A DNA stretch of 64,000 nt. Origin: an uncultured bacterium. GTDB lineage: Bacteria > Patescibacteriota > Minisyncoccia > Phycocordibacterales > GWA1-40-21. Under the pieces are notes generated by a model that was not told the origin of the DNA, did no database searches, and saw only the letters and a list, made by a program, of their open reading frames with translations. Numbering within the stretch: the first letter of the stretch is position 1; every line of letters starts with the position of its first letter. Positions 1 through 64,000 of the stretch are shown here, one piece after another. The stretch spans positions 390,970 to 454,969 of the forward strand of contig CAWCTC010000001.1 of the NCBI GenBank assembly GCA_963798465.1. The letters run 5' to 3'. The position numbers and the translations under genes are program-made.

Positions 1-180
1 CCGAGCGGAAAAATGAAAAAACCGCAAGGAGAACAAGCTGTCATTGATTTGATTCTTGGAAAAATTAAACCTGGAGATTTGGATGCTTGGAAAAAGATTA
101 TGAAAAAAGCTGCAGATGGACTTGAGTCTATTGTGGTGGATGGAAGAGATGTTGCGACAGGGAAGATAAATAGTCTTTAA
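1..180 (+). CDS. 3' end of an unidentified CDS running off the window start (...AVIDLILGKIKPGDLDAWKKIMKKAADGLESIVVDGRDVATGKINSL*)
   Basis: Open frame 1 from the window edge to TAA at 178-180; convergent with rpsA; followed by a shared terminator hairpin. Confidence 0.3.
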   Translation, partial: PSGKMKKPQGEQAVIDLILGKIKPGDLDAWKKIMKKAADGLESIVVDGRDVATGKINSL

Positions 181-234
181 AAAAAGTTTCAAGTTTAAAA
201 GTTATAAAGTAAAAGAAAATTTACAAATACAAAA

Positions 235-266
235 GAGCGGCGCCTTTGGCGCCGCTCTTTTTGATT
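235..266. terminator. Bidirectional rho-independent terminator (GAGCGGCGCC-tttg-GGCGCCGCTC + T-run)
   Basis: Perfect 10-bp GC stem with 4-nt loop flanked by A-run/T-run; a near-identical hairpin recurs at 63935-63957. Confidence 0.75.
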
Positions 267-423
267 TTGAATTTACTTTATATAACTTTCAGTCTAAAAT
301 TTTAATTTCTATTCTGGAAATAAAATCTTTGGACACGATTTTTGTAGGGCGACTTATTTTTCTTATTAGCGTAGCTATTAGAAAAATAGAAGTACTCTTG
401 TGGTGCAAAAATCGACTTTTAAA

Positions 424-1548
424 CTACTTTACGAAATTAAGTCCCATCTTCTGATTCTTTGGTTCAAAAACATTGATTTTGAAAGTGTAGCTTTTGCCCA
501 AGCTTATTTTTTCTTTCATAACCGCTTCTGAGCCGAAATCTGAAATGTGAACCAATCCTGAAACTCCTTCTTCGATGCTTGCAAGAGCTCCGTATTTGTT
601 GAATTTGATTATGACGGCTTTCACTTCGTCGCCTTTTTTATATTTCTTTTCTGCTTCAAGCCAAGGATTTGGTTTCAAAGCTTTTATTGACAATGAAACT
701 TTTCCGTCTTTGACATCGATAACTTTTACATTTACTTTGTCGCCGATTTTAAACATTGTTTTTGGATCTTCAACTAAAGCCCAGTCTATTTCTGAAATAT
801 GAACGAGACCTTCTAGTCCATCTTCAAGTTTTACGAATACTCCGAAGTCGACAGCACCGGTGATTTCACCAGAAAGCACATCTCCGATTTTATATTTATC
901 GGCTTTTTTCTGATTTTCTTTTTTCTCAAGATTCTTTTCTGAGAAAATAAGTTTTCCTTCTTTTGGAACTGCCGTGATTATCGCAACAGAAATTTTCTGT
1001 CCGACAAGTTTTTTAAGTTCGTCGAAAATTTTATCTTTATCTCCGTCTTCAACTTTTGGATAGTGTTCTGATTTCAATTGTGAAGCTGGAAGAAATCCAA
1101 CGATACCTTGCCAAGAGAGAATAAGTCCTCCTTTGTTTGCTTCTTGAACTGGAATTTCAAATATTGTTTTATCTTTGATTGCTTTTTCTGCTTCATCCCA
1201 GATGAGAGCCTGTCTTGCTTCTTTCAAAGAAAGTTCAACATAGCCGTCTCTATTTATATGGTCTACTATTTTTGCAGAAACGACGTCCCCGATATTTAAT
1301 TTCTTGATGACATCTCTTGCTGTGATAAATTCTTTTCCGTAAATGATACCTGTTCCGAACGGTTGCAAATCAACGTAAACTTTTGATTTTTCAATTCCGA
1401 TAACTTTTCCTTCAATAACTTCTCCAGCCATTGGCGGATTTTTTGTGTCATTGAAAAACTTAGCCATCAAACTGTTGTTTTTGGCTTTTGTCTTTTCGTC
1501 TTCAACTTTAACTGTTTTTTCTTCTCGCCCGTTCAAATTTTTTGTCAT
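424..1548 (-). CDS. rpsA: 30S ribosomal protein S1 (multiple S1 RNA-binding domains)
   Basis: 374-aa product with repeated S1-domain signature (GxVxGxVxxIxxxGxFVxL, VHISE...); no SD. Confidence 0.9.
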   Translation of the reverse strand: MTKNLNGREEKTVKVEDEKTKAKNNSLMAKFFNDTKNPPMAGEVIEGKVIGIEKSKVYVDLQPFGTGIIYGKEFITARDVIKKLNIGDVVSAKIVDHINRDGYVELSLKEARQALIWDEAEKAIKDKTIFEIPVQEANKGGLILSWQGIVGFLPASQLKSEHYPKVEDGDKDKIFDELKKLVGQKISVAIITAVPKEGKLIFSEKNLEKKENQKKADKYKIGDVLSGEITGAVDFGVFVKLEDGLEGLVHISEIDWALVEDPKTMFKIGDKVNVKVIDVKDGKVSLSIKALKPNPWLEAEKKYKKGDEVKAVIIKFNKYGALASIEEGVSGLVHISDFGSEAVMKEKISLGKSYTFKINVFEPKNQKMGLNFVK

Positions 1549-1807
1549 AATAACTTTTTATTTTAGATATTGATATAATTTACACAAGACTGGTAATATT
1601 TCAGAACAAAATTTTTTTCAAAAAACTTGTTCGGGTAAACCATTTTTAATGTATAAAAAAACCGGCACTGATAAACCTTAATAATGTTTATCCGCTCCAT
1701 CAAGGATGGAACAAAAAGTTTTATACGCATTCGCGCCGCATAAGGTTAGCTTTTTGTGCAACTAATCTAACAGGAAAGAGAATAGCATATATAGTATAAA
1801 ATTAAAA

Positions 1808-1842
1808 GGCGGGTTTTCGGCTTTGCCGAAAACCCGCCATTG
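1808..1842. terminator. Stem-loop GGCGGGTTTTCGG-cttt-GCCGAAAACCCGCC in the rpsA upstream region
   Basis: 13-bp inverted repeat; same family as the hairpin at 32182-32220; T-run on the minus-strand side. Confidence 0.45.
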
Positions 1843-2018
1843 AAATAATTATTGCGATTTGTCTTATATTTGATATACTTCATCCGTTAAAGTTTTTGTT
1901 GACGTGTTGAAAATGAGAAGTAACAGACACCTCTTTTTAAAAGGATGGGTTTGTATTAAAAATATACTATATCATTTAACATCAACACATTTTCATCAAC
2001 AAAAATTTTCTCGGATAA

Positions 2019-2654
2019 ATGATTATAACTTACCAAGGAGTGGAATTTTTTAAAGTTCAGTTTGGCGATACCACTATCGCTTTTAATCCTATTTCCAAAG
2101 ATTCGAAATTCAAGCCGACAAGATTTTTTGCCGACATAGCTCTCGTCAGCATAAATAATCCCGATATGAATGGCACGGAAAATCTTTCTTACAGCGGAAA
2201 AGATCCTTTCGTGATTTCCGGTCCTGGAGAATATGAAATCAAAGATGTATTCATCAAAGGCTTCGCTTCAAAATCAAATTATGGCGGAAAAGAAAGAATA
2301 AATACTATTTATTCTGTCACTCTTGAAAATATGAATATTTGTTTTCTTGGCGCGCTGTCGGATATAAATCTTTCAAAAGAAGTCAAAGAAGAATTGGGAG
2401 ATGTTGATATTCTTTTTGTTCCGATTGGAGACGAAGGCGTTCTCGATGCCGCAAAAGCTGAAAAACTTTCAGTTGAGATTGAGCCAAAAATAATAATCCC
2501 GATGCACTTCGGAGATGTCGGAGTGAAAGATGCCCTGAAAAAATATTTGAAGGAAGCCGGAGAAGAAAGCATAAAGCCGATAGACAAGCTGACTTTGAAG
2601 AAAAAAGATTTGGAAGGGAAAATGGGAGATGTTGTTGTTCTTTCAGTTGCCTAA
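2019..2654 (+). CDS. Metallo-beta-lactamase-fold metal-dependent hydrolase (UPF0173-like)
   Basis: 211 aa; N-terminus MIITYQG..FKVQFGDTTIAFNP and PMHFGD motif typical of small MBL-fold hydrolases. Confidence 0.65.
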   Translation: MIITYQGVEFFKVQFGDTTIAFNPISKDSKFKPTRFFADIALVSINNPDMNGTENLSYSGKDPFVISGPGEYEIKDVFIKGFASKSNYGGKERINTIYSVTLENMNICFLGALSDINLSKEVKEELGDVDILFVPIGDEGVLDAAKAEKLSVEIEPKIIIPMHFGDVGVKDALKKYLKEAGEESIKPIDKLTLKKKDLEGKMGDVVVLSVA

Positions 2655-2735
2655 GGCGTCATTGCGAGCGTAGCGAAGCAATCTAGGTTTGCATAAAATT
2701 AATTCTGGTTTGCTTCGCTTCGCTCGCAAAGACAA
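2655..2735. repeat. Palindromic intergenic element, copy A (arms about TGTCWTTGCGAGCGWAGCGAAGCAATC)
   Basis: About 27-bp imperfect inverted arms separated by about 28 bp, starting 1 nt after the stop codon; four copies in the window (2655, 3206, 24989, 33573). Confidence 0.8.
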
Positions 2736-2810
2736 AAATAAAAATGAGATTCTAGACAAAATTTGTCCTGTTAAAAGTTCATTTAAATAAGGGTTAATTT
2801 CAATATACAA

Positions 2811-3203
2811 TTGATGAATCAGGAAAAAGAAAAAAATAAAAATATTTTCGGTAAAACTTTGTACAGGATAAAAAAGTGGTCTGCCGAAAAGAAAAGGATT
2901 TTTGCATTGTGCATGGCGATTTTTTTGACAATATTGGTTCTAGTTCTTAATTCTGCAATTAGTTCATTGTGGAAAGGAAAGATAACAAACAAATATGTCG
3001 ATAATTCGCCGTTCACTTCAATCAAAGAATCATTTTCAGAAATGTTCAGCAAGGAAAATCCGATATTGATGCAAGCTTTGAGCAGTTCGACGCAGGCGAT
3101 AAATCAGACGAGCTCGCAATCTTCAAGTTCAAGCGCGACATCATCAGATCAGATGAATTCAGCATCATCAAGTTTAAGTTCGTCGACAAATGTAGTAGAA
3201 TAA
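2811..3203 (+). CDS. Hypothetical membrane-anchored protein with a Ser-rich C-terminus
   Basis: 130-aa ORF, one predicted TM helix, low-complexity S/T tail. Confidence 0.45.
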   Translation: MMNQEKEKNKNIFGKTLYRIKKWSAEKKRIFALCMAIFLTILVLVLNSAISSLWKGKITNKYVDNSPFTSIKESFSEMFSKENPILMQALSSSTQAINQTSSQSSSSSATSSDQMNSASSSLSSSTNVVE

Positions 3204-3205
3204 AA

Positions 3206-3285
3206 AGACGTCATTGCGAGTGAAGCGAAGCAATCCAGAAAAAATTAAATTTAATCTAGATTACTTCGCTACGCTCGTAAAGACA
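3206..3285. repeat. Palindromic intergenic element, copy B
   Basis: GACGTCATTGCGAGTGAAGCGAAGCAATCC ... GATTACTTCGCTACGCTCGTAAAGACA; inverted arms; starts right after the stop at 3203. Confidence 0.8.
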
Positions 3286-3303
3286 AAATAAAATAATAAT
3301 CAT

Positions 3304-5757
<2,454 letters not shown>

Positions 5758-5803
5758 TGTTATAATTTAGAAGTGAGTTTTAATAATTAATTAATAAAAA
5801 TAT

Positions 5804-6064
5804 ATGGATGACTCAAACGTGCAACATGCTTTGGAAGACGAAGTAATAATGCCTGGAAAATCCGCCATTGCAAGATTGGAATCTGGAGATTTCATAATGC
5901 TTAATTTCAATAAAGAATTAACGGTTGAAGAAATTGAAAAGCAGATAAAAGAATTAGGAATGGAGTTGCCGACAGAGGAAGAAGTAAAGAAAGTCAGAGA
6001 AGGAGTTGAGTCAGGTAAAATAAAAATTGAAGAGGAAGATGTGTTTGTAGAAGAGGATAAATAA
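5804..6064 (+). CDS. Hypothetical small acidic protein
   Basis: 86-aa ORF followed by a strong terminator. Confidence 0.45.
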   Translation: MDDSNVQHALEDEVIMPGKSAIARLESGDFIMLNFNKELTVEEIEKQIKELGMELPTEEEVKKVREGVESGKIKIEEEDVFVEEDK

Positions 6065-6068
6065 AATT

Positions 6069-6108
6069 ACAGGGCGGCTACGAAAGTAGCCGCCCTGTAA
6101 TTTTGTTG
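6069..6108 (+). terminator. Rho-independent terminator (ACAGGGCGGCTAC-gaaa-GTAGCCGCCCTGT + T-run)
   Basis: 13-bp perfect stem, GNRA-like loop, then aattttgttg. Confidence 0.8.
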
Positions 6109-6160
6109 ATTATCCACTAGCGATATTTTTTTTCTAAGGTTATAATATACCAATAAAAAC

Positions 6161-6688
6161 ATGTTTTCAGATCCTGAAAAAAATATCGAGCAATTTGACT
6201 TGGGCAGCGGCAATTATGTTGCGGATTTTGGAGCCGGTTCTGGTTTTTATTCTTTTTCTGCGGCAGAAGCTGTTGGAAATAGCGGAAGAGTTTATGCCGT
6301 TGATGTTCAAAAGGATTTGCTTGAAAGATTAAAAACCGAAGCGAGAAATATAAGACATTTGAATAATATAGAAATCATTTGGGCAGATTTAGAACATTTG
6401 GGCGGAACACGTTTGAGAGAAAATTCTATGGATGCTGTAATTGTTGCAAATGTTTTTTTTCAGTTGGAAAATAAAGATAATGCCTGTTTGGAAATAAAAA
6501 GAATATTAAAACCCGGAGGCAGAGTTCTTTTTGTAGATTGGGCGAGCTCATTTGGTGGCATCGGTCCGCAGTCACAGCATGTGTTTGACGAAGATATGGC
6601 AAAAAAACTTTTTGAAAAACATGGATTCAAAGAAGACAGGGCAATAGGTGCCGGCGCACAGCATTATGGAATAATTTTTAGGAAATAA
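6161..6688 (+). CDS. Class I SAM-dependent methyltransferase
   Basis: DFGAGSGFYS glycine-rich SAM motif I, acidic motif II (VYAVD), KPGGRVLFVDW. Confidence 0.7.
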   Translation: MFSDPEKNIEQFDLGSGNYVADFGAGSGFYSFSAAEAVGNSGRVYAVDVQKDLLERLKTEARNIRHLNNIEIIWADLEHLGGTRLRENSMDAVIVANVFFQLENKDNACLEIKRILKPGGRVLFVDWASSFGGIGPQSQHVFDEDMAKKLFEKHGFKEDRAIGAGAQHYGIIFRK

Positions 6689-6697
6689 TTTTTTAAA

Positions 6698-7999
6698 ATG
6701 AATCAAAACTCAAACAAATTCAAATTGATATTCATGGTTGTTTTTGGATTTTTTATACTTCTCGGCGTAGTTGCTTTTTCCACTTACAAGGGAAGCAGCA
6801 GTTCAAGCAATCTGACTCAAATTTCAATCTGGGGAACTGTAGACCAGACATTATTTAATAATTATATTTCAAAATATAAGCAGGATACCGGCACTGATTT
6901 GAAAATAACTTATACGGAAAAAAGTTTGGACTCTATAGACGGAGATTTAGTCGAAGCGATGGCAACTGGAAAAGCACCAGATGCAATTTTGATTCCGCAA
7001 GAACTTGAAGACAGATATTTGGATAAAGTTTATATGATTACTTCAATTCCTCAAAGAACTTTTGAAGATACATTTGTCCAGGAAGCCGAATTGTACATAC
7101 AGCCGAATGGCATTTTTGGTTTACCATTTTTTGTCGACCCTATGGTCATGTATTGGAATCAGGATTTATTTTCTAGCGCGGCTATAGCTCTTCCACCAAC
7201 GGAATGGGCGCAGTTTCCTTCACTGGCAAGCAAACTTTCAGAAAGCGATAATAATGCAAACATAATAAAAAGCGCAGCTTCATTTGGAGAATTTGAAAAT
7301 GTCGACAATGCCAAAGCTCTTTTGAGCACAATGATAATGCAAGCCGGCAGTCCGATAGTTTCAGCAGATAGCCAAGGAAATCTTGCATCAGCCTTGGATG
7401 AAAAATCTGCAACAGATGTTATGGTTCCGGCAGAATTGGCTTTGCAATTCTTTACGGGTTATTCCAATCCTAAAAATTCCGTATATTCTTGGAATATATC
7501 ATTGCCTTCTTCAAAAGAATCATTCCTGGCTGAAACTCTGGCAACATATTTTGGTTTCGGTTCTGAATACAGCGATATTCAGGAAAAAAATCCAAATCTT
7601 AATTTTGATGTCGCGATGGTTCCTCAGACAGCGGATGCAACTGCAAAAGTCACTTTTGGAGAGCTTTATGGTTTTGCAATTTTAAAAACATCGCCGAATA
7701 TAAGTCAGGCGCTCAATACTCTTTTGACATTGGTCAGTGCCAATTCAGTTTCTGAATTTTTGCAATTGGATTATGTTGCTCCGGCCAGAAAAGATTTGCT
7801 ATCCGCCGGTTCACAAGACCCGATAAAAACGGTAATATATAACTCAGCGCTTATTTCAAAAGGTTGGATTGATCCAGATTATCAAAAGACCAGCCAAATA
7901 TTCCAAGATATGGTTGAGAATGTAACAACGGGCAGAGACACAGTTGAAGATTCTGTTTCAAATGCCAGCGACCAGTTGAACAGTTTATTTCTGCAATAA
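6698..7999 (+). CDS. Extracellular solute-binding protein (ABC-type, family 1-like), N-terminal membrane anchor; orphan (no permease/ATPase adjacent)
   Basis: 433 aa, N-terminal TM, SBP-like length and composition; no transporter partners within the window. Confidence 0.5.
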   Translation: MNQNSNKFKLIFMVVFGFFILLGVVAFSTYKGSSSSSNLTQISIWGTVDQTLFNNYISKYKQDTGTDLKITYTEKSLDSIDGDLVEAMATGKAPDAILIPQELEDRYLDKVYMITSIPQRTFEDTFVQEAELYIQPNGIFGLPFFVDPMVMYWNQDLFSSAAIALPPTEWAQFPSLASKLSESDNNANIIKSAASFGEFENVDNAKALLSTMIMQAGSPIVSADSQGNLASALDEKSATDVMVPAELALQFFTGYSNPKNSVYSWNISLPSSKESFLAETLATYFGFGSEYSDIQEKNPNLNFDVAMVPQTADATAKVTFGELYGFAILKTSPNISQALNTLLTLVSANSVSEFLQLDYVAPARKDLLSAGSQDPIKTVIYNSALISKGWIDPDYQKTSQIFQDMVENVTTGRDTVEDSVSNASDQLNSLFLQ

Positions 8000-8016
8000 T
8001 AATTATTAATTTAAAT

Positions 8017-8490
8017 ATGATTAAAATGAAAAAAATAACAAAAATATTAATCGGCGCTATAGTTTTTATTTTTATTTTATCTTTTTCATCAATGGTATTT
8101 GCCGATACTCCAGGCGTTTGTAGCGATACTGATAGTTCTTTGTATTCAAATGTTAACACCACCACTGGTTCACAATTTTGGCCAATAGTTCAATGCGGAA
8201 ATGCAGGCGAACATTGCTGTGATTTTACCGAGTTTGCCATCATGATAAATAGGATAATTAATTGGTTTATTTCCATATCCGTATCCGTCGCTGCAATCAC
8301 TTTTTCAATAGCCGGCGCAAATATGCTATTGCATCCGGATAATGCGGGCGAAAGGGAAAAAGCAAAAAGCATGTTTATAAAAACCATTATCGGAATGCTT
8401 ATCGTTCTTGGAGCTTGGCTTATAATTCATACGATAATAACTTCTCTTGTCAGCAGCAGCACTAACGCCTTGCGTTTTTTGAACGGTTGA
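8017..8490 (+). CDS. TrbC/VirB2-like pilin-family protein 1 (signal peptide + Cys-rich region + two C-terminal TM helices)
   Basis: Signal peptide ...SSMVFA; motif ...EREKAKSMFIKTIIGMLIVLGAWLIIHTI; first of five tandem paralogs. Confidence 0.55.
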   Translation: MIKMKKITKILIGAIVFIFILSFSSMVFADTPGVCSDTDSSLYSNVNTTTGSQFWPIVQCGNAGEHCCDFTEFAIMINRIINWFISISVSVAAITFSIAGANMLLHPDNAGEREKAKSMFIKTIIGMLIVLGAWLIIHTIITSLVSSSTNALRFLNG

Positions 8491-8517
8491 TTTATTAATA
8501 AATAATAAAATAAAATT

Positions 8518-8859
8518 ATGAAAAAGGTTTTCTTTAAAATTTTACCCACACTGCTCGCATTCTTTGCAATTGTTTTTCCTGCATTGGCTTTTGCGCAGAT
8601 AACAAATCCTCTTGGAAGCAATACCAGCATTCCAGAATTCATTTCCCAAGTTTTAGGCGATGTTGTAAAAGTCGGAGGAGTAATCGCAGTTTTTGCTTTT
8701 ATATGGGCTGGATATCTTTTTGTTCAGGCACAAGGAAGGCCGACTGAACTTCAAAAGGCAAAAGATACATTTATTTATACTTGTATAGGTGTTGCAGTCC
8801 TTTTAGGAGCTCAACTCATAGCGAGTATAATAGTCGGCACCTTGAATAGCTTAAAATAA
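8518..8859 (+). CDS. TrbC/VirB2-like pilin-family protein 2
   Basis: Signal peptide LAFFAIVFPALAFAQ; two hydrophobic helices separated by QAQGRPTELQKAKDTF; classic VirB2/TrbC architecture. Confidence 0.6.
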   Translation: MKKVFFKILPTLLAFFAIVFPALAFAQITNPLGSNTSIPEFISQVLGDVVKVGGVIAVFAFIWAGYLFVQAQGRPTELQKAKDTFIYTCIGVAVLLGAQLIASIIVGTLNSLK

Positions 8860-8862
8860 TTT

Positions 8863-9441
8863 ATGAAAAAAATAAAAATCATATCATTTTTTTTGGTTTC
8901 CATTTTTGTGGCGATTGCTTTGATTTCACCGAATATTTCTTTAGCTGTTTGGTGGAATCCAGCTACCTGGGGTGGTAATACAAGTAATGGTGGTTTTACA
9001 GGTTTTGGCGGGGGTTCTAGCGGTGGTGGAGGAGCTAGTGGTGGAGTCTCTAATACCACACAAAGCGGATCATCTAACATTCCGATAAGTAATACGTCAC
9101 TCGGTGGAGATGCTGTTAGTTCAGTTAATACTTCAACTGGATGCGGTTCTAGCATAACCGATTTAAAAAGTCTTATCTCATATTTCATAAGTTGTTTGCT
9201 TGCTCCGCTCGTCTACTTGATTATAGGCCTTGCGATATTTATTTTTATTTTTGGGATTTTTAAAATGATAACTTCAGAAAGTCCGGAAGAAAAACAAAAG
9301 GGAAGAGATCTCATGTTTTGGGGTATCATAGGCATCTTTGTCATGATTTCTCTTTGGGGTCTTGTAAGTATTCTTCAGAATACTTTTGTTTTAAGTAATA
9401 TCTCTATAAATCCCCGCCAAGTAACCATACCGAATTTGTAG
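8863..9441 (+). CDS. TrbC/VirB2-like pilin-family protein 3 with Gly/Ser-rich linker
   Basis: Signal peptide, GGGSSGGGGASGG low-complexity region, then ...KQKGRDLMFWGIIGIFVMISLWGLVSIL motif shared with paralogs 4 and 5. Confidence 0.55.
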   Translation: MKKIKIISFFLVSIFVAIALISPNISLAVWWNPATWGGNTSNGGFTGFGGGSSGGGGASGGVSNTTQSGSSNIPISNTSLGGDAVSSVNTSTGCGSSITDLKSLISYFISCLLAPLVYLIIGLAIFIFIFGIFKMITSESPEEKQKGRDLMFWGIIGIFVMISLWGLVSILQNTFVLSNISINPRQVTIPNL

Positions 9442-9542
9442 ATAACCCCGCTTGCTTATTATTGGTGCAAGTTTTATAATTGTTTGGTAATAACGAATTG
9501 GTCGCTTTATTTATTAGGTTTTTTTATTAAAAATAATAATTT

Positions 9543-9911
9543 ATGTTCAAAAGAATTTTAGCCAGTGTTGCAGTCAGTGTTTTGCCTTTATCAGTTTTTG
9601 CTCAGGTTACTGCTCAGTATCAGGGTGGTAGCGGAGTTGGTGGACTGTTGAAATGGTTCAGTAATTTGTTAGGTTATGCTGTTCCAGTAATAATAGCTTT
9701 GGCTGTCGTTTGGTTTATATTCAGCATATTTATGTATGTTATAGCTAGCAATGAAGAAGGAAAGGCAAAAGCAAAAGGACAAATAATCTGGGGTATCGTA
9801 GGGTTATTCATTATTATTTCAGTTTGGGGTCTTGTTGGCATACTATCAAGTACTTTTAATTTAACTAACACAACTCCGACAAATCTTCCAACAGTTCCAG
9901 TACTTAATTAA
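9543..9911 (+). CDS. TrbC/VirB2-like pilin-family protein 4
   Basis: Signal peptide ...SVFAQ; KAKAKGQIIWGIVGLFIIISVWGLVGIL motif. Confidence 0.55.
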   Translation: MFKRILASVAVSVLPLSVFAQVTAQYQGGSGVGGLLKWFSNLLGYAVPVIIALAVVWFIFSIFMYVIASNEEGKAKAKGQIIWGIVGLFIIISVWGLVGILSSTFNLTNTTPTNLPTVPVLN

Positions 9912-9918
9912 AAATAAA

Positions 9919-10227
9919 ATGCTGGATTTCCTAGTCCAAAAAGCATACGCTGATACAACTACAAGTGGTAGTTCATCTAGCACAGCATTCAATACACTTC
10001 TCGGAAAAATATTGAATAATATTGCCAATCCTATCGTCTATTTGCTTATGGCAGGCGCGGTTATTTATTTTCTTTGGGGTATGTTCGTTTTTATTCAAAA
10101 TGCCGAGAATGCAGACAAAAGAACTGAAGGCTACCAGCACATGCTTTGGGGTATTATAGGAATATTCATAATGATATCCGCAAAAGGAATCATAAATATT
10201 ATTCTTTCAACAATAGGATTAGGTTAA
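9919..10227 (+). CDS. TrbC/VirB2-like pilin-family protein 5
   Basis: ADKRTEGYQHMLWGIIGIFIMISAKGIINIIL motif; two TM helices. Confidence 0.5.
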   Translation: MLDFLVQKAYADTTTSGSSSSTAFNTLLGKILNNIANPIVYLLMAGAVIYFLWGMFVFIQNAENADKRTEGYQHMLWGIIGIFIMISAKGIINIILSTIGLG

Positions 10228-10241
10228 ATATAAAAAATATA

Positions 10242-10278
10242 AAAAGCCGGTTCGTCTTACGAACCGGCTTTTTATATT
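10242..10278 (+). terminator. Rho-independent terminator after the pilin array (AAAGCCGGTTCG-tctta-CGAACCGGCTTT + T-run)
   Basis: 12-bp perfect stem followed by ttatatttc. Confidence 0.8.
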
Positions 10279-10339
10279 TCATAATATTTAACATTAAATG
10301 TCAAGTTAAAACTTGCTTAAAATAAGGGCTTATTGTATA

Positions 10340-10812
10340 CTTGTTTTCGCCTTTGTATCGGGTGACTGATGGTTATTTATAACTATAGGAAAGTCCGAAC
10401 ACTAGCGCTGAAAGGCGCAGAAGGGTAGCGGGTAACGCCCGTCCATAGCAATATGAGAGGTGCGAACAGTGACGCCGATGCCGAAAGGCTAGGATTCCTT
10501 CGGGAATAATTCCACCCAAAGGTGGAAGTGCAACGGCAAAATTCCTTACCTTAGTGCAAGGCCGTGCCTGGGCATCTCACATAGGTTCGATGCAGTCAAA
10601 AGTAGAAAGTCACAAAGTCTATAAAGTAATGCATAAGTATTTACTTTCGACTTTATGGACTTAGGACTTTATAGACTGGTCACCGAGCTTGTGCGAGGTG
10701 TCTGGGAGCGCCGCTTGAGCTAGACAGCAATGTTTGGCCCAGATAGATGGTTATCTTGTTGCAGTAATGCAGCAAACAGAATTCGGCTTATAGATATAAA
10801 GGTTATGGAGAG
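10340..10812 (+). ncRNA. rnpB: RNase P RNA, bacterial type A, with an AT-rich internal expansion (about 10590-10680); ends approximate
   Basis: P4 strands present: 5' AGGAAAGTCCGAACAC (10388-10403) and 3' ACAGAATTCGGCTTATAG (10785-10802); GGGTAACGCCCG (P10/11 region); GGTGCGAACAGTGACG / GAAAGGCT core-like segments; no ORF; followed by a terminator. Confidence 0.7.
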
Positions 10813-10840
10813 GGTGCACCGAAAGGTGCGCCCTTTTCTT
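10812..10840 (+). terminator. Rho-independent terminator (GGGTGCACC-gaaa-GGTGCGCCC + TTTTCTTT)
   Basis: GC stem with GAAA loop directly 3' of the rnpB candidate. Confidence 0.7.
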
Positions 10841-11223
10841 TCCCAGAACCCCGCCCGAAGCATCCCCTAGATAAGGGCATTTTCAGAACTTTGGAGGGCG
10901 GGGGTTAGAAAGTACTACCATGTTCACTAAACGTGATTTATATATATTCATGAGAATTAGTAATTAAATAGTATTCTCATGCTTTAAAAGGAAACCCCGG
11001 GCGCAGCGTAGCGGAGCCCGGGGAGGAGGTCATTCTTTTGTAAAAATATTTTTGTATTATTTTTTTTTGAATATAATAAAAAAACCTGTATAATGGAACG
11101 CATATTAAATTACTTGTCCCGTTGTAAATTACGAGACGAATCAATTGATTAAAACTGGTTAACGGAAGTATTAATATAATTAGAAGAAGTAAACATTAAT
11201 AGCTAAAAAATTTTACAACTGGG

Positions 11224-12909
11224 ATGGTTAAAGTTAAAAATATTTTCAATATTTTCAATAAAGAAATAGACGGACTTCTTGAAGCCGCATATCTTTTGGG
11301 TTTGTTTGCAATAATTTCCCAGGTTTTGGCTCTTCTACGAGACAGAGTTCTTGCAGGATCTTTTGGCACCGGACACATTCTTGATATTTATTATGCATCA
11401 TTTGAAATTCCCGATTTTATCTTTGCAACGGTCGGTTCTATAGTTTCAATTTCTGTTCTTGTTCCTTTCATTACCGAAAAATTGGCAAAGTCAAAAGAAG
11501 AAACGATATATTTTATAAGAAGTATTTTTTCTTTTTTTTCTCTTTTGATTGTCGGTGTTTGTATTGTTGTTTTTATTTTTATGCCTTACCTTGCGCCGAG
11601 AGTTTTTCCTGGAATTACCGATCATGCAACATTGATAAAAATGGCTAGAATACTGCTTCTTTCTCCGATTTTACTCGGCATTTCAAACTTTGTTGCGAGC
11701 ATTACTCAAGTCGGAAGAAGATTTCTTGTCTATGCGCTGAGCCCGATTTTCTATAATCTTGGAATAATATTTGGCGCATTATTTTTATATCCGCTTTTTG
11801 GAATTTACGGTCTTGCTTTCGGCGTTGTATTTGGAGCAATGATGCACTTAGGCGTTCAGCTTCCTTTTGTTTTTAAAAGCGGTTTGTTCAAACCGTGGCC
11901 GTTTCATTTTAATTTTTCTCTGATAAAAAAAATATTTTTAATATCAATACCGAGAACTATAACTTTGGGAATGACACAGATTACAACACTTGTTCTCGTG
12001 AGCTTGGCATCTGTCATGACTGTCGGTTCGATTTCTGTATTTAATTTTTCCAATAATCTTATGGGAGTTCCGCTTTCAATTATCGGCGTGAGTTATTCTC
12101 TGGCTGCATTTCCTACGCTGGCAAAATTTATTTCTAAAAATCAAGGCGCGGAATATTTGTCTCATATTTCCGCTGCAATAAGGCATACGATATTTTGGTC
12201 CATTCCGATAAGCGTTATTTTTATAGTTTTACGCGCTCAAATTGTAAGATCAATTTATGGAACTGGAGCTTTCACCTGGAACAGCACTAAGCTTACTGCA
12301 GCCGCACTTGCGATATATGCGCTTTCAATCACAGCCCAATCTTTGGTCCTTATTTTTATCAGAGGCTATTATGCAAAAGGTAATACGAAAAAATCACTTT
12401 ATGCGAGCGTTATAACGGGTGTTCTTTCAATCGGACTTTCAATTCTTTTTGTAAAAATATTCTATCATTTTAATATGTTTAGATATTTCATTGAAAATCT
12501 TTTCAGAGTCGATGGTATTCCCGGAACGGAAATTCTAATGCTTGCACTGGGCTTTTCTTTGGCTCAAATAATCAACTGCGTCATTCTCTGGATATGGTTT
12601 GAAAAAGAAAATCCAAAATTTTCAACTCAGTTATTAAAAACTCTTTTTCAAAGTTTTTCAGCTTCAGTAATAATGGGCTTTGTAGCTTATCTATGTTTAG
12701 GTGTTTTTGACAATATTTTCAATATAAACAAGCTTTGGGGCATTTTCTTGCAAGGTTTCTGTTCCGGTGTGATAGGAATTGCAGCTCTTATTATTATGTT
12801 GAAAGTTTTAAAAAGCAAAGAACTTGATGAAACCATCAGCACACTTCGTCAGAAAATTTGGAAAGCCCGACCTCTCATTCCAGATACGAGCGCTGCCGAT
12901 TTGAAGTAA
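11224..12909 (+). CDS. murJ: Lipid II flippase MurJ (MviN family), polytopic membrane protein
   Basis: 561 aa, about 14 TM segments, conserved MurJ N-terminal region (LLRDRVLAGSFGTG...DIYYASFEIPDF). Confidence 0.85.
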   Translation: MVKVKNIFNIFNKEIDGLLEAAYLLGLFAIISQVLALLRDRVLAGSFGTGHILDIYYASFEIPDFIFATVGSIVSISVLVPFITEKLAKSKEETIYFIRSIFSFFSLLIVGVCIVVFIFMPYLAPRVFPGITDHATLIKMARILLLSPILLGISNFVASITQVGRRFLVYALSPIFYNLGIIFGALFLYPLFGIYGLAFGVVFGAMMHLGVQLPFVFKSGLFKPWPFHFNFSLIKKIFLISIPRTITLGMTQITTLVLVSLASVMTVGSISVFNFSNNLMGVPLSIIGVSYSLAAFPTLAKFISKNQGAEYLSHISAAIRHTIFWSIPISVIFIVLRAQIVRSIYGTGAFTWNSTKLTAAALAIYALSITAQSLVLIFIRGYYAKGNTKKSLYASVITGVLSIGLSILFVKIFYHFNMFRYFIENLFRVDGIPGTEILMLALGFSLAQIINCVILWIWFEKENPKFSTQLLKTLFQSFSASVIMGFVAYLCLGVFDNIFNINKLWGIFLQGFCSGVIGIAALIIMLKVLKSKELDETISTLRQKIWKARPLIPDTSAADLK

Positions 12910-12967
12910 TAGGGGTTGATTCTTCTAACGTTTTAAGCTATACTCATAGGACTTAATTTTAAAACAC

Positions 12968-13126
12968 ATGTCACAAGATCAATTAATCAAGCTTGCCTGC
13001 AAAACTTGTAAAAGAGTAAATTACTGGACAAGAAAGAACAAAAAGAAAGTTGAGAGAAAAATCGAACTCAAAAAGTTTTGCAAATGGTGCAAAAAGACAA
13101 CTGTCCACAAAGAAATCAAAAAATAA
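12968..13126 (+). CDS. rpmG: 50S ribosomal protein L33 (zinc-ribbon type); absent from the supplied ORF track because it is under 60 aa
   Basis: MSQDQLIKLACKTCKRVNYWTRKNKKKVERKIELKKFCKWCKKTTVHKEIKK*; CxxC...CxxC and KIELKKF match L33. Confidence 0.8.
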   Translation: MSQDQLIKLACKTCKRVNYWTRKNKKKVERKIELKKFCKWCKKTTVHKEIKK

Positions 13127-13132
13127 ATTAAA

Positions 13133-13160
13133 ATACCGCCGAGTGGCGGTTTTTTAATTT
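13133..13160 (+). terminator. Rho-independent terminator (ACCGCC-gagt-GGCGGT + TTTTTAATTT)
   Basis: Hairpin plus T-run after rpmG. Confidence 0.7.
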
Positions 13161-13190
13161 AAATATTTTATGCTATATTTATCTGACCAC

Positions 13191-13261
13191 GGGTGATTAG
13201 TTAAGTGGTATAACTGCGGTCTCCAAAACCGCTGTCGGGGGTTCGATTCCCTCATCACCCG
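13191..13261 (+). tRNA. tRNA-Trp (anticodon CCA)
   Basis: Cloverleaf: acceptor GGGTGAT/ATCACCC, D-stem AGTT/AACT, anticodon stem GCGGT/ACCGC with loop CTCCAAA, T-stem GGGGG/CCCTC, T-loop TTCGATT, discriminator G. Confidence 0.9.
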
Positions 13262-13424
13262 CAAAATCTCATTTATGAGATTTTTCTGATGAGGGAATCG
13301 AAAGGCGCAGGTATATTGCGAGTAGCAACGAGCAATACCGAGCCGGGGTCGAGAAAATTTCTGAGCGACGGCGAAGAAATTATTCGTGACCGATTCATAA
13401 TTAATTCTCATCACCCGCAAAATA
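13250..13424 (+). repeat. 17-18 bp direct repeat of the tRNA-Trp 3' end (CTCATCACCCGCAAAAT at 13251-13267 and 13407-13424), plus an inverted copy of the T-arm/acceptor segment (GATGAGGGAATCGAA at 13289-13303)
   Basis: Exact sequence identity read directly; a terminator hairpin (AAATCTCAttTATGAGATTT) lies between DR1 and the inverted copy. Confidence 0.8.
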
Positions 13425-13426
13425 TT

Positions 13427-14143
13427 ATGAAACTAAATATTAAATTTAAACTTAATAAACAGTTAGATAAAAATATGACATTGATTTTTTTAGGTAGCGG
13501 AGAAAAGGGCGGAGTTGATTTTTCAAACAGCGTTACTTTTTATCATCCTGAATTAAAGAATGTAATTGACAGCAATAAAGAAGAAAAAATAAAATTTATT
13601 AGTGATTATTTTGATAAGTTTTATAAATTACACAGACAAGAGTTTAAAGACTTGATTGCAAAGATGCAGAGTAGTTGGAAAAATATAGAACCAAGTTTTA
13701 TCAATGAATTGAATAAAACTTTTAAGGATCCACAAAAACCAAATGGAAAATATATAGGTTATTTATCCGCAATAAATTGTAATCCTAGATTTCTTAAAGA
13801 TAAAACATATCAAATATTTTATGGTCATAAAGCTGGCTCAAGCTATGTGACTGTGCACGAAGTTTTGCATTTCTTTTTCTATGATTATGCTGTGAAAAAA
13901 TATCCAGAAATTTTTGGAAAACTAGATACAAATAATGGAATATTTTGGGATTTAGCAGAATTATTTAATGCTGTAATTATGTCTTCAAAAGATTTTATGG
14001 GTGGAAAATACGCAAGTATAACTGAACCTTATCCAGCTCATCAAAAATATTTTGATAAAATGAAGGAAATTTGGAATAAAAATCCAGATATAGATAATTG
14101 GCTTATTGAAGCTTATGGTTATTTATCAAAGTATAACAGCTAG
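13427..14143 (+). CDS. Hypothetical protein with an HExxH motif (HEVLHFFFYDY); the ORF-track start at 13289 is probably too far upstream
   Basis: ORF 13289-14143; first in-frame ATG after the tRNA repeat region is at 13427 (MKLNIKFKLNK...); lies just past the duplicated tRNA 3' end. Confidence 0.5.
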   Translation: MKLNIKFKLNKQLDKNMTLIFLGSGEKGGVDFSNSVTFYHPELKNVIDSNKEEKIKFISDYFDKFYKLHRQEFKDLIAKMQSSWKNIEPSFINELNKTFKDPQKPNGKYIGYLSAINCNPRFLKDKTYQIFYGHKAGSSYVTVHEVLHFFFYDYAVKKYPEIFGKLDTNNGIFWDLAELFNAVIMSSKDFMGGKYASITEPYPAHQKYFDKMKEIWNKNPDIDNWLIEAYGYLSKYNS

Positions 14144-15027
14144 ATTTTCTTTTTTATTAAAGCGACTATTTTGTTAATTTTCTTCGGCTCAAACCATTTA
14201 ATATTTTTATTTCTTTTGAACCAAGTTCTTTGTCTTTTTACGAAATGCCAGATTTCTTTTTTCAAGTTTTCAATCATCTGTTCTTTTGTGATTTTATTTT
14301 CAAGGAAAAGCGCAGTCTGCCTGTATTCAAGCCCGAATGACTCGAGTCTTTTCCAGCTTACGCCTTGTTTGTGAAGACCAGATATCTCATTAATCATTCC
14401 AAGTTTTATTCTTTTAAAAAGTCTTTTTTCAATTCTTTCTTTCAGGACATTATCTTTTGCATCAAGACCAATGATAATAAAGTCATATTTTTTTAGTCCT
14501 TCTATTATTTCTGGCACATTTCCAAGCGATTTTGCAATTTCTATTGCGCGAATAAGGCGGATTTTGTTTTGTTTGTCGATATTTTTTGCACGAGTTGATG
14601 AAAGTTTTTCTAGCATTTCAAATAGTTTTTCAGCAGGATATTTTTCAAGCATATTTCTTAGCTTCTGATTTAGTTTAACTTCAGGCAAAGTAATATTTTT
14701 TACAATGCTATCAATATAAAAGCCAGTTCCTCCGCAAATAATCGGAGTTTTACCTTTCGAAAGTATTTTTTCAATTGCTTTTTCGGCAAGCTCCTTATAC
14801 TCGACCACCGAAAAAAAGTTTTTAGGATTGACAATATCAAGAAGATGATGGGGAATACCCAGCATTTCTTTTTTAGTAATTTTTCCACTGCCCAAATCCA
14901 TACCTTTAAATACTTGGCGCGAGTCTGCACTGATTATTTCGCCATTGAATTTTTTGGCGATTTGAACGGCAATGTCGCTTTTTCCTGTTGCGGTTGGCCC
15001 GAGGACGACGATGATTTTAGGTTTCAT
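14140..15027 (-). CDS. miaA: tRNA dimethylallyltransferase (start probably MKPKIIVVLGPTATGKS; the ORF extends to 15063)
   Basis: P-loop GPTATGKS, ISADSRQVFKGMDLGSGK, GGTGFY motifs of MiaA. Confidence 0.85.
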   Translation of the reverse strand: MKPKIIVVLGPTATGKSDIAVQIAKKFNGEIISADSRQVFKGMDLGSGKITKKEMLGIPHHLLDIVNPKNFFSVVEYKELAEKAIEKILSKGKTPIICGGTGFYIDSIVKNITLPEVKLNQKLRNMLEKYPAEKLFEMLEKLSSTRAKNIDKQNKIRLIRAIEIAKSLGNVPEIIEGLKKYDFIIIGLDAKDNVLKERIEKRLFKRIKLGMINEISGLHKQGVSWKRLESFGLEYRQTALFLENKITKEQMIENLKKEIWHFVKRQRTWFKRNKNIKWFEPKKINKIVALIKKKI

Positions 15028-15410
15028 AGATAGGATATTAGCATATTTTAATTCGGGTCCCAACCCAAATTAAAATTCGACGAACGTAAACTTCGGGTTC
15101 CCCAAAAGAAAAATAAAGGACTTGGTCACAGAATTAAATTTGGATCCAAACCCAAATTTAATTAACGACGACGAGGGACCGTTTCGCGTCTCTCTCCTTA
15201 CAGGAGCTGTAACACAAGGTCACTTCTTGTTTTCTAATTCACTTCGTTCATAAGAAAACAAAGTCGTACACCTTTCGTATTTTTTCACATGAGTACACCA
15301 CAAGAGTACTTCCAATCTCTAATCGCTTCGCTCAAGAGATTTAGGTCGCATTCTCAAAAATATACTCAAGGTTTTTCGAGTCCCTCACGTCGCAAAGCAG
15401 TTTGCGACTT

Positions 15411-15466
15411 TCCGGCACAAATTAAAAAACAGCTAATAAAAGCTGTTTTTTAATTTGTGCCGGAAG
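15411..15466. terminator. Long hairpin CCGGCACAAATTAAAAAACAGCT-aataaa-AGCTGTTTTTTAATTTGTGCCGG overlapping the 3' acceptor end of tRNA-Leu
   Basis: About 23-bp inverted repeat with A/T runs on both sides; terminator for tRNA-Leu (minus strand) and possibly bidirectional. Confidence 0.6.
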
Positions 15467-15541
15467 AGGGACTCGAACCCTCATGACCTTGCGATCGATA
15501 GATTTTGAGTCTATTGCGTCTACCAATTCCGCCATCCCGGC
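15459..15541 (-). tRNA. tRNA-Leu (anticodon CAA), type II with long variable arm
   Basis: Minus-strand sequence GCCGGGATGGCGGAATTGGTAGACGCAATAGACTCAAAATCTATCGATCGCAAGGTCATGAGGGTTCGAGTCCCTCTTCCGGCA: anticodon loop CTCAAAA, T-loop TTCGAGT, 15-nt variable arm. Confidence 0.85.
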
Positions 15542-15606
15542 ATTTTGAAAAATAAATCTCGCTTTGCTCGAATTTTTCATTCCAACAAAGTATTGTTGGA
15601 ACCAAT

Positions 15607-15676
15607 GCTGGGATGGCGGCCTCCTCGCTTCGCTCGGACGAAAAGCAAAGCAGTTTGCTTTTCGTCCATCCCGGCA
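15607..15676. repeat. Partial copies of the tRNA-Leu 5' end: inverted TGCTGGGATGGCGG (15607-15620) and direct GTCCATCCCGGCA (15664-15676), plus a perfect 14-bp hairpin GGACGAAAAGCAAA-gcag-TTTGCTTTTCGTCC (15638-15669)
   Basis: Read directly from the sequence; the tRNA 5' end is CCGCCATCCCGGCA at 15528-15541. Confidence 0.7.
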
Positions 15677-15776
15677 CTAGTCAGCCCATAATATACAATT
15701 TATGAACAAAAATCAATTTTTAATAGCTTGTTTTTTGTGATAAAATAGCCGTATTAAATCTTAATTTAAAATAAAA

Positions 15777-16784
15777 ATGTCACAATTTTACAGCGATTCA
15801 ATATTTTGGATAGAGACGGAAAAAATAAATCCGAATCCTTTTCAGCCAAGAAAAGAATTTGACGAAGCAAGATTGAAAGATCTCGCAGAATCAATAAGAC
15901 AATACGGAGTTCTTCAGCCGATTGTCGTCACTAGAAAAGAAACTCAAAAAGAAGACGGTGGAATTGCAGTCGAATATGAATTGATTTCCGGAGAAAGGAG
16001 ATTAAGAGCTTCAAAACTTGCGGGCATTCCGCAGATTCCTGCAGTGATACGTTCAAACGATGAGTCAAACTTGATGAAGCTTGAGCTTGCTATCATTGAA
16101 AATCTGCAAAGAGAAGATTTGAATTGTGTTGACAGAGCGAAGGCATTTCAACAGCTTGTAGCCGAATTTAATTTTAAGCATACTCAGATCGCTGCAAAAA
16201 TTGGCAAGAGCAGGGAATATGTTTCGAATAGTTTGAGAATTCTCGCATTGCCTGAACATATGCTTTTAGCAGTTTCTGAAGGGAAAATTCTGGAAGGGCA
16301 CACAAGACCGCTTCTTATGCTTACTGACAGAAAGGACGAACAGGAAACTCTTTTTAAAGAAATTATTTATAAGAAAATAACAGTTCGTGATGCGGAAATG
16401 ATTGCCAGAAAAATTGCAACTGAAAGAGCCAGAAAGAAGGAAGTCGTTTTTGATCCTGAAATAACCGCACTTGAAGAAAAATTTGCGGAATCTTTGGGAA
16501 CGAGAGTTCATATTGAAAAAGGTGAAAAAGGTGGAAAAATTACGATTGATTTTTTCTCAAATGACGATGTTCGTGCGATTCTCGATATGCTCGATAGCCA
16601 GAAAAAAAGAAAAGTAGACGAGATGTTGGACAAGCATATTGCTTCAATGGCTACGGATGATATTTCCGGCGTACCGAAAATTGCAGAAGAAGAAATCGCT
16701 TTTATAGACGACAGAAGCGTTGAAGAAAAAAAGGCAGATGAAGAAAGCGAAGATTTATATTCGGTAAAAAATTTTAGCTTATAG
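15777..16784 (+). CDS. parB: ParB/Spo0J-family partition protein (ParB N-terminal nuclease-like domain + HTH); no parA adjacent
   Basis: GERRLRAS box, LQPIVV, HTH region QIAAKIGKSREYVSNSLRIL. Confidence 0.8.
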   Translation: MSQFYSDSIFWIETEKINPNPFQPRKEFDEARLKDLAESIRQYGVLQPIVVTRKETQKEDGGIAVEYELISGERRLRASKLAGIPQIPAVIRSNDESNLMKLELAIIENLQREDLNCVDRAKAFQQLVAEFNFKHTQIAAKIGKSREYVSNSLRILALPEHMLLAVSEGKILEGHTRPLLMLTDRKDEQETLFKEIIYKKITVRDAEMIARKIATERARKKEVVFDPEITALEEKFAESLGTRVHIEKGEKGGKITIDFFSNDDVRAILDMLDSQKKRKVDEMLDKHIASMATDDISGVPKIAEEEIAFIDDRSVEEKKADEESEDLYSVKNFSL

Positions 16785-16947
16785 AATTTACTATCTTTTT
16801 GAAAAATTTCTTCGTTGCATATTCCGTTTGCTCCCGCGTAGTACATTTAGTACAACTTGGTCGCAATACTCATAAGCGCCTCGAACTTTTTCAAAAATCT
16901 TAGTAAATCAAAACCAGAAAAAAGTGGAGTCTACGGCGTCGTCCTTT

Positions 16948-16995
16948 TTGATTTAGAGAAATCACGTCGCGCAACCGTCCTTTTAATGCGACGCT
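16948..16995 (-). repeat. Hairpin + TGATTTC motif element (minus orientation) lying 3 nt past the rel stop codon
   Basis: Minus strand reads GCGTCGCATTAAAAGGACGGTTGCGCGACGTGATTTCTCTAAATCAA, sharing a 22-nt exact core (GACGGTTGCGCGACGTGATTTC) with the copy at 33715-33763. Confidence 0.7.
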
Positions 16996-16997
16996 AA

Positions 16998-18533
16998 TTA
17001 TTTCTGCCTTGGAATCTGATTTTTTGTCTTATTTTTTTCCAAGTAATTGCTTATGTGTCTTTTTGCCATGTTAGTCTTGGCTATCTCAAGCCATTTTGAG
17101 CTCGGTTTGCTTGAACCTTTTATTATTATTTCAACGATATCGCTGTTGTTTAATTTTGTATCTAGAGAAACCATCTTATTGTTTATTTTTGCTCCGCTTG
17201 TGTGAATTCCAATATCAGAGTGAATTGCAAAAGCGAAATCCAACGCGCAAGAATCGACAGGCAAGTCCACAACATCGCCTTTCGGAGTAAGCACGAAAAT
17301 CCTGTCATTAAAAAAATCCGCTTTTAAATCCTCGATAAAACCGTCTTTATCTTTTTCAGTTTTTATATTTTTTTGCGATTCAGCCAATTCATTTATCCAG
17401 CCCGGTGCAAGTTCGCTATTGCCGGGAGTTTTCGAATAATTTATTATTTTTGGGAGAAATTGTTTGAACCATTTTGATTCAGAATTTTCTTTTTGTTTGA
17501 CTGATCCTTTTTCCTTATACAAAATGTGCGACGCAATACCATATTCGGAATCGTGATGCATTTCAAAAGTGCGTATCTGCACTTCTATCGTCGCACCATC
17601 GCCCGTGAGCACATTTGTGTGAAGACTTTTATATCCATTTGGTTTAGGAAATGCAATGTAGTCTTTTATTCTTCCTGGAATCGGTCTTGCGATGCTGTGA
17701 ATAATTCCCAAAACTTTATAACAATCGGCAACATTATCCACGCTGATTCGGATGGCGAGTATGTCATAGATTTTATTTATATCGTTATCGTGAGTTTTAA
17801 GTTTTTTATACAAGCTGTAAATTCCTTTTTGCCTGTAATCTGATTTGAAATGAATAATTTCTTCGGCAGCCAAAGCTTTTTTCAGGGTCTTTAAAAATTT
17901 ATCCATCTCGGGAATCGATTCTTCTCTTTTGCTCTTCAACAAACTTTTAATTTTTTCATATTCTGCGGGATAAACATATTCAAAAGACAAGTCTTCAAGT
18001 TCGCGGGATAGCATTCTGATGGAAAGCCTGTAAGCCAGCGGTGCATAAATTTCCAAGGTTTCGAGAGCAATTCTTTTTTGTTTGTCTGGACGGACATATT
18101 GAAGTGTTCGCATATTGTGAAGCCTGTCTGCCAGCTTGATGATGAGAACACGAACATCTTGCGCCGCTGCCACGAGGAATTTTCTCAAGCTTTCAACATG
18201 TCTTTCTGCTCCTCTGTATTTAACTTTTCCAAGTTTGGTAACGCCGTTCACCAAAAATAAAACTTCATCGCCGAATTCTTTTTTAATTGTAGCTTCTGTC
18301 GCTACGCCATCTTCAACAGAATCATGCAGTAAACCAGCAACTATCGTGGTGGCTCCCATTTTCAAACTGGCAAGTATTTTTGCGGTTTCAAAAACATGGA
18401 TGAAGTACGGCTCTCCGGATTTTCTTACTTGGCCTTCATGGACTTTCAGCGCAAAATCATAAGCTTTTTGTATAAATTCCTTGTCTTTTTGTGATGGGGA
18501 ATCCAGTAGTTTTATAATTTCTTCGCAAGCCAT
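16998..18533 (-). CDS. rel: Bifunctional (p)ppGpp synthetase/hydrolase RelA/SpoT family (HD + synthetase + TGS; no ACT domain)
   Basis: HD motif (HDSVEDG), synthetase motifs (RISVDNVADCYKVLGIIHS, KSLHTNV), TGS region (RIFVLTPKGDVVDLP). Confidence 0.85.
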   Translation of the reverse strand: MACEEIIKLLDSPSQKDKEFIQKAYDFALKVHEGQVRKSGEPYFIHVFETAKILASLKMGATTIVAGLLHDSVEDGVATEATIKKEFGDEVLFLVNGVTKLGKVKYRGAERHVESLRKFLVAAAQDVRVLIIKLADRLHNMRTLQYVRPDKQKRIALETLEIYAPLAYRLSIRMLSRELEDLSFEYVYPAEYEKIKSLLKSKREESIPEMDKFLKTLKKALAAEEIIHFKSDYRQKGIYSLYKKLKTHDNDINKIYDILAIRISVDNVADCYKVLGIIHSIARPIPGRIKDYIAFPKPNGYKSLHTNVLTGDGATIEVQIRTFEMHHDSEYGIASHILYKEKGSVKQKENSESKWFKQFLPKIINYSKTPGNSELAPGWINELAESQKNIKTEKDKDGFIEDLKADFFNDRIFVLTPKGDVVDLPVDSCALDFAFAIHSDIGIHTSGAKINNKMVSLDTKLNNSDIVEIIIKGSSKPSSKWLEIAKTNMAKRHISNYLEKNKTKNQIPRQK

Positions 18534-18584
18534 AGTAATTTATATATTATTCCAATAAAAATTAAATGCAAACTAGAGAAAAAA

Positions 18585-18618
18585 TAAAACCGCTGCAGGG
18601 CGGCTTTATTTTTTCTCT
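18585..18618. terminator. Hairpin AAACCGCTGCAGGGCGGCTTT flanked by A/T runs between topA and rel
   Basis: GC stem-loop with T-run; bidirectional context. Confidence 0.55.
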
Positions 18619-18663
18619 AATTTATCAGGTCTATTGTTTGGACATTTAACATCACTGCATCTT

Positions 18664-20824
18664 TCAGGAATCGTTTTTGTTGCCTTCCATCATTAGCGAG
18701 CCGCAGATTGTACAAAGCTTGCCAGTTGGTTTCGCTTTGATTGCGTATTTACATTTTGGATAATTTGTACAGCTATAGAAAATTCCAAATCTCCCGCGCC
18801 TTTCTGTCATCTCTCCGGCTTTGCAAATCGGACATTGAATTCCAGTTGTTGGATTTAGATTTGCGTCTTTTTTAATATATTTACATTTTGGATAATTTGA
18901 ACAAGCAATAAACTTTCCAAATTTTCCTTCACGTTCCATAAGTTTTCCAGTTTTGCATTCAGGACACATTTCACCAGTTTCTTTCGGTCCTTCCATTTCT
19001 TCACCGGTCATTTTTCTTGCACCCAAACAATCCGGGTAATTTTTACAGCTCAAGAATTTTCCATTTTTAGAAAGTTTAATAATCATCGGTCCTCCGCATT
19101 TTGGACACTTGATGCTCGCGTCTGCTTCTCCAAGATTTGTAACTTTTTCAATTTTGCCTTTTTCTTTTACTTCTTTTGAAAATGGTCCGTAAAAATCTTT
19201 CAAAGTTTTTACATATTCTCTTTTTCCAGTTGCAATATCATCAAGCTCGTCTTCCATTTCTGCTGTGAAAGTGTCGCTGATATATTCAGGAAAATTTTTC
19301 TCAAGGAAATTGCTGACGACTTCGCCGGTGTCGGTAGGGAAAAGCGCTTTGTTAATCTTTGTTAACATAGCCTCTGTCCTCGATTGTTTTCATAATCGAA
19401 GCGTAAGTTGAAGGTCTTCCGATACCTCTTTTTTCAAGTTCTTTGATGAGTCCGGCTTCAGAATATCTTCCTGGTGGCTCGGTAAATTTTTCTGTGCTTC
19501 TGATTTCAATCAAATTTAATTTTTCGCCTTCTGAAACTTTTGGAAGTTCAACATCTCCGCCGTTTGCATCAGGATCAGCTTTCATCCAGCCATCGAAAAG
19601 CACTCTTGAACCATTGATTGAAAAAGTTGGAATTTCCTTGCCCGTAGAAACTTCTTCGGAAGTTTTGGCGGGGCCCGCTCCGACAACTGCTGTGATTTTT
19701 GTTCTCAAAACTTTTGCGTCTGTCATCTGTGAAGCGACAGTTCTTTGCCAGATAAGTCTGTAAAGTTCTTTTTGTTCGTCCGTGAATCCAGCGATTTCTT
19801 TGCTTGCATCTGTTGGTCTGATTGCTTCGTGAGCTTCCTGCGCGTTTTTGCTTTTTGTTTTGTAAATATTTCTTGAAGAATAATTTGCTCCGTATTTTTT
19901 GGAAACCATTCCGGCGATTTGAGTCAAAGCTGTTTCGCTCAAATTTGTGCTGTCGGTTCTCATGTAAGTAATGTATCCGGCTTCGTAAAGTTTCTGAGCG
20001 ATTCCCATGGTTCTTGAAGGAGAAAAGCCGAGACGAGTGCTTGCAGTCTGTTGCAATGTTGAAGTTGTGAAAGGAGCTTTCGGACTTCTTTTTGTTTCTG
20101 TTTCTGTGACGGATTTTACGGACCAGTCTTCTTTATTTCCGACTTCAAGTATTTTCTCAACTTCTTTTATATCTCGAGGTTCTTTGTCGCAGCCCAAAAG
20201 TATTTTAATTCCGCCGGCAGTTTTTACATCAGCTTCAATAATCCAGAATTGTTCCGGCTTGAATGCGCGGATTTCTCTTTCGCGTTCCATAATAATACGA
20301 AGTGCAGGGGATTGAACGCGTCCAGCAGAAAGTCCATAACGAACTTTTTTCCAGATAAGTCCAGAAAGATCATAACCGACAAGTCTATCAAGAACTCTTC
20401 TAGCTTCTTGAGCTTTTCTTAAATTTTCATCAATTTCTGTCGGATGTGCGATAGCTTCTTTGATTGCGTCTTTTGTAATTTCATGGAAACGAACTCTTTT
20501 TGGATTTTTTAGTCCGACGGCTTCTTTGATATGCCATGCAATAGCTTCTCCTTCTCGGTCAGGGTCGGTTGCGAGCAATACTTCGTCAGCTTTTTTAGCT
20601 AAGGATTTTATTTCAGCAACAACCTTTTCTTTTCCAGGGGAAATAACGTAATGGGGAATAAATCCGCCAGGAATATCAATGGCGTCCTTGTTTGATTTTG
20701 GCAAATCGCGAATATGCCCGACGCTTGCTCGGACTGTATATGCACCTTCCAAATATTTTTCTATCGTCTTCGCTTTTGACGGAGACTCAACGATTAAAAG
20801 TTTCACCGGGTAGTGAAATTTCAA
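18664..20824 (-). CDS. topA: DNA topoisomerase I with one frameshift near 19352-19368 separating the catalytic part (490 codons) from the C-terminal Zn-ribbon part (234 codons)
   Basis: TOPRIM N-terminus (KLLIVESPSKAKTIEKYL), active-site region, C-terminal repeated CxxC zinc ribbons (CPKCGG..., CPECKTG..., CPICKAG..., CTICGS); the two ORFs are in different frames and overlap by 17 nt. Confidence 0.85.
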
Positions 20825-20953
20825 GTTGTTTTTATATTGCTATAAGCCCAAATTGAAACTCCAACGTGTTATTTTGATAATGATATCGACAGTTAAACGA
20901 CCGAGTAGAAAAAACAAAAAGCAATGACTTGAAATTCTACTACCCGGTTCATT
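20806..20953. repeat. 21-bp inverted repeat CCGGGTAGTGAAATTTCAAGT ... ACTTGAAATTCTACTACCCGG (19/21) spanning the topA start
   Basis: Read directly; arms about 100 bp apart. Confidence 0.6.
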
Positions 20954-21010
20954 GAAGTGCATTATTACACACAAATGTTATTTTGTGCAAATTTATGATA
21001 TATTTTATGT

Positions 21011-21487
21011 ATGAAAAACAAAACTTATGGAGAATATTTTAATAACCCAGTTGTTCTAGTTTTATTATTAATTTTAATAGTTGTTGGCGGTTATTTATTA
21101 TTTAATACAAAATTACCTAATGAACCAATTACAACTGAAACACAATCAGTAGCATCGACTTCTTCAGCCTTAAATACACAGCAAACTCAAGTATCGAATA
21201 ATGATTTATTTGAAAAACAACAATCATGTTCCAGATTGTTAAATGATTTAGAGAATAGATTAAAAACAGAAAATTATAAGTCTACTGACTTTATTGTTGG
21301 TTATAGCCCAACTCTAAATGCATGCATAAGCGGTTATACTGCAAAAGACTCAAATAATAATGTTATTCTTTACACGATAGTTAATTTGAATACCAATCAA
21401 GATATTTTACCTGCTTTTTTACCTACTGAATATACAAAATATGAAGCAAGGTTATCAGAACTTACGGACGGTCAGATTTCTAAATAA
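21011..21487 (+). CDS. Hypothetical membrane-anchored protein (very AT-rich)
   Basis: 158-aa ORF with N-terminal TM. Confidence 0.45.
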   Translation: MKNKTYGEYFNNPVVLVLLLILIVVGGYLLFNTKLPNEPITTETQSVASTSSALNTQQTQVSNNDLFEKQQSCSRLLNDLENRLKTENYKSTDFIVGYSPTLNACISGYTAKDSNNNVILYTIVNLNTNQDILPAFLPTEYTKYEARLSELTDGQISK

Positions 21488-21498
21488 AAATTAAAATT

Positions 21499-21942
21499 AT
21501 GAATAGTTTGTATATTTCAATAGCTTCCGCAATAATTTCTATCGTATCGGCCATGATTGCATTTCTATCTTTACATAATAGTAAAAGGAGTTATCAGTTA
21601 ACACAAACTCCAATAATAGTACCGATTATAGTTAAAAGTGGTGACAAAACAAATGTAACAATTTTAAATAATCACAAAACTGGAATAGCTAAAGATTTAT
21701 CAATACTTTTTAAAAGAGGTAAATTAACTTCTGACATCTATAAATCTGATGATTTGCTAACTCCAAATACAAGAATAGATATTCCAAATATCAATGAGAG
21801 CTTAGATGGTTGTATTTTTGAAATAAAATATAAAAATTTTTTTGATCAACAAGTATGCATAAAAGGTACTGTAACTCACTTACCAAATGGACTTTTTGAT
21901 TTACAAAATCAAAAATTAGTAATAAAAGGTTTAGTCAAATAA
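21499..21942 (+). CDS. Hypothetical membrane-anchored protein (very AT-rich)
   Basis: 147-aa ORF with N-terminal TM. Confidence 0.45.
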   Translation: MNSLYISIASAIISIVSAMIAFLSLHNSKRSYQLTQTPIIVPIIVKSGDKTNVTILNNHKTGIAKDLSILFKRGKLTSDIYKSDDLLTPNTRIDIPNINESLDGCIFEIKYKNFFDQQVCIKGTVTHLPNGLFDLQNQKLVIKGLVK

Positions 21943-21946
21943 TTAT

Positions 21947-22008
21947 TTTACATTAATCTAATCTCTCCCATACTCTCTTTAATCAATCCTTTAATTTCCA
22001 TTATTAAT
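21947..22008 (-). repeat. dprA 3'-end repeat, copy 1 (short, about 58 bp): att-like core TTAMATTAATCTAATCTCTCCCAWACTYTCTTTAATCAAWCCTTTAATYTCCATTAT
   Basis: Matches the first about 58 nt of the native dprA stop-codon/3' coding region (24049-24106). Confidence 0.85.
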
Positions 22009-22048
22009 TTTTTGATTAGCTTTTCGTTTATATAAATATTATAATCTC

Positions 22049-22504
22049 GTGATGGACCTGGAAAAAATAAAACAAATAGCAAAAGAAATTTTTGAAAAAC
22101 AAAAAACTATTTATTGTCCATTCTTTAAGACAAATGTTAATTTAAACTCTGATGGTTTAAATCATCTACAATTTAAAGGTAATAGAATGCCTAGAAATTT
22201 AGATGAACAAAGATTAAAACTTACGTTATTACCAAAAGCACTTCAGGTAATTAAAAATGCTGGCACTCTTCAAGAATATAGAAAAGGTATTGAGAAGATT
22301 GGGAAAAAAGGTAATGACGGTTTTTACAAAACAAAAGATGTAGAATATTGGGCTTTCCATGCAATTATTGGAAAAGATTATCTTAGAAAAATAGTTGTTA
22401 TCATAAAGAAAATAGGTGATGGACAAATTATTTTTTGGAGTGTAATGCCCCACAAAAAATTTAATAATCAAAAGTTATACGATGATGGTATTGAAGATTT
22501 TTAG
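22049..22504 (+). CDS. Hypothetical protein (cassette 1 cargo)
   Basis: 151-aa ORF between repeat copies 1 and 2. Confidence 0.45.
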   Translation: MMDLEKIKQIAKEIFEKQKTIYCPFFKTNVNLNSDGLNHLQFKGNRMPRNLDEQRLKLTLLPKALQVIKNAGTLQEYRKGIEKIGKKGNDGFYKTKDVEYWAFHAIIGKDYLRKIVVIIKKIGDGQIIFWSVMPHKKFNNQKLYDDGIEDF

Positions 22505-22514
22505 ACAACAAAAA

Positions 22515-22603
22515 AACCCTCTATATAGAGAGTTGTTTTGTTATGCCTGCCTTCAGCTTAGGTAATCCTTAGCCGAAAAGGGGCTTGCGCCCACAGGCAT
22601 ATG
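22515..22603 (+). terminator. Terminator-like hairpin (CCCTCTATATAGAGAG) followed by a second nested stem-loop region (ATGCCTG...GGGCTTGCGCCC...CAGGCAT)
   Basis: Perfect palindrome CTCTATA/TATAGAG then T-rich; a second IR at 22543-22603. Confidence 0.5.
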
Positions 22604-22647
22604 TGCATAATATCACAATTATACAATAAAGCAAAAGTTATCAACAA

Positions 22648-22788
22648 TATTAAATTAGTCTTATTTCTCCCATACTTTCTTTAATCAATCCTTTAATTTC
22701 CATTATTGAAATTATTGTGGATGCTTTCGAGACGGGCATTTTGAGTGCGCGGATGAGCTCATCTTTTTCCATTGGTTCAAAAATATTT
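22648..22788 (-). repeat. dprA 3'-end repeat, copy 2 (long, about 140 bp; about 88% identical to the native copy)
   Basis: Minus strand encodes MEKDELIRALKMPVSKASTIISIMEIKGLIKESMGEIRLI* against native ...VSNASTI...ESLGEIRLI*; most substitutions are synonymous. Confidence 0.85.
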
Positions 22789-22805
22789 TATGTTAGAATG
22801 TTTAC

Positions 22806-23288
22806 ATGGAAAAGATAAATATCTATATTGACGGAAATAATTTATATCGTGGGGCAAAAGCTCTTGGTTTTGAAATTGATTATAAAAAATTTAGAGGCTG
22901 GCTTCGTCAGAAATATAACCCACAAAATATTTATCTGTTTATCGGACTTGTTCCAGACAGATTAAAATTTTACCAACATTTACAAGAATGCGGTTTTATT
23001 TTGATTTTTAAACAAACTATTTCTGTTAGCGGAATAATAAAAGGGAATTGTGATGCTGAACTTGTATTAAAAACAGTTTCGGATTTTTACACAAAATCTT
23101 TTACTTCTTGTATTTTGATAACGGGCGATGGTGATTTCGGATGTTTAGTTGAATTTTTAAAAGAGAATAATGCAATTAAATATATTATTTCTCCAGATAA
23201 AAATAAATGTTCTTTTTTATTGAGAAATAAAAAAGTTGAAACAGTTTTCTTGAATGATTTGTATCATAAGTTTTCAACTCATATATAA
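22806..23288 (+). CDS. NYN-domain (LabA-like, PIN-fold) putative RNase (cassette 2 cargo)
   Basis: INIYIDGNNLY N-terminal motif and ILITGDGDFGCLV motif typical of NYN/LabA (PF01936). Confidence 0.65.
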   Translation: MEKINIYIDGNNLYRGAKALGFEIDYKKFRGWLRQKYNPQNIYLFIGLVPDRLKFYQHLQECGFILIFKQTISVSGIIKGNCDAELVLKTVSDFYTKSFTSCILITGDGDFGCLVEFLKENNAIKYIISPDKNKCSFLLRNKKVETVFLNDLYHKFSTHI

Positions 23289-23292
23289 AGAA

Positions 23293-23335
23293 AAAGACCC
23301 CGATGCAGACGGATCTGCATAAGGATCTTTTTCAT
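23293..23335 (+). terminator. Rho-independent terminator (ATGCAGA-cgga-TCTGCAT within AAGACCC..GGATCTT + TTTTTCATGG)
   Basis: Hairpin plus T-run after the NYN gene. Confidence 0.65.
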
Positions 23336-23401
23336 GGTTACCAACGTATTATATACCAGGTTGTATAATATGCAAGCACCTGCGAGATAACTAAAATTGG
23401 C

Positions 23402-23458
23402 TTATATTAATCTAATCTCTCCCAAACTTTCTTTAATCAAACCTTTAATCTCCATTAT
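23402..23458 (-). repeat. dprA 3'-end repeat, copy 3 (short, about 57 bp)
   Basis: TTATATTAATCTAATCTCTCCCAAACTTTCTTTAATCAAACCTTTAATCTCCATTAT. Confidence 0.85.
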
Positions 23459-23505
23459 ATTATTAACATTTGCAAATTATATCAAAATAATCCATAATCA
23501 TTCGT

Positions 23506-23811
23506 ATGAATACACCGCAAAAAGGTTCAGTCAGATGTATAGTTTTTAAGGACGGCGACACGTGGTATGCTGTTGGCTTGGAATTTAATATTGTTGAATC
23601 GTCTGATGACCCAACTGTTGCCTATAATAATTTGCAGTCAGCCATGCAGGGGTATGTTGAATCTCAAAGAAAAATAAAAGGTTCACGCGTTGCTCCTTTA
23701 AATCAAAAAACGGATAAAGAGTATGAAGATTTGTGGGCAAATTTAAACTCAAAGAAATCTGTTAAATCTCCTTATCAAGTAAAATATTTTGGTGTTACCA
23801 GAATCTCATAA
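23506..23811 (+). CDS. hicB: HicB-like antitoxin (cassette 3 cargo)
   Basis: CIVFKDGDTWYAVGLEFNIVESSDDPTVAYNNLQSAM resembles the HicB/UPF0150 N-domain; sits directly upstream of a HicA-like gene with a 3-nt gap. Confidence 0.5.
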   Translation: MNTPQKGSVRCIVFKDGDTWYAVGLEFNIVESSDDPTVAYNNLQSAMQGYVESQRKIKGSRVAPLNQKTDKEYEDLWANLNSKKSVKSPYQVKYFGVTRIS

Positions 23812-23814
23812 AAT

Positions 23815-24048
23815 ATGCCTAATGGTATTTTAAATTGGGCTTTTCGTGATGTTGAAACTTTTCTGAAGGAAAATAATTTTTATTTGAATCATACGACTGG
23901 CAGTCATTATTTTTATGTTGGACATGTGGGCGGAATAATGAGACAGGTTTGTGTACCGATGCATGGAAATTTAGCTTTGAAACCGAGAACGATGAAAGGT
24001 ATTATTTTGCAATCAGGAATTTCAAAGGAAGAATGGCTTGAGAAATAA
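23815..24048 (+). CDS. hicA: HicA-like mRNA interferase toxin (cassette 3 cargo)
   Basis: GSHYFYVGH...VCVPMHGNLALKPRTMKGIILQSGI matches the HicA (YcfA) family core GSH..., PxHG..., L..GTL..IL.QAG. Confidence 0.6.
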   Translation: MPNGILNWAFRDVETFLKENNFYLNHTTGSHYFYVGHVGGIMRQVCVPMHGNLALKPRTMKGIILQSGISKEEWLEK

Positions 24049-24049
24049 T

Positions 24050-24895
24050 TTAAATCAATCTAATCTCTCCCAAACTTTCCTTAATCAATCCTTTAATTTC
24101 CATTATTGAAATTATTGTTGAAGCATTTGACACTGGCATTTTGAGTGCTCGGATGAGTTCATCTTTTTCCATTGGTTCATTAAGTATTTTTATTACAAGA
24201 AGTTCTTCTTCTGAACAATCAGAATATTTTAGTTCTAGGTTTTGAGGCACATCATTAATTTTGAATCCGAGTGCCTCAAGAATATCTTCGCTATTTCGGA
24301 CAGGCGTTGCTCCAAGTCGAATAAGCATATTTGGTCCTTCGGAATTTTTTGAAAAGATTGAGCCGGGAACTGTGAGAACATCGCGATTGTATTCTGTTGC
24401 AAATTTTGAAGTGATAAGTGTGCCGGATTTTATTTCTGCTTCTATCACAAGCACAGCATGAGAAAGTCCTGCCATGATTCTATTTCTTTGTGGAAAGCTG
24501 TATGGAGTTGCGCGAAATTTTGGTTCAAATTCTGAGATGAGAGCACCGCCTGCTTCGAGGATTTTTTCGGCGAGCTGTTTGTGTGTGCTTGGGTAGAGAA
24601 CTGATTCATCAAGGCCTGAGCCAGGAACCGCAATCGTCATTAAGCCGGCTTCTAAGGCAGATTTGTGTGCAATGCTGTCGATTCCTAAAGCCAAGCCGGA
24701 AACGATACATATATTGTATCCGCGAAGACCAGAGATAAGTTTCTCGCAAGCGTCTTTGCCATATTGAGTATATTTGCGAGAGCCAACGACGCAAAGCATT
24801 TTTGTGTCAGGCGATGGAAGTTTGCCTTTTATATAAAGTTTTTCTGGTGGGTCGGCGAATTTCTCGGAGCATTTCCGGGATTTCTTCACCATCAA
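24050..24895 (-). CDS. dprA: DNA processing protein DprA (Smf), Rossmann-fold + C-terminal winged helix
   Basis: VVGSRKYTQYGK..., SGLALGIDSIAHKSAL, GGALISEF motifs of the DprA family; its last about 130 nt form the native copy (24049-24178) of the repeat found in copies 1-3. Confidence 0.85.
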   Translation of the reverse strand: MMVKKSRKCSEKFADPPEKLYIKGKLPSPDTKMLCVVGSRKYTQYGKDACEKLISGLRGYNICIVSGLALGIDSIAHKSALEAGLMTIAVPGSGLDESVLYPSTHKQLAEKILEAGGALISEFEPKFRATPYSFPQRNRIMAGLSHAVLVIEAEIKSGTLITSKFATEYNRDVLTVPGSIFSKNSEGPNMLIRLGATPVRNSEDILEALGFKINDVPQNLELKYSDCSEEELLVIKILNEPMEKDELIRALKMPVSNASTIISIMEIKGLIKESLGEIRLI

Positions 24896-24988
24896 AGTTT
24901 TTCAATTTCAAAATCTTTTAACATTTGAGTTTATTGTAACATCTGATAGAATAAATTGAAGTCAAAATATAACATGATAATGTGGATT

Positions 24989-25052
24989 GTGTCTTTGCGA
25001 GCGTAGCGAAGCAATCCAGAATCTGGTTTGCTTCGCTACGCTCGCAAAGACG
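24989..25052. repeat. Palindromic intergenic element, copy C (near-perfect 28-bp arms, short loop) in the dprA/serS divergent region
   Basis: TGTCTTTGCGAGCGTAGCGAAGCAATCC-agaatctgg-TTTGCTTCGCTACGCTCGCAAAGACG. Confidence 0.85.
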
Positions 25053-25085
25053 AAAATTTATAACTTTAAAACTTTTCAATTAATT

Positions 25086-26366
25086 ATGCTCGATATAAAA
25101 TTCATCAGAGAAAATAAAGATCTCATCATAGCCGGCGCACAGAAAAAACATATAAAGTTTGATCCGAGCGAACTTATAAAAGTTGATGACAGAAGAAAAG
25201 AACTTTTGACTGCGATAGAAGCGAAAAGAGCGGAACAGAATGATGTTTCAAATCGTCTGCCTCAGCTCAAAGATGCCGGACAAAAAGCTGAGCTGATTTC
25301 AGAAATGAAAATTTTGAAAGAAAATTTGCAGAAGGAAGAAGAATATTTGAAAGAAGTGATGAAAGAATGGCAGACTTTGATGCTTACAAGTTCCAAATAT
25401 TCCCGATGTTTCTGTTCCAGATGGAAATAGCTGATGCGGACAATAAAGAAGTAAAAGTTTGGGGCGAAATTCCTAAGTTTGATTTTGCGCCGAAGGATCA
25501 CATTGAACTTATGGAAAAACTTGATCTTGCCGATTTTGAAACCGGTACGAAAGTTGCAGGTTTCCGCGGATATTTTTTGAAAAATGAAGGAGCTGAACTT
25601 GAATTTGCAATCTGGCAACTCATCGACTGATTTGTTCAGAACAAAACATCCTGAATATTCAATAATGATCGTTCCATCTCTCGTAAAAAGAGAAACGCTT
25701 TTGGGAACAGGATATTTGCCACAAGGTGAAGAAGAAATTTATCAAACGCAAGACAATGATTACTTGGCTGGAACTGCAGAAGTCGCAACGATGAGCTATT
25801 ATTCTGACAAAACTTTGAAGAAAGAAGATTTGCCTAAAAAAATGCTTTCATTCTCGCCATGTTTTCGAAGAGAAGCTGGAAGTTACGGAAAAGATGTCAA
25901 AGGACTTTATCGAGTTCATGAATTTTTTAAATTTGAGCAAGTAATACTTTGCGAAGCTTCGCACGAGACAAGTGTTAAATTTCATGAGGAACTTTTGGCA
26001 AATGCGGAAGAAATTTTGCAAGCGCTCGCACTTCCATATCATGTCGTTGTAAATTGCGGAGGAGATTTGGGACTTGGCCAGGTGAAAAAATATGATATCG
26101 AAACTTGGATGCCGTCAAAAAATAAATATGGCGAGACACATTCTTGCTCATATTTTCACGATTTCCAGACAAGAAGATTAAATATCAGATACAAAGATAC
26201 TGATGGTAAAATGAAGTTTGCGCATTCGCTTAACAATACTGAAGTCGCCACGCCAAGAATTTTGATTCAGATACTTGAAAATAATCAGCAAGCAGATGGA
26301 ACGATAAAAATTCCAGAGGCACTAAGAAAATATATGGGAGGGAAGGAATACATCGGAAAAAAATAA
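25086..26366 (+). CDS. serS: Seryl-tRNA synthetase, interrupted by two frameshifts (near about 25390 and about 25600)
   Basis: N-terminal coiled-coil arm (MLDIKFIREN...), then EVKVWGEIPKFDFAPKDHIELMEKLDLADFE in a second frame, then the class II core (FSPCFRREAGSYGKDVKGLYRVHEFFKFEQV, TPRILIQILENNQQADGTIKIPEAL) in a third. Confidence 0.85.
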
Positions 26367-26382
26367 AAATCTTTAAAATTAA

Positions 26383-26416
26383 AATGGGCGGACGCGAAGC
26401 GGCCGCCCATTTGTTT
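26383..26416. terminator. GC-rich terminator hairpin GGGCGG-acgcgaagc-GGCCGCCC family
   Basis: One of three related GGGCGGCCGC hairpins (26385, 27283, 59266). Confidence 0.7.
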
Positions 26417-26451
26417 AATATTTAATTAAAATCTAGTATAATAAATGTAAT

Positions 26452-27273
26452 ATGAGGCCAAGATCCAACATCAGCACTACTTTGCATAAGAAAAGGCAAG
26501 CAAGCCTTCAGAAAAAGATTTTTGCATATTTTGTTTTTATATTATTTTTTATTTCACTAGCGATTCTCGGATTAACGACGAAAGAAGTCAAGATAAACAA
26601 TATAATTGTTTCGGGCAATTCTGCTGTGACATCTGCAGATATAATAAACCTGGTTGAGCCGGAACTGAATAAAAATTATTTCTTGATAATTCCTGCAGAT
26701 AACATTCTTCTTTTACGAAGGAAGGAAATCGAAAATGACATATTAAAAAACATAAATCAGATAAAGTCGGTCAATATTCATATTGAAGGAATAAATAAAA
26801 TAGAAATAGCTGTCACGGAAAGGCAAGCGAGCAATTTGTGGTGTGTCGGAAATCCGACAAGTCCGGGAGATTGCTATTTAATGGATTCAACAGGCCTAAT
26901 TTTCAAAGAATCTCCTAAATTTTCAGTAAATGCATTTCCTGAATATTTCGGGCTTATTTCTGATGCAAATCCGATTGGACAATATTATACGCAGGGGAAT
27001 TTTCAAAAAATATCCGATTTATTCTATTCGCTTGGAAAAATGTCTTTTCAGCCGCAATTTTTCAACGCTTTAGCCGGTGATGAATATGAAATTTATATTT
27101 TTGGCGGAGGAAAAATTCTCATGGATAATAACAGCGATTTTGAATCCCAGCTTTCAAACCTTCAAGCATTGGTAGGTAACGGCTATATAAAAACTGATTC
27201 TGCTTCGCTTAAAAAAATAAATTATATCGATTTGAGATTTGGAAACAAAGTTGCTTTTGAACTTAACAAATAA
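26452..27273 (+). CDS. FtsQ/DivIB-like cell-division protein (N-terminal TM + POTRA-like region)
   Basis: 273 aa, single TM near the N-terminus; VKINNIIVSGNS...ADNILLLRRKEIENDI resembles a POTRA start; family call is tentative. Confidence 0.45.
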   Translation: MRPRSNISTTLHKKRQASLQKKIFAYFVFILFFISLAILGLTTKEVKINNIIVSGNSAVTSADIINLVEPELNKNYFLIIPADNILLLRRKEIENDILKNINQIKSVNIHIEGINKIEIAVTERQASNLWCVGNPTSPGDCYLMDSTGLIFKESPKFSVNAFPEYFGLISDANPIGQYYTQGNFQKISDLFYSLGKMSFQPQFFNALAGDEYEIYIFGGGKILMDNNSDFESQLSNLQALVGNGYIKTDSASLKKINYIDLRFGNKVAFELNK

Positions 27274-27314
27274 AATGCAAAAGGGCGGCCGCTTCGCGGC
27301 CGCCCTTTTGCATT
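27274..27314. terminator. 39-bp perfect palindrome ATGCAAAAGGGCGGCCGcttcgCGGCCGCCCTTTTGCAT (bidirectional terminator)
   Basis: Read directly; lies between convergent ftsQ-like and priA. Confidence 0.8.
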
Positions 27315-29228
27315 TTAGATTAGCGAATCCGGATCTACATTTATAAGTATATCCATCGGAAGCATTTTTAATTTCTCGCGCAAATCTTTTTCCGGCCATT
27401 TTTCCATCGGAATCTTGATTATTCCATTTACGCCGTATTTTCCTTTTGATTGCGGTATGAAAGCGGGGAATATATCTATAGTATGCGGTGCAATCAATTT
27501 CTGAAGATTTTCAACAGACTCCAGCACTTCATCTTTAGTTCCTGAAATTGAAATTTTTATCAGCGTGGAAAATGGAGGAAAATTAAATTTTTCCCTATCA
27601 CTTATCTCTTCTCTGTAAAAATCAACGAGATTGCCCTTTATCGCATAATCAAAAACTTTCTGAGAAATATCTCTTGTCTGAATTATAAAATTTTTGTCCG
27701 TAATCGAGCGGATTTTCAAAAGTATGTTCAAGATTCTTTCATTTATTCTGAAATCCGGAATTGAAAAAAAAGAATCTATCGAGACGACAGCGGTATTTTC
27801 TATTTTTCCGGTCAGATACAGAAGTGCCATTTCTGTGCCGATTAAAATTCCCTGCGGAGAGTTATAAAATTTATCAGCAACAGTCTGTGCTTTGTTGTGA
27901 GTTGCCGTGGCATCTGCATCGATTCTGAAAATTGCAGCCTTTGGAAAAAGTTCTTTAATTTTTTGTTCTACAAGCTCGGAACCGATTCCTAAAGTCGTAA
28001 GTCTCCATCCTCCGCAAAGCAAACATTTTTCAAGAGCGCTTCTTCGCTCTCCGCATTTATGGCAAAGGAAGAAATTTTCAGTGGCAGATGTGTGAAGCAC
28101 AGTATGAGCTCCGCAAGAATTGCATTTCACGATGTTTCCGCAGTCGGCGCAGACAGTGGAAGGGGAAAGTCCGCGTCTGCCTGTAAAAATAAACATGTGC
28201 TCGTTATTTTCAATATTGTTTTTGATTTCTTTTTCAAGTTTTTCACTCAAAATTCTGAAAACTTTTTTGCTAGCTTCCGTTTCACTTGTTTCTTTCTGGA
28301 TTGATCTCATGTCGATGATTTCCTGCGAGGAAGTTGTCAGTGAGCGGAATTTTAAAGATACAAGCTCGACAAGTTCGCCTTTTTTTTGTCGCCAAATTGT
28401 GTCGGTTCTCAAAAGTAAGTCGCCGAAAATTATTTTTGCATTTATTTTTTCAGAAAATATTTCGGCAAATTTTCTCATGTCTATATAAGGCCTCGTTTGT
28501 GTTTTGTAAGTCCTTGAATTTTCTTTGTCGAGAATTATCGTGCCGATATTATCTTTCGGAACAGTGAAAAATCCGCCAGTTGCGATGATTAAAACTGAAT
28601 GCTTTTCCGCGATTATTTTATTTATCGTTTCCACGATATCTTTTTTGTTCATCGAGCCGTGAAGCACGAATGTGTAGGATTCGATTCCTTTATGAAGCGC
28701 TTCTTTCGCTTTTTTTATATCTTGAATTGTCGGCAAGCAGAAAAAAACTGAAGAATTTTTGGCGAATTCCTCCCTGATTATGCTTTTATATTCCGCATAT
28801 CTGTCATCGTCGTTCGATTGGATGACAAACTTTTCAGCTTTCGTTGTTTTTTTATTTTCCGGAATCATATTTTCCGAAAGTTTTATCTTGTCGGTATTTT
28901 CCAAAAGCATTTTTGGAATGAGAGAATTCAGGACTGATCCCGTCGAGCCGATATAATAATCTGCGGTGGCTTGCGCAGATTCGACAAAATTTTTCGTCAG
29001 GAGATTTGTGTATTTTGTTTTTTCTATTTTTTTAAGCGCGAAAGAAGAATTTTTGATTTCGGATTTTGAATCCTCAACATTTTTCGAGTCAATGACAAGA
29101 GCTGGCACTATTCTTTTTCTCAGAGGAACTTTTATGATTGAGCCGATTGGAATATCGCTTCCGCTGAAATACGAAAGAGTGTCTTTATTTATGCCTTTTG
29201 AAATAGGTATGACTTCGAGAATTTTCAT
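27315..29228 (-). CDS. priA: Primosomal protein N' (PriA helicase)
   Basis: Walker A/B helicase core, Cys-rich zinc region (CADCGNIVKCNSCGAHTVLH...CHKCGERR...CLLCGG), C-terminal domain. Confidence 0.85.
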   Translation of the reverse strand: MKILEVIPISKGINKDTLSYFSGSDIPIGSIIKVPLRKRIVPALVIDSKNVEDSKSEIKNSSFALKKIEKTKYTNLLTKNFVESAQATADYYIGSTGSVLNSLIPKMLLENTDKIKLSENMIPENKKTTKAEKFVIQSNDDDRYAEYKSIIREEFAKNSSVFFCLPTIQDIKKAKEALHKGIESYTFVLHGSMNKKDIVETINKIIAEKHSVLIIATGGFFTVPKDNIGTIILDKENSRTYKTQTRPYIDMRKFAEIFSEKINAKIIFGDLLLRTDTIWRQKKGELVELVSLKFRSLTTSSQEIIDMRSIQKETSETEASKKVFRILSEKLEKEIKNNIENNEHMFIFTGRRGLSPSTVCADCGNIVKCNSCGAHTVLHTSATENFFLCHKCGERRSALEKCLLCGGWRLTTLGIGSELVEQKIKELFPKAAIFRIDADATATHNKAQTVADKFYNSPQGILIGTEMALLYLTGKIENTAVVSIDSFFSIPDFRINERILNILLKIRSITDKNFIIQTRDISQKVFDYAIKGNLVDFYREEISDREKFNFPPFSTLIKISISGTKDEVLESVENLQKLIAPHTIDIFPAFIPQSKGKYGVNGIIKIPMEKWPEKDLREKLKMLPMDILINVDPDSLI

Positions 29229-29341
29229 TTATCCGAGAAAATTTTTGCCAATAAAAATTGTTTGTTTCGACTTCATAATTAGTAAAATTATAACACATTA
29301 AGTATGAAAATTATGCCTTGTTTATATAAGCAATTTTTAGG

Positions 29342-29390
29342 TGCGTCGCGCTTATATGACGGTCGCGAGACATGATTCCGCAGAATCAAC
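29342..29390 (+). repeat. Hairpin + TGATTCCGCAGAATCAAC motif element in the murA/priA intergenic region
   Basis: GCGTCGCGCTTATATGACGGTCGCGAGACATGATTCCGCAGAATCAAC; same family as 16948, 33715, 59110, 41363. Confidence 0.7.
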
Positions 29391-29448
29391 GTTGGTAAAA
29401 ACTTTAACGGATTAATAATGACAGAAAATACCTTTTATTTCAATTTAT

Positions 29449-30987
29449 TTATTCCTTGAGCATTTTGATTTTTGCTCCCAAAGAATTGAGCCTTTTTGCG
29501 ATATCTTCATAGCCGCGATTGATGCTGTAGACATTTCTCAAGATTGATTTTCCTTCGGCACCAAGCATTCCGATAAGAATAATCGCTGCAGGACGAAGAG
29601 CAGGCGGACAGATGACCTCAGCTGGCTTTAATTTTGTTTTTCCGTTCACATAAAATCTATGCGGATCGGCGAGTATCGTATCGCACCCGAGTTTGTCGAG
29701 CTCTTTGTAATGTATCGCGCGGTTTTCATAAACCCAGTCGTGAATCAATGTTTGCCCTTCAGCTTGAGTAGCAATGACGGCAAAAAAGGGAAGATTGTCG
29801 ATATTCAATCCTGGATAAGGTCGCGATTCTATTTTGTCCTCTAATGCTGTGAGCGATGAAGGAAAAGTTTTTATGTCAGCGAGATTTGTCATACCATTCA
29901 AAGCTTTGTAATTTTTCAAAATTTTATATTTGAACCCCATTTTTTTCAGTTTGAGCAATTCTATTTCTAGAAAATCAATCGGACATCTTTCAATCGTGAT
30001 GCCAGATTTTGTTACAGCTGCAGCGGCGATGAAAAACATTGTGTCGATTGGATCCTCGGCCAAATAATAAGTTATATTTTTATTTATTTCTTTTATTCCG
30101 TGAACTGTCATTGTTGTTGTTCCGATTCCGTCTATTTTTACTCCAAGCGATTCAAGGAAGAAACACAAATCCTGAACTTGATAGTTTGCAGAAGCAAATT
30201 TTATAATTGTTTTTCCGGGAATAAGCGCGGCAGCCATGATTGCATTTTCTGTGACAGTGTCTCCGGATTCATAAAGCGCAAATTCTGCCGGCTTTAATCC
30301 GTCGTGCGATACTTCATAGCTCTTAGCTTTTGTTTTTATGTCGATGCCGAAGTTTTCAAGCGCGAAAAAGTGTGGAGTGACGGTGCGATTTCCCAGCTTG
30401 CAGCCGCCGGAATGCGGAAGAGAAAAATTTTTGAACAAATGGACCAGTGGCCCGATAAGCATTATGATACTTCTCGTTTTTTCCGCGGATTCCTTGTTTA
30501 TATTTTTAAGATTTATTTTTTTTGCTTCGATTTCCAAATCATTTCCATTCCATTTTATGGAAACGCCGATACTGTCGAGAACTTCAATCATTCTATAAAC
30601 TTCTTCTATCTTTGGAACATTTTTTAAAATCGTTTTTCCTCTGTTCATGAGCGACGCCGGAATAATTCCCATTGCTCCGTTTTTTGAGGTTTTTGTAACC
30701 ACGGTTCCCGCGAGCTTGTTTCCGCCTTCAATTTCAAAATTGATCGCGCCTCTTGAAACGCTCACAATCTCATTTCCTAAAACTTCGCTGATTTTTGAAA
30801 TCATTTCCGTCGTGAGATTCTGGTCGCCGGATTCTATGCGGGCTATCACGCTTTGGGTAGTGCCGAGCTTTTCCGCAAAGCCGGTTTGCGTCATTCCTTT
30901 TCTTTCTCTGAGTTCGACTATCAAATTTCCTATCTGTGAAAGTTTACCTGTCCTGTGTGAATTTTCACTTTGTTTTGAGTTTTCCAT
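29449..30987 (-). CDS. murA: UDP-N-acetylglucosamine 1-carboxyvinyltransferase with an N-terminal XRE-type helix-turn-helix domain (about 70 aa) fused
   Basis: N-terminal HTH_XRE (MTQTGFAEKLGTTQSVIARIESGDQNLTTEMISKISEVLG) followed by the EPT-family body through RNVYSINRGYEDIAKRLNSLGAKIKM. Confidence 0.8.
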   Translation of the reverse strand: MENSKQSENSHRTGKLSQIGNLIVELRERKGMTQTGFAEKLGTTQSVIARIESGDQNLTTEMISKISEVLGNEIVSVSRGAINFEIEGGNKLAGTVVTKTSKNGAMGIIPASLMNRGKTILKNVPKIEEVYRMIEVLDSIGVSIKWNGNDLEIEAKKINLKNINKESAEKTRSIIMLIGPLVHLFKNFSLPHSGGCKLGNRTVTPHFFALENFGIDIKTKAKSYEVSHDGLKPAEFALYESGDTVTENAIMAAALIPGKTIIKFASANYQVQDLCFFLESLGVKIDGIGTTTMTVHGIKEINKNITYYLAEDPIDTMFFIAAAAVTKSGITIERCPIDFLEIELLKLKKMGFKYKILKNYKALNGMTNLADIKTFPSSLTALEDKIESRPYPGLNIDNLPFFAVIATQAEGQTLIHDWVYENRAIHYKELDKLGCDTILADPHRFYVNGKTKLKPAEVICPPALRPAAIILIGMLGAEGKSILRNVYSINRGYEDIAKRLNSLGAKIKMLKE

Positions 30988-31151
30988 AATATTAATTATT
31001 AATTGTTTTTTTATTAAACCGCAGAATTTTTTTCTTTAAAAATTTTTTACGGGATTTTGTGACATGGAAAAATTATAGCATATGTGCGATAAAATTTACT
31101 AGCGAAAATTTGATATTTTTAATTTGCATTTGCCATAAAAACAGATAATAT

Positions 31152-32171
31152 ATGTGTATGTCATTTTTTGTCAGAAAATTGGGAATAGATTTGGGAACTG
31201 CGAACACTCTCGTATTCGTGCCTGGAAAAGGCGTGGTGCTTTTTGAGCCGTCAGTCGTCGCCATAGCTGAACAGGATAATAAAATCCTCGCAGTCGGAGT
31301 TGAAGCTAAGAATATGATAGGCAGAACGCCGGATAGCATCATTGCATACAGACCGATGAAAGACGGAGTTATTGCGGACTATCGCGTCACGGAAGCAATG
31401 CTCAGATATTTTATCGATAAAGCTTTGGGCAAATGGAATATTTTCAAACCGGAAGTTATGGTTTCTGTTCCTGCTGGAATTTCATCTACAGAAAGAAGAG
31501 CTGTTGTCGAGGCTGCGATAAGAGCTGGAGCAAAGAGTGCTTATGTGGTGAAAGAACCGATTCTTGCTGCCATCGGCGCAGGTATTCCGATTTACGAGCC
31601 GATGGGCCACATGATTGTTGATATCGGCGGAGGAACGACAGATGTCGCAGTAATTTCACTCGGAGGAATTGTCGCTTCAAATTCTGTAAAATGCGCTGGA
31701 AATAAAATAGATGCTGCAATAGCAGACTACATAAAGAAAACTTTCAATCTTGCAATCGGAGACAAGACAGCCGAACAAATTAAAATTACGATTGGAAGCG
31801 CGGTGCCGATGGAAGAAGAGCTTTCTGTAATAATAAAAGGAAGAGATTTTCTGACAGGACTTCCTCGTTCGACAGAAATAAAAACAAATGAAATCGTAAA
31901 AGCAATTTCAAAAGAATTAAAAGATATGATAAAAGCAATCAAGGATGTTTTGCAGGATACTCCGCCGGAACTTTCCGCAGATATTATTGATAATGGAATA
32001 ATCATGACCGGAGGTTCTTCACAGTTGAGAAATCTTACGGAACTTGTTTTCAGAAGAACTGGAGTAAAAGCCGTCGTAGCAAAAGATCCGCTTTACTGTG
32101 TTGCAAAAGGAACGGGAACCGCACTTGAACATTTGGATGTTTATAAGAAGTCTATAATTGCGAAGAGATAA
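31152..32171 (+). CDS. mreB: MreB-family actin homolog (standalone paralog)
   Basis: GIDLGTANTLV, DIGGGTTDVAVIS, GIIMTGGSSQL motifs. Confidence 0.85.
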   Translation: MCMSFFVRKLGIDLGTANTLVFVPGKGVVLFEPSVVAIAEQDNKILAVGVEAKNMIGRTPDSIIAYRPMKDGVIADYRVTEAMLRYFIDKALGKWNIFKPEVMVSVPAGISSTERRAVVEAAIRAGAKSAYVVKEPILAAIGAGIPIYEPMGHMIVDIGGGTTDVAVISLGGIVASNSVKCAGNKIDAAIADYIKKTFNLAIGDKTAEQIKITIGSAVPMEEELSVIIKGRDFLTGLPRSTEIKTNEIVKAISKELKDMIKAIKDVLQDTPPELSADIIDNGIIMTGGSSQLRNLTELVFRRTGVKAVVAKDPLYCVAKGTGTALEHLDVYKKSIIAKR

Positions 32172-32179
32172 AAATAGGA

Positions 32180-32226
32180 AAAATAGGCGGGTTTTAGGCT
32201 TTGCCTAAAACCCGCCTATTTTCTTT
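32180..32226 (+). terminator. Rho-independent terminator TAGGCGGGTTTTAGG-cttt-GCCTAAAACCCGCCTA + T-run
   Basis: 16-bp stem; same family as the 1808-1842 hairpin. Confidence 0.8.
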
Positions 32227-32287
32227 ACAAAATTGTTATTTTATGTTAATTTAAATTTAGATTTCAAAAAACTAGGAGGTAATAAAT

Positions 32288-32473
32288 ATGAAAAGAATTA
32301 TCATTTACGGAATACTTTTCATTGTTTTGTCTTTATCTATATCATTAATGCTATGCAGTTTGTTTGATGCGTACTGCAGTTTCTGGTATATTTTTGGAAC
32401 ATGCATGTTCTTTTCAATCAGTGATATTATTATAGAGATAAAAAATTTAAAGAATAAGGAGGTGAAAGAATGA
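32288..32473 (+). CDS. Small hydrophobic 2-TM protein with a strong SD (AGGAGGT, 7-nt spacer)
   Basis: 61-aa ORF; stop overlaps the next start (ATGA). Confidence 0.5.
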   Translation: MKRIIIYGILFIVLSLSISLMLCSLFDAYCSFWYIFGTCMFFSISDIIIEIKNLKNKEVKE

Positions 32474-32685
32474 AATTTTTTTACACCATCGCAGCAATAG
32501 TTTTAGTCGTTGTTTCGTTCGTGTTATCGCTCGTGCTATCATTCGTTGTGATGTATTTCCTCAAAAATATGAACATATTCTGGTTCATATTTTCTGTTCT
32601 TTGTCTCTTATCGATATGTTACATAATTTATCTAAAAAGAGACATTGATAAATTCATGGCAAATCATTTAGGTCCAAAAGGGTAA
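32470..32685 (+). CDS. Small hydrophobic 2-TM protein with a strong SD (AAGGAGGTG), translationally coupled to the upstream ORF
   Basis: 71-aa ORF, ATGA overlap, followed by a strong terminator. Confidence 0.5.
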   Translation: MKFFYTIAAIVLVVVSFVLSLVLSFVVMYFLKNMNIFWFIFSVLCLLSICYIIYLKRDIDKFMANHLGPKG

Positions 32686-32694
32686 TGGTTTGCG

Positions 32695-32746
32695 AGCGCC
32701 GCAATTAAAAGTTATTTTTTATAACTTTTAATTGCGGCGTTTTTTG
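32695..32746 (+). terminator. Long rho-independent terminator (GCGCCGCAATTAAAAGTTAT-ttttt-ATAACTTTTAATTGCGGCG + TTTTTTG)
   Basis: About 20-bp perfect stem. Confidence 0.85.
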
Positions 32747-32828
32747 TTATTATAGTTATTGCAAATGAATTTAAATATATCAACAAACCCCGCAAAAAAT
32801 TTTTAAATAATTAACCATTTTTACGATT

Positions 32829-33569
32829 TTGCATATAATTAATAAACATATACTTATGATTAATAATAAATTAAGTGAAAATTTGCGCGGGACAAGAAAC
32901 AGTCTCTTACATCATGCCTATTGTATTTTGGGCAATTCTGCGGATGTAAAAAATGAGCTCGAAAAATTCTTTTTGAAAGAGCTGAAATTTTCAACTGAAA
33001 ATAATCCGGATTTTTGGCACGGAGAATTTGATGTGATGAAGATCGACGACAGCCATGATATTGTGGCTTTGCATCAAAATAAGCCGGTTGCCGGAGACAA
33101 GAAAATTTTTGTTGTCAGCGCAAATTTCATCACGGAGCAAGCGCAGAATGCGATGCTGAAACTTTTCGAGGAACCGAGAGGCGACACACATTTTTTTTTA
33201 GTCCTGCCGTCTCTCAGCAATATTATTCCAACTTTTCGTTCCAGACTTTTTATCATTGACGCGAGTGAAACTGCCGGCTCAATCATAAATCCTGAAAAAT
33301 TTTTGAAAATGCAATATGGCGACAGGATGGAATCTGTCAAAAAAATCTGCGGAAGCATTTCTGATGAAGAAAAAAGCAAGATTGAAATAATAAAATTCAT
33401 AAACGCTTTAGAAATTGAACTGAAAAAACACATCGATTTTTTGAAAGCGAAAAAAACTGAGCTAGATTTATTTGAAGAAATAGAAAAGATAAGACAATAT
33501 GCCGGCGAGCAGTCGCCATCGTTGAAAATGCTTCTGGAGCATATGTCATTGCTTTTGCCTGTTATGTAA
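32829..33569 (+). CDS. holB: DNA polymerase III delta'-like clamp-loader subunit (HolB-like; P-loop degenerate)
   Basis: NAMLKLFEEPRGDTHFFLV (sensor/box VII-like) and TFRSRLFII (SRC-like) motifs; no canonical GKT Walker A. Confidence 0.55.
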   Translation: MHIINKHILMINNKLSENLRGTRNSLLHHAYCILGNSADVKNELEKFFLKELKFSTENNPDFWHGEFDVMKIDDSHDIVALHQNKPVAGDKKIFVVSANFITEQAQNAMLKLFEEPRGDTHFFLVLPSLSNIIPTFRSRLFIIDASETAGSIINPEKFLKMQYGDRMESVKKICGSISDEEKSKIEIIKFINALEIELKKHIDFLKAKKTELDLFEEIEKIRQYAGEQSPSLKMLLEHMSLLLPVM

Positions 33570-33572
33570 AAG

Positions 33573-33641
33573 TGTCATTTCGAGCGAAGCGTGGCAATCT
33601 AGATTTAATTTTTGGATTGCTTCGTTGCACTCGCAATGACA
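33573..33641. repeat. Palindromic intergenic element, copy D
   Basis: TGTCATTTCGAGCGAAGCGTGGCAATC ... GATTGCTTCGTTGCACTCGCAATGACA; starts 3 nt after the holB stop. Confidence 0.8.
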
Positions 33642-33714
33642 AACTTTGAGAGCTGTATTAAATAAACATCATTTGTTATAATGAGCAGTATAAAATTTAT
33701 TAATTAATTAAATT

Positions 33715-33763
33715 TGCGTCGCGCTAAGATGACGGTTGCGCGACGTGATTTCGCAAAATCAAC
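33715..33763 (+). promoter_or_regulatory. Hairpin + TGATTTCGCAAAATCAAC element ending exactly at the frr ATG (candidate 5'-UTR/regulatory element)
   Basis: GCGTCGCGC-taagatgacggtt-GCGCGACG TGATTTCGCAAAATCAAC ATG; similar TAATTTCGCAAAACCAAT ATG precedes greA. Confidence 0.5.
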
Positions 33764-34315
33764 ATGGCTTACGATTTCAAGAAATTAAAAGAAAATATAA
33801 AAGGTGTGGAGGAATGGCTCAAGAAAGAATATTCCGGACTTCGAACCGGCGTTGCCAGTCCAAGTATTTTGGATGGAGTTGCCGTTGAAGTTTATGGTTC
33901 AAGAATGCCGATAAATCAGCTAGCAAATATAGGAATTGAAGATGCGAGAGTCATTAGAATTACTCCTTGGGACAAAACTCAATCAAAAGCTATTGAGAAA
34001 GCTATAACACTCGCAAATCTGAATGTTTCCGTGGGAATAGACGACAAAGGCGTCAGAATATTTTTTCCAGAATTAACAGGTGAAAGAAGAACTCTTCTTA
34101 TTAAAACTGCAAAAACAAAACTTGAAGATGCAAAAGTAAATATCAGAGGTTTCCGCGATGAAGTTTTGAAAGATATCGAGGACAAAAAGAAAAATGGCGA
34201 AATGCCGGAAGACGATATGTTTAGAAACAAAGCTGAAATGCAGAAAATTGTTGATGAAGGAAATATGGCTATGGAAAGTCTGCTTGATAAAAAAGAAAAA
34301 GAAATTAACTCTTAA
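33764..34315 (+). CDS. frr: Ribosome recycling factor
   Basis: 183 aa, canonical RRF sequence (..LRTGVASPSILDGV.VEVYGS..P..Q.A.I...D.R...I.PWDK...). Confidence 0.9.
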   Translation: MAYDFKKLKENIKGVEEWLKKEYSGLRTGVASPSILDGVAVEVYGSRMPINQLANIGIEDARVIRITPWDKTQSKAIEKAITLANLNVSVGIDDKGVRIFFPELTGERRTLLIKTAKTKLEDAKVNIRGFRDEVLKDIEDKKKNGEMPEDDMFRNKAEMQKIVDEGNMAMESLLDKKEKEINS

Positions 34316-34956
34316 TGATCTACAAAATCAAAGAATATAAAAATAAGCTTATTGAAAAGGCTTATAAAGAAGGAATGAAAGAATTCAATAAGTTTTTTGG
34401 TATTAATTGGATACACAATACGCCTAATATTTGCGTATTGGAAAATAGAAAACAAATAAATGCTTTATATAGAAATGATAAAACCGAAGCTTGGATTATT
34501 GGTTTTTCTAAAGAAAATATTTTTTATATTCTTGATAATAAGAAAATGGAAAGTGAAAGCAGCCATAAAAAACATTCAGATGAAAAATATACTGAACTTA
34601 TTAAGCATGAATTATGCCATTCATTTTTCAGTATAGTTTCAAAAAAATATTACAATCCAAAATGGCTCACTGAAGGTGTATCAATATATTTGTCCGGTCA
34701 ATTAAAAGATAAAAAGCCAGTTGAAAAATTTTCAAATTTTCTTGATTTTTATGAGCATGGCGGTGCCGGGGTTTATGCAGAAAGTGGAATGGTTATAAAA
34801 CTTTTGTTAGATAATTTTGGAAAACAAAAATTGCTAAAATTGATTTCTAAATCTGGAGAAGCAAAAAATAAAAAAGACTTTGCAAAATTGTTCAAAAAAA
34901 TATACGGCTTTGATTTGAATTATAAAAATTTTAATAGTTTACTTAAGAAAAAATAG
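34315..34956 (+). CDS. Hypothetical zincin-like metallopeptidase candidate (HELCH ... E 24 residues downstream)
   Basis: HExxH (HELCHSF) followed by WLTEGVSIYL; otherwise unrecognised. Confidence 0.4.
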   Translation: MIYKIKEYKNKLIEKAYKEGMKEFNKFFGINWIHNTPNICVLENRKQINALYRNDKTEAWIIGFSKENIFYILDNKKMESESSHKKHSDEKYTELIKHELCHSFFSIVSKKYYNPKWLTEGVSIYLSGQLKDKKPVEKFSNFLDFYEHGGAGVYAESGMVIKLLLDNFGKQKLLKLISKSGEAKNKKDFAKLFKKIYGFDLNYKNFNSLLKKK

Positions 34957-34958
34957 TC

Positions 34959-36053
34959 ATGATAGTTGTATTATTCATCGTCATTCTTGCTGCTTTGGTT
35001 TTTGTGCATGAGCTCGGGCATTTTGTCATGGCCAAGATTTTTGGTATAAGAGTGGATGAATTTGCCCTTGGTTTTCCGCCCAAAATAATAGGCTTTAAGA
35101 AAGGCGAGACAGAATACAATTTAAACCTTATACCGCTTGGTGGATATGTAAAAATTTTTGGCGAGGATGTCACCGATGAAACAACTTCCGGTCCGGACAG
35201 CAAAAGAAGTTTTATAAATGCGGCAAAATGGAAACAAATTGTCGTTCTTTTGGCCGGTATTCTTATGAATATAATTTTTGCCTGGATTTTGATTTCAATT
35301 TCTTTTAATTTTGGAATGCTTACCTCGATCGAAAATCAGTATGCAAGTAATGCAAAAAATGTTTCGGTAATGGTTTTGTCCGTGCTAAAAGGTTCCCCGA
35401 GCGATTTGGCCGGACTCAAAGAAGGCGATTCTATTTTGGAAATTGATTCTGGAAAAACAAAAATAGTTTCTCCAAGCACCACTGATATTCAAAATATTAT
35501 TTCTGAAAGCAACCAAAGTATAAATATTGAATATCAAAGAGCAAATGCGACTGGAACTGTAAATATTGTTGCTACAAATGGAATTGTCGCCGGCAAAAAA
35601 GCTATTGGTATTTCCATGGGACTTGTCGGAATTGTAAAATTCGGTTTCTTCCAATCTTTTGTCGAGGGTGCAAAACTTACTGCAATTGAAGTCTCAAGCA
35701 TTGCTCAAGGAATTTATGGTTTCATTGTCGGAGCTTTCAAAGGACAAAGTGGTTTGCTTTCCCAAATCACAGGTCCTGTCGGAATTGAAGGAATGGTTGG
35801 CCAAGCAAGCAGCATGGGAATTTCATATCTTTTAGGTTTTATCGCGCTGATTTCAATAAATCTTGCGATGCTGAATCTTGTTCCTTTTCCTGCGCTTGAT
35901 GGTGGAAGAATTTTATTTGTTTTGATTGAAACAGTTATCAGAAAAAGAATAAAGCCCGCGATTGCAAACTGGGCAAACACAATCGGTTTTGTTCTTCTCA
36001 TTGCACTGATGCTTTTTGTGACTTACAAAGATATTTTGAGATTGATTAAATAA
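34959..36053 (+). CDS. rseP: RseP/site-2 protease family M50 zinc metalloprotease with PDZ domain
   Basis: N-terminal HELGHF in TM1, PDZ region, LDGG motif in the C-terminal TM. Confidence 0.8.
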   Translation: MIVVLFIVILAALVFVHELGHFVMAKIFGIRVDEFALGFPPKIIGFKKGETEYNLNLIPLGGYVKIFGEDVTDETTSGPDSKRSFINAAKWKQIVVLLAGILMNIIFAWILISISFNFGMLTSIENQYASNAKNVSVMVLSVLKGSPSDLAGLKEGDSILEIDSGKTKIVSPSTTDIQNIISESNQSINIEYQRANATGTVNIVATNGIVAGKKAIGISMGLVGIVKFGFFQSFVEGAKLTAIEVSSIAQGIYGFIVGAFKGQSGLLSQITGPVGIEGMVGQASSMGISYLLGFIALISINLAMLNLVPFPALDGGRILFVLIETVIRKRIKPAIANWANTIGFVLLIALMLFVTYKDILRLIK

Positions 36054-36162
36054 AATATTTTTCGCTCTAAATTTTAATTTTGATTTTTAATATATCAGCA
36101 TGAAAATTTACAACTAGTCAAGAGTTTTGTTTTAGCGTAAAATAATGTAATATTTAGGCCAT

Positions 36163-37422
36163 ATGAGACAATCAAAGTTGCTTACAAAGACCCGCAAAGA
36201 AGGTCCTAAAGATGAAGTATCAAAAAATGCAAATCTCCTTATTCGCGCAGGATTTATAAATAAAGAAATGGCCGGAGTTTATGATTTTTTGCCGCTCGGA
36301 CTTCGCGTCATGCAAAAAATTGAAAATATAATCCGCGATGAGATGAACAAGCTCGGCGGTTTGGAAATGAAAACTTCAATCATTCAAAGCAAAGAAGTTT
36401 GGGAAAAATCAAACAGGTGGAGCGATGAATTGGTTGATAATTGGTTCAAAACAAAATTAAAAAATGGCACTGAAGTCGGCTTGTCTTTTACGAATGAAGA
36501 AGCTTATGCAAATATTTTAAAGCAATATATCAGCTCATATAAAGATTTGCCGGTCTATCCGTATGATTTTAAAAGTATTTTCAGGAATGAAGCGAGAAGC
36601 AAGTCCGGAATATTGAGAGGAAGAGAATTTTATTGGAAAGCGATGTATTCTTTTTCAAAAGATGAAAATGAGCATGATGAATTTTATGAGAAATCAAAAA
36701 TTGCTTATAAAAATATTTTTAACAGAGTCGGCATCGGACATCTGACTCATCTTACTTTCGCATCCGGCGGAACTTTTTCAAAATTTTCTCATGAATTTCA
36801 GGCCGTAACTCCAGCTGGCGAAGATACGATTTATTTTGATGAAAAAAAGAAAATTGCCGTAAACAGAGAAGTGTATAATGACGAAGTTTTAAAGAGTCTC
36901 GGTTTGGAAAAAAATAAATTGGTTGAACTCAAATCAATCGAAGTCGGAAATATATTTTCTCTCGGCACAAAATTTTCCGAACCGTTTGATTTGAAATATA
37001 AGAATGAAAAAAGCGAAGATAAATTTGTAGTTATGGGAAGTTATGGCATTGGTCTTGGAAGATTGATGGGAACTGTTGTGGAGATTCTTTCTGATGAAAA
37101 GGGAATGATTTGGCCTGTATCCATTGCACCTTTCAAAGTCCATCTTGTCGAGCTGGTTTCAGAAAATATCAAAGTCAAAGAGACTGCGGAAAAGCTTTAT
37201 AATGAGCTTGCAAAAGCCGGAATTGAGGTGTTATATGATGATAGAAATGCGCGCGCCGGAGAAAAGTTCAATGATTCCGATTTAATAGGAATTCCGTTAA
37301 GAATAGTTGTCAGCGAAAAAGGTTTGGAAAAAGGCGAGTTTGAAATCAAACAGAGAATGGATGGAAAAGTTTTGAGTCTTAAAGAAAATGAGATTATAAA
37401 TTTTGTTGAAAAATATAAATAA
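36163..37422 (+). CDS. proS: Prolyl-tRNA synthetase (short form, no editing insertion)
   Basis: MRQSKLLTKTRKEGPKD..LLIRAGFI N-terminus, class II motifs, C-terminal anticodon-binding domain. Confidence 0.85.
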   Translation: MRQSKLLTKTRKEGPKDEVSKNANLLIRAGFINKEMAGVYDFLPLGLRVMQKIENIIRDEMNKLGGLEMKTSIIQSKEVWEKSNRWSDELVDNWFKTKLKNGTEVGLSFTNEEAYANILKQYISSYKDLPVYPYDFKSIFRNEARSKSGILRGREFYWKAMYSFSKDENEHDEFYEKSKIAYKNIFNRVGIGHLTHLTFASGGTFSKFSHEFQAVTPAGEDTIYFDEKKKIAVNREVYNDEVLKSLGLEKNKLVELKSIEVGNIFSLGTKFSEPFDLKYKNEKSEDKFVVMGSYGIGLGRLMGTVVEILSDEKGMIWPVSIAPFKVHLVELVSENIKVKETAEKLYNELAKAGIEVLYDDRNARAGEKFNDSDLIGIPLRIVVSEKGLEKGEFEIKQRMDGKVLSLKENEIINFVEKYK

Positions 37423-37443
37423 TTATTGCCGTTAATTTAAAAC

Positions 37444-38505
37444 ATGCTTGATAATTTAAAGAAAAAATTAAATAAATACTTATATAACGATATAGGAATA
37501 GACCTAGGTACTGCAAATACTCTGGTTTATCTTTCTGGAAAAGGAATCGTTATCAACGAGCCGTCTGTTGTCGCGATGAATCAAAAAACAGGAAGAGTTG
37601 TTGCTGTCGGAACGCAAGCAAAAGAAATGCTCGGAAGAACTCCTCCGCATATTGTTGCAGTAAGACCGCTTGTTGACGGAGTCATTTCCGATTTTGAAGT
37701 TACCGAAGAAATGATTGCATACCTTATAAAAAAAGCTGAAGAATTTTCTCCAAAAATGTTCGGTCCGAGAGTTGTTGTAGGAGTACCAAGCGGAGTAACG
37801 AATGTTGAAATTCGCGCAGTTCGCGACGCTACGAGAAATGCCGGCGCTCGTGAAGTTCATATTGTAGAGGAGCCGATGGCTGGAGCAATTGGAATCCGAC
37901 TTCCTATAAATGAGCCTATCGGAAGCATGGTTATAGATATCGGCGGAGGAACTACGGATATTGCCATCATATCTTTGGGCGGAATTGTCAGATCCAAAAA
38001 TCTGCGAATCGCCGGCGATAAATTAAATAACGATATCATCAGCTATATAAGAAGCGAATTCAAGATTTTAATTGGTGAAAAGACTGCAGAAAACGTAAAA
38101 ATGTCTATAGGTGCGGTTGTTCCTGGAGAACATTTGGAAGCACCGATAAAAGGAAGGGATTTGATAACCGGTCTGCCAAGAGAAGTTATTTTGACTGATG
38201 CGGACATCAGAGAAGCCATGGCTGCTTCGATTGAAAGCTTGGTTGAAGCGACAAAAGAAGTTTTGGAAACTACTCCTCCTGAAATTCTTACAGACATCAT
38301 GCAAAGAGGGATTTATCTTTTTGGCGGCGGAGCTCTTATCAAAGGTCTTGATAGGCTTTTAAGCGATTATCTAAAGATACCGGTGAAATTTGTCGATGAT
38401 CCATTGACCGCAGTAGCGAGAGGAACCGGAGTCATACTTGAAAATATGGAGCTTTACAGCGAATCGTTAATTCAAAATGAAGATGAACTTCCACCTAAGA
38501 AATAA
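37444..38505 (+). CDS. mreB: Rod shape-determining protein MreB (in an mreBCD-pbp2 operon)
   Basis: GIDLGTANTLVY, IDIGGGTTDIAIIS, YLFGGGALIKGL. Confidence 0.9.
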   Translation: MLDNLKKKLNKYLYNDIGIDLGTANTLVYLSGKGIVINEPSVVAMNQKTGRVVAVGTQAKEMLGRTPPHIVAVRPLVDGVISDFEVTEEMIAYLIKKAEEFSPKMFGPRVVVGVPSGVTNVEIRAVRDATRNAGAREVHIVEEPMAGAIGIRLPINEPIGSMVIDIGGGTTDIAIISLGGIVRSKNLRIAGDKLNNDIISYIRSEFKILIGEKTAENVKMSIGAVVPGEHLEAPIKGRDLITGLPREVILTDADIREAMAASIESLVEATKEVLETTPPEILTDIMQRGIYLFGGGALIKGLDRLLSDYLKIPVKFVDDPLTAVARGTGVILENMELYSESLIQNEDELPPKK

Positions 38506-39286
38506 TTTTTCAGACAAGGAAAATACGGGAAGAAATATTTTCTTAGCGATTATTTTTTTGGCAATAATTGTATTTATTTTTTCTTTGTCATGGACAAGAA
38601 ATATTTTGTTCAGTGTAGGCTCTCCTCTTTGGTCTGTAAAAAATGAAGTTTCATATTTTTTTGAGGAAAATATCAGTTTGCTGAATTCAAAATCAAATTT
38701 GATTGCGGAAAATGATTCACTCGAGGTGCAGATAAAATCCGATGCAGAAAATCAGGCATTGTACGGCGTGCTTCAGGCTGAAAATAGCGATTTGCAAAAT
38801 ATTTTGAATAGAAAAAACAGTAATCAAAATCTTCTGCTTTCTTCCGTTTTAGTCAAACCATTTTTGTCTCCATACGACACTCTTTTAATAGATGTCGGTT
38901 CATCAACCGGCGTAATTGTCGGCGATAAAGTTTTGTATAATGGCGACACTTTTATAGGATATATTTCACAAGTCTATGAGAATACTTCAAAAGTCACATT
39001 GTATTCTTCACCTGGCGAAAAAGTCGATGTTTTGATCGGCAGCGATTCCATAGAAAAAGAAGCAACTGGCTTGGGCGGAGGAAATTTTAATGTCGAAATA
39101 CCGAAAGAAAGCGATATAAAAGAAGGCGATGCGATAACAATACCGTCTATTTCTACAAATGTTTTTGGCATTGTTGAAAAAATAGAATCAAAAGATTCTG
39201 ATTCATTTGAAACTATATTGTTCAAAAGTCCGGTTAATATTTCTGAATTAAAATTTGTTGAAATTGATTTGGATAATAAAAAATAA
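38477..39286 (+). CDS. mreC: Rod shape-determining protein MreC
   Basis: N-terminal TM, coiled-coil, C-terminal beta-rich domain; operon position after mreB. Confidence 0.7.
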   Translation: MKMNFHLRNNFSDKENTGRNIFLAIIFLAIIVFIFSLSWTRNILFSVGSPLWSVKNEVSYFFEENISLLNSKSNLIAENDSLEVQIKSDAENQALYGVLQAENSDLQNILNRKNSNQNLLLSSVLVKPFLSPYDTLLIDVGSSTGVIVGDKVLYNGDTFIGYISQVYENTSKVTLYSSPGEKVDVLIGSDSIEKEATGLGGGNFNVEIPKESDIKEGDAITIPSISTNVFGIVEKIESKDSDSFETILFKSPVNISELKFVEIDLDNKK

Positions 39287-39287
39287 T

Positions 39288-39551
39288 ATGGCTAGAATTT
39301 TAATAAATCTGCTGATTGTTCTTTCAGTATTTGTTTTTCCGCCATATGTATCGGCGCTCATAATTTTATTGGCAATATTTTTCATAAATAATTTTTTTGA
39401 GGCGATTGCCTGGGGAGCGCTTATAGACATATTATACGGAGGCGGAACAATTTTTGGTTTGCATTTTGCATATTTTTTTACAGCAATAATTTTTATTTTT
39501 TATCTGTTTTCCTTTAAATTTAAAAAAATGCTAAGATTGTCTTTCCGATAG
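39288..39551 (+). CDS. mreD: MreD-like small polytopic membrane protein (ORF-track start at 39255; ATG at 39288 preferred)
   Basis: Position between mreC and pbp2; all-hydrophobic 87 aa. Confidence 0.4.
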   Translation: MARILINLLIVLSVFVFPPYVSALIILLAIFFINNFFEAIAWGALIDILYGGGTIFGLHFAYFFTAIIFIFYLFSFKFKKMLRLSFR

Positions 39552-39561
39552 AAATTTTATC

Positions 39562-41274
39562 ATGGCTAGAAAATTCAGAGACTTTTTTAAAAGCAATCCA
39601 TATGAAAAGAGGATTAAAGACATTGATCCTGATGAAATATTTCTTGATTCCCAAAATCTGCCCAAGTTTGATGTAAATCAGTTTGAAGGCAGGCTGGAAA
39701 AACCTATTCCTCAGAGCACTTTTGCAATATTTGGCATAGCTTGTTTTTTGATTTTTATAGTTTTCTTTTTTCGTTCATTCGATCTGCAAATTGTTAATGG
39801 AAAAATTTATTTTCAGAGAAGCCAGAATAATATGCTGGATGATACTGTGCTTTTTGCAAACAGGGGAATTATTTCTGATAGGAATGGAACTCCGCTCGCA
39901 TGGAATGTTACAAGTTCTAGCACGGATGATCAAGCTTTTTCATTGAGAAAATATATTGATTTGCCGGGCTTGGCACATGTTCTAGGTTATGTTAAATACC
40001 CTTCAAAGGATAGCTCAGGATTTTATTACACTGAAGACTTTACTGGAAAAGCTGGAGTTGAAAAATATTATAACGATACTCTTTCCGGTACGAATGGAAT
40101 GAAAATTGTCGAAGTCGATGCTGCTGGAAAATTGCAATCTGAAAGTGTTGCAGAACCTCCGGTTGATGGACAAAATTTGACCTTGTCGATAGATTCTAAA
40201 TTGCAGAATGAAATGTACAATACGATTTCATCTTTGGCACAGAGCGTAGGATTTACAGGAGGTGCCGGCGTGATCATGAATGTAAATACTGGCGAAGTTC
40301 TGGCTATGACAAGTTATCCCGAATATAATTCCCAAATTTTGACTGATGGCACAGATACTGCAGCCATAAATCAATATTTGACGAATAAAAATAATCCATT
40401 TTTAAACAGAATCACGGATGGTCTTTATACTCCCGGCTCGATTGTAAAACCATATATGTCCATGGCAGCTTTGACTGAAAATATAATCGATCCGAATAAA
40501 AAAATATTGAGCACAGGATCGATTTCAATTCCAAATCCCTATAATCCGTCAATTCCATCTGTCTTCAATGATTGGCGTCCTCAAGGATGGATAGATATGG
40601 AGCAAGCGATAGCAGTTTCTTCCGATGTTTATTTTTATGAAGTCGGAGGAGGATATCAGGATCAGAAAGGTTTGGGAATAAATCTTATAAAAAAATATAT
40701 GAATATGTTCGGCTTGGGAGAAGATTTGCCGAACGGATTTTTCAGCGGAGAAACTGGAACTGTTCCTGATCCAGCGTGGAAAGCTGTAAACTTCAACGGA
40801 CAAGCATGGAACATCGGAGATACATATCACACTTCAATCGGACAATATGGTTTTCAAGTCACGCCGATACAAATGGTAAGAGCTGTCGCCAGCATTGCCA
40901 ATAATGGTAAACTCATGGATCCTTCAATTTTGTCGGGAGGAAATCCAAATGATTTTATACAGTTGAATTTAAGTCCGTCCAATTTCCAGATAGTCAGAGA
41001 TGGAATGCATCTTGGAACTCAGACTGGCGGAGTCGCAGTCGGATTGGATGTTAATTATCTTTCACTCGCTGCAAAAACAGGAACTGCCGAGCTTGGTACG
41101 CAAAAAAAATTCGTCAATTCTTGGGTTACCGGATTTTTCCCATATAACAATCCCCAGTATGCCTTTGTTGTGATAATGGAGAAAGGACCAGAAAGCAATA
41201 CTCTCGGCGGAGTTTATGTAATGCGACAAGTTTTGGATTGGATGCATGTGAATGAACCGCAGTATCTGCAATAA
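39562..41274 (+). CDS. mrdA: Penicillin-binding protein 2 (peptidoglycan D,D-transpeptidase)
   Basis: SIVKP (SxxK), SSD, KTGTA motifs; N-terminal TM + dimerisation domain. Confidence 0.8.
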   Translation: MARKFRDFFKSNPYEKRIKDIDPDEIFLDSQNLPKFDVNQFEGRLEKPIPQSTFAIFGIACFLIFIVFFFRSFDLQIVNGKIYFQRSQNNMLDDTVLFANRGIISDRNGTPLAWNVTSSSTDDQAFSLRKYIDLPGLAHVLGYVKYPSKDSSGFYYTEDFTGKAGVEKYYNDTLSGTNGMKIVEVDAAGKLQSESVAEPPVDGQNLTLSIDSKLQNEMYNTISSLAQSVGFTGGAGVIMNVNTGEVLAMTSYPEYNSQILTDGTDTAAINQYLTNKNNPFLNRITDGLYTPGSIVKPYMSMAALTENIIDPNKKILSTGSISIPNPYNPSIPSVFNDWRPQGWIDMEQAIAVSSDVYFYEVGGGYQDQKGLGINLIKKYMNMFGLGEDLPNGFFSGETGTVPDPAWKAVNFNGQAWNIGDTYHTSIGQYGFQVTPIQMVRAVASIANNGKLMDPSILSGGNPNDFIQLNLSPSNFQIVRDGMHLGTQTGGVAVGLDVNYLSLAAKTGTAELGTQKKFVNSWVTGFFPYNNPQYAFVVIMEKGPESNTLGGVYVMRQVLDWMHVNEPQYLQ

Positions 41275-41412
41275 AATTAGTTATATTAAATAAGACCTAT
41301 TTTGACTTTGGAGCAAAAAATTGCTAAAATACTGGCAAGTTTTATTAATTAAATTTCGAATATCGTTGCACCTAAATATGATGTCTGTGTAGCGTAATTT
41401 CGCAAAACCAAT

Positions 41413-41880
41413 ATGGAAGAAAAAAGAGAATATCTCACAAAACAGAAATACGATGAATTGGTAGCTGAACTTAAAGAATTGAAAAATGTCAAAAGAAAAG
41501 AAGTTGCCGAAGCACTCGATTATGCGAGAGGTCTTGGAGATTTGTCAGAAAATGCCGAATACCATGAAGCGAGATCACAGCAAGCTGATATTGAAGAAAG
41601 AATAATAAAGATTGAAAATGTGCTTACGAATACAACTGTTGTCGAGGATAAGCATGGAGATCATGTTGTCATAGGTAGCACTGTTGTCGTGGAAAAACCT
41701 GATGGTTCAAAAAAGATGACGCTAAAAATAGTCGGTTCAACAGAGTCAGATATTTCATTGGGTAAAATTTCAAACAGATCTCCAATCGGCGCAGCTGTTT
41801 TGGGAAAAAAGAAAGGAGACAGTTTCTCTTTCATGAGTCCATCAGGAAAAATGGAATATAAAGTTGTAGATGTCAAATAA
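41413..41880 (+). CDS. greA: Transcription elongation factor GreA
   Basis: 155 aa; N-terminal coiled coil with conserved acidic tip (DLSENAEY), C-terminal FKBP-like domain. Confidence 0.9.
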   Translation: MEEKREYLTKQKYDELVAELKELKNVKRKEVAEALDYARGLGDLSENAEYHEARSQQADIEERIIKIENVLTNTTVVEDKHGDHVVIGSTVVVEKPDGSKKMTLKIVGSTESDISLGKISNRSPIGAAVLGKKKGDSFSFMSPSGKMEYKVVDVK

Positions 41881-41889
41881 ATAAAATAA

Positions 41890-43347
41890 ATGTCTTCTCT
41901 TGAAGAATTGGTAAATATAAGAATAGAAAAATTAAAACTGCTCGAAAAGGCGGGAATGAATCCGTATCCGTCGGTTTCAAAAAGGGAATATCCTTTGTCC
42001 GAAATTATTTCCGATTTCGAAAAAATATCAAAAAATAAATCGGTAATTCTTGCCGGAAGAATCATGGCGATAAGAGGACAAGGCGGTCTTGTGTTTTTTA
42101 ATATAAATGACGGCACGGCGACTTTTCAAGGACTTCTGAAAAAAGACGAGATGGACGAAAAAGTTTTTGACTTGTTTCAAAATGCGATCGACATCGGCGA
42201 TTTTGTAGAAATAAACGGAAAACTTTTCATCACAAAAAGAGGAGAAAAAACTCTTCAAGTTGAGAATTGGAAAATTCTTACAAAGAGCTTGAGACCATTG
42301 CCTGAAAAATGGCATGGTATACAGGATGAAGAAGAAAGATTAAGAAAAAGATATTTAGATATAATATTCAATCCCGAAGTAAAAGATACTATAGAAAACA
42401 GAGCGAAATTTTTCAGCTCGATGAGAAAATTTTTGGTAGAAAAAGGATTCATGGAAGTTGATACTCCTGTTTTGGAAAATACCGCAGGTGGCGCTGAAGC
42501 AAAGCCTTTTGTCACCCATTATAATGCTTACGACACGGATGTTTATCTGAGAATATCCCCGGAACTTTGGCTAAAGCGTCTCATGGTTGCGGGTTTTCCA
42601 AAGATTTATGAAATAGGCAGGATTTTCAGGAATGAAGGAGCCGATGCTGAGCATTTGCAGGATTATACGATGATGGAATTTTATTGGGCGTATGCAGATT
42701 ATCATGATGGCATGAAACTCGTGGAAGAAATGTATAAATATATCGCCCAAGAAACTTTTGGGACTCTGAAGTTTAAAATAAAAGATTTTGATGTCAATCT
42801 AGGAGGAAAATGGGAAACATACGATTATGTAAAAATCATAAAAGAAAAAACAGGTATAGACATTCTTTCAGCGGATGTAAAAGATATCGAAAAGAAACTT
42901 AAAGAATTGAAAGTGGAATATGACAGCAAAGGTTTTAATCTGAACAGAGGAATCGATTCTTTGTGGAAATTTTGCAGAAGACAGATTGGCGGTCCAGGTT
43001 TTCTCATTAATGTTCCGGTTATGATGGAGCCTTTGGCAAAAAGAATGGAAAATAATAAAAATCTCGTTGAAAGATTCCAGGTTATTCTTGCCGGTTCGGA
43101 AAATGGCAAAGGTTTCAGCGAGCTCAATGATCCGATGGACCAGATGAACAGATTCAAAGAACAGGCAAAGCTCAGGGAAGGCGGAGATGAAGAAGCACAA
43201 ATGATGGACGGAGATTTTGTTGAAGCGCTTGAATATGGAATGCCACCGACTTGCGGATTCGGACTTTCTGAAAGATTGTTCAGTTTTCTTGCCGACAAGC
43301 CGATAAGAGAATGTCAGATTTTCCCGTTTATGAGGCCGAAAGATTAA
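41890..43347 (+). CDS. lysS: Lysyl-tRNA synthetase, class II
   Basis: OB-fold anticodon-binding N-domain, class II motifs (FRNEG, GGxGxGxDR-like ...GLSERL). Confidence 0.9.
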   Translation: MSSLEELVNIRIEKLKLLEKAGMNPYPSVSKREYPLSEIISDFEKISKNKSVILAGRIMAIRGQGGLVFFNINDGTATFQGLLKKDEMDEKVFDLFQNAIDIGDFVEINGKLFITKRGEKTLQVENWKILTKSLRPLPEKWHGIQDEEERLRKRYLDIIFNPEVKDTIENRAKFFSSMRKFLVEKGFMEVDTPVLENTAGGAEAKPFVTHYNAYDTDVYLRISPELWLKRLMVAGFPKIYEIGRIFRNEGADAEHLQDYTMMEFYWAYADYHDGMKLVEEMYKYIAQETFGTLKFKIKDFDVNLGGKWETYDYVKIIKEKTGIDILSADVKDIEKKLKELKVEYDSKGFNLNRGIDSLWKFCRRQIGGPGFLINVPVMMEPLAKRMENNKNLVERFQVILAGSENGKGFSELNDPMDQMNRFKEQAKLREGGDEEAQMMDGDFVEALEYGMPPTCGFGLSERLFSFLADKPIRECQIFPFMRPKD

Positions 43348-43367
43348 ATTTTTTATAAAAAATATTA

Positions 43368-43418
43368 AAACTAAAAAAAGATTTTCACATTGTGAAAATC
43401 TTTTTTTAGTTTTTTTGA
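43368..43418 (+). terminator. Long AT-rich terminator hairpin (AACTAAAAAAAGATTTTCAC-attg-TGAAAATCTTTTTTTAGTT + TTTTTG)
   Basis: About 21-bp perfect stem. Confidence 0.75.
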
Positions 43419-43569
43419 GCGATTTTTCCTGAAAAATTACTCGAACTGTTGATAACTGGATTTTTAATTTTCATCTTTTTAAATAATTTTAAATTAACCT
43501 TATTTTAGGCTGTAAAAATAGGAATTTTTTTTGTATTTTTCTGTGATGAGAGTGAGTATTTTTGTTGCA

Positions 43570-43624
43570 TAGTGGGATAAAGTGCTATAAAATATACTAC
43601 ATGTGGGATGAAGTGGGATTTAAA
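43570..43624 (+). promoter_or_regulatory. Candidate MraZ operator: direct repeats GTGGGAT at 10-bp phasing (GTGGGATAAA GTGCTATAAA ... GTGGGATGAA GTGGGATTTA) upstream of mraZ
   Basis: Repeats read directly; MraZ proteins bind direct GTGGG/TGGGN repeats upstream of the dcw operon. Confidence 0.5.
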
Positions 43625-43752
43625 CTTTTTCTCAACAAAAAACTATTATGCTTATTGGAGAATATTCACCCGTAAAAATTTATTAAAATTTTCTCGGGCA
43701 AAGCACATTAGATATAGAGATTTGCGTAAAATAAATAATTTATTTAAAAAAC

Positions 43753-44187
43753 ATGCTAATAGGAGAATATATACATACGCTGGACGAAAAAAAGAGAGTT
43801 TCTCTTCCTATTAAATTTCGCAAAGAAGTCGGCAAAAAAATAATAGTTACTGCCGGACTTGATAATTGCCTTTGGATTTTTACGATTGCTCAGTGGAAAA
43901 AAATCTCTGAAAAACTTTCAAATTTCTCAATGCTTCAAGCGGATAACAGAAGCTTCAACAGATATATGTTTGGTTCTGCTACAGAAGTTGAAGTCGATAC
44001 AATCGGCAGGATTCTTCTTCCTGATTTTTTGGTTTCAAGAGCAGTTCTAAAAAACAAAGTCGCAGTCGTCGGAGTACAGGACAGGATAGAAATTTGGAAT
44101 GAAACATCTTGGAAGGAATACAAAGAAGTGGTTGAAAAGAAGGCCGATCAGTTAGCGGAAAAACTCGGACAAGCAGGCGCGCTTTAA
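43753..44187 (+). CDS. mraZ: Transcriptional regulator MraZ
   Basis: Two MraZ repeats (DEKKRVSLPIKFR and DTIGRILLP). Confidence 0.85.
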   Translation: MLIGEYIHTLDEKKRVSLPIKFRKEVGKKIIVTAGLDNCLWIFTIAQWKKISEKLSNFSMLQADNRSFNRYMFGSATEVEVDTIGRILLPDFLVSRAVLKNKVAVVGVQDRIEIWNETSWKEYKEVVEKKADQLAEKLGQAGAL

Positions 44188-44191
44188 TAAA

Positions 44192-45082
44192 ATGATACAC
44201 AAGACAGTTCTTTTAAATGAATCAATAGAAAAGCTGAATCTCAAAGATGGATCAATCTACTTTGACGGGACTTTGGGAGGTGCAGGACATTCTTCGAAAG
44301 TCTGTTCTGATTTTGGAGATAAAGTCAGAATCATCGCTACCGATAGGGATAATCTTGCAATAAGAAATGCCGAAGAAAAACTTTCAAAACTCGGATGCAA
44401 GGCAGATTTAATTCTTTCAGATTACAGAAATATCGATGCGGTTTTGAAAAATCTTGGGGTCGGAAAAGTTGACGCAATACTTCTTGACTTGGGACTTTCT
44501 TCAGATCAGCTTGATGCTTCGGGAAGAGGATTTAGTTTTAAAAATAATGAACCGCTTCTCATGACTTTTTCCGAAGATAATCAAAAAGTCGATGCACAAG
44601 TGATATTGAATAATTGGAGCGAAGAAACGATAGCGGATATTTTATACGGATACTCGGATGAAAGATATTCAAGAAGAATTGCAAAAGCTGTCGTTTCAGC
44701 GAGAAAAATCAAACCCATAATGACGACATTCGATTTGGTGGAAATTATCAGAAGTGCGGTGCCGGCAGTTTACCAAAGAGGAAAAACGCATTTCGCCACG
44801 AAAACTTTCCAAGCTTTAAGAATCGCGGTGAATGATGAAATTACGGCACTCAAAGATGGAATGAGAAAAGGCTGGGAATTGCTGAACATAGGCGGAAGGA
44901 TGGCAATAATTTCATTTCATAGTGTTGAAGACAGGGAAGTAAAATTTTTTTTCAAGAATAAATCTAAAAATGAAGAAGGAAAGCTTATAAATAAAAAACC
45001 GATAATTCCAACAGATGAAGAAGTCAGGGAAAATCCGAGGTCGAGAAGCGCAAAATTGAGAGTGATAGAAAAAATTAAATAA
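44192..45082 (+). CDS. rsmH: 16S rRNA (cytosine1402-N4)-methyltransferase RsmH (MraW)
   Basis: DGTLGGAGHS, LLDLGLSSDQLD, SFHSVEDREVK motifs. Confidence 0.9.
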   Translation: MIHKTVLLNESIEKLNLKDGSIYFDGTLGGAGHSSKVCSDFGDKVRIIATDRDNLAIRNAEEKLSKLGCKADLILSDYRNIDAVLKNLGVGKVDAILLDLGLSSDQLDASGRGFSFKNNEPLLMTFSEDNQKVDAQVILNNWSEETIADILYGYSDERYSRRIAKAVVSARKIKPIMTTFDLVEIIRSAVPAVYQRGKTHFATKTFQALRIAVNDEITALKDGMRKGWELLNIGGRMAIISFHSVEDREVKFFFKNKSKNEEGKLINKKPIIPTDEEVRENPRSRSAKLRVIEKIK

Positions 45083-45090
45083 AAAATAAA

Positions 45091-45429
45091 ATGGTCAGAC
45101 AAATAATAAAAAATCAAATAGAAAAAATCGAATACAGGGAAAAGAAAATCTTTTGGTCTCTCTTCTCTGTATTTGTATTTTTCATAATTTCATATGGTTT
45201 TTTGCTGAATGGCGCAATAATGAATGCAGTTTCAAAACAAAATATTGAAGATCAGATGACGTCGCTCGGCTCGGATGTCAATTCTTTGGAATCACAGTAT
45301 TTAGGAATGGAAAACGGAATATCAATGGATTTGGCTATGTCTCGAGGTTTTGTCCAAATTTCATCGGATAAATTTGCAACAATTGAACCTGCTCAGAAAG
45401 CCTTATCATTGTCTATAAATGAAAACTAA
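45091..45429 (+). CDS. ftsL: FtsL-like bitopic cell-division protein
   Basis: 112 aa, single TM, position between rsmH and the PBP gene. Confidence 0.5.
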   Translation: MVRQIIKNQIEKIEYREKKIFWSLFSVFVFFIISYGFLLNGAIMNAVSKQNIEDQMTSLGSDVNSLESQYLGMENGISMDLAMSRGFVQISSDKFATIEPAQKALSLSINEN

Positions 45430-47180
45430 TGCTTTTCAAAATAAAGTAAGGATATTTTTTTGTTTTATCGTTCTCTTTGCTTTTCTCATGGTTGTTCGGT
45501 TGTATTTTCTGCAGATAGTTTATGGAAAAAATTATACGGAGAAAGCTAACACTCAGTACACGAATATTTCGGTAGATACTTACGACAGAGGCAATATATT
45601 TTTTCAGGATAAAGATGGAAATCTGCTCACAGCTGCTGGCTTGAAAACCGGTTATATTTTGGCGATCAATCCGAAATTGATGGCAACCGATACTGATGAA
45701 TATTACAATAAGATTTCTGCAATCATAACTATTGACGAAAGTGATTTCTACTCCAAAGCTTCGAAAGTAAATCAATCATATGAAGTCATAGCGCAGCAAG
45801 TTTCTGAAGACGACATTAAAAAAATAGATGATCTCAATTTGACCGGGACTTATAATCAGTCAAGAAAATTGGAGATATTATCCCGGAAACAGTTTGGCTT
45901 CAAATGTTGTCGGTTTTGTTGGATATGATAATAGCGGAACGACTATTGAAGGAAGATATGGACTTGAAAAATATTATGATAGTAATTTGGTAAGGAATGA
46001 CAGCGACATGTATTTGAATTCTTTTGCCGAAATATTTTCGAATATAAAAAATAGTTTTGTAGATTCCACGGATAGGGAAGCTGACATCGTAACTTCAATT
46101 GATCCGGAAGTTCAGGATTATGTAGAAAAGGAAATTGCCGCAACAAATCAGAAATGGCATTCGCAAACTACAGGAGCAATCGTGATAGATCCGATGACTG
46201 GAGAAATATATGCTATGGCAACTTATCCGACATTTGATCCGAACAATTTGAAAGATGTTACAGATGTCAGCGTGTTTGCGAATCCAATGGTTTCAAATGC
46301 ATATGAAATGGGCTCGATTATAAAACCGCTCACTATGGCTGCAGGTCTTGATTCTGGCGCAATCACTGTATCAACAACTTATACTGATACGGCTTCAATC
46401 ACAGTTGATGGAAGCACAATTCATAATTATGATGACCGTGGACGCGGAGTAATTCCAATGCAACAGATTTTAAATCAATCTTTGAATGTCGGCGCATCGT
46501 TCATCGCAACAAAAATGGGCAAGCCAACAATGCTTAAATATTTTGAAGGGTATGGAATCGGTTCTGAAACCGGAATTGATTTGCCTAGCGAGGCCGCAGG
46601 AAATATCAGCAACTTATTGGATAATTTGAATAATAAAAAACAAGTTGAATATGATACGGCATCTTTTGGACAAGGAATTTCCATGACGCCGATTATTACT
46701 GCGTCTGCCTTGTGTGTTCTTGCAAATGGCGGAAAACTTATCATTCCGCATGTCGTGAAGGAAATAGATTATAAAGTCGGTCTTCCTCAAATAATTGATT
46801 ATACAAATGAAGCGAAGCAAGTTTTGAAACCGCAGACATCGGAAGAAATTACGCAGATGCTCATCAATGTTGTCGATCAAGCTCTTGCAAACGGTCAGAG
46901 AAAAATGGCACATTACAGCATCGCGGCAAAAACCGGAACGGCGCAAATAGCCCGCCCGGCAAATGAAGGTGGAGGTTATTATACAAATGTTTATCTCCAT
47001 TCATTTTTTGGATATTTTCCTGCTTACAATCCACGCTTCCTTATTTTTCTTTACACATATGAGCCGCAAGACGATACGAATCCTCAAGCGGACGAGTATG
47101 CATCGCAGACTCTCACGGATCCATTTTTTGACATTACGCATTTCCTTATAAACTATTATCAGATACCGCCGGACAGATAA
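45419..47180 (+). CDS. ftsI: Penicillin-binding protein (FtsI-like transpeptidase) with one frameshift near about 45860
   Basis: N-terminal TM + dimerisation domain in frame a; RYYPGNSLASNVVGFVGYD... continues in frame b; SIIKP (SxxK), SLN, KTGTAQ motifs. Confidence 0.8.
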
Positions 47181-47331
47181 ATAAATTGCCAATTTTTATA
47201 AGGAAAATATGCTAGAATAAAAAAACTTGTCCCGTTAAAAATTCAGTTAAGGTCAAAGGAAAATTACGTGCAATAGAAATAATAATAATCAAAAAAGTCG
47301 TAAAGTTTAATAAGTAAAATTTTGTACTGAG

Positions 47332-48630
47332 ATGAAATCAACATTCAAAAAAATTGTATCGCTAATAATCAGGTTTGAAGCAATTTTGATTATCAAAAAA
47401 TACAAGCCGAAAATAATTTCTGTTACTGGAAGCGTTGGCAAGACTTCGACGAAAGATGCGATTTTTGCCGTCATGTCGAGCACATTTTCTGTCAGAAAAA
47501 GCGAGAAGAGCTTCAACAGCGATATAGGAATTCCTTTGACTATTTTGGGATGTCCGAATGCATGGTTCAATCCCATAAAATGGCTTGGAAATATTTTACG
47601 AGGTTTGGAAATAATTATTTTCAATTCGAATTATCCGAAATGGCTTATTCTTGAAGTTGGAGCAGACAGGCCGGGAGATATAAAATCAGTTTCAAAATGG
47701 CTGAAGTCTGATATCGTGGTTCTCACTGCTTTTGCTAAAGTTCCCGTTCATATTGAATTTTTCAAAGACAGGGAAGCTGTGATAAGAGAAAAAAAATATC
47801 TTGTTGATGCACTGAAACGCGACGGAACACTTATTGTAAATGGCGATGATGAAGATTCTATGAAAATAAAAGAAGGCGCGAAAAACATTTCTTTTGTTTA
47901 TGGAACGGATAAAACTGCCGATTTGATTGCAAGCGAAGTCAAATTTTACTATGACAATGAAGGTGAAATAGAAGGCACAACTTTTAAAGCACAACATGAT
48001 GACAACATCGTTCCAATTTTTATAAAGAATTCATTGGGAGCAAAAAGCATTTATTCTTCCTTGGCTGCCATCGCTGTCGGATTGACTCAAAAAATAAATT
48101 TGGTCAAATCTGGAGAAGCATTGATGAATCTGGAAGCATCAAAAGGAAGGATGAGAATAATAAAAGGCATAAAAAATACTACAATCATCGATGACACTTA
48201 CAATTCATCTCCGATTGCTCTTTCTTCTGCTCTCCAAACTTTGAAAGAAATAAAACCAAAAAATAAAGGCAGAAAAATCGCTGTTCTTGGTGATATGATG
48301 GAACTCGGAAAACATTCTGTCGATGAACATTATAAGGCAGGGAAGCTTGTGGCTGAAGTCTGTAAGATTTTGATTACTGTTGGTATTCGTTCCAGAAAAA
48401 TGGCTGAAGGAGCTTTGGATGGGCTCATGGATGAAGGAAAGATATTTCAATTTGAAACTTCTAGCGAAGCAGGTTTATTTTTGCAGGATTTATTGAAAGA
48501 AAATGATATAATACTAGTGAAGGGTTCGCAGACTACGAGAATGGAAAAAGTTGTGGAAGAAGTCATGCTTGAACCCGAAAAGGCCGGAGATTTATTAGTA
48601 AGACAAGAAGAAGATTGGAAAAATAAATAA
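47332..48630 (+). CDS. murF: UDP-N-acetylmuramoyl-tripeptide--D-alanyl-D-alanine ligase
   Basis: ISVTGSVGKTSTKD P-loop, Mur ligase middle and C-terminal domains. Confidence 0.85.
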   Translation: MKSTFKKIVSLIIRFEAILIIKKYKPKIISVTGSVGKTSTKDAIFAVMSSTFSVRKSEKSFNSDIGIPLTILGCPNAWFNPIKWLGNILRGLEIIIFNSNYPKWLILEVGADRPGDIKSVSKWLKSDIVVLTAFAKVPVHIEFFKDREAVIREKKYLVDALKRDGTLIVNGDDEDSMKIKEGAKNISFVYGTDKTADLIASEVKFYYDNEGEIEGTTFKAQHDDNIVPIFIKNSLGAKSIYSSLAAIAVGLTQKINLVKSGEALMNLEASKGRMRIIKGIKNTTIIDDTYNSSPIALSSALQTLKEIKPKNKGRKIAVLGDMMELGKHSVDEHYKAGKLVAEVCKILITVGIRSRKMAEGALDGLMDEGKIFQFETSSEAGLFLQDLLKENDIILVKGSQTTRMEKVVEEVMLEPEKAGDLLVRQEEDWKNK

Positions 48631-48631
48631 A

Positions 48632-48940
48632 ATGACAATACCAGAAAATAAACAGGAAAGTAATAATGTAGAACAGAATCAGAAGGATTTTTTTGATATG
48701 ATTCCTACAAAAGAAAGGAATGCATTTCAATATGTTCTTTTGAAAAAGATGGGAGCAGAGAGAGGAAATCATGAATTACAATCGGAGTTATCAACAAATT
48801 TTAGCGCAGATATGCACCGAATTATTGATGATACTAGCAGGAAAGATAATAAACAAATAAGAGCTTTGATTATGGAAGGGAAAAATGAAGAAGCTGCGGA
48901 AATTGTCGATAAAATCCTAAAAAAAGAAATATACAATTAA
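48632..48940 (+). CDS. Hypothetical protein
   Basis: 102-aa ORF following murF. Confidence 0.4.
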   Translation: MTIPENKQESNNVEQNQKDFFDMIPTKERNAFQYVLLKKMGAERGNHELQSELSTNFSADMHRIIDDTSRKDNKQIRALIMEGKNEEAAEIVDKILKKEIYN

Positions 48941-48943
48941 AAA

Positions 48944-48980
48944 TAAAAGCCGGGTTTTAATTCCCGGCTTTTGTTTTTTG
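48944..48980. terminator. Terminator hairpin AAAGCCGGG-ttttaatt-CCCGGCTTT + T-run
   Basis: 9-bp stem flanked by A/T runs (bidirectional). Confidence 0.7.
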
Positions 48981-49196
48981 TTTTCTCGAGTTTCCGATTA
49001 TTCTGCGATAATCGAATTCTTCGTTTCTTTTTTTCCTTTCGTCGATTACAGGTTTTTTCTTTCTGAAATACATAATCAACACATATGCTATGTTAATTAT
49101 GATTAAGAACAGAAAAACCCATTTAAAAAAATTCCACATTTCTTTTGCATATTCCACGAACACAAAAATAAGTCCCATCAATTTGATGTCTCCCAT
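48957..49196 (-). CDS. Small membrane protein with a strong SD (GGAGGT)
   Basis: 79-aa ORF, central TM; minus-strand upstream CTCGAAGGAGGTAAAAA-ATG. Confidence 0.45.
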   Translation of the reverse strand: MGDIKLMGLIFVFVEYAKEMWNFFKWVFLFLIIINIAYVLIMYFRKKKPVIDERKKRNEEFDYRRIIGNSRKQKTKAGN

Positions 49197-49269
49197 TTTT
49201 TACCTCCTTCGAGATTTTTTTCTGATCAGATATTATAATGAAATTCAACTAAGGTCAAGTATTTAAAGT

Positions 49270-50295
49270 TCAAATAAACGGAGTCGAGTTTTTCCAGTCT
49301 AAGTCGAAAGTTTTGCTCAATGGGCCGATTATTTCTTGATTGCCGATTATTATGCCGAGCTCGCGATTATCATCCATTGAGCCTGTGGAAAAATTCTCGG
49401 AGCCGACGAATGCTTTCTTATCATCGACAAGAATTATTTTTGCATGGATATAAATTGAAGCATCGGATGAAAAAGTTCTGACATGAACTCCAGCTGATGA
49501 AAGTTTTTGAAAAGCAGTTTTCCAGTCGCTTGAATAAGTCATATCGACTTCGACATTCACTCCGCGCTTTGCAGCCGTTTCAAGCGCGCTGATAACGTCG
49601 GAGTCTGACATTTCTTCGTTGTAGATTTCAACTGAAGATTTTGCGTTATTGATAAGCGACAGAAGGGAAGTTTTTGAATTTGGGCTCCAAATTAAATCAT
49701 CTCCATTAAGAGTTGAAATTTTATTATTCTGCCAATCCGCATTAAAAGTTTTTTCAATCGCTGAAATATCATTTTGATCTTCATCATTAATTCCAAAATC
49801 TCTGTCGCTCGCATAATATTGCGGAGTGAAATTAAAAGTCATAATAAGTGCGTCATTTCCATCGATGACAATAGTTTTTTGATGAGTCAGAGCAAAATAC
49901 GACGGCGACCATCGGACAGGAATATTATTTGTTTGCAGATATGAATAAGCCGATTCATTCGCGGTTTCTTGTTCGCCATAATAACCCTTGTTCAAAATAA
50001 CACGGACGGAAACTCCTCGCTTTTCAGCTGATGCAAGAGCCTGTTCAATCTGCTTGTCTTCAAACTCATACATTACAAGATCGATGGATTTTTTTGCATT
50101 ATTAATCAATGAAATAATCGGTGTGATGCCGTCGTCCGGCTCGATAATCAAACTAGTCGAAGCAGTATTTTCGCTTTTTAAAGTTTGAGTATTTGAATTT
50201 TTTGAATTGGAATTTGTTTTATTTCCGACGGCAAAAATAATAGCCAAAATAATTATTATTCCCGCGGAGAAAATTATTTTATTAATTTTTTTCAC
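49270..50295 (-). CDS. Phospholipase D-family protein (two HKD motifs; cardiolipin-synthase/Nuc-like), N-terminal membrane anchor
   Basis: HQKTIVIDG and HAKIILVDD...GSENFS motifs. Confidence 0.75.
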   Translation of the reverse strand: MKKINKIIFSAGIIIILAIIFAVGNKTNSNSKNSNTQTLKSENTASTSLIIEPDDGITPIISLINNAKKSIDLVMYEFEDKQIEQALASAEKRGVSVRVILNKGYYGEQETANESAYSYLQTNNIPVRWSPSYFALTHQKTIVIDGNDALIMTFNFTPQYYASDRDFGINDEDQNDISAIEKTFNADWQNNKISTLNGDDLIWSPNSKTSLLSLINNAKSSVEIYNEEMSDSDVISALETAAKRGVNVEVDMTYSSDWKTAFQKLSSAGVHVRTFSSDASIYIHAKIILVDDKKAFVGSENFSTGSMDDNRELGIIIGNQEIIGPLSKTFDLDWKNSTPFI

Positions 50296-50302
50296 AAATT
50301 GA

Positions 50303-51067
50303 ATGATAGCATTATTTTTTCAAATATTATATTATTGCCGGATGGAAATGATTTTATTATCGATCGGGACATTTTTCTCCACTTTCTTGGGCGGGTTTTT
50401 TTTAATCAAAAATAAAGATAAATTACACAGAGTTCTCGGCTTTACCGCTGGTGTGCTCATGGGCGTCGTGTTTTTTGATATTTTTCCCGAAATAATCGAG
50501 CTCATCAATAAGAACAATTTTAGTATTACGAATGTCATGATTGCGCTGATTTTAGGTTTTTTAATTTTTCATATTTTTGAGAAATCGATTTTGATACATC
50601 ATTCTCATGAAGAAGAATATGCAGATCACAAACATCCTCATATTGGAATAGCATCAGCAATAGCTTTAGCGGGGCACAGCTTCATGGATGGTGTTGGCAT
50701 TGGTCTAGGTTTTCAAGTTAATCCAACAGTCGGACTTTTGATTGCAATCGCTGTTATCGCTCATGATTTTACCGATGGCATGAATACTGTCGGCTTGATG
50801 CTTGTAAATAAAAATACAGTTGAAAAAACAAGATGGTTTTTATTGCTCGATGCTTTTACTCCAGTTCTTGGCGCAGCTTCAACTTTGCTTTTCAGATTAC
50901 CCGAAAGTTTTTTAGTTTTGTATCTTGGATTTTTTGCAGGTTTTCTTCTTTATATCGGAGCGAGCGATATTTTGCCCGAAGCTCACAGCAAACATAGCTC
51001 TTTCAAAACAATTGCACTCACTATTGCCGGATTGATTTTAATTTTTATTGTGACGAGGTTTGTTTAA
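50303..51067 (+). CDS. ZIP-family divalent metal transporter (ZupT-like)
   Basis: His-rich loop (HHSHEEEYADHKHPH), GHSFMDGVGIGLGF and HDFTDG signatures. Confidence 0.8.
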   Translation: MIALFFQILYYCRMEMILLSIGTFFSTFLGGFFLIKNKDKLHRVLGFTAGVLMGVVFFDIFPEIIELINKNNFSITNVMIALILGFLIFHIFEKSILIHHSHEEEYADHKHPHIGIASAIALAGHSFMDGVGIGLGFQVNPTVGLLIAIAVIAHDFTDGMNTVGLMLVNKNTVEKTRWFLLLDAFTPVLGAASTLLFRLPESFLVLYLGFFAGFLLYIGASDILPEAHSKHSSFKTIALTIAGLILIFIVTRFV

Positions 51068-51082
51068 CCTCTTTTAAATTTG

Positions 51083-51154
51083 TGACCTTACGGGGAATCG
51101 AACCCCGATTCCAGCCTTGAGAAGGCCGTGTCCTAACCGTTAGACGATAAGGCC
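51083..51154 (-). tRNA. tRNA-Glu (anticodon CTC)
   Basis: Minus-strand GGCCTTATCGTCTAACGGTTAGGACACGGCCTTCTCAAGGCTGGAATCGGGGTTCGATTCCCCGTAAGGTCA: anticodon loop TTCTCAA, T-loop TTCGATT. Confidence 0.85.
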
Positions 51155-51257
51155 AAAATATTTACTTAACACGGACAAATATAACAGTTTTTGATGTTTT
51201 GAACAAATAAAAAAAGGAACTGGAGTAAATATTTTTCCAGTTCCCAATTTTTAGTTT

Positions 51258-51446
51258 TTACGAGGACTTAGCGAAAGTCCCAAAAAGTGCATCGATGTTA
51301 AATTCCCTTTTTTTCGCCTGGATTATTTTTTCCGTATCGGCGTCTTCAACTGTTGGTACTAACAATCCTTTTTTTGCCAGGATTGCTAGGCCATTTTTTA
51401 CACTTTCTGTTTCTGAGACGTTTTCTGTCTTCTGCTGTTCAGTCAT
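51258..51446 (-). CDS. Small hypothetical protein with a strong SD (GAGGAGG)
   Basis: 62-aa ORF; CTGAGGAGGATTAGA-ATG; terminator hairpin downstream (51205-51250). Confidence 0.5.
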   Translation of the reverse strand: MTEQQKTENVSETESVKNGLAILAKKGLLVPTVEDADTEKIIQAKKREFNIDALFGTFAKSS

Positions 51447-51585
51447 TCTAATCCTCCTCAGACTAAAAATAGTTTTGTGAGACGAGTCTCACATGGAAAA
51501 ACATTTTACCACCATCAAAAATATTGTCAAATAAAAATAAAAAAAGGGAAGCAACATGTGCCTCCCTTATTTTGCACTCAAACTT

Positions 51586-51963
51586 TTAGTCGATGTGTCT
51601 GAATGGCTCGACAAATAGTAACATTTGCCGAGAAGCTAATTCTGCTTTCTTTATTTGCTTTTCGAAAGCTTCCTTTTCAGCTTTTTTCTTTTCAGCTTCA
51701 GCTGCTGCTCTTCTTGCTTCAGCTTCAGCCATTGCTTTTTTTGCTTCTCTGTTGTGAAAAGCCTTCAAAGAATTTCTTCTTGTCATTTCTGCCTGGAAGA
51801 GATCAAAGCTTATTCCAGCGGCATCTGCACCTTTAATAATCGCCTCACTATGGTGATTTTTATAGTAAGGGAACTCTGCCTGCAAATCGCGAAATTCTTT
51901 TATTGCTATTTCGTAAATTGCCGGATCCATCAATTGTCTTTCGAGCTCAGCTAAACTTTTCAT
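51586..51963 (-). CDS. Hypothetical protein with a strong SD (GGGAGGT); Ala/Glu/Lys-rich C-terminal half
   Basis: 125-aa ORF; CCGGGAGGTAAAA-ATG. Confidence 0.5.
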   Translation of the reverse strand: MKSLAELERQLMDPAIYEIAIKEFRDLQAEFPYYKNHHSEAIIKGADAAGISFDLFQAEMTRRNSLKAFHNREAKKAMAEAEARRAAAEAEKKKAEKEAFEKQIKKAELASRQMLLFVEPFRHID

Positions 51964-52063
51964 TTTTACCTCCCGGTAAAATATTTTATTTTGTTGAAAG
52001 AACTATTAACTTCAAATTATTATAACCTCATATATGACATTTTGTCAAATAAAAAAGCGAGAC

Positions 52064-52384
52064 TTAAATCTCGCTTTCTCTATCGTCATAATATCGGACT
52101 CTCCCTTCTTCATCTTTCCATGCAAGTCCGGAATCAATATCTCTTTCCTCCTTTTCTTCTTTTGTTTCAATTTCAGATTTCGGTTTTCCCCAGTCTGCTA
52201 AAGTTTTTGCAATATTTTTCGTGTCCCAGCCGGTTTCTTCTGAGACTTTTCCTATGCAAACTCTCATTGAGTATTCAGAATTATTTTTTATTTCCATTGC
52301 CATACGAGCTGCATCATCCAAAGTGTATTCTTTTTCCACTTTTTTTTCGGATGGTACAATAGTTATCTTAGGCCACTTTTCCAT
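52064..52384 (-). CDS. Hypothetical acidic protein
   Basis: 106-aa ORF. Confidence 0.4.
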   Translation of the reverse strand: MEKWPKITIVPSEKKVEKEYTLDDAARMAMEIKNNSEYSMRVCIGKVSEETGWDTKNIAKTLADWGKPKSEIETKEEKEERDIDSGLAWKDEEGRVRYYDDRESEI

Positions 52385-52395
52385 AGTTTTTAAAA

Positions 52396-52848
52396 TTATT
52401 TTATCAAGCTTTCAATGACTTCTTTTACCATCATTCCGTCTGCTTTGCCTTTAAGCTCTTTCATAATTCCGCCCATGAATTGGCCGATTTTAGATTTGTC
52501 GACAGTGCCGGCTTCGGCGATTTTCTTGCTGACAATTTTTTCGATTTCATCTCGGCTCATCAGCTGCGGCAATAATGCTTCAAGTATTTTCATTTCATCG
52601 GCTTCAGCTTTCACTAAATCCATTCTGTTTCCTTTGGTGAACTGATCGATTGAATCTTTTCTTTGCTTTATGAGTTTTCTAATTATCGTTGTTGCATCTT
52701 CATCTGAAAGCTCTTCTGTTGTTAATTTTTTTGCGATTATTTCATTTGTAAAAGCTGCAGATACTCCGCGTAGAACCATAAGGCGAAATGCATCTTTTTT
52801 AATCATCGCTTCTTTTATTCCATCTTTGATTTGTTTGTGTAGTGACAT
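52396..52848 (-). CDS. GatB/YqeY-domain protein
   Basis: 150 aa; YqeY family signature (..KDAMKA.D..R..TLR..L.A.K.....). Confidence 0.75.
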   Translation of the reverse strand: MSLHKQIKDGIKEAMIKKDAFRLMVLRGVSAAFTNEIIAKKLTTEELSDEDATTIIRKLIKQRKDSIDQFTKGNRMDLVKAEADEMKILEALLPQLMSRDEIEKIVSKKIAEAGTVDKSKIGQFMGGIMKELKGKADGMMVKEVIESLIK

Positions 52849-52917
52849 TTTTTTTTGAATGAATTATGAATAATGTTTAACTTCTAAATATTACCATATT
52901 TTTAATTTATTGGTATA

Positions 52918-54000
52918 ATGATTTTTATGGATACAGCGACAACATTGATAGTTTTGATAGTAATTTTAACTGCTATAGTTATTGTACTTCTGGCTATAGT
53001 TATTAAAAAAACTGGCAAAAATACTAATGAAAATAAAGCCGAAGATATCGGCCTCAAGCTTATTCTCGAGCAGATAAATGAGCTCAATCGAACAGTTGAT
53101 AAAAAAATGGGCGAGAGTTCAAAGGAAATGCACGAATCGCTCAAATATCAGTCGACTGAATCTTTCAATATTATTCGTGACATCACAGAAAAGCTCACAC
53201 GACTCGATGAGACGAACAAGCAAGTCGTTTCTTTTGCCGATCAACTCCAATCACTTCAAGATATTCTAAAAAATCCAAAACAAAGAGGAATTCTCGGCGA
53301 ATATTATTTGGAAACTTTATTAAAAAATGTTTTGCCGACTGGAAGCTTTCAGATGCAATATCCATTTGCTGATGGAACTATCGTTGATGCTGTCGTTTTT
53401 GTAAAGGATAAAATAATTCCGATTGATTCAAAGTTTTCTTTAGAAAATTATAATCGTTTGTCTGAAGAAAAAAATCCTGCAGAAAAAGAAAGATTGGAAA
53501 AACTTTTTAAGGAGGATTTGAAAAAAAGGATTGACGAGACTGCAAAATATGTAAAGCCGGGCGAGGGAACAATGGATTTTGCTTTTATGTTTATTCCGCA
53601 CGAAGCGATTTATTATGATTTACTTGTGTCACAAGTCGGATCGATAAAAGTAAATACGAGAGATTTGGTTGAGTATGCGTTCAAGGAAAAGCATGTCATC
53701 ATTGTTTCGCCGACATCTTTCTTGGCATATTTGCAAACTGTTTTGCAAGGTTTGAAAGCATTGCAGATTGAAGAATCAGCGAAAGATATTAAAAAGAATG
53801 TTGAAAGCTTGCAGAAGCATTTGAGAAGCTATCAAGAATATCAAGAGAAGCTCGGCAATGCACTTTCTACAACTGTAAGCCATTTCAATAATTCAAATAA
53901 AGAATTTAAAAAGATAGATAAAGATGTCGTAAGAATTACCGGAGTTGATTCTGATTTGGAAATTCTGGAAATAGCAAAGCCTGAAAGGGAAGATGAATAA
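52918..54000 (+). CDS. rmuC: DNA recombination protein RmuC
   Basis: N-terminal TM + coiled coil, conserved RmuC C-domain (FMFIPHEAIYYDLL, VSPTSFLAYLQTV). Confidence 0.85.
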   Translation: MIFMDTATTLIVLIVILTAIVIVLLAIVIKKTGKNTNENKAEDIGLKLILEQINELNRTVDKKMGESSKEMHESLKYQSTESFNIIRDITEKLTRLDETNKQVVSFADQLQSLQDILKNPKQRGILGEYYLETLLKNVLPTGSFQMQYPFADGTIVDAVVFVKDKIIPIDSKFSLENYNRLSEEKNPAEKERLEKLFKEDLKKRIDETAKYVKPGEGTMDFAFMFIPHEAIYYDLLVSQVGSIKVNTRDLVEYAFKEKHVIIVSPTSFLAYLQTVLQGLKALQIEESAKDIKKNVESLQKHLRSYQEYQEKLGNALSTTVSHFNNSNKEFKKIDKDVVRITGVDSDLEILEIAKPEREDE

Positions 54001-54007
54001 ATAAAAT

Positions 54008-54048
54008 AAAAAAGAACCTTCTCAAATGAGAAGGTTCTTTTGTTTTTC
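54008..54048 (+). terminator. Terminator AAAGAACCTTCTC-aaat-GAGAAGGTTCTTT + T-run
   Basis: 13-bp perfect stem. Confidence 0.8.
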
Positions 54049-54243
54049 AGTGTCAAATGGCGGAAGAAAATATATCGGTATTTCCTTGTGTGAAAATATC
54101 ACAGCAAGTATTTTTCTTTTCTTGGCAATTTTTCTCGCTATAGATACCACGTCCTCGCCATCTTTAACTTCAAGTTTGATTTTTGATATGCCGCATTTTC
54201 TGTAGGCGCATATCATACACCATCCAGTTTTGCCTTTCCTCAT
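54022..54243 (-). CDS. Small hypothetical protein with an SD-like AAAGGTGGTG
   Basis: 73-aa ORF whose 3' end overlaps the rmuC terminator hairpin. Confidence 0.35.
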   Translation of the reverse strand: MRKGKTGWCMICAYRKCGISKIKLEVKDGEDVVSIARKIAKKRKILAVIFSHKEIPIYFLPPFDTEKQKNLLI

Positions 54244-54370
54244 AAGGCACCACCTTTCTTTTTGTACATTAGAAATTTTATTTCCTCCATGAATAAGAAT
54301 AACAGAGGATGATATTTTTGTCCATAAAAAAACCGGGGCAAATGAGTCCCGGCCTTTTTCTATTTCATCT

Positions 54371-54568
54371 TTACTTTTTCTTTTTCTTCTTAAGGATTTT
54401 TTTTATTCCTTTTGTTACCTCCTTAATATCTTTTTCTGATACTTTGTTTATCTCATATTTTTCTATGACATAAACAAAATCTTTTAGGTTTTTCTTCACA
54501 CTTCTTAAAGGAAGTAAAACATAAGCAATTTCTCCATCCTTAATTTCTCTAAAATTTTTTTCAGTCAT
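54371..54568 (-). CDS. Small hypothetical Lys-rich protein with a strong SD (AGGAGGG)
   Basis: 65-aa ORF; CACAGGAGGGTTAC-ATG. Confidence 0.4.
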   Translation of the reverse strand: MTEKNFREIKDGEIAYVLLPLRSVKKNLKDFVYVIEKYEINKVSEKDIKEVTKGIKKILKKKKKK

Positions 54569-54703
54569 GTAACCCTCCTGTGAGTTAAATTTTGGTAATT
54601 TACGTCCGAGAATTAGGCTAGCAGAATAGGTTATGTTTGTCCATTAAATAAAAGTAGGGCGGTTGATTACAACCGCCCTACAAACATATTTGAAATTAAA
54701 ACA

Positions 54704-55252
54704 TCATCTTTGGCCTAAGTTATAAGTATTGAGTCCTTTTAGAAATTCGGAATTAATATATGCCTCCAGTTTTTTATAATCTGTTTTGACATATGTTACT
54801 CCCCACATTTCTGCAATTTTCTCAATTTCCTCCATTGTTCCCAGTTTTTTGTAAATCAAGGTAGCATGGTGATTACCTCTGCCGTAATTGTTCTTGCTTA
54901 ACGATGCTGTTAACCTCGGGCAGTTTTTTGGAGTCTCTTTCTTTTCATTAACCCCACTTATCTCCTCATGGACAGCTTTTATTATTGCTGCTTCCATAAG
55001 ATGCAGGGAGGAATTCATCTGTTTGTAGATGACATTCTTTGCTAATGCGAGTGCCAGTATTTCTTTCTTTTCTCCCACATCCATGATTTTGATGTGGCAT
55101 TCCAAACCTTTCCTTACAGGCATTACAAAAAATGAAACATGGTGAAATTCCTTGGCTTTTATTCTTTCGTCTTCGGTCACCATTTCTCTTTCTTCAGAAA
55201 TGACAAAATGCCTTTTAGTTTTAAACTCCGTGGCAATTTCATTCATCTCCAT
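54704..55252 (-). CDS. Hypothetical protein with a strong SD (GGAGGAGG)
   Basis: 182-aa ORF; TTTGGAGGAGGACAAAAA-ATG. Confidence 0.5.
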   Translation of the reverse strand: MEMNEIATEFKTKRHFVISEEREMVTEDERIKAKEFHHVSFFVMPVRKGLECHIKIMDVGEKKEILALALAKNVIYKQMNSSLHLMEAAIIKAVHEEISGVNEKKETPKNCPRLTASLSKNNYGRGNHHATLIYKKLGTMEEIEKIAEMWGVTYVKTDYKKLEAYINSEFLKGLNTYNLGQR

Positions 55253-55406
55253 TTTTTGTCCTCCTCCAAAGTTTTTTTAATATATTCTTCCTCAAAAACT
55301 CTATATTACTTTTTATATAATGTCAATAACCTTGAAAAACTTTCTTTACAAACATATTTATTGTATTATCAATAAATACTTTTAAAAACTTTTACTTCAG
55401 AAAATT

Positions 55407-57987
55407 ATGAAATCAAAAACAAAAAGCACAGAATACAATCATCAGAAGATTGAGAAAAAATGGCAGAAAATCTGGAAGCTGATGAGAGTTTATAAAACTT
55501 CCGAGAAAGGCAAGAAGCCGAAATGCTACGTGCTTGATATGTTTCCTTATCCGTCGGGAACAGGTCTTCATGTCGGACATCCGAGAGGATATATCGCGTC
55601 GGATGTTTATGCTCGTTTGAAAAAAATGAAAGGTTTTAATGTTCTTCATCCGATGGGCTACGATGCTTTCGGATTGCCTGCGGAGCAATATGCGATAGCT
55701 AATAAAATTCACCCAAGAAAAGCAGTTGAAGAAAATATTAAAACTTATAGAAAACAATTAGATTTGATAGGATTTTCTTATGATTGGTCACGTTCTGTAA
55801 ATACTTCTGATCCCGAATATTATAAATGGACACAATGGATATTTTTGAAACTTTATGAGTCTTGGTATAACAAAACAAAACAAAAAGCTGAGCCGATTGA
55901 AAATCTTATAAAAATATTTGAGAAAGAAGGTAATGAAAATATCAATGCCGCTTGTTCTTCTGATGCCAGAAAATTTACAGCCGAAGAATGGAAAATCGCC
56001 GGCAATTTGGACAGGCAAAATATTTTAATGCAATATCGTTTGGCGTACCAAGGTTTTTCAGAAGTGAATTGGTGTCCGCAAATGGGAACAGTTTTGGCTA
56101 ATGACGAAATAACGACAGATGCAAATGGCAAACAAGTTTCAGAAAGAGGCGGATATCCCGTTGAAAAGAAAACCTTGAGACAATGGTTTTTGAGAATTAC
56201 TGCATATGCTGACAGATTAATCGAAGGTTTGGACGATCTGATTTGGTCTCCGCATATAAAAGAAATTCAGAAAAATTGGATTGGAAAATCAATCGGTTCA
56301 GATATTGAATTTTCAATTAAAGGCAGACAGGAAAAAATAAAAGTATTTACGACGAGAGCTGACACGCTTTTCGGAGTCACATATGTTGTGCTCGCTCCTG
56401 AATGCGATTTAGTCAAAAAACTTTTACCTGCAGTTTCAAATAGAAAAGAAGTTGAAAAATATATCGCTGATGTGAAATCAAAAACTGATGAAGATCGCAT
56501 GAGTGCGAACAAAGATAAAACCGGCGTAATTCTTGAAGGTATTAAAGCTATAAATCCTGCAAATCTTGAAGAAGTTCCTGTTTTTGTCGCCGATTATGTT
56601 CTGGCAAATTATGGAACAGGAATGGTCATGGCTGTGCCGGCTCATGATGAACGCGATTATGCTTTTGCAAAAAAATATAATATTCCGATAAAAGAAGTTA
56701 TTTCTGGCGGTGATATTTCAAAAGATGCATATACCGGAGAAGGCAAGCTTATTAATTCCGGAAAATTTGACGGAATGGATAATCTGCACGCGATAAAAAA
56801 AATCACAGAATTTGTTTTTGGAAAAATCGTCACAAGATACAAAATGCGCGATGCTGTTTTTGCCCGCCAGAGATATTGGGGCGAGCCGATTCCATTGATT
56901 CATAATAAAAATGGTACGATTACTCCCCTTAATGAAAAAGATTTGCCACTTAAATTGCCGAATGTTTCTTCTTATGAGCCGATTGGAACAGGCGAGTCAC
57001 CGCTTGCCGGCGTAAAAGAATGGGTGGAAAAAGGTTATGAGACAAATACAATGCCTGGCTGGGCAGGATCTTCTTGGTATTTTTTGCGCTACATGGATCC
57101 GCATAATAAAACAAAATTTGTCGGCGAAAAAGCAGATAAATATTGGAAGCAAGTAGATATGTATGTCGGAGGCGCGGAGCATGCAACAGGACATCTTTTA
57201 TATTCTAGATTTTGGAATAAGTTTTTATTTGATTATGGTTTAATCGTGGAAGACGAACCATTCAAGACTTATAAAAATTTGGGAATGATACTTGGTTCGG
57301 ACAGCAGAAAAATGAGCAAGAGATGGGGAAATGTTATTAATCCGGACGACGTTGTAAAAAATGTTGGCGCCGATACTTTGAGAATTTATGAATCTTTTAT
57401 GGGACCGTTTCGATCAGGAAATCGCTTGGAGCACTGACAGCATGATTGGTTCGAGAAGATTTTTGGAAAGAGTATGGAAATTGCAGGAAAAAGTTGCAAA
57501 TAAATATTCAGACAATGAAGAAGTGATTTTGCTGTTAAATCAGACGATTAAAAAAGTTGGGGAAGATATTGAATCATTCAGTGCGAATACCGCGATTTCC
57601 TCCATGATGATTCTTTCAAATCTGCTGGAACAGCAGGAAAAAATAAGCAAGAAAACTTATCTGGATTTCATAAAAATCCTTTCTCCTTTTGCTCCGCATA
57701 TTTGCGAAGAAATATGGTTCAGATTCAAAAACAGAAAATTGCTTGTTTTGGAAAAATGGCCGAAATATGATACGGCGAAACTTTATTCTTCAAAAGCAAA
57801 AATAGTCGTGCAAATAAATGGAAAGTTCAGAACGACGATTGAAGTCCCAATCGACTCTTTACAAGATGCAGTTGAAAAGGAAGCACTAAAAAATGAGCAA
57901 GTTGTCAAGTGGATTCTCGCCCAAAAAATAAATAAGATAATATTTATAAAAAATAGAATAATTAATTTTGTGGTGGCTAGTCAATAG
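55407..57987 (+). CDS. leuS: Leucyl-tRNA synthetase with one frameshift near about 57405
   Basis: HVGHPRGY (HIGH), editing domain, KMSKR (KMSKS); YESFMGPF then +1 frame DQEIAWSTDS...RFLERVWKL and the anticodon-binding domain. Confidence 0.9.
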
Positions 57988-58064
57988 GGCAGTTGACTCA
58001 ATTGCCGATGTATGATAGTATCATGGAACAAATATTAGAGCACGATTTTTTAATTTATTAAAAC

Positions 58065-59102
58065 ATGAAAATAACGTTGAATTTCAAGCCAAAACAGTCT
58101 GTAAAAAAACTTCTTCTTGCTTTGCCTGAGAGGTCAAGAGATATAGTCATAAAGAGATACGGACTGGGTAAAAATCCTGATCAAATGACTCTTGATGCTA
58201 TTGGAAAATCTTATGGAATCACGAGAGAAAGAATAAGACAGATTGAAAATCACGCTCTAAATGCTATCAGAAAGTCAAAAAATTATACTGAAGAAAAACC
58301 GACTTTTGATGAAGTTGAAAAAATAATTTCAAGCCTCGGCGGAATTGTCGTTGAACAAGATTTGCTTGATACTATTTCAAAAGATTTAGGCACTCAAAGC
58401 TGTATCAATTTTATTCTCGTTGTCGGACATCCTTTCAATAAAATAAAGGAAGATGAAGATTTCAAGCATAGATGGTTTATCGATAAAGATTTGGCGGACA
58501 AAATCCAAGGTTCACTCAAAAAACTTTATGAAAATCTTAAAGATGATGAACTCATTACTGATCAAGAAATGGTAAAAACTTTTTTGAGTTATGTCGAAGG
58601 AGTTTCAGAACAATACAGAACCGAAGAAATTGCAAAAAGATGGCTCAATCTGTCCAAGAAAATTTCTAAAAATCCTCTTGGAGAATGGGGAAAATCAACA
58701 TCTCCGAATATCAGCACTAAAGGCGTGAGAGATTACGCATATTTGGTAATCAGAAAACACGGTTCGCCAATACATTTCAGAGAAGTTGCAAAAGCAATCA
58801 CGACAGTTTTCAATAAAAAAGCACATGTTGCAACAACTCATAACGAACTTATAAAAGATCCAAGATTTGTTCTTGTCGGAAGAGGACTTTATGCACTTTC
58901 AGAATGGGGTTATATGAGCGGAGTTGTAAAAGATGTCATTAAAAAACTTATAGAAAAGAATGGACCGATGACAAAACAAGAAATTGTCGACAAGGTTATG
59001 AAAGAAAGATACGTAAAGGAAAATACGATTGTAATCAATCTCCAGAATAAAAAATATTTCACTAAGAATAAAGATGGAAAGTACGATATAGTGAAAAAAT
59101 AA
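58065..59102 (+). CDS. Putative transcription factor: sigma-70 region-4-like HTH at the N-terminus + HARE-HTH-like domain in the C-terminal half
   Basis: SRDIVIKRYGLGKNPDQMTLDAIGKSYGITRERIRQIENHALNAIRK resembles sigma70 region 4; VRDYAYLVIRKHGSPIHFREVAKAI...DPRFVLVGRGLYALSEWGY resembles the HARE-HTH of the RNAP delta / ASXL type. Confidence 0.55.
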   Translation: MKITLNFKPKQSVKKLLLALPERSRDIVIKRYGLGKNPDQMTLDAIGKSYGITRERIRQIENHALNAIRKSKNYTEEKPTFDEVEKIISSLGGIVVEQDLLDTISKDLGTQSCINFILVVGHPFNKIKEDEDFKHRWFIDKDLADKIQGSLKKLYENLKDDELITDQEMVKTFLSYVEGVSEQYRTEEIAKRWLNLSKKISKNPLGEWGKSTSPNISTKGVRDYAYLVIRKHGSPIHFREVAKAITTVFNKKAHVATTHNELIKDPRFVLVGRGLYALSEWGYMSGVVKDVIKKLIEKNGPMTKQEIVDKVMKERYVKENTIVINLQNKKYFTKNKDGKYDIVKK

Positions 59103-59109
59103 AATTAAT

Positions 59110-59268
59110 CAGGTCGCGCTTTTAGGACGGTTGTGCGACTTTGTTTACTTATGAGCTGTACTCAGCGATTTAGTAAACAAGAAGTACTCTCATGGTGCGA
59201 CATGACTTCGCTAATTGCATCGCGTCTAAATGACTTACGCGATGTGATTCCGCAGAATCAAAAAAGGG
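59110..59268 (+). repeat. Interrupted copy of the hairpin + TGATTCCGCAGAATCAA element; also carries the GAAGTACTCTCATGGTG motif (59181-59197)
   Basis: GGTCGCGCTTTTAGGACGGTTGTGCGAC ... CATCGCGTCTAAATGACTTACGCGATGTGATTCCGCAGAATCAA. Confidence 0.6.
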
Positions 59269-59298
59269 CGGCCGCTTTCGCGGCCGCCCTTTTCTTTT
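59262..59298. terminator. GC-rich terminator AAAAGGGCGGCCGC-tttc-GCGGCCGCCCTTTT
   Basis: Third member of the GGGCGGCCGC hairpin family. Confidence 0.8.
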
Positions 59299-59338
59299 AA
59301 TCTTAATTTTTGGTATAATATCCGCATAATAAAACATA

Positions 59339-60679
59339 GTGATGAATATATATTTACAGTTCATTAAAGCGGGATTATTATCGACATCAGGCAAATATTT
59401 GCTTATTTTTCTTCCTATTTTTATACCATTGATTCTTTTATGGGCATTTTGGGTTGTTCGATTCAGATGGGTTACAATGAAATTTCTTGATGAGCAAACA
59501 CCCTGCTTACTGGAAATAAAATTGCCAAAAGAAATCACAAAATCTCCCGGCTGCGATGGAAATATTTTTCTCACATCTTGAATCAAAGTGGAGCCGGAAA
59601 CCTTGGCGAAGCATTTATTGATGGAAAAACACGACCTTGGTTTTCTTGTGAGCTCGCTTCGATTGGTGGATATGTTCATTTCTATATTTGGTGTAGTCAG
59701 GTAAAGTTTAGAAATCTTGTCGAGGCACAACTTTACGCACAATATCCAAATGTGGAAATTGTTGAAGCGGATGATTATACAAAAGATTTTTATTTTGACC
59801 CTGAAAAATATATTATGTACGGTCTTCAATATCAATTCACAAAAAAATCTGACGTATATCCTATAAAGACATATATAGATTATGGATTGGATAAAGATCA
59901 AAAAGAGGAATATAAAATTGACCCTATAACTTCCGTCATTGAATATCTCGGGTTCTTTAAAAAAAGGCGAAAATGCTTGGATACAAATTCTTTTGCAGAA
60001 ACACGAAGCGGAAAGCTGGGAGCATGGTGTTTTGAAATCTAAAGTAGATGTAAAAAAAGCAAATATATTTGAGAAAATTTTACTTTCTATTTTTGGCGCT
60101 GCAAGAAAAATAGATGAAGAAGTCAAAAAGGAAATAAATGATATTAAAAAATTAGCAATACCGGAAGGTGATGCAACAACAACTTTTAAATTTCCTAATC
60201 CAACAAAAGGTCAGCAAGAAGTTATTGCTGCTATTGAAAGAAGTGCAACAAAAACACGTTATGATTGCATGATAAGAGGCATTTATATACCGGAAAAAGA
60301 TTCATTTTTTGCTGGAAATATTGGAGGCTTGATCGGAAGTTTAAAACAGTTTGGTTCAGGTAATTTAAACGGCTTCAAGCCAGGAACTTTATCTGACGTT
60401 AGTGATACAAGAAAAGATTGGGCGAGAATTATACCTTTTTTTAAAAAAATAAATGATGAGGAGATTGAAGATACTAAGAGGGATTTGCTTTATGCTTATA
60501 AATTGAGATCTTTTTTCCAGTGGCCATATAAAAATTACAGTGAAAGCAAGCCGTTCATTTTGACCACGGAAGAATTGGCTACAATTTTCCATTTTCCGAG
60601 CGGAATGGTTTCTCAAACTCCGACATTGCAGAGAGTTGGCTCGAAGAAATCGGAAGCTCCTTCAAATCTTCCGATATAA
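59339..60679 (+). CDS. Hypothetical membrane protein read in three consecutive frames (two apparent frameshifts near about 59575 and about 59990)
   Basis: ORFs 59339-59581, 59578-60042 and 59939-60679 abut or overlap in different frames with continuous-looking sequence; the 318-aa minus-strand ORF 59170-60126 is antisense and low-complexity. Confidence 0.4.
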
Positions 60680-60694
60680 AATTTTTATCATATT

Positions 60695-61720
60695 ATGCCG
60701 CCAGAGGAACAAAAAATAGAAGTTCATCATCCTTTTTTATTTATTCAATTTATAAAAAAGTTCAAAATAGTAATTCTGTATTCGATTGCCATCATATTTT
60801 TGGCAGTTATTTTTTATTTTTTATCTTGGTCTGCGCCGAAAAATTTTCCTTCTGGCGCGATTTACGATTTGAAATCCGGCCAGACTTTATCCGTAGTTTC
60901 TGATAATTTTTTTCAGCAAAACGTAATAAGATCAGAATTCTGGTTCAAATCTTTCGTTTATATATTTTCTTTCGGCAAATCAACTTTGATAGAAGGCGAT
61001 TATGCCATGCAAAAAAAAGAAAACGTGATTGTTCTGGCATGGAGAGTTTCGCACGGAGAGCTTGATATCCTTCCCATAAGGATAATAGTGACTGAAGGAA
61101 TGAATTCATATCAAATTGCCGATCTTTTATCCAACAAATTTCCATCTTTTAACAAAAATACTTTTTTAACTTTGGTACAGACTGAAAAACTTGAAGGCTA
61201 TCTTTTTCCTGACACTTATTTTTTAATGCCGAATATGACCGAAGAGCAAATCATTGAAATTATGAATGATAATTTCAATAAAAAAATCCAGACTGAAACC
61301 GCTGATATTGCAAAGTTTGGCAAATCCGAATCTGATGTTATTAAAATGGCTTCAATTCTTGAAGGCGAAGGTAGAACTATCAAAACGAGGGAAACTATTG
61401 CCGGAATACTTTGGAAAAGAATTGCACTCGGAATGCCGCTTCAAGTCGATGCATCTTTTAAATATATAGATGAAATGGATGGAAAGCCTGTTTCCACTTT
61501 TACATCCGATGATTTGAAAATTGCCTCGCCTTACAATTCTTATACGAATACGGGTTTGCCTCCGACTCCCATATCAAACCCCGGTCTTGAGACCATAAAT
61601 GACGCAATAAACCCCATTAAAACGTCTTATTTATACTATTTGACCGATAAAGACGGGAACATGCATTATGCGACGACTTTTGCCGAGCACGAGGCGAATA
61701 TTCTAAAATATTTGCAATAA
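60695..61720 (+). CDS. mltG: Endolytic murein transglycosylase MltG (YceG family)
   Basis: N-terminal TM; YLFPDTY, SPYNSYTNTGLPPTPISNPG signature. Confidence 0.8.
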   Translation: MPPEEQKIEVHHPFLFIQFIKKFKIVILYSIAIIFLAVIFYFLSWSAPKNFPSGAIYDLKSGQTLSVVSDNFFQQNVIRSEFWFKSFVYIFSFGKSTLIEGDYAMQKKENVIVLAWRVSHGELDILPIRIIVTEGMNSYQIADLLSNKFPSFNKNTFLTLVQTEKLEGYLFPDTYFLMPNMTEEQIIEIMNDNFNKKIQTETADIAKFGKSESDVIKMASILEGEGRTIKTRETIAGILWKRIALGMPLQVDASFKYIDEMDGKPVSTFTSDDLKIASPYNSYTNTGLPPTPISNPGLETINDAINPIKTSYLYYLTDKDGNMHYATTFAEHEANILKYLQ

Positions 61721-62296
61721 TTAAAAAGGAAGAGTGAATGTCATCGCCGAATCATCTTTTTTGTCCCAGTTTGAAGTGTCTAGTTTTATTTCCTTAATAT
61801 CTTTTCCATCCAAATATTTAAGAGATTTATTTTTCAATGCATATTCATAAATATCTTTTGTGATTCTGACATCTTCGGTGCAATATTTTATGACTTTATC
61901 TTTTTCTCCATTTCTCCACCAGACTATAGCTTCAAGTCCGTGACCGATTTTATTTCTACCGAGAGTAGCTTCGGCAACAGTGTCGAGTTTTATTCTTCTG
62001 CCAAGGGAATTTTTTATTTCTTTCAATAAATCCAAGCTTTTGATTTTAGTCAGATCTCCAGAAAAATATTTATTCAAAATCGGAATATCAAAGTGGTCGC
62101 TGTTGTAGCCGATGATTAAATCCGCTTTTTCAAAAATCGGCCACATTTCATTTAAAGTTTCCTTTGTGTAGCTTGAATATTTGTCGGTTTCATAATCATA
62201 AATACAGCAGACTGACATGTCCAAAGCGACTGGATCGTTTGAAGCGACATCCTGGAAAACATTGCTTGTTTCAATATCAAATACGACTTTTTTCAT
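61721..62296 (-). CDS. DEDD-family 3'-5' exonuclease (DnaQ-like, RNase H fold)
   Basis: VFDIETSN (Exo I), YNSDHFDIPIL (Exo II), C-terminal H...D region. Confidence 0.65.
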   Translation of the reverse strand: MKKVVFDIETSNVFQDVASNDPVALDMSVCCIYDYETDKYSSYTKETLNEMWPIFEKADLIIGYNSDHFDIPILNKYFSGDLTKIKSLDLLKEIKNSLGRRIKLDTVAEATLGRNKIGHGLEAIVWWRNGEKDKVIKYCTEDVRITKDIYEYALKNKSLKYLDGKDIKEIKLDTSNWDKKDDSAMTFTLPF

Positions 62297-62522
62297 CCTG
62301 TAAAGAAATTTTAATGTTTTGATAAACTCGACTTTTTTGATTAATTTGTTCTACGTTCGCAACTCTTAATTTTGTACCGTGTAGAATTTCACACAGGACA
62401 AGTTTAATTTATACTATTATCTATGCTAGTATTTTAGCAAATTATGAAATCGAAACAACCCTGCAAAGAATTTTTAAAGAATTCCTTATAATTACTTATA
62501 CACCAAATTAAAATTATTATTT

Positions 62523-63424
<902 letters not shown>

Positions 63425-63430
63425 CTTCAT

Positions 63431-63928
63431 ATGAATCCTGAGCAGACACAACAGAATACTGGAACTTCAGTAACTGAAAAAATAGAAACATTACTTTTTT
63501 ATAGCAAAGATTGGATGAAATTAAACATGAATATGAAAAGTTTTTCTTTTTTTGCCCCCTATACTCATTGCGATATACTAATTACAGAGCAATTTCTCTA
63601 TTTAATTAAATTACCGTCAAGTTTGTTTCGTAAGATTTTTTATTATGTATTGGTGCCAATGGGGAGTTTAAGATTTCTTCTATCTTCATTTGAAAAAACT
63701 AATGATAAAGTCCGAGCTCCTTATTTAGATTCAAATAAAAGGCTCATATCAAATGAATATGAAAAAATGACCATATTAAAAATTCCAAAAGAAAATTTTA
63801 AAATTAGCGTTCTTTTTGGGGCTATTCTAGGAGGTGTAGTTACATTTAAATATAATAACGATGAAATAATGCTTCAGGGAAGTAGTCTAGAGTATAATAA
63901 CCTGAAAGCTTATATAGAGTCTTTATAA
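63431..63928 (+). CDS. Hypothetical protein
   Basis: 165-aa ORF followed by a terminator hairpin. Confidence 0.4.
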   Translation: MNPEQTQQNTGTSVTEKIETLLFYSKDWMKLNMNMKSFSFFAPYTHCDILITEQFLYLIKLPSSLFRKIFYYVLVPMGSLRFLLSSFEKTNDKVRAPYLDSNKRLISNEYEKMTILKIPKENFKISVLFGAILGGVVTFKYNNDEIMLQGSSLEYNNLKAYIESL

Positions 63929-63932
63929 ACAA

Positions 63933-63964
63933 AAGAACGGCGCCGTAGGCGCCGCTCTTTTGTA
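63933..63964 (+). terminator. Terminator GAACGGCGCC-gtag-GGCGCCGCTC + TTTTG (same family as 235-266)
   Basis: Hairpin read directly. Confidence 0.7.
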
Positions 63965-64000
63965 TTGAATTTTCTAAAACCTACCAGCTAAAACCTAATA

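Follow-up and report, generated by a model that had tools for sequence, protein, structure and literature searches.

Evidence for serial insertion of small gene cassettes at the 3' end of dprA in a Paceibacteria bacterium

The 3' end of dprA in a CPR/Paceibacteria bacterium with a tiny genome (roughly 733 kb) appears to have received small cassettes in succession, each bringing with it a replacement for the end of the gene. Such serial, modular insertion, which had been proposed in the initial annotation of the locus, is supported by empty sites in related genomes, by single-cassette states colinear with parts of the array, and by differences between the displaced and resident gene ends that are mostly synonymous. 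Comparison between genomes shows the stacking order, the empty sites, the cassette-specific lengths of the displaced ends (here termed relics) and one clear crossover inside dprA. In the window, as the whole 64-kb stretch of DNA analysed is called here, the order from dprA outward is dprA, HicA unit, relic 3, NYN gene, relic 2, ORFan and relic 1, with units of 0.65-0.75 kb each (Table 1). The dprA gene carries DNA_processg_A and DprA winged helix domains (Pfam). Several housekeeping genes in the window are frameshifted, one of them traceable to a difference in homopolymer length, so the base-level quality of the window is imperfect.

Table 1. Features of the dprA-topA interval in the window, in order of position
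Feature	Position	Strand	Details
topA promoter region	20957..20992	-	conserved beside the variable gap in all close relatives
two orphan ORFs	21011..21942	+	158 and 147 aa; between relic 1 and topA promoter
relic 1	21948..22024	-	about 77 nt; 67/77 (87%) identical to native; stop codon kept
ORFan	22049..22504	+	151 aa; oldest repeat-bounded cassette
structured element and terminator	22507..22601	-	part of ORFan unit
relic 2	22650..22793	-	about 141-146 nt; in frame; 124/140 (88.6%) identical to native; stop codon kept
NYN/LabA-like nuclease gene	22806..23288	+	second cassette; PF01936 E = 2.5e-15
hairpin after NYN	23292..23332	.	A-run and T-run flanks; read from sequence
relic 3	23402..23458	-	57-64 nt; 52/57 (91%) identical to native; stop codon kept
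101-aa gene, putative HicB-like antitoxin	23506..23811	+	upstream of hicA
hicA, HicA-family toxin gene	23815..24048	+	PF07927 E = 4e-9; 36.9 bits (cut-off 27)
dprA	24050..24895	-	intact; PF02481 E = 6.8e-66, PF17782 E = 2e-5
working copy of repeat	24050-24195	-	last ~146 nt of dprA

The three additional copies of the gene end, all in the same orientation, were confirmed by a search with a 28-nt core, which gave four matches at three or fewer mismatches compared with none in 100 shuffles. Every copy is in frame, terminates at the stop codon and retains it. Copies 1 and 3 had both been described as short, about 57 bp, and copy 2 as long and about 88% identical; this is borne out for copies 2 and 3, whereas copy 1 was at first measured too short because an indel masks its 5' part. 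As copy 1 extends to about 77 nt, a sharp 57-nt boundary common to copies 1 and 3 was dropped. Relic 2, previously said to translate as a near-identical DprA C-terminus with mostly synonymous changes, indeed differs from the native end at 11 synonymous and only 2 non-synonymous codons (P about 2e-6), and relic 3 at 5 and 0. In the window, 19 synonymous and 4 non-synonymous codon changes separate the relics from the resident end, and in other genomes 41 and 7; pooled over all relics they amount to 60 against 11 (85% synonymous), where chance would give 21%. Because the differences fall almost only at synonymous sites, this comparison shows that the relics are earlier working ends originating from other alleles and not decayed local duplicates. 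Relic 3 is probably the former working end pushed aside by the HicA unit. The history of the locus can be read in this way, each relic preserving an earlier dprA allele as a fossil.

The serS/dprA/topA order is conserved in more than 60 species, and among these the gap between dprA and topA ranges from 14 nt to 3.2 kb. Within a single clade of Paceibacteria, the interval from the dprA stop codon to the topA promoter is a hotspot for insertion, of which the topA promoter region forms the fixed far border. Comparison with related genomes, suggested in the initial annotation as a search for empty sites or different cassettes, found both: the site is empty in L004, L009 and L020, the stop codon and topA promoter of L004 (DprA 93% identical) lying about 10 nt apart, and the cargo varies elsewhere. 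This cargo includes NYN, HicA, ORFan, Cas2-like, PIN, wHTH and DUF3267 genes, the wHTH and DUF3267 cassettes being without a nuclease. Very close relatives differ completely in content (the window, L077 and L003; L080 and L078), and Cas2-like and HicA units are present in non-sister lineages. The DUF3267 cassette group is monophyletic; as the genomes that share cassettes are in part monophyletic, some shared cassettes may have been inherited rather than transferred. Two candidates for large elements inserted at dprA, in L021 and L053, proved to be merely rearranged synteny.

Relics in the same orientation are also found in L006, L010, L014, L068/L072, L077, L080 and L085/L086. Their lengths (29, 39, 57-64, 65, 75-77, 95 and 141-146 nt) are constant for each cassette family. 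The lowest DprA identity to the window at a locus with a detectable relic is 75.6% (L085); L085/L086 aside, no relics were found in scanned loci below about 80% DprA identity and, L071 aside, no significant reverse-orientation copies in any scanned locus. Besides the relatives with empty sites there are others with one unit and one relic, and the array in the window is a stack of these single-cassette states. Positions 21931-22775 are colinear with the relic, ORFan and native dprA end of L085 (79.5% identity over 865 nt), and relic 1 matches in position and length the 75-nt relic of L085/L086. Relic 3 and its downstream terminator align with the native end of L077 and the sequence downstream of it. 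In L075 the NYN gene and 141-nt copy lie beside a different neighbour, a PIN gene, and the junction is 88% identical to that of the window over 515 nt.

One plus-strand unit had been predicted for each interval, namely an ORFan, an NYN nuclease and a HicB-HicA pair. All three units stand, as does the HicA domain, but the sequence of the 101-aa partner of hicA matches nothing in Pfam, NCBIfam or PDB; it is termed a putative antitoxin from position only, that is from gene order and from its co-occurrence with hicA downstream of dprA in L014 (77% aa identity for the partner, 69% for hicA). The hicA gene, whose stop codon abuts that of dprA, belongs to the newest cassette, nearest dprA. The NYN gene also matches the PADLOC NYN model (E = 2.1e-9) and has more than 1000 homologues in CPR, in several genomic contexts. 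The hairpin that follows it can be read as a bidirectional terminator and travels with NYN genes: it is kept after those of L077, L091 and L097, with stem changes that preserve pairing. The 151-aa ORFan has no family match and is possibly RelE-like. Its unit includes a conserved, GC-rich structured element of 58 nt (22543-22601) followed by an intrinsic terminator (22507-22542), with a minus-strand fold of -45.1 kcal/mol (z = -6.0). The element is identical in L087-L090 and shows compensatory stem changes in L112; Rfam gave no match to it, the only known RNA families matched in the region being chance miRNA-type hits on a palindrome. In L087 the ORFan unit is surrounded by a repeat of 230 nt, which was considered as another target duplication but is actually a tandem pair of leader and XRE paralogues. 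Judging from the sequence by inspection, terminators, and possibly promoters as well, seem to be part of the units themselves. The cargo is of the addiction or defence kind that had been proposed, comprising NYN, HicA, Cas2-like and PIN genes and, possibly, the RelE-like ORFan.

Recombination within dprA itself can be followed in the pair L080 and L078, which differ at 8 of 1723 nt and then at 30 of 181 nt (17% divergence) over the final stretch of the gene. The divergence begins 181 nt before the stop codon, and the content downstream is unrelated. The duplication in L080 spans only 95 nt, and the breakpoint lies well upstream of it; this proves recombination in dprA, though not necessarily as the event that inserted a cassette. 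The L080 relic looks like a hybrid. In L097 the NYN unit sits at another locus, where 29 nt from the 3' end of an S1-domain gene, and not of dprA, are duplicated beside it. No recombinase domain was found in the ORFs of the array, the flanking genes or the 10 further ORFs scanned in the window, which covers 64 kb of the roughly 733-kb genome; these 10 had N-termini unlike those of housekeeping genes, the remaining ORFs being judged housekeeping by N-terminal sequence only. No mobility genes were found among the array and hotspot cargo.

Homologous recombination in which the relic acts as a portable homology arm fits best, without a dedicated integrase being invoked, and we would give this reading about an even chance of being correct. 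Each unit would have entered with a stretch of the donor's dprA 3' end, which became the new working end, while the old end of the recipient was displaced downstream and persisted as an in-frame relic. Three such rounds would have built the stack, leaving the newest unit closest to dprA. The joining could have been carried out by the ordinary homologous recombination of the cell, acting on DNA taken up from relatives, presumably by natural transformation. The left crossover might fall anywhere in dprA, and the right crossover would occur within the relic, between that of the donor and the recipient's own dprA end; with the relic as right-hand arm, a cassette could enter any related genome, whatever lies downstream. 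Toxin-like cargo may then stabilise the units. The right arm is only 29-146 nt, so recombination should be inefficient, and as the model requires a pre-existing relic, the first duplication for each cassette type falls outside its explanation. Saccharibacteria have been shown to be competent and to insert cassettes by recombination, and the com genes are conserved throughout CPR (PMC10633639). Should ordinary recombination with a built-in relic arm be correct, it is a simple principle that may be general, and it would explain why short-read assemblies break at such junctions.

The initial annotation had favoured serial site-specific integration at an integron-like or satellite-like hotspot, with a recombinase acting in trans. 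On this explanation small circular cassettes with an attP mimicking the dprA 3' end would be integrated, as ccr-less SCC elements or CIMEs are, by a tyrosine or serine recombinase whose gene lies at another place in the genome or on a helper element. Such a process classically leaves direct repeats that rebuild the 3' end and stop precisely at the termination codon, as seen here with dprA intact; furthermore, the last 29 nt or so are common to all relics, so a shared crossover site is possible, the relics are limited to one clade, as a clade-specific enzyme predicts, and the new end is supplied by the incoming DNA. Nevertheless it seems unlikely. The 5' boundaries of the relics vary from 29 to 146 nt rather than marking a single fixed crossover or identity block, the L080/L078 divergence starts upstream of the repeat, and the L097 duplication argues against a single target, while the ORFs scanned gave no recombinase. 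Single-stranded folds, computed for both strands of each of the four copies, do not outperform those of shuffled sequences (z from -1.75 to +0.83), which disposes of an integron or attC reading. Constraint on the end of dprA at the DNA level, as a sign of an att site, is ruled out because codon identity at synonymous sites there (0.60-0.64, against about 0.5 along the gene) is equalled by peaks elsewhere in the gene. A phage or plasmid origin was rejected, as a search of viral contigs did not find the core and nothing similar to the array turned up among phage or plasmid records; so was Xer/dif-type insertion at the terminus, there being no skew switch at the locus and, on visual inspection, no dif-like palindrome in the repeat. 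A dedicated att/integrase reading is hence not supported, although if a hidden recombinase were responsible, the relics would define its target.

An old vertical arrangement, in which an ancestral duplication of the dprA end and its neighbours was followed by differential loss, cargo replacement and gene conversion, would account for the same cassette with the same relic length in distant genomes (75-77 nt for the ORFan relic in the window and L085), for the resemblance of a relic to its own genome's dprA (92% in L085) and for the monophyletic DUF3267 group. We consider it quite improbable given the wholly different content of very close relatives, the empty sites within the clade (L004, L009) and the Cas2-like and HicA units of non-sister lineages; many synonymous changes between relic and native end would, moreover, be erased by frequent gene conversion and are not the product of neutral decay. 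There is only a slight chance that a cargo nuclease or another enzyme made widely staggered cuts near the gene end, with the unit ligated and filled in so that 30-150 nt were duplicated. The duplications here, long, variable in length and without mobility genes, fit a pattern already described (PMC2853133), and both the nuclease-rich cargo (NYN, PIN, Cas2-like, HicA) and the different gene duplicated in L097 are in keeping with it. Yet this mechanism predicts identical copies that then decay neutrally, rather than differences that are 85% synonymous, and the wHTH and DUF3267 cassettes lack a nuclease. The cargo families are, in addition, known as RNases and not as enzymes that cut DNA. That mis-joins or uncollapsed strain variants created the repeats during assembly is extremely improbable: the frameshifted housekeeping genes do betray imperfect base quality, but the copies share 87-91% identity and have unique flanks, every junction is seen again in independent assemblies from other samples (the NYN gene with the 141-nt copy in L075; the ORFan with its copy in L085/L086), and short-read contigs tend instead to break here. 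The array can be taken as real and not as an assembly collapse.

Several known systems resemble this locus. Elements lacking a recombinase include the ccr-less SCC-like elements at rlmH/orfX in staphylococci and the CIMEs beside ICESt1/3 at fda in Streptococcus thermophilus, where the repeats are att cores, short and invariable, on which a known recombinase of the same species acts. These share with the dprA array the tandem arrangement, direct repeats of a gene 3' end, an intact gene and some units without a recombinase, but at dprA the relic length varies by unit, no recombinase was found in the window ORFs scanned, the units measure no more than 0.65-0.75 kb, and at another locus one type of unit is found with a duplication of a different gene. 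Prochlorococcus tycheposons and tRNA-gene islands are larger units that carry, or derive from elements with, tyrosine recombinases; they too have a hotspot at a gene 3' end, cargo between partial gene copies and cargo-only remnants, but their target is a tRNA gene rather than a protein gene. As in integron arrays, single-gene units lie in one orientation with the newest beside the entry point; by contrast, the 64-kb window yielded neither intI nor attI, the array is bordered by dprA and topA, the repeats derive from coding sequence and are not folding attC sites, and the units appear to have their own terminators and possibly promoters. A further parallel is the insertion of restriction-modification genes with long target duplication (Nobusato, Furuta and Kobayashi), for which a staggered break was proposed: the gene units are small, there is no transposase or integrase, the direct repeats exceed 30 bp and vary in length, relatives have a single copy at the empty site, the species are mostly naturally competent, and some repeats overlap a gene 3' end (PMC2853133). 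The direct repeats of 57-146 nt here (29-146 nt overall), the empty sites in L004, L009 and L020 and the lack of mobility genes are similar. The differences are that the cargo here consists of single genes of RNase or toxin type and not restriction-modification systems, that the insertions are three deep at one gene end in a CPR host, and that the two copies are different functional alleles, not a fresh duplicate.

In CPR/Patescibacteria, whose genomes are very small and contain few mobile elements that can be recognised, the exchange of accessory genes is poorly known. The dprA locus offers a concrete and repeatedly observed route by which accessory and toxin-type genes accumulate at one conserved gene junction. 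We tentatively raise the possibility that CPR run a recombinase-free counterpart of the integron, in which single-gene cassettes spread and stack behind conserved genes by means of displaced 3' end copies that serve as homology arms for transformation and the RecA/DprA machinery, the dprA hotspot being one instance. If so, this would be a general route of accessory gene acquisition in streamlined, competent genomes.

The two orphan ORFs at the topA end of the array are also hotspot content. They gave only sub-threshold family matches and no homologues in the corresponding gaps of relatives, and there is no relic on their topA side; that they are older cassettes, as first suggested, is a guess. 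Both are AT-rich and have hydrophobic N-termini that are membrane-anchoring in appearance.

The window is a low-GC (approximately 36%) segment of a Patescibacteria (CPR) genome, whose nearest relatives in the species collection carry the labels Paceibacterota, Taylorbacteria or Patescibacteria MAGs. Its dprA gene is intact, and besides the native 3' end of this gene three further copies, here termed relics, recur in the same orientation (see table; extents and identities were set by local alignment to the native end). A 28-nt core matches four times in the window at up to three mismatches, against none in 100 shuffles, and all copies end at the stop codon, which each retains. Copy 1 is indeed a repeat, as the initial annotation had it, but is longer than the short one reported, because an indel conceals its 5' part. 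The repeat-bounded intervals carry units on the plus strand. One pairs a HicA gene (PF07927) with an upstream 101-aa partner gene that matches no family; another is an NYN nuclease gene (PF01936), after which comes a hairpin bordered by A- and T-runs, read as a putative bidirectional terminator; the third is a 151-aa ORFan (ORFan151) with a terminator and a GC-rich structured element behind it. On the other side of dprA, the interval to serS holds an almost perfect 61-nt palindrome, its 30-nt arms being 97% complementary, with only chance, miRNA-type matches in Rfam; one arm has a partial second occurrence elsewhere in the window.

Features of the window and of compared loci from other genomes (L handles)
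Locus	Feature	Position	Strand	Detail
Window	dprA	24050-24895	minus	PF02481, E = 6.8e-66; DprA winged helix
Window	copy 3 (relic 3)	23402-23458	minus	52/57 identical to native end
Window	copy 2 (relic 2)	22650-22793	minus	124/140 identical to native end
Window	copy 1 (relic 1)	21948-22024	minus	67/77 identical to native end
Window	segment colinear with L085	21931-22775
Window	58-nt element and terminator	22507-22601	minus
L085	GC-rich element	6085-6195
L087	GC-rich element	6463-6575
L112	GC-rich element	4484-4590
L087	direct repeat	5429-5648; 6638-6857
L006	palindromes	dprA stop +77..+100; +545..+568
Window	dprA-serS palindrome	24991-25051
Window	partial palindrome arm	near 2664
Window	284-aa ORF	13289-14143
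Window	topA, split	19352-19368
Window	serS, split	24987-26366
Window	gyrA, split	3304-5757
Window	ftsI, split	45419-47180
Window	leuS, split	55407-57987

Five housekeeping genes of the window are split into overlapping ORFs, the split in topA being a single additional A in an A-run compared with loci L003 and L077. These are most likely long-read homopolymer errors rather than pseudogenes; the relics may thus be inexact at the level of single bases, though other assemblies show the same structure.

With one genome taken per species, a protein-guided scan gave 67 loci, approximately 60 of which keep the order serS (opposite strand), dprA, topA. The dprA stop and topA lie 14 nt to 3.2 kb apart. 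In L004, where DprA is 93% identical, the conserved topA promoter lies only about 10 nt beyond the dprA stop, and L009 and L020 resemble it; hence true empty sites exist both within and outside the close clade. On a rough neighbour-joining tree the window, L077 and L003 are closest relatives, yet differ in the contents of this gap, which come from a small common pool: a Cas2-like gene (L006, L010, L080), a DUF3267 peptidase-like gene (L005, L008, L068), a wHTH gene (L005, L014), HicA with its partner (the window, L014), two kinds of NYN gene (the window, L075, L077) and a PIN gene (L075). The Cas2-like cassette gene is also flanked by GC-rich palindromes, AAGTTCGCCATGGCGAACTT, with two copies in L006, three in L010, where one interrupts the gene, and two in L080, both AAGTACACCATGGTGTACTT. 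Within any one genome the copies thus vary in concert, resembling a dispersed REP- or MITE-type element.

An nhmmer profile built from the final 100 nt of dprA, combined with Smith-Waterman tests against shuffles, revealed more same-orientation copies downstream of dprA in relatives: L006 (95 nt), L080 (94-95 nt), L010 (53 nt, decayed), L014 (about 57 nt, decayed), L068/L072 (39 nt), L077 (65 nt, plus a 29-nt remnant beyond a hairpin) and, weakly, L008. A search for ORFan homologues added L085/L086, in which the ORFan is the sole unit and the relic 75 nt; at 75.6% DprA identity this is the most divergent locus with a detectable relic. In scanned loci with DprA less than about 80% identical to that of the window no relics were detected, though many of these loci carry insertions. 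Reverse-orientation copies gave background scores across the scanned loci, except in a 115-nt gap of L071 (z = 5.9). Short-read MAG contigs end 7-60 nt past the dprA stop in L001, L007, L022 and L034, and that of L014 ends at the expected relic position beside the HicA-partner gene. As repeats would cause such breaks, this hotspot probably breaks assemblies, and arrays are likely to be under-counted.

The relics differ from the working ends mostly at synonymous positions. In the window, the ratios of synonymous to non-synonymous codon differences are 11:2, 5:0 and 3:2, the first being that of copy 2 (P ~2e-6, against 21% synonymous expected from random changes), and five other genomes total 41 to 7. 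This implies divergence while serving as working gene ends; the relics are former dprA alleles rather than decayed local duplicates, which argues against fresh target duplication and confirms the earlier proposal that a replacement gene end came with each incoming unit. Older relics (L010, L014, L008) show decay, so relics are probably not under selection.

The states stacked in the window are found singly elsewhere. The segment holding relic 1, the ORFan, terminator, structured element and relic 2 is colinear with the relic, ORFan and native dprA end of L085 (79.5% over 865 nt); in L075, the NYN gene is joined to the same 141-nt copy (88% over 515 nt), followed by a PIN gene and topA; and relic 3 with the terminator beyond aligns with the native end and downstream terminator of L077. 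In this stack the ORFan unit came first and the HicA unit last. Together with the empty sites and allelic relics, such single states uphold the initial annotation's reading of serial insertion at the dprA 3' end.

The initial annotation attributed these insertions to a recombinase acting in trans at an att-like site. Units without recombinases do accrete at the 3' ends of protein genes, as in SCC-like elements at rlmH and CIMEs at fda, and the dprA array works like these and like tycheposon islands, but without their fixed att site. Five findings speak against a dedicated att site. Relic length is cassette-specific, ranging overall from 29 to 146 nt: 75-77 nt for the ORFan (the window, L085), 141 nt for the short NYN gene (the window, L075), 95 nt for the Cas2-like gene (L006, L080) and about 39 nt for DUF3267. 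Nor was hairpin potential found in the repeats, or unusual conservation of synonymous sites at the dprA end. In L097, moreover, an NYN unit lies convergent to an S1-domain gene, and 29 nt from the 3' end of this gene are duplicated so as to flank the unit (28/29 identical; score 26.5, with shuffles reaching at most 11.5). Lastly, the array ORFs and 10 others scanned in the window, which covers 64 kb of a roughly 733-kb contig, yielded no recombinase domain; the remaining ORFs of the window were classed as housekeeping from their N-termini by eye. A 284-aa ORF immediately after tRNA-Trp, considered as a possible integrase, matches no Pfam family. A trans-acting site-specific recombinase is hence unsupported and judged improbable, and the remaining rivals rank lower still. 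An integron was rejected, as the repeats fail the attC test; intI was not found in the 64-kb window.

Homologous recombination is given about even chances of having built the stack. L080 and L078 differ at 8/1723 positions across serS and most of dprA, but at 30/181 in the final 181 nt of dprA, beyond which their content is unrelated; the duplication in L080 spans only 95 nt. This breakpoint inside dprA speaks directly for homologous recombination. The L080 relic itself looks like a hybrid: its 5' half is similar to the relic of the Cas2 cassette in L006, whereas its 3' half is closer to native ends of the L077/L078 type. For Saccharibacteria, both natural competence and the insertion of cassettes by recombination have been demonstrated, and conservation of com genes extends across CPR (PMC10633639). 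A donor fragment of dprA 3' part, cassette and relic would pair on its left anywhere in the recipient dprA and on its right, through its relic, with the recipient's own dprA end. Resolution would insert the donor gene end and cassette, leaving the recipient end as a new relic, whatever lies downstream, and repeated cycles would stack cassettes. Such recombination would account for the stack order, allelic relics, cassette-specific relic lengths, breakpoint inside dprA and absence of a recombinase. The first relic of each cassette type is outside its reach; illegitimate joining anchored by homology, or a recombinase, is possible there.

The nearest described pattern is the insertion with long target duplication of restriction-modification genes, which occurs without mobility genes and mostly in competent species (PMC2853133); the dprA array differs in its other cargo, in being stacked and in that the two copies are allelic. 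It is a real, recurrent feature, and a variant of known gene-end insertion hotspots.

Two of the units have features of their own. The 58-nt GC-rich element, which comes after all ORFan151 homologues examined, has a closing stem of 9 bp and two hairpins, one of GNRA type; an intrinsic terminator follows it, and Rfam has no match. Its sequence is unchanged (100%) where identity of the ORFan protein is as low as 72%, and at 62% protein identity its stems carry two compensatory changes; it may be a small RNA that partners the ORFan, such as an antitoxin. A direct repeat of approximately 230 nt on both sides of the XRE-ORFan unit of L087 was rejected as a target duplication, being the common leader, apparently structured, of two tandem XRE paralogues (64% amino acid identity). 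The short NYN gene belongs to a very large family (>1000 proteins, approximately 80% identical across many CPR lineages), with homologues (L091-L111) in unrelated contexts, such as rpsG/fusA, rpsB/aaRS and beside Band_7. Where the sequence of the locus was read (L077, L091, L097), the gene comes with a conserved terminator hairpin, and these unrelated settings and the accompanying hairpin suggest a widely travelling single-gene unit.

Follow-up and report, generated by a model that had tools for sequence, protein, structure and literature searches.

In Flavobacterium johnsoniae, translation is blind to the Shine-Dalgarno (SD) sequence while rpsU is SD-led, and bS21, bS18 and bS6 sequester the anti-SD, which results in rpsU autoregulation (Jha et al. 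2021, PMC7797042; McNutt et al. 2023, PMC9976891; PMC13000453). Genomes that are poor in SDs but use them on a particular set of genes are an arrangement already known. In Parcubacteria, bS21 is reported to be often absent, and only 48% of 16S genes had a detected anti-SD motif (Tsurumaki et al. 2022, RNA 28:1041, PMC9297842); that study concerned rRNA and ribosomal proteins rather than mRNAs and described no within-genome dichotomy. Here we analysed 64,000 nt (the window) from a Paceibacteria-type Patescibacterium (CPR) with a tiny genome, of the same broad lineage. The window is 64 kb of a ~733-kb contig, from which genome-wide generality is an extrapolation. As in Bacteroidia, the genome is nearly SD-free with A-rich upstream regions, and a strong, conserved SD remains on a few genes. 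Unlike F. johnsoniae, the 64 kb contain at least seven such units, whose products are fast-evolving ORFans matching no ribosomal-protein or other Pfam family.

Among ~77 ORFs in the window, only eight are preceded by an SD-like site (Table 1). GGAGG lies 5–8 nt ahead of ATG in seven of them (spacers counted from the GGAGG core) and the weaker GGTGG precedes the eighth, the 54022 gene; all eight sites named in the sequence-only reading thus exist. Duplex energies were calculated for positions -20 to -1 against ACCUCCUUA, taken as the anti-SD; rRNA is absent from the window and from every fetched relative locus. The energies are bimodal: the eight genes range from -8.5 to -13.5 kcal/mol, whereas the other 69 ORFs are at -6.1 kcal/mol or weaker (median +0.2). 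Random 20-mers derived from the window had a median of -1.3, and 1.2% reached -8. When ORFs of at least 60 aa were searched for GGAGG-N5-8-ATG at the 5'-proximal start, seven were observed against a mean of 0.06 (maximum 2) in 200 first-order Markov simulations, excluding a chance origin of the GGAGG sites.

The SD-led genes make up ~10% of the window ORFs and include no housekeeping gene. No SD precedes bS1, MurJ, ParB, Rel, TopA, PriA, two MreB, RRF, GreA, MraZ, LysS, LeuS, PBP2, a Mur ligase, RmuC, YqeY or four T4SS-type pilins. Scoring of the window ORFs thus bore out the earlier claim that core genes lack SDs: every housekeeping ORF is at -6.1 kcal/mol or weaker, and SD usage is not scattered onto them. 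Alternative starts within 90 nt uncovered no hidden SDs among the window ORFs, and no variant motif was enriched upstream of SD-less genes. Their upstream regions are A/T-rich, with a G fraction of 0–0.16 at -17 to -1 versus 0.19 genome-wide. In relatives, 4.9% of ORFs reach -8 kcal/mol, equal to Bacteroidota loci, compared with 39% in Bacillota control loci. The SD-led genes nonetheless resemble SD initiation in Bacillota and E. coli in form, with (A)GGAGG(T), a 5–8-nt spacer, ATG, TTGACA/TATAAT promoters and intrinsic terminators.

Table 1 Signals and coding sequences of the SD-led units (window coordinates; energies in kcal/mol)
Gene	Feature	Positions	Strand	Details
61-aa	SD AGGAGGT	32274..32280	+	aAGGAGGTaataaatATG; 7 nt to ATG 32288; -11.5
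61-aa	CDS, hydrophobic small protein	32288..32473	+	GRAVY 0.99; first in bicistronic unit
71-aa	SD TAAGGAGGTGA	32455..32465	+	TAAGGAGGTGAaagaATG; ATG 32470; -13.5
71-aa	CDS, hydrophobic small protein	32470..32685	+	GRAVY 1.37
61/71-aa	Intrinsic terminator	32695..32741	+	20-bp stem, then T run
79-aa	Promoter-like TTGACC...TATAAT/TAATAT	49230..49258	-	
79-aa	SD AAGGAGGT	49202..49209	-	AAGGAGGTaaaaaATG; 5-6 nt to ATG; -13.0
79-aa	CDS	48957..49196	-	Hydrophobic segment and basic tail
79-aa	Intrinsic terminator	48945..48972	-	Bidirectional hairpin common with convergent operon
62-aa (slot D)	Promoter TTGACA-16-TAAAAT	51503..51530	-	11/12, TG-extended
62-aa (slot D)	Inverted repeat TGTGAGAC-TC-GTCTCACA	51476..51493	-	Predicted 5' end of leader
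62-aa (slot D)	SD GAGGAGG	51453..51459	-	GAGGAGGattagaATG; 6 nt to ATG; -12.1
62-aa (slot D)	CDS, hydrophilic protein	51258..51446	-	
62-aa (slot D)	Terminator hairpin and T run	51207..51244	-	Read from sequence
125-aa	Promoter TTGACA-18-TATAAT	52019..52048	-	12/12
125-aa	SD GGGAGGT	51968..51974	-	GGGAGGTaaaaATG; 4-5 nt to ATG; -11.6
125-aa	CDS, charged protein	51586..51963	-	
125-aa	Intrinsic terminator	51544..51568	-	
73-aa	Weaker SD-like AAGGTGGTG	54248..54256	-	AAGGTGGTGccttATG; 4-6 nt to ATG; -8.5
73-aa	CDS, basic protein	54022..54243	-	
73-aa	Bidirectional terminator	54010..54041	-	Common with rmuC
65-aa	Promoter-like TGGACA-17-TAGCCT	54615..54643	-	Read from sequence
65-aa	SD AGGAGGG	54573..54579	-	AGGAGGGttacATG; 4-5 nt to ATG; -10.8
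65-aa	CDS, Lys-rich protein	54371..54568	-	
65-aa	Terminator	54325..54354	-	
182-aa	Promoter TTGACA-17-TAGAGT	55298..55326	-	Divergent from leuS
182-aa	SD GGAGGAGG	55260..55267	-	GGAGGAGGacaaaaaATG; 7 nt to ATG; -12.1
182-aa	CDS, soluble alpha/beta protein	54704..55252	-	Predicted model, pLDDT 66
182-aa	Intrinsic terminator	54654..54681	-	

The eight genes fall into seven units that are complete in themselves: in each, a sigma70-like promoter is followed by a leader of ~40–50 nt, the SD, ATG, a short ORF and finally an intrinsic terminator of its own. Four of the units have a -35 box close to consensus (TTGACA/TTGACC), and in units with a recognisable promoter the -10 box lies ~45–56 nt before ATG. 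The intergenic pattern TTGAC[AT]-N15-19-TAnnnT occurs six times in 64 kb; three of these precede SD-led genes, and the TTGACC variant precedes a fourth. The earlier coordinates of the six minus-strand genes are stop-codon ends; their ATGs lie at 49196, 51446, 51963, 54243, 54568 and 55252. Three of the proteins (61, 71 and 79 aa) are small, hydrophobic and probably located in the membrane; the other five, one of which has 182 aa, are charged and soluble, and none of the eight has a domain match. The three hydrophobic ones share with type I toxin-antitoxin and other stand-alone hydrophobic peptide genes a short length, a stand-alone position, strong signals and fast evolution; five of the eight proteins, however, are hydrophilic, and no toxin family was matched.

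We estimate a probability of about 65% that the eight ORFs are genuine small accessory genes which evolve fast and are inherited with the chromosome, with SD pairing reserved for their leadered mRNAs. An SD might instead be mechanically needed by any short, monocistronic, leadered mRNA, marking transcript architecture and not a biological class. All seven units stand alone. The SD-positive ORFs of the window are shorter (median 72 versus 213 aa; Mann-Whitney p = 7e-5), a difference that was not significant in pooled relatives (p = 0.135). Small genes without SD are mostly ORFans lacking a domain match; examples are those at 5804-6064 (86 aa), 48632, 52064 and 45091, and HicA (77 aa); the ORFans at 48632, 52064 and 45091 lie close behind another operon gene. 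Stand-alone SD-less genes at 22806, 23506, 26452 and 63431 and rmuC (52927) have a -10-like box 6–9 nt before ATG, which would fit leaderless mRNAs. However, owing to the uniform AT-richness upstream, -10 boxes showed no statistical peak at the spacing of leaderless mRNAs. Furthermore, greA is leadered but SD-less (TTGACT-17-TAAAAT 82 nt upstream), frr has a structured leader without SD, and the 86-aa gene at 5804 is SD-less. Since small ORFans without SD exist, shortness alone is insufficient to account for the SD-led class. The suggested requirement for very short mRNAs was not supported as a rule, given the 182-aa SD-led gene and at least ten small genes without SD, and we regard the architectural explanation as rather unlikely.

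At the plus-strand pair, the SD of the 71-aa gene is an 11-nt complement to the canonical 16S 3' tail and lies inside the 3' end of the 61-aa ORF, with an ATGA stop/start overlap. At the sister-strain locus L097, AGGAGGT of the 61-aa gene is kept and the second SD is conserved as AGGAGGTGA. The 61-aa protein is 58% identical to its equally long ortholog (pN/pS 0.41) and the 71-aa protein 75% identical (pN/pS 0.26); DNA identity is 70–78% across the pair versus 90–97% in the flanks. Gene calling on Logan contig L091 did not pick up the 61-aa gene, and the protein collection lacks it. For the 79-aa gene, TTGAC, the -10 box and AAGGAGG are kept in L001 and L094. Taking its SD-led ATG as the start, the ortholog in L094 has 87 aa and 33% identity, and at this locus the sister strain L001 has two SD-led hydrophobic ORFs instead.

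The 62-aa gene evolves fastest among the SD-led genes, and its terminator lies just upstream of tRNA-Glu (51082-51154). Its promoter and GAGGAGG are kept in L001, L094 and L112, where the slot D ORFs have 79, 76 and 55 aa, respectively, and share by eye just a short C-terminal KK..GI..LF(G)-like motif. The outer arms of the inverted repeat are invariant in four lineages, with a compensatory centre change in L112; the repeat could be either an RNA hairpin or an operator. For the 125-aa gene, the promoter is kept in L094 and L113-L115, and CCGGGAGGTAAAAA is identical across L113-L115 (CCTGAGGAGGTAAAAA in L094). GGGAGGT of this gene lies within a small conserved hairpin (UUUUACC...GGUAAAA). The 125-aa protein, probably a coiled-coil, has homologs at 47% (L094) and 55% (P0027) identity and only two clusters among 5.8 billion proteins searched. 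A 22-aa ORF at 51557-51489 with an SD-like lead was rejected as a gene, being the terminator hairpin of the 125-aa gene.

Given the conserved hairpin around GGGAGGT, the conserved repeat in the slot D leader and an anti-SD that is assumed canonical and may differ in the host, the GGAGG sites could be imagined as sites for a CsrA-like GGA binder or regulatory RNA, parts of leader structures or chance matches rather than ribosome-binding sites. Yet in every case the site stands at a fixed 5–8 nt before the ATG opening a conserved ORF, and the matches extend along the canonical tail (GGAGGT, TAAGGAGGTGA). Folding predictions indicated no systematic SD sequestration, the Markov simulations exclude chance, and an SD-overlapping repressor site would still imply a functional SD. 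We consider a role other than ribosome binding highly improbable.

In the remaining units, the AAGGTGGTG site of the 73-aa gene is unchanged in L001; the coding sequence has a pN/pS of 0.17 versus the sister strain, and the gene is missing from L094. At the position of the 65-aa gene promoter, L094 has TAGACA-17-TAACCT, followed by GAGGAGGTG as the SD counterpart and a homolog of 33% identity. For the 182-aa gene, TTGACA is invariant and the -10 box conserved in five lineages, and the SD equivalents are AGGAGG in L094, L111 and L112 and GGGGG in L093. Its predicted fold had no PDB match, and the protein has 6 representatives among 1.84 billion proteins searched.

Overall, four to six related lineages preserve the unit signals despite divergence of the coding sequences. 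L094 keeps the gene order (LeuS, 179 aa, 73 aa, RmuC, YqeY, 103 aa, 106 aa, 76 aa, 87 aa) and retains -35, -10 and GGAGG at all five slots with a partly conserved leader, and L093 and L111-L115 follow the same pattern. YqeY, RmuC, LeuS and a sigma-like protein are 82–89% identical in syntenic relatives, whereas the small SD-led proteins are 31–47% identical or unalignable. In the further Paceibacteria loci L012, L016 and L098, small ORFs that are not homologous to these are likewise SD-led and share the unit layout.

A phage or mobile-element origin had also been proposed, and the SD-led genes could have been imported recently, from phages, plasmids or bacteria that use SDs, and still carry donor expression signals. 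A variable stretch adjoining tRNA-Glu contains the six minus-strand genes, and in L112 it also has DUF4238 and a 1575-aa helicase-nuclease, typical of accessory islands; members of one SD-led family (45% identity, E = 2e-17) are located in different slots in L016 and L112; and two slots differ in content in the sister strain, with ~93% identity in shared DNA. Consensus promoters, SDs and terminators are also 'universal' signals. In pooled codon usage, the SD-led genes differ from the other genes (distance 0.096 versus null 0.062 +/- 0.009), as they do in GC3 (0.354 versus 0.313), and the codon-usage deviation may stem from amino-acid composition, from the level of expression or from foreign ancestry. 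However, the GC content of SD-led genes (0.34) matches that of the genome (0.36), and no integrase, transposase or flanking repeats were seen. Searches of the SD-led proteins against PHROG, PADLOC, Pfam and NCBIfam gave no significant match, IMG/VR viral contigs, scanned with just the 182-aa and 125-aa proteins, contained no relative of these two, and homology searches, as earlier suggested, found relatives only in a few Patescibacteria-like contigs. The five slots are syntenic across lineages differing by 11–18% in housekeeping proteins, and promoters and leaders can be aligned, which means that the genes descended vertically. A phage or mobile-element origin is not supported, and recent import appears unlikely.

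Returning to small inherited genes with a reserved SD, the SDs are probably functional and under purifying selection, because GGAGG and the promoter boxes are kept while the small proteins diverge. It would follow that the ribosome retains a usable CCUCC anti-SD that pairs with the SDs of this small leadered-mRNA class. The anti-SD frequency in Parcubacteria makes SD pairing in the present organism something we infer; it is consistent with the near-absence of core-gene SDs here and in relatives, and we argue from the conserved canonical SDs that at least the present lineage keeps a working anti-SD. A bS21-type sequestration is doubtful in this lineage because bS21 is often absent in Parcubacteria. 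Housekeeping and remaining genes would start translation without SD pairing, from A/T-rich, G-depleted, presumably unstructured upstream regions or close behind a preceding operon gene, much as in other SD-poor lineages. Conservation of the signals alongside divergent proteins suggests a separate, deliberately maintained expression mode, in agreement with the distinct expression class proposed earlier. Kept on few genes in Bacteroidia and in the present case, the SD would therefore be a special-purpose signal and not the default. Its purpose here is most likely strong translation independent of operon context, which may give high expression of small proteins with rapid evolutionary turnover.

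All ORFs were listed, with the 30–60 nt preceding each of 77 non-overlapping ones (60 aa or longer), as were all start-codon-proximal GGAGG-like motifs. The sequence-only reading held that eight small genes carry strong Shine-Dalgarno (SD) sites while the housekeeping genes have none, and these eight indeed proved to be the sole ORFs of the 77 with an SD-like element at the right distance. GGAGG lies 5–8 nt before the ATG in seven of them, often as GGAGGT and once extended to TAAGGAGGTGA; the SD-like element of the eighth, the 73-aa gene, is AAGGTGGTG. All eight starts are ATG codons, 5'-proximal within their ORFs and with spacers of 5–8 nt; the coordinates first reported for the minus-strand genes were their stop-codon ends. 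Calculated against the canonical tail ACCUCCUUA, which may not be that of this organism, duplex energies of the eight ranged from −8.5 to −13.5 kcal/mol, and an 11-nt match to the canonical 16S tail was present. With the same canonical tail, the other 69 ORFs reached −6.1 kcal/mol or weaker, and their median of +0.2 kcal/mol was weaker than that of random 20-mers from the window (−1.3 kcal/mol). Markov simulations yielded 0.06 expected and at most 2 occurrences of GGAGG-N5-8-ATG in which the ATG is the 5'-proximal start of an ORF of 60 aa or longer, as compared with 7 observed. An RNA gene scan identified RNase P RNA and three tRNAs and no rRNA within the 64-kb window; a 16S tail ending ...CCUCCUUA would support functional pairing.

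Coordinates of the SD-led genes (ATG positions, with promoters) and of other features in the window and in relatives
Feature	Position	Strand	Promoter or detail
SD-led gene, 61 aa	32288	+	
SD-led gene, 71 aa	32470	+	
SD-led gene, 79 aa	49196	-	TTGACC...TATAAT
SD-led gene, 62 aa (slot D)	51446	-	TTGACA-16-TAAAAT
SD-led gene, 125 aa	51963	-	TTGACA-18-TATAAT (12/12)
SD-led gene, 73 aa	54243	-	TGGACA-17-TAnnnT
SD-led gene, 65 aa	54568	-	TGGACA-17-TAnnnT
SD-led gene, 182 aa	55252	-	TTGACA-17-TAGAGT
11-nt match to canonical 16S tail	32455-32465		
61-aa and 71-aa ORFs, uncalled	32288-32685		
Slot D inverted repeat, TGTGAG...CTCACA	51476-51493	-	TGTGAGAC-TC-GTCTCACA
Rejected 22-aa ORF	51557-51489		
Small SD-less genes	5804, 21011, 21499, 22049, 23506, 45091, 48632, 52064, 4116, 63431		
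Two-hairpin repeat	16944-17010	-	
Two-hairpin repeat	29327-29393, 33700-33766, 41349-41415, 59199-59265	+	
T4SS-type pilin array	8017-10227		PF18895/TrbC
HicA-toxin gene and partner	23506-24048		
19-nt string	2000-2021	+	CAAAAATTTTCTCGGATAA
19-nt string	29226-29247	-	CAAAAATTTTCTCGGATAA
(TA)n microsatellite	~63398-63424		
One-base insertion in leuS	~57400-57410		GTTTCGATC vs GTTT-GATC
gyrA-like, several ORFs	2811-5757		
SerRS, several ORFs	24987-26366		
DUF8128, several ORFs	59339-60679		
Identity mosaic with sister strain (L002/L003)	44800-64000		
Ortholog of the 79-aa gene, relative L094	9092-9355		
Slot of the 79-aa gene, sister strain (L001)	16119-16548		
Variable region past slot D, relative L112	7652-10475		
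SD-led ORF pair, relative L034	11436-12760		

The window has a GC content of 30–39% and encodes bS1, MurJ, ParB, Rel, TopA, PriA, two MreB proteins, RRF, GreA, MraZ, LysS, LeuS, PBP2, Mur ligase, RmuC, YqeY and a T4SS-type pilin array. Among one-genome-per-species GTDB contigs, the closest LeuS relatives are MAGs labelled Paceibacterota, Nomurabacteria or Patescibacteria, indicating that the organism is a Paceibacteria-type member of the Patescibacteria (CPR); its relatives include GCA_003159435.1 and GCA_041656855.1. At positions −17 to −1 of the SD-less genes, G falls to 0–0.16 and A rises to 0.45–0.57. No alternative or variant SD motif was enriched 5' of these genes, floating the start codons over 90 nt gave no credible extra SD in the window, and RF2 (prfB), searched for in all loci for its frameshift site, was not found. 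Separately, a 19-nt string common to two places directly abuts the ATGs of two unrelated genes, a 211-aa ORF at 2019 and the PriA-like gene starting at 29228.

Shortness alone, which the sequence-only reading had offered as a requirement of very short mRNAs, does not decide which genes carry an SD. Ten or more small genes have no SD, and most of these gave no domain hit; the genes for HicA, the pilins, GreA and MraZ likewise have none, and one SD-led gene reaches 182 aa. The pilin array comprises four small paralogs, with an SD in 0 of 4. Just 5' of the 165-aa gene at 63431 lies a microsatellite, and the length of the homologous protein varies by strain from 89 to 167 aa.

A split between leaderless (SD-less) and leadered (SD-led) mRNAs is an attractive alternative, as a −10-like box lies 6–9 nt before the ATG in several stand-alone SD-less genes, including rmuC. 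However, the distance histogram of −10-like hexamers is flat, without a peak 6–9 nt before the ATG, as the DNA preceding the genes is AT-rich throughout, and leadered yet SD-less genes exist (greA and frr); the leaderless hypothesis for SD-less first genes is therefore not supported. As a single case, the 101-aa partner encoded upstream of the 77-aa HicA toxin has a CATAAT box 7 nt before its ATG, which a leaderless mRNA would fit.

A two-hairpin repeat (GCGTCGCGC...GCGCGACGT, then GATTYCGCARAAYCAA) was observed in five copies in the window and also in the relative L094, directly 3' of the sigma-like gene. Its 16-mer, with at most 2 mismatches, gave seven matches versus 0.7 expected, and compensatory changes occur in 5 of 14 predicted pairs. 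Two copies stop 1 nt short of the frr and greA ATGs, one stands alone before a terminator, and no Rfam family was matched. The repeat may be a new motif of cis-regulatory or small-RNA type, and it may bear on the expression of leadered SD-less genes.

Reading of the intergenic DNA together with promoter and terminator scans resolved the eight SD-led genes into seven self-contained units. In units with a clear promoter, the ATG follows the −10 box by 45–56 nt, giving a leader of ~40–50 nt, and a hairpin followed by a T run closes each unit. One unit is bicistronic: in it the 61-aa and 71-aa genes overlap by ATGA, and the second SD lies inside the first ORF. Three of the six intergenic TTGAC[AT]-N15-19-TAnnnT sites in the window serve SD-led genes; the remaining three lie before greA, before the sigma-like gene and, in one case, without a target. 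The terminators are not specific to the SD-led class because they are common at operon ends across the window, and the predicted leader folds showed no general pattern of SD sequestration. An apparent 22-aa SD-led ORF was rejected, being the terminator hairpin of the 125-aa gene.

The SD-led genes between LeuS and Mur ligase occupy slots whose signals are better conserved than their products. L094 (GCA_041656855.1) has the order DUF8128, sigma-like gene, LeuS, 179-aa gene, 73-aa gene, RmuC and YqeY, followed by small genes of 103, 106 and 76 aa, one further small gene and Mur ligase. Its YqeY, RmuC, LeuS and sigma-like proteins are 84%, 89%, ~82% and 89% identical to those of the window, whereas its small proteins are 33, 33, 47 and 33% identical and that of slot D is unalignable. 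Nevertheless, the −35 and −10 boxes, parts of the leader and GGAGG can be aligned between the two in 5 of 5 slots. The same pattern was observed for slots A, C and D in L093, L111, L112/L113 and L114/L115, further relatives, and CCGGGAGGTAAAAA-ATG is identical in the window and L113–L115. The GGAGG core is retained in all compared orthologs, covering five LeuS–Mur ligase slots with three to five lineages each and the 61/71-aa pair in the relative L097; the sole variant is GGGGG in L093, and divergence affects the CDS and a large part of the leader. The SD is thus conserved beyond neighbouring leader positions.

In slot D, the leader is kept in four lineages, and the ORFs behind it measure 62, 79, 76 and 55 aa and share, by eye, a short C-terminal motif alone. 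An inverted repeat at the predicted 5' end of this leader is conserved in four lineages, with a compensated centre in L112; it may act as an operator or, as a hairpin, stabilise the 5' end. L097 also has the 61/71-aa hydrophobic pair, with unchanged lengths and AGGAGGT as the SD sites; the DNA of the pair is only 70–78% identical between flanks of 90–97%, and pN/pS is 0.41 and 0.26. In L098, another relative, this place is taken by a different hydrophobic ORF, of 57 aa and with GGAGGT. Conserved signals in front of diverging conserved ORFs indicate fast-evolving protein-coding genes whose SDs and promoters are under purifying selection.

The sister strain is ~93% identical over shared DNA (contigs from NCBI MAG, JGI, ENA and Logan metagenome assemblies). 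Peat and permafrost samples, JGI 3300050026 and ERR11594402 among them, contain the contigs used here. Its identity with the window forms a mosaic in which ~100% blocks alternate with 65–90% blocks, a pattern that suggests frequent homologous recombination among populations. Low synonymous divergence of some small genes relative to this strain was considered and set aside as part of the region-wide mosaic, since 100%-identical and 75–90%-identical blocks run over the whole region. Relative to the same strain, in which LeuS is a single 859-aa gene, a one-base insertion splits leuS in the window. Pseudogenisation is a less likely cause than a mistake in sequencing or assembling the source contig. 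Among the essential genes, the gyrA-like, SerRS and DUF8128 genes also comprise several ORFs each.

These conserved positions bear on the proposal, made from the sequence alone, that the SD-led genes came from phages or mobile elements. Some features would fit it: two slots have replaced content in the sister strain, a tRNA-Glu adjoins the SD-led region, one SD-led family is found at different slots (L016 and L112), accessory genes are inserted into the region in L112, and the pooled codon usage of the SD-led genes deviates modestly. Yet the genes are syntenic and vertically descended, with five slots shared across lineages; their GC content is normal (0.34 versus 0.36), no hallmark mobile-element genes or phage homologs were found, and the neighbours are housekeeping genes. 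Such an origin is therefore unlikely. The insertion in L112, at a position whose equivalent in the window adjoins tRNA-Glu, encodes a DUF4238 protein, a 329-aa ORF and a 1575-aa helicase-nuclease (DUF4011/AAA_11/AAA_12/MTES_1575/DUF3320); genes of these types are typical of defence or accessory islands.

Searches with the eight proteins against Pfam, NCBIfam, PHROGs and PADLOC returned no meaningful score, and nothing in PHROGs was convincing or below E = 0.007. The 182-aa and 125-aa proteins, the two scanned against IMG/VR viral contigs, had no relatives there. At 90% identity the clusters of SD-led proteins contain 1–5 members; a set of 1.84 billion proteins contains six representatives of the 182-aa protein, and one of 5.8 billion contains two clusters of the 125-aa protein. 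An AlphaFold2 model of the 182-aa protein was of medium confidence (pLDDT 66, pTM 0.65) and found no match in the PDB with Foldseek (best E = 0.24, TM below 0.25). Three proteins are hydrophobic (two with GRAVY 0.99 and 1.37, the 79-aa protein through a hydrophobic segment), which recalls type I toxins, hydrophobic peptides of ~60 aa or less that are paired with an overlapping antisense sRNA; however, the family searches matched no toxin family to any SD-led protein.

Strong SDs are also scarce in other Patescibacteria. In 23 LeuS loci, 4.9% of 391 ORFs reached −8 kcal/mol (best of several starts), as compared with 4.9% in Bacteroidota and 39% in Bacillota loci; tblastn of the small proteins against the 23 loci found no homologs. 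Among relatives, most of the convincing SD-led cases are small ORFs that stand alone and share the promoter–leader–SD–terminator design (L012, L016); two larger SD-led genes also occur in L034, a more distantly related Patescibacteria MAG. In pooled relatives the lengths of SD-positive and SD-negative ORFs did not differ significantly (p = 0.135), a result put down to false positives from the crude caller. L016 and L112 have one SD-led family in common, 5' of and divergent from LeuS in the former and in slot C in the latter (45% identity, E = 2e-17), showing that families can occupy different slots. In L034, a 377-aa Cys-rich ORF and the following 64-aa Asp/Trp/Gly-rich ORF have strong SDs; the former looks like a radical-SAM maturase by its sequence, and the two may form a RiPP-like pair.

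SD-poor genomes are already known, and Bacteroidia-type sequestration, in which a pocket of bS21, bS18 and bS6 occludes the 16S 3' tail, is one way in which ribosomes disregard SDs; the 16S gene and the ribosomal protein genes concerned lie outside the window. Full-text literature searches found no paper on a dichotomy of this sort within a CPR genome. In Parcubacteria, the anti-SD motif was found in just 48% of 16S genes and bS21 is often absent (Tsurumaki et al., PMC9297842). The closest precedent is the SD-led rpsU of Bacteroidia, whose ribosomes are SD-blind and in which this strongly SD-led gene is autoregulated (PMC7797042, PMC9976891, PMC13000453). There the SD-led gene encodes bS21, whereas here the SD-led genes are several and do not encode ribosomal proteins; Ribosomal_S21 matched none of the eight in Pfam or NCBIfam.

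Of what was first proposed, a distinct expression class thus exists among the genes of the window. We suggest that the core genes would initiate without SD pairing, by A-rich, G-poor upstream regions or operon coupling, while the ribosome would still retain a usable CCUCC tail. This tail would be used by a limited set of mRNAs that stand alone, have leaders and encode small, rapidly evolving proteins, and the pairing together with near-consensus promoters would give strong, autonomous expression; SD pairing and expression level are here what we infer from the genes' signals. A more speculative reading, to which we assign a probability of roughly 0.15, is that two initiation regimes coexist, SD-independent for the core and an SD channel for 'plug-in' cassettes gated by the state of the 16S tail, as a CPR counterpart of the Bacteroidia bS21/rpsU switch. 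The exchangeable cassettes (promoter, leader, SD, small ORF and terminator) would, with equally slim odds, encode fast-evolving accessory small proteins; this accessory set, rather than a ribosomal protein, would be under control, and might serve host interaction.

Gene finders applied to mostly SD-less genomes skip or shorten small genes that are SD-led. Neither the 61-aa nor the 71-aa ORF was called, and a set of 15 billion proteins contains neither. For the 79-aa gene, the ortholog in L094 was called from an internal ATG, 30 codons short (57 versus 87 aa); in the slot of this gene in the sister strain, L001 and L002 differ in where the second hydrophobic ORF is called to start. CPR small-protein catalogues are therefore probably biased. 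The window supplies a conserved SD-led CPR gene set for testing the role of the remaining anti-SD outside Bacteroidia. Of all genes in the window, those of the SD-led units seem to have the strongest signals, yet their proteins have no known family or fold; they are thus candidate lineage-specific factors of high abundance in episymbiotic bacteria.
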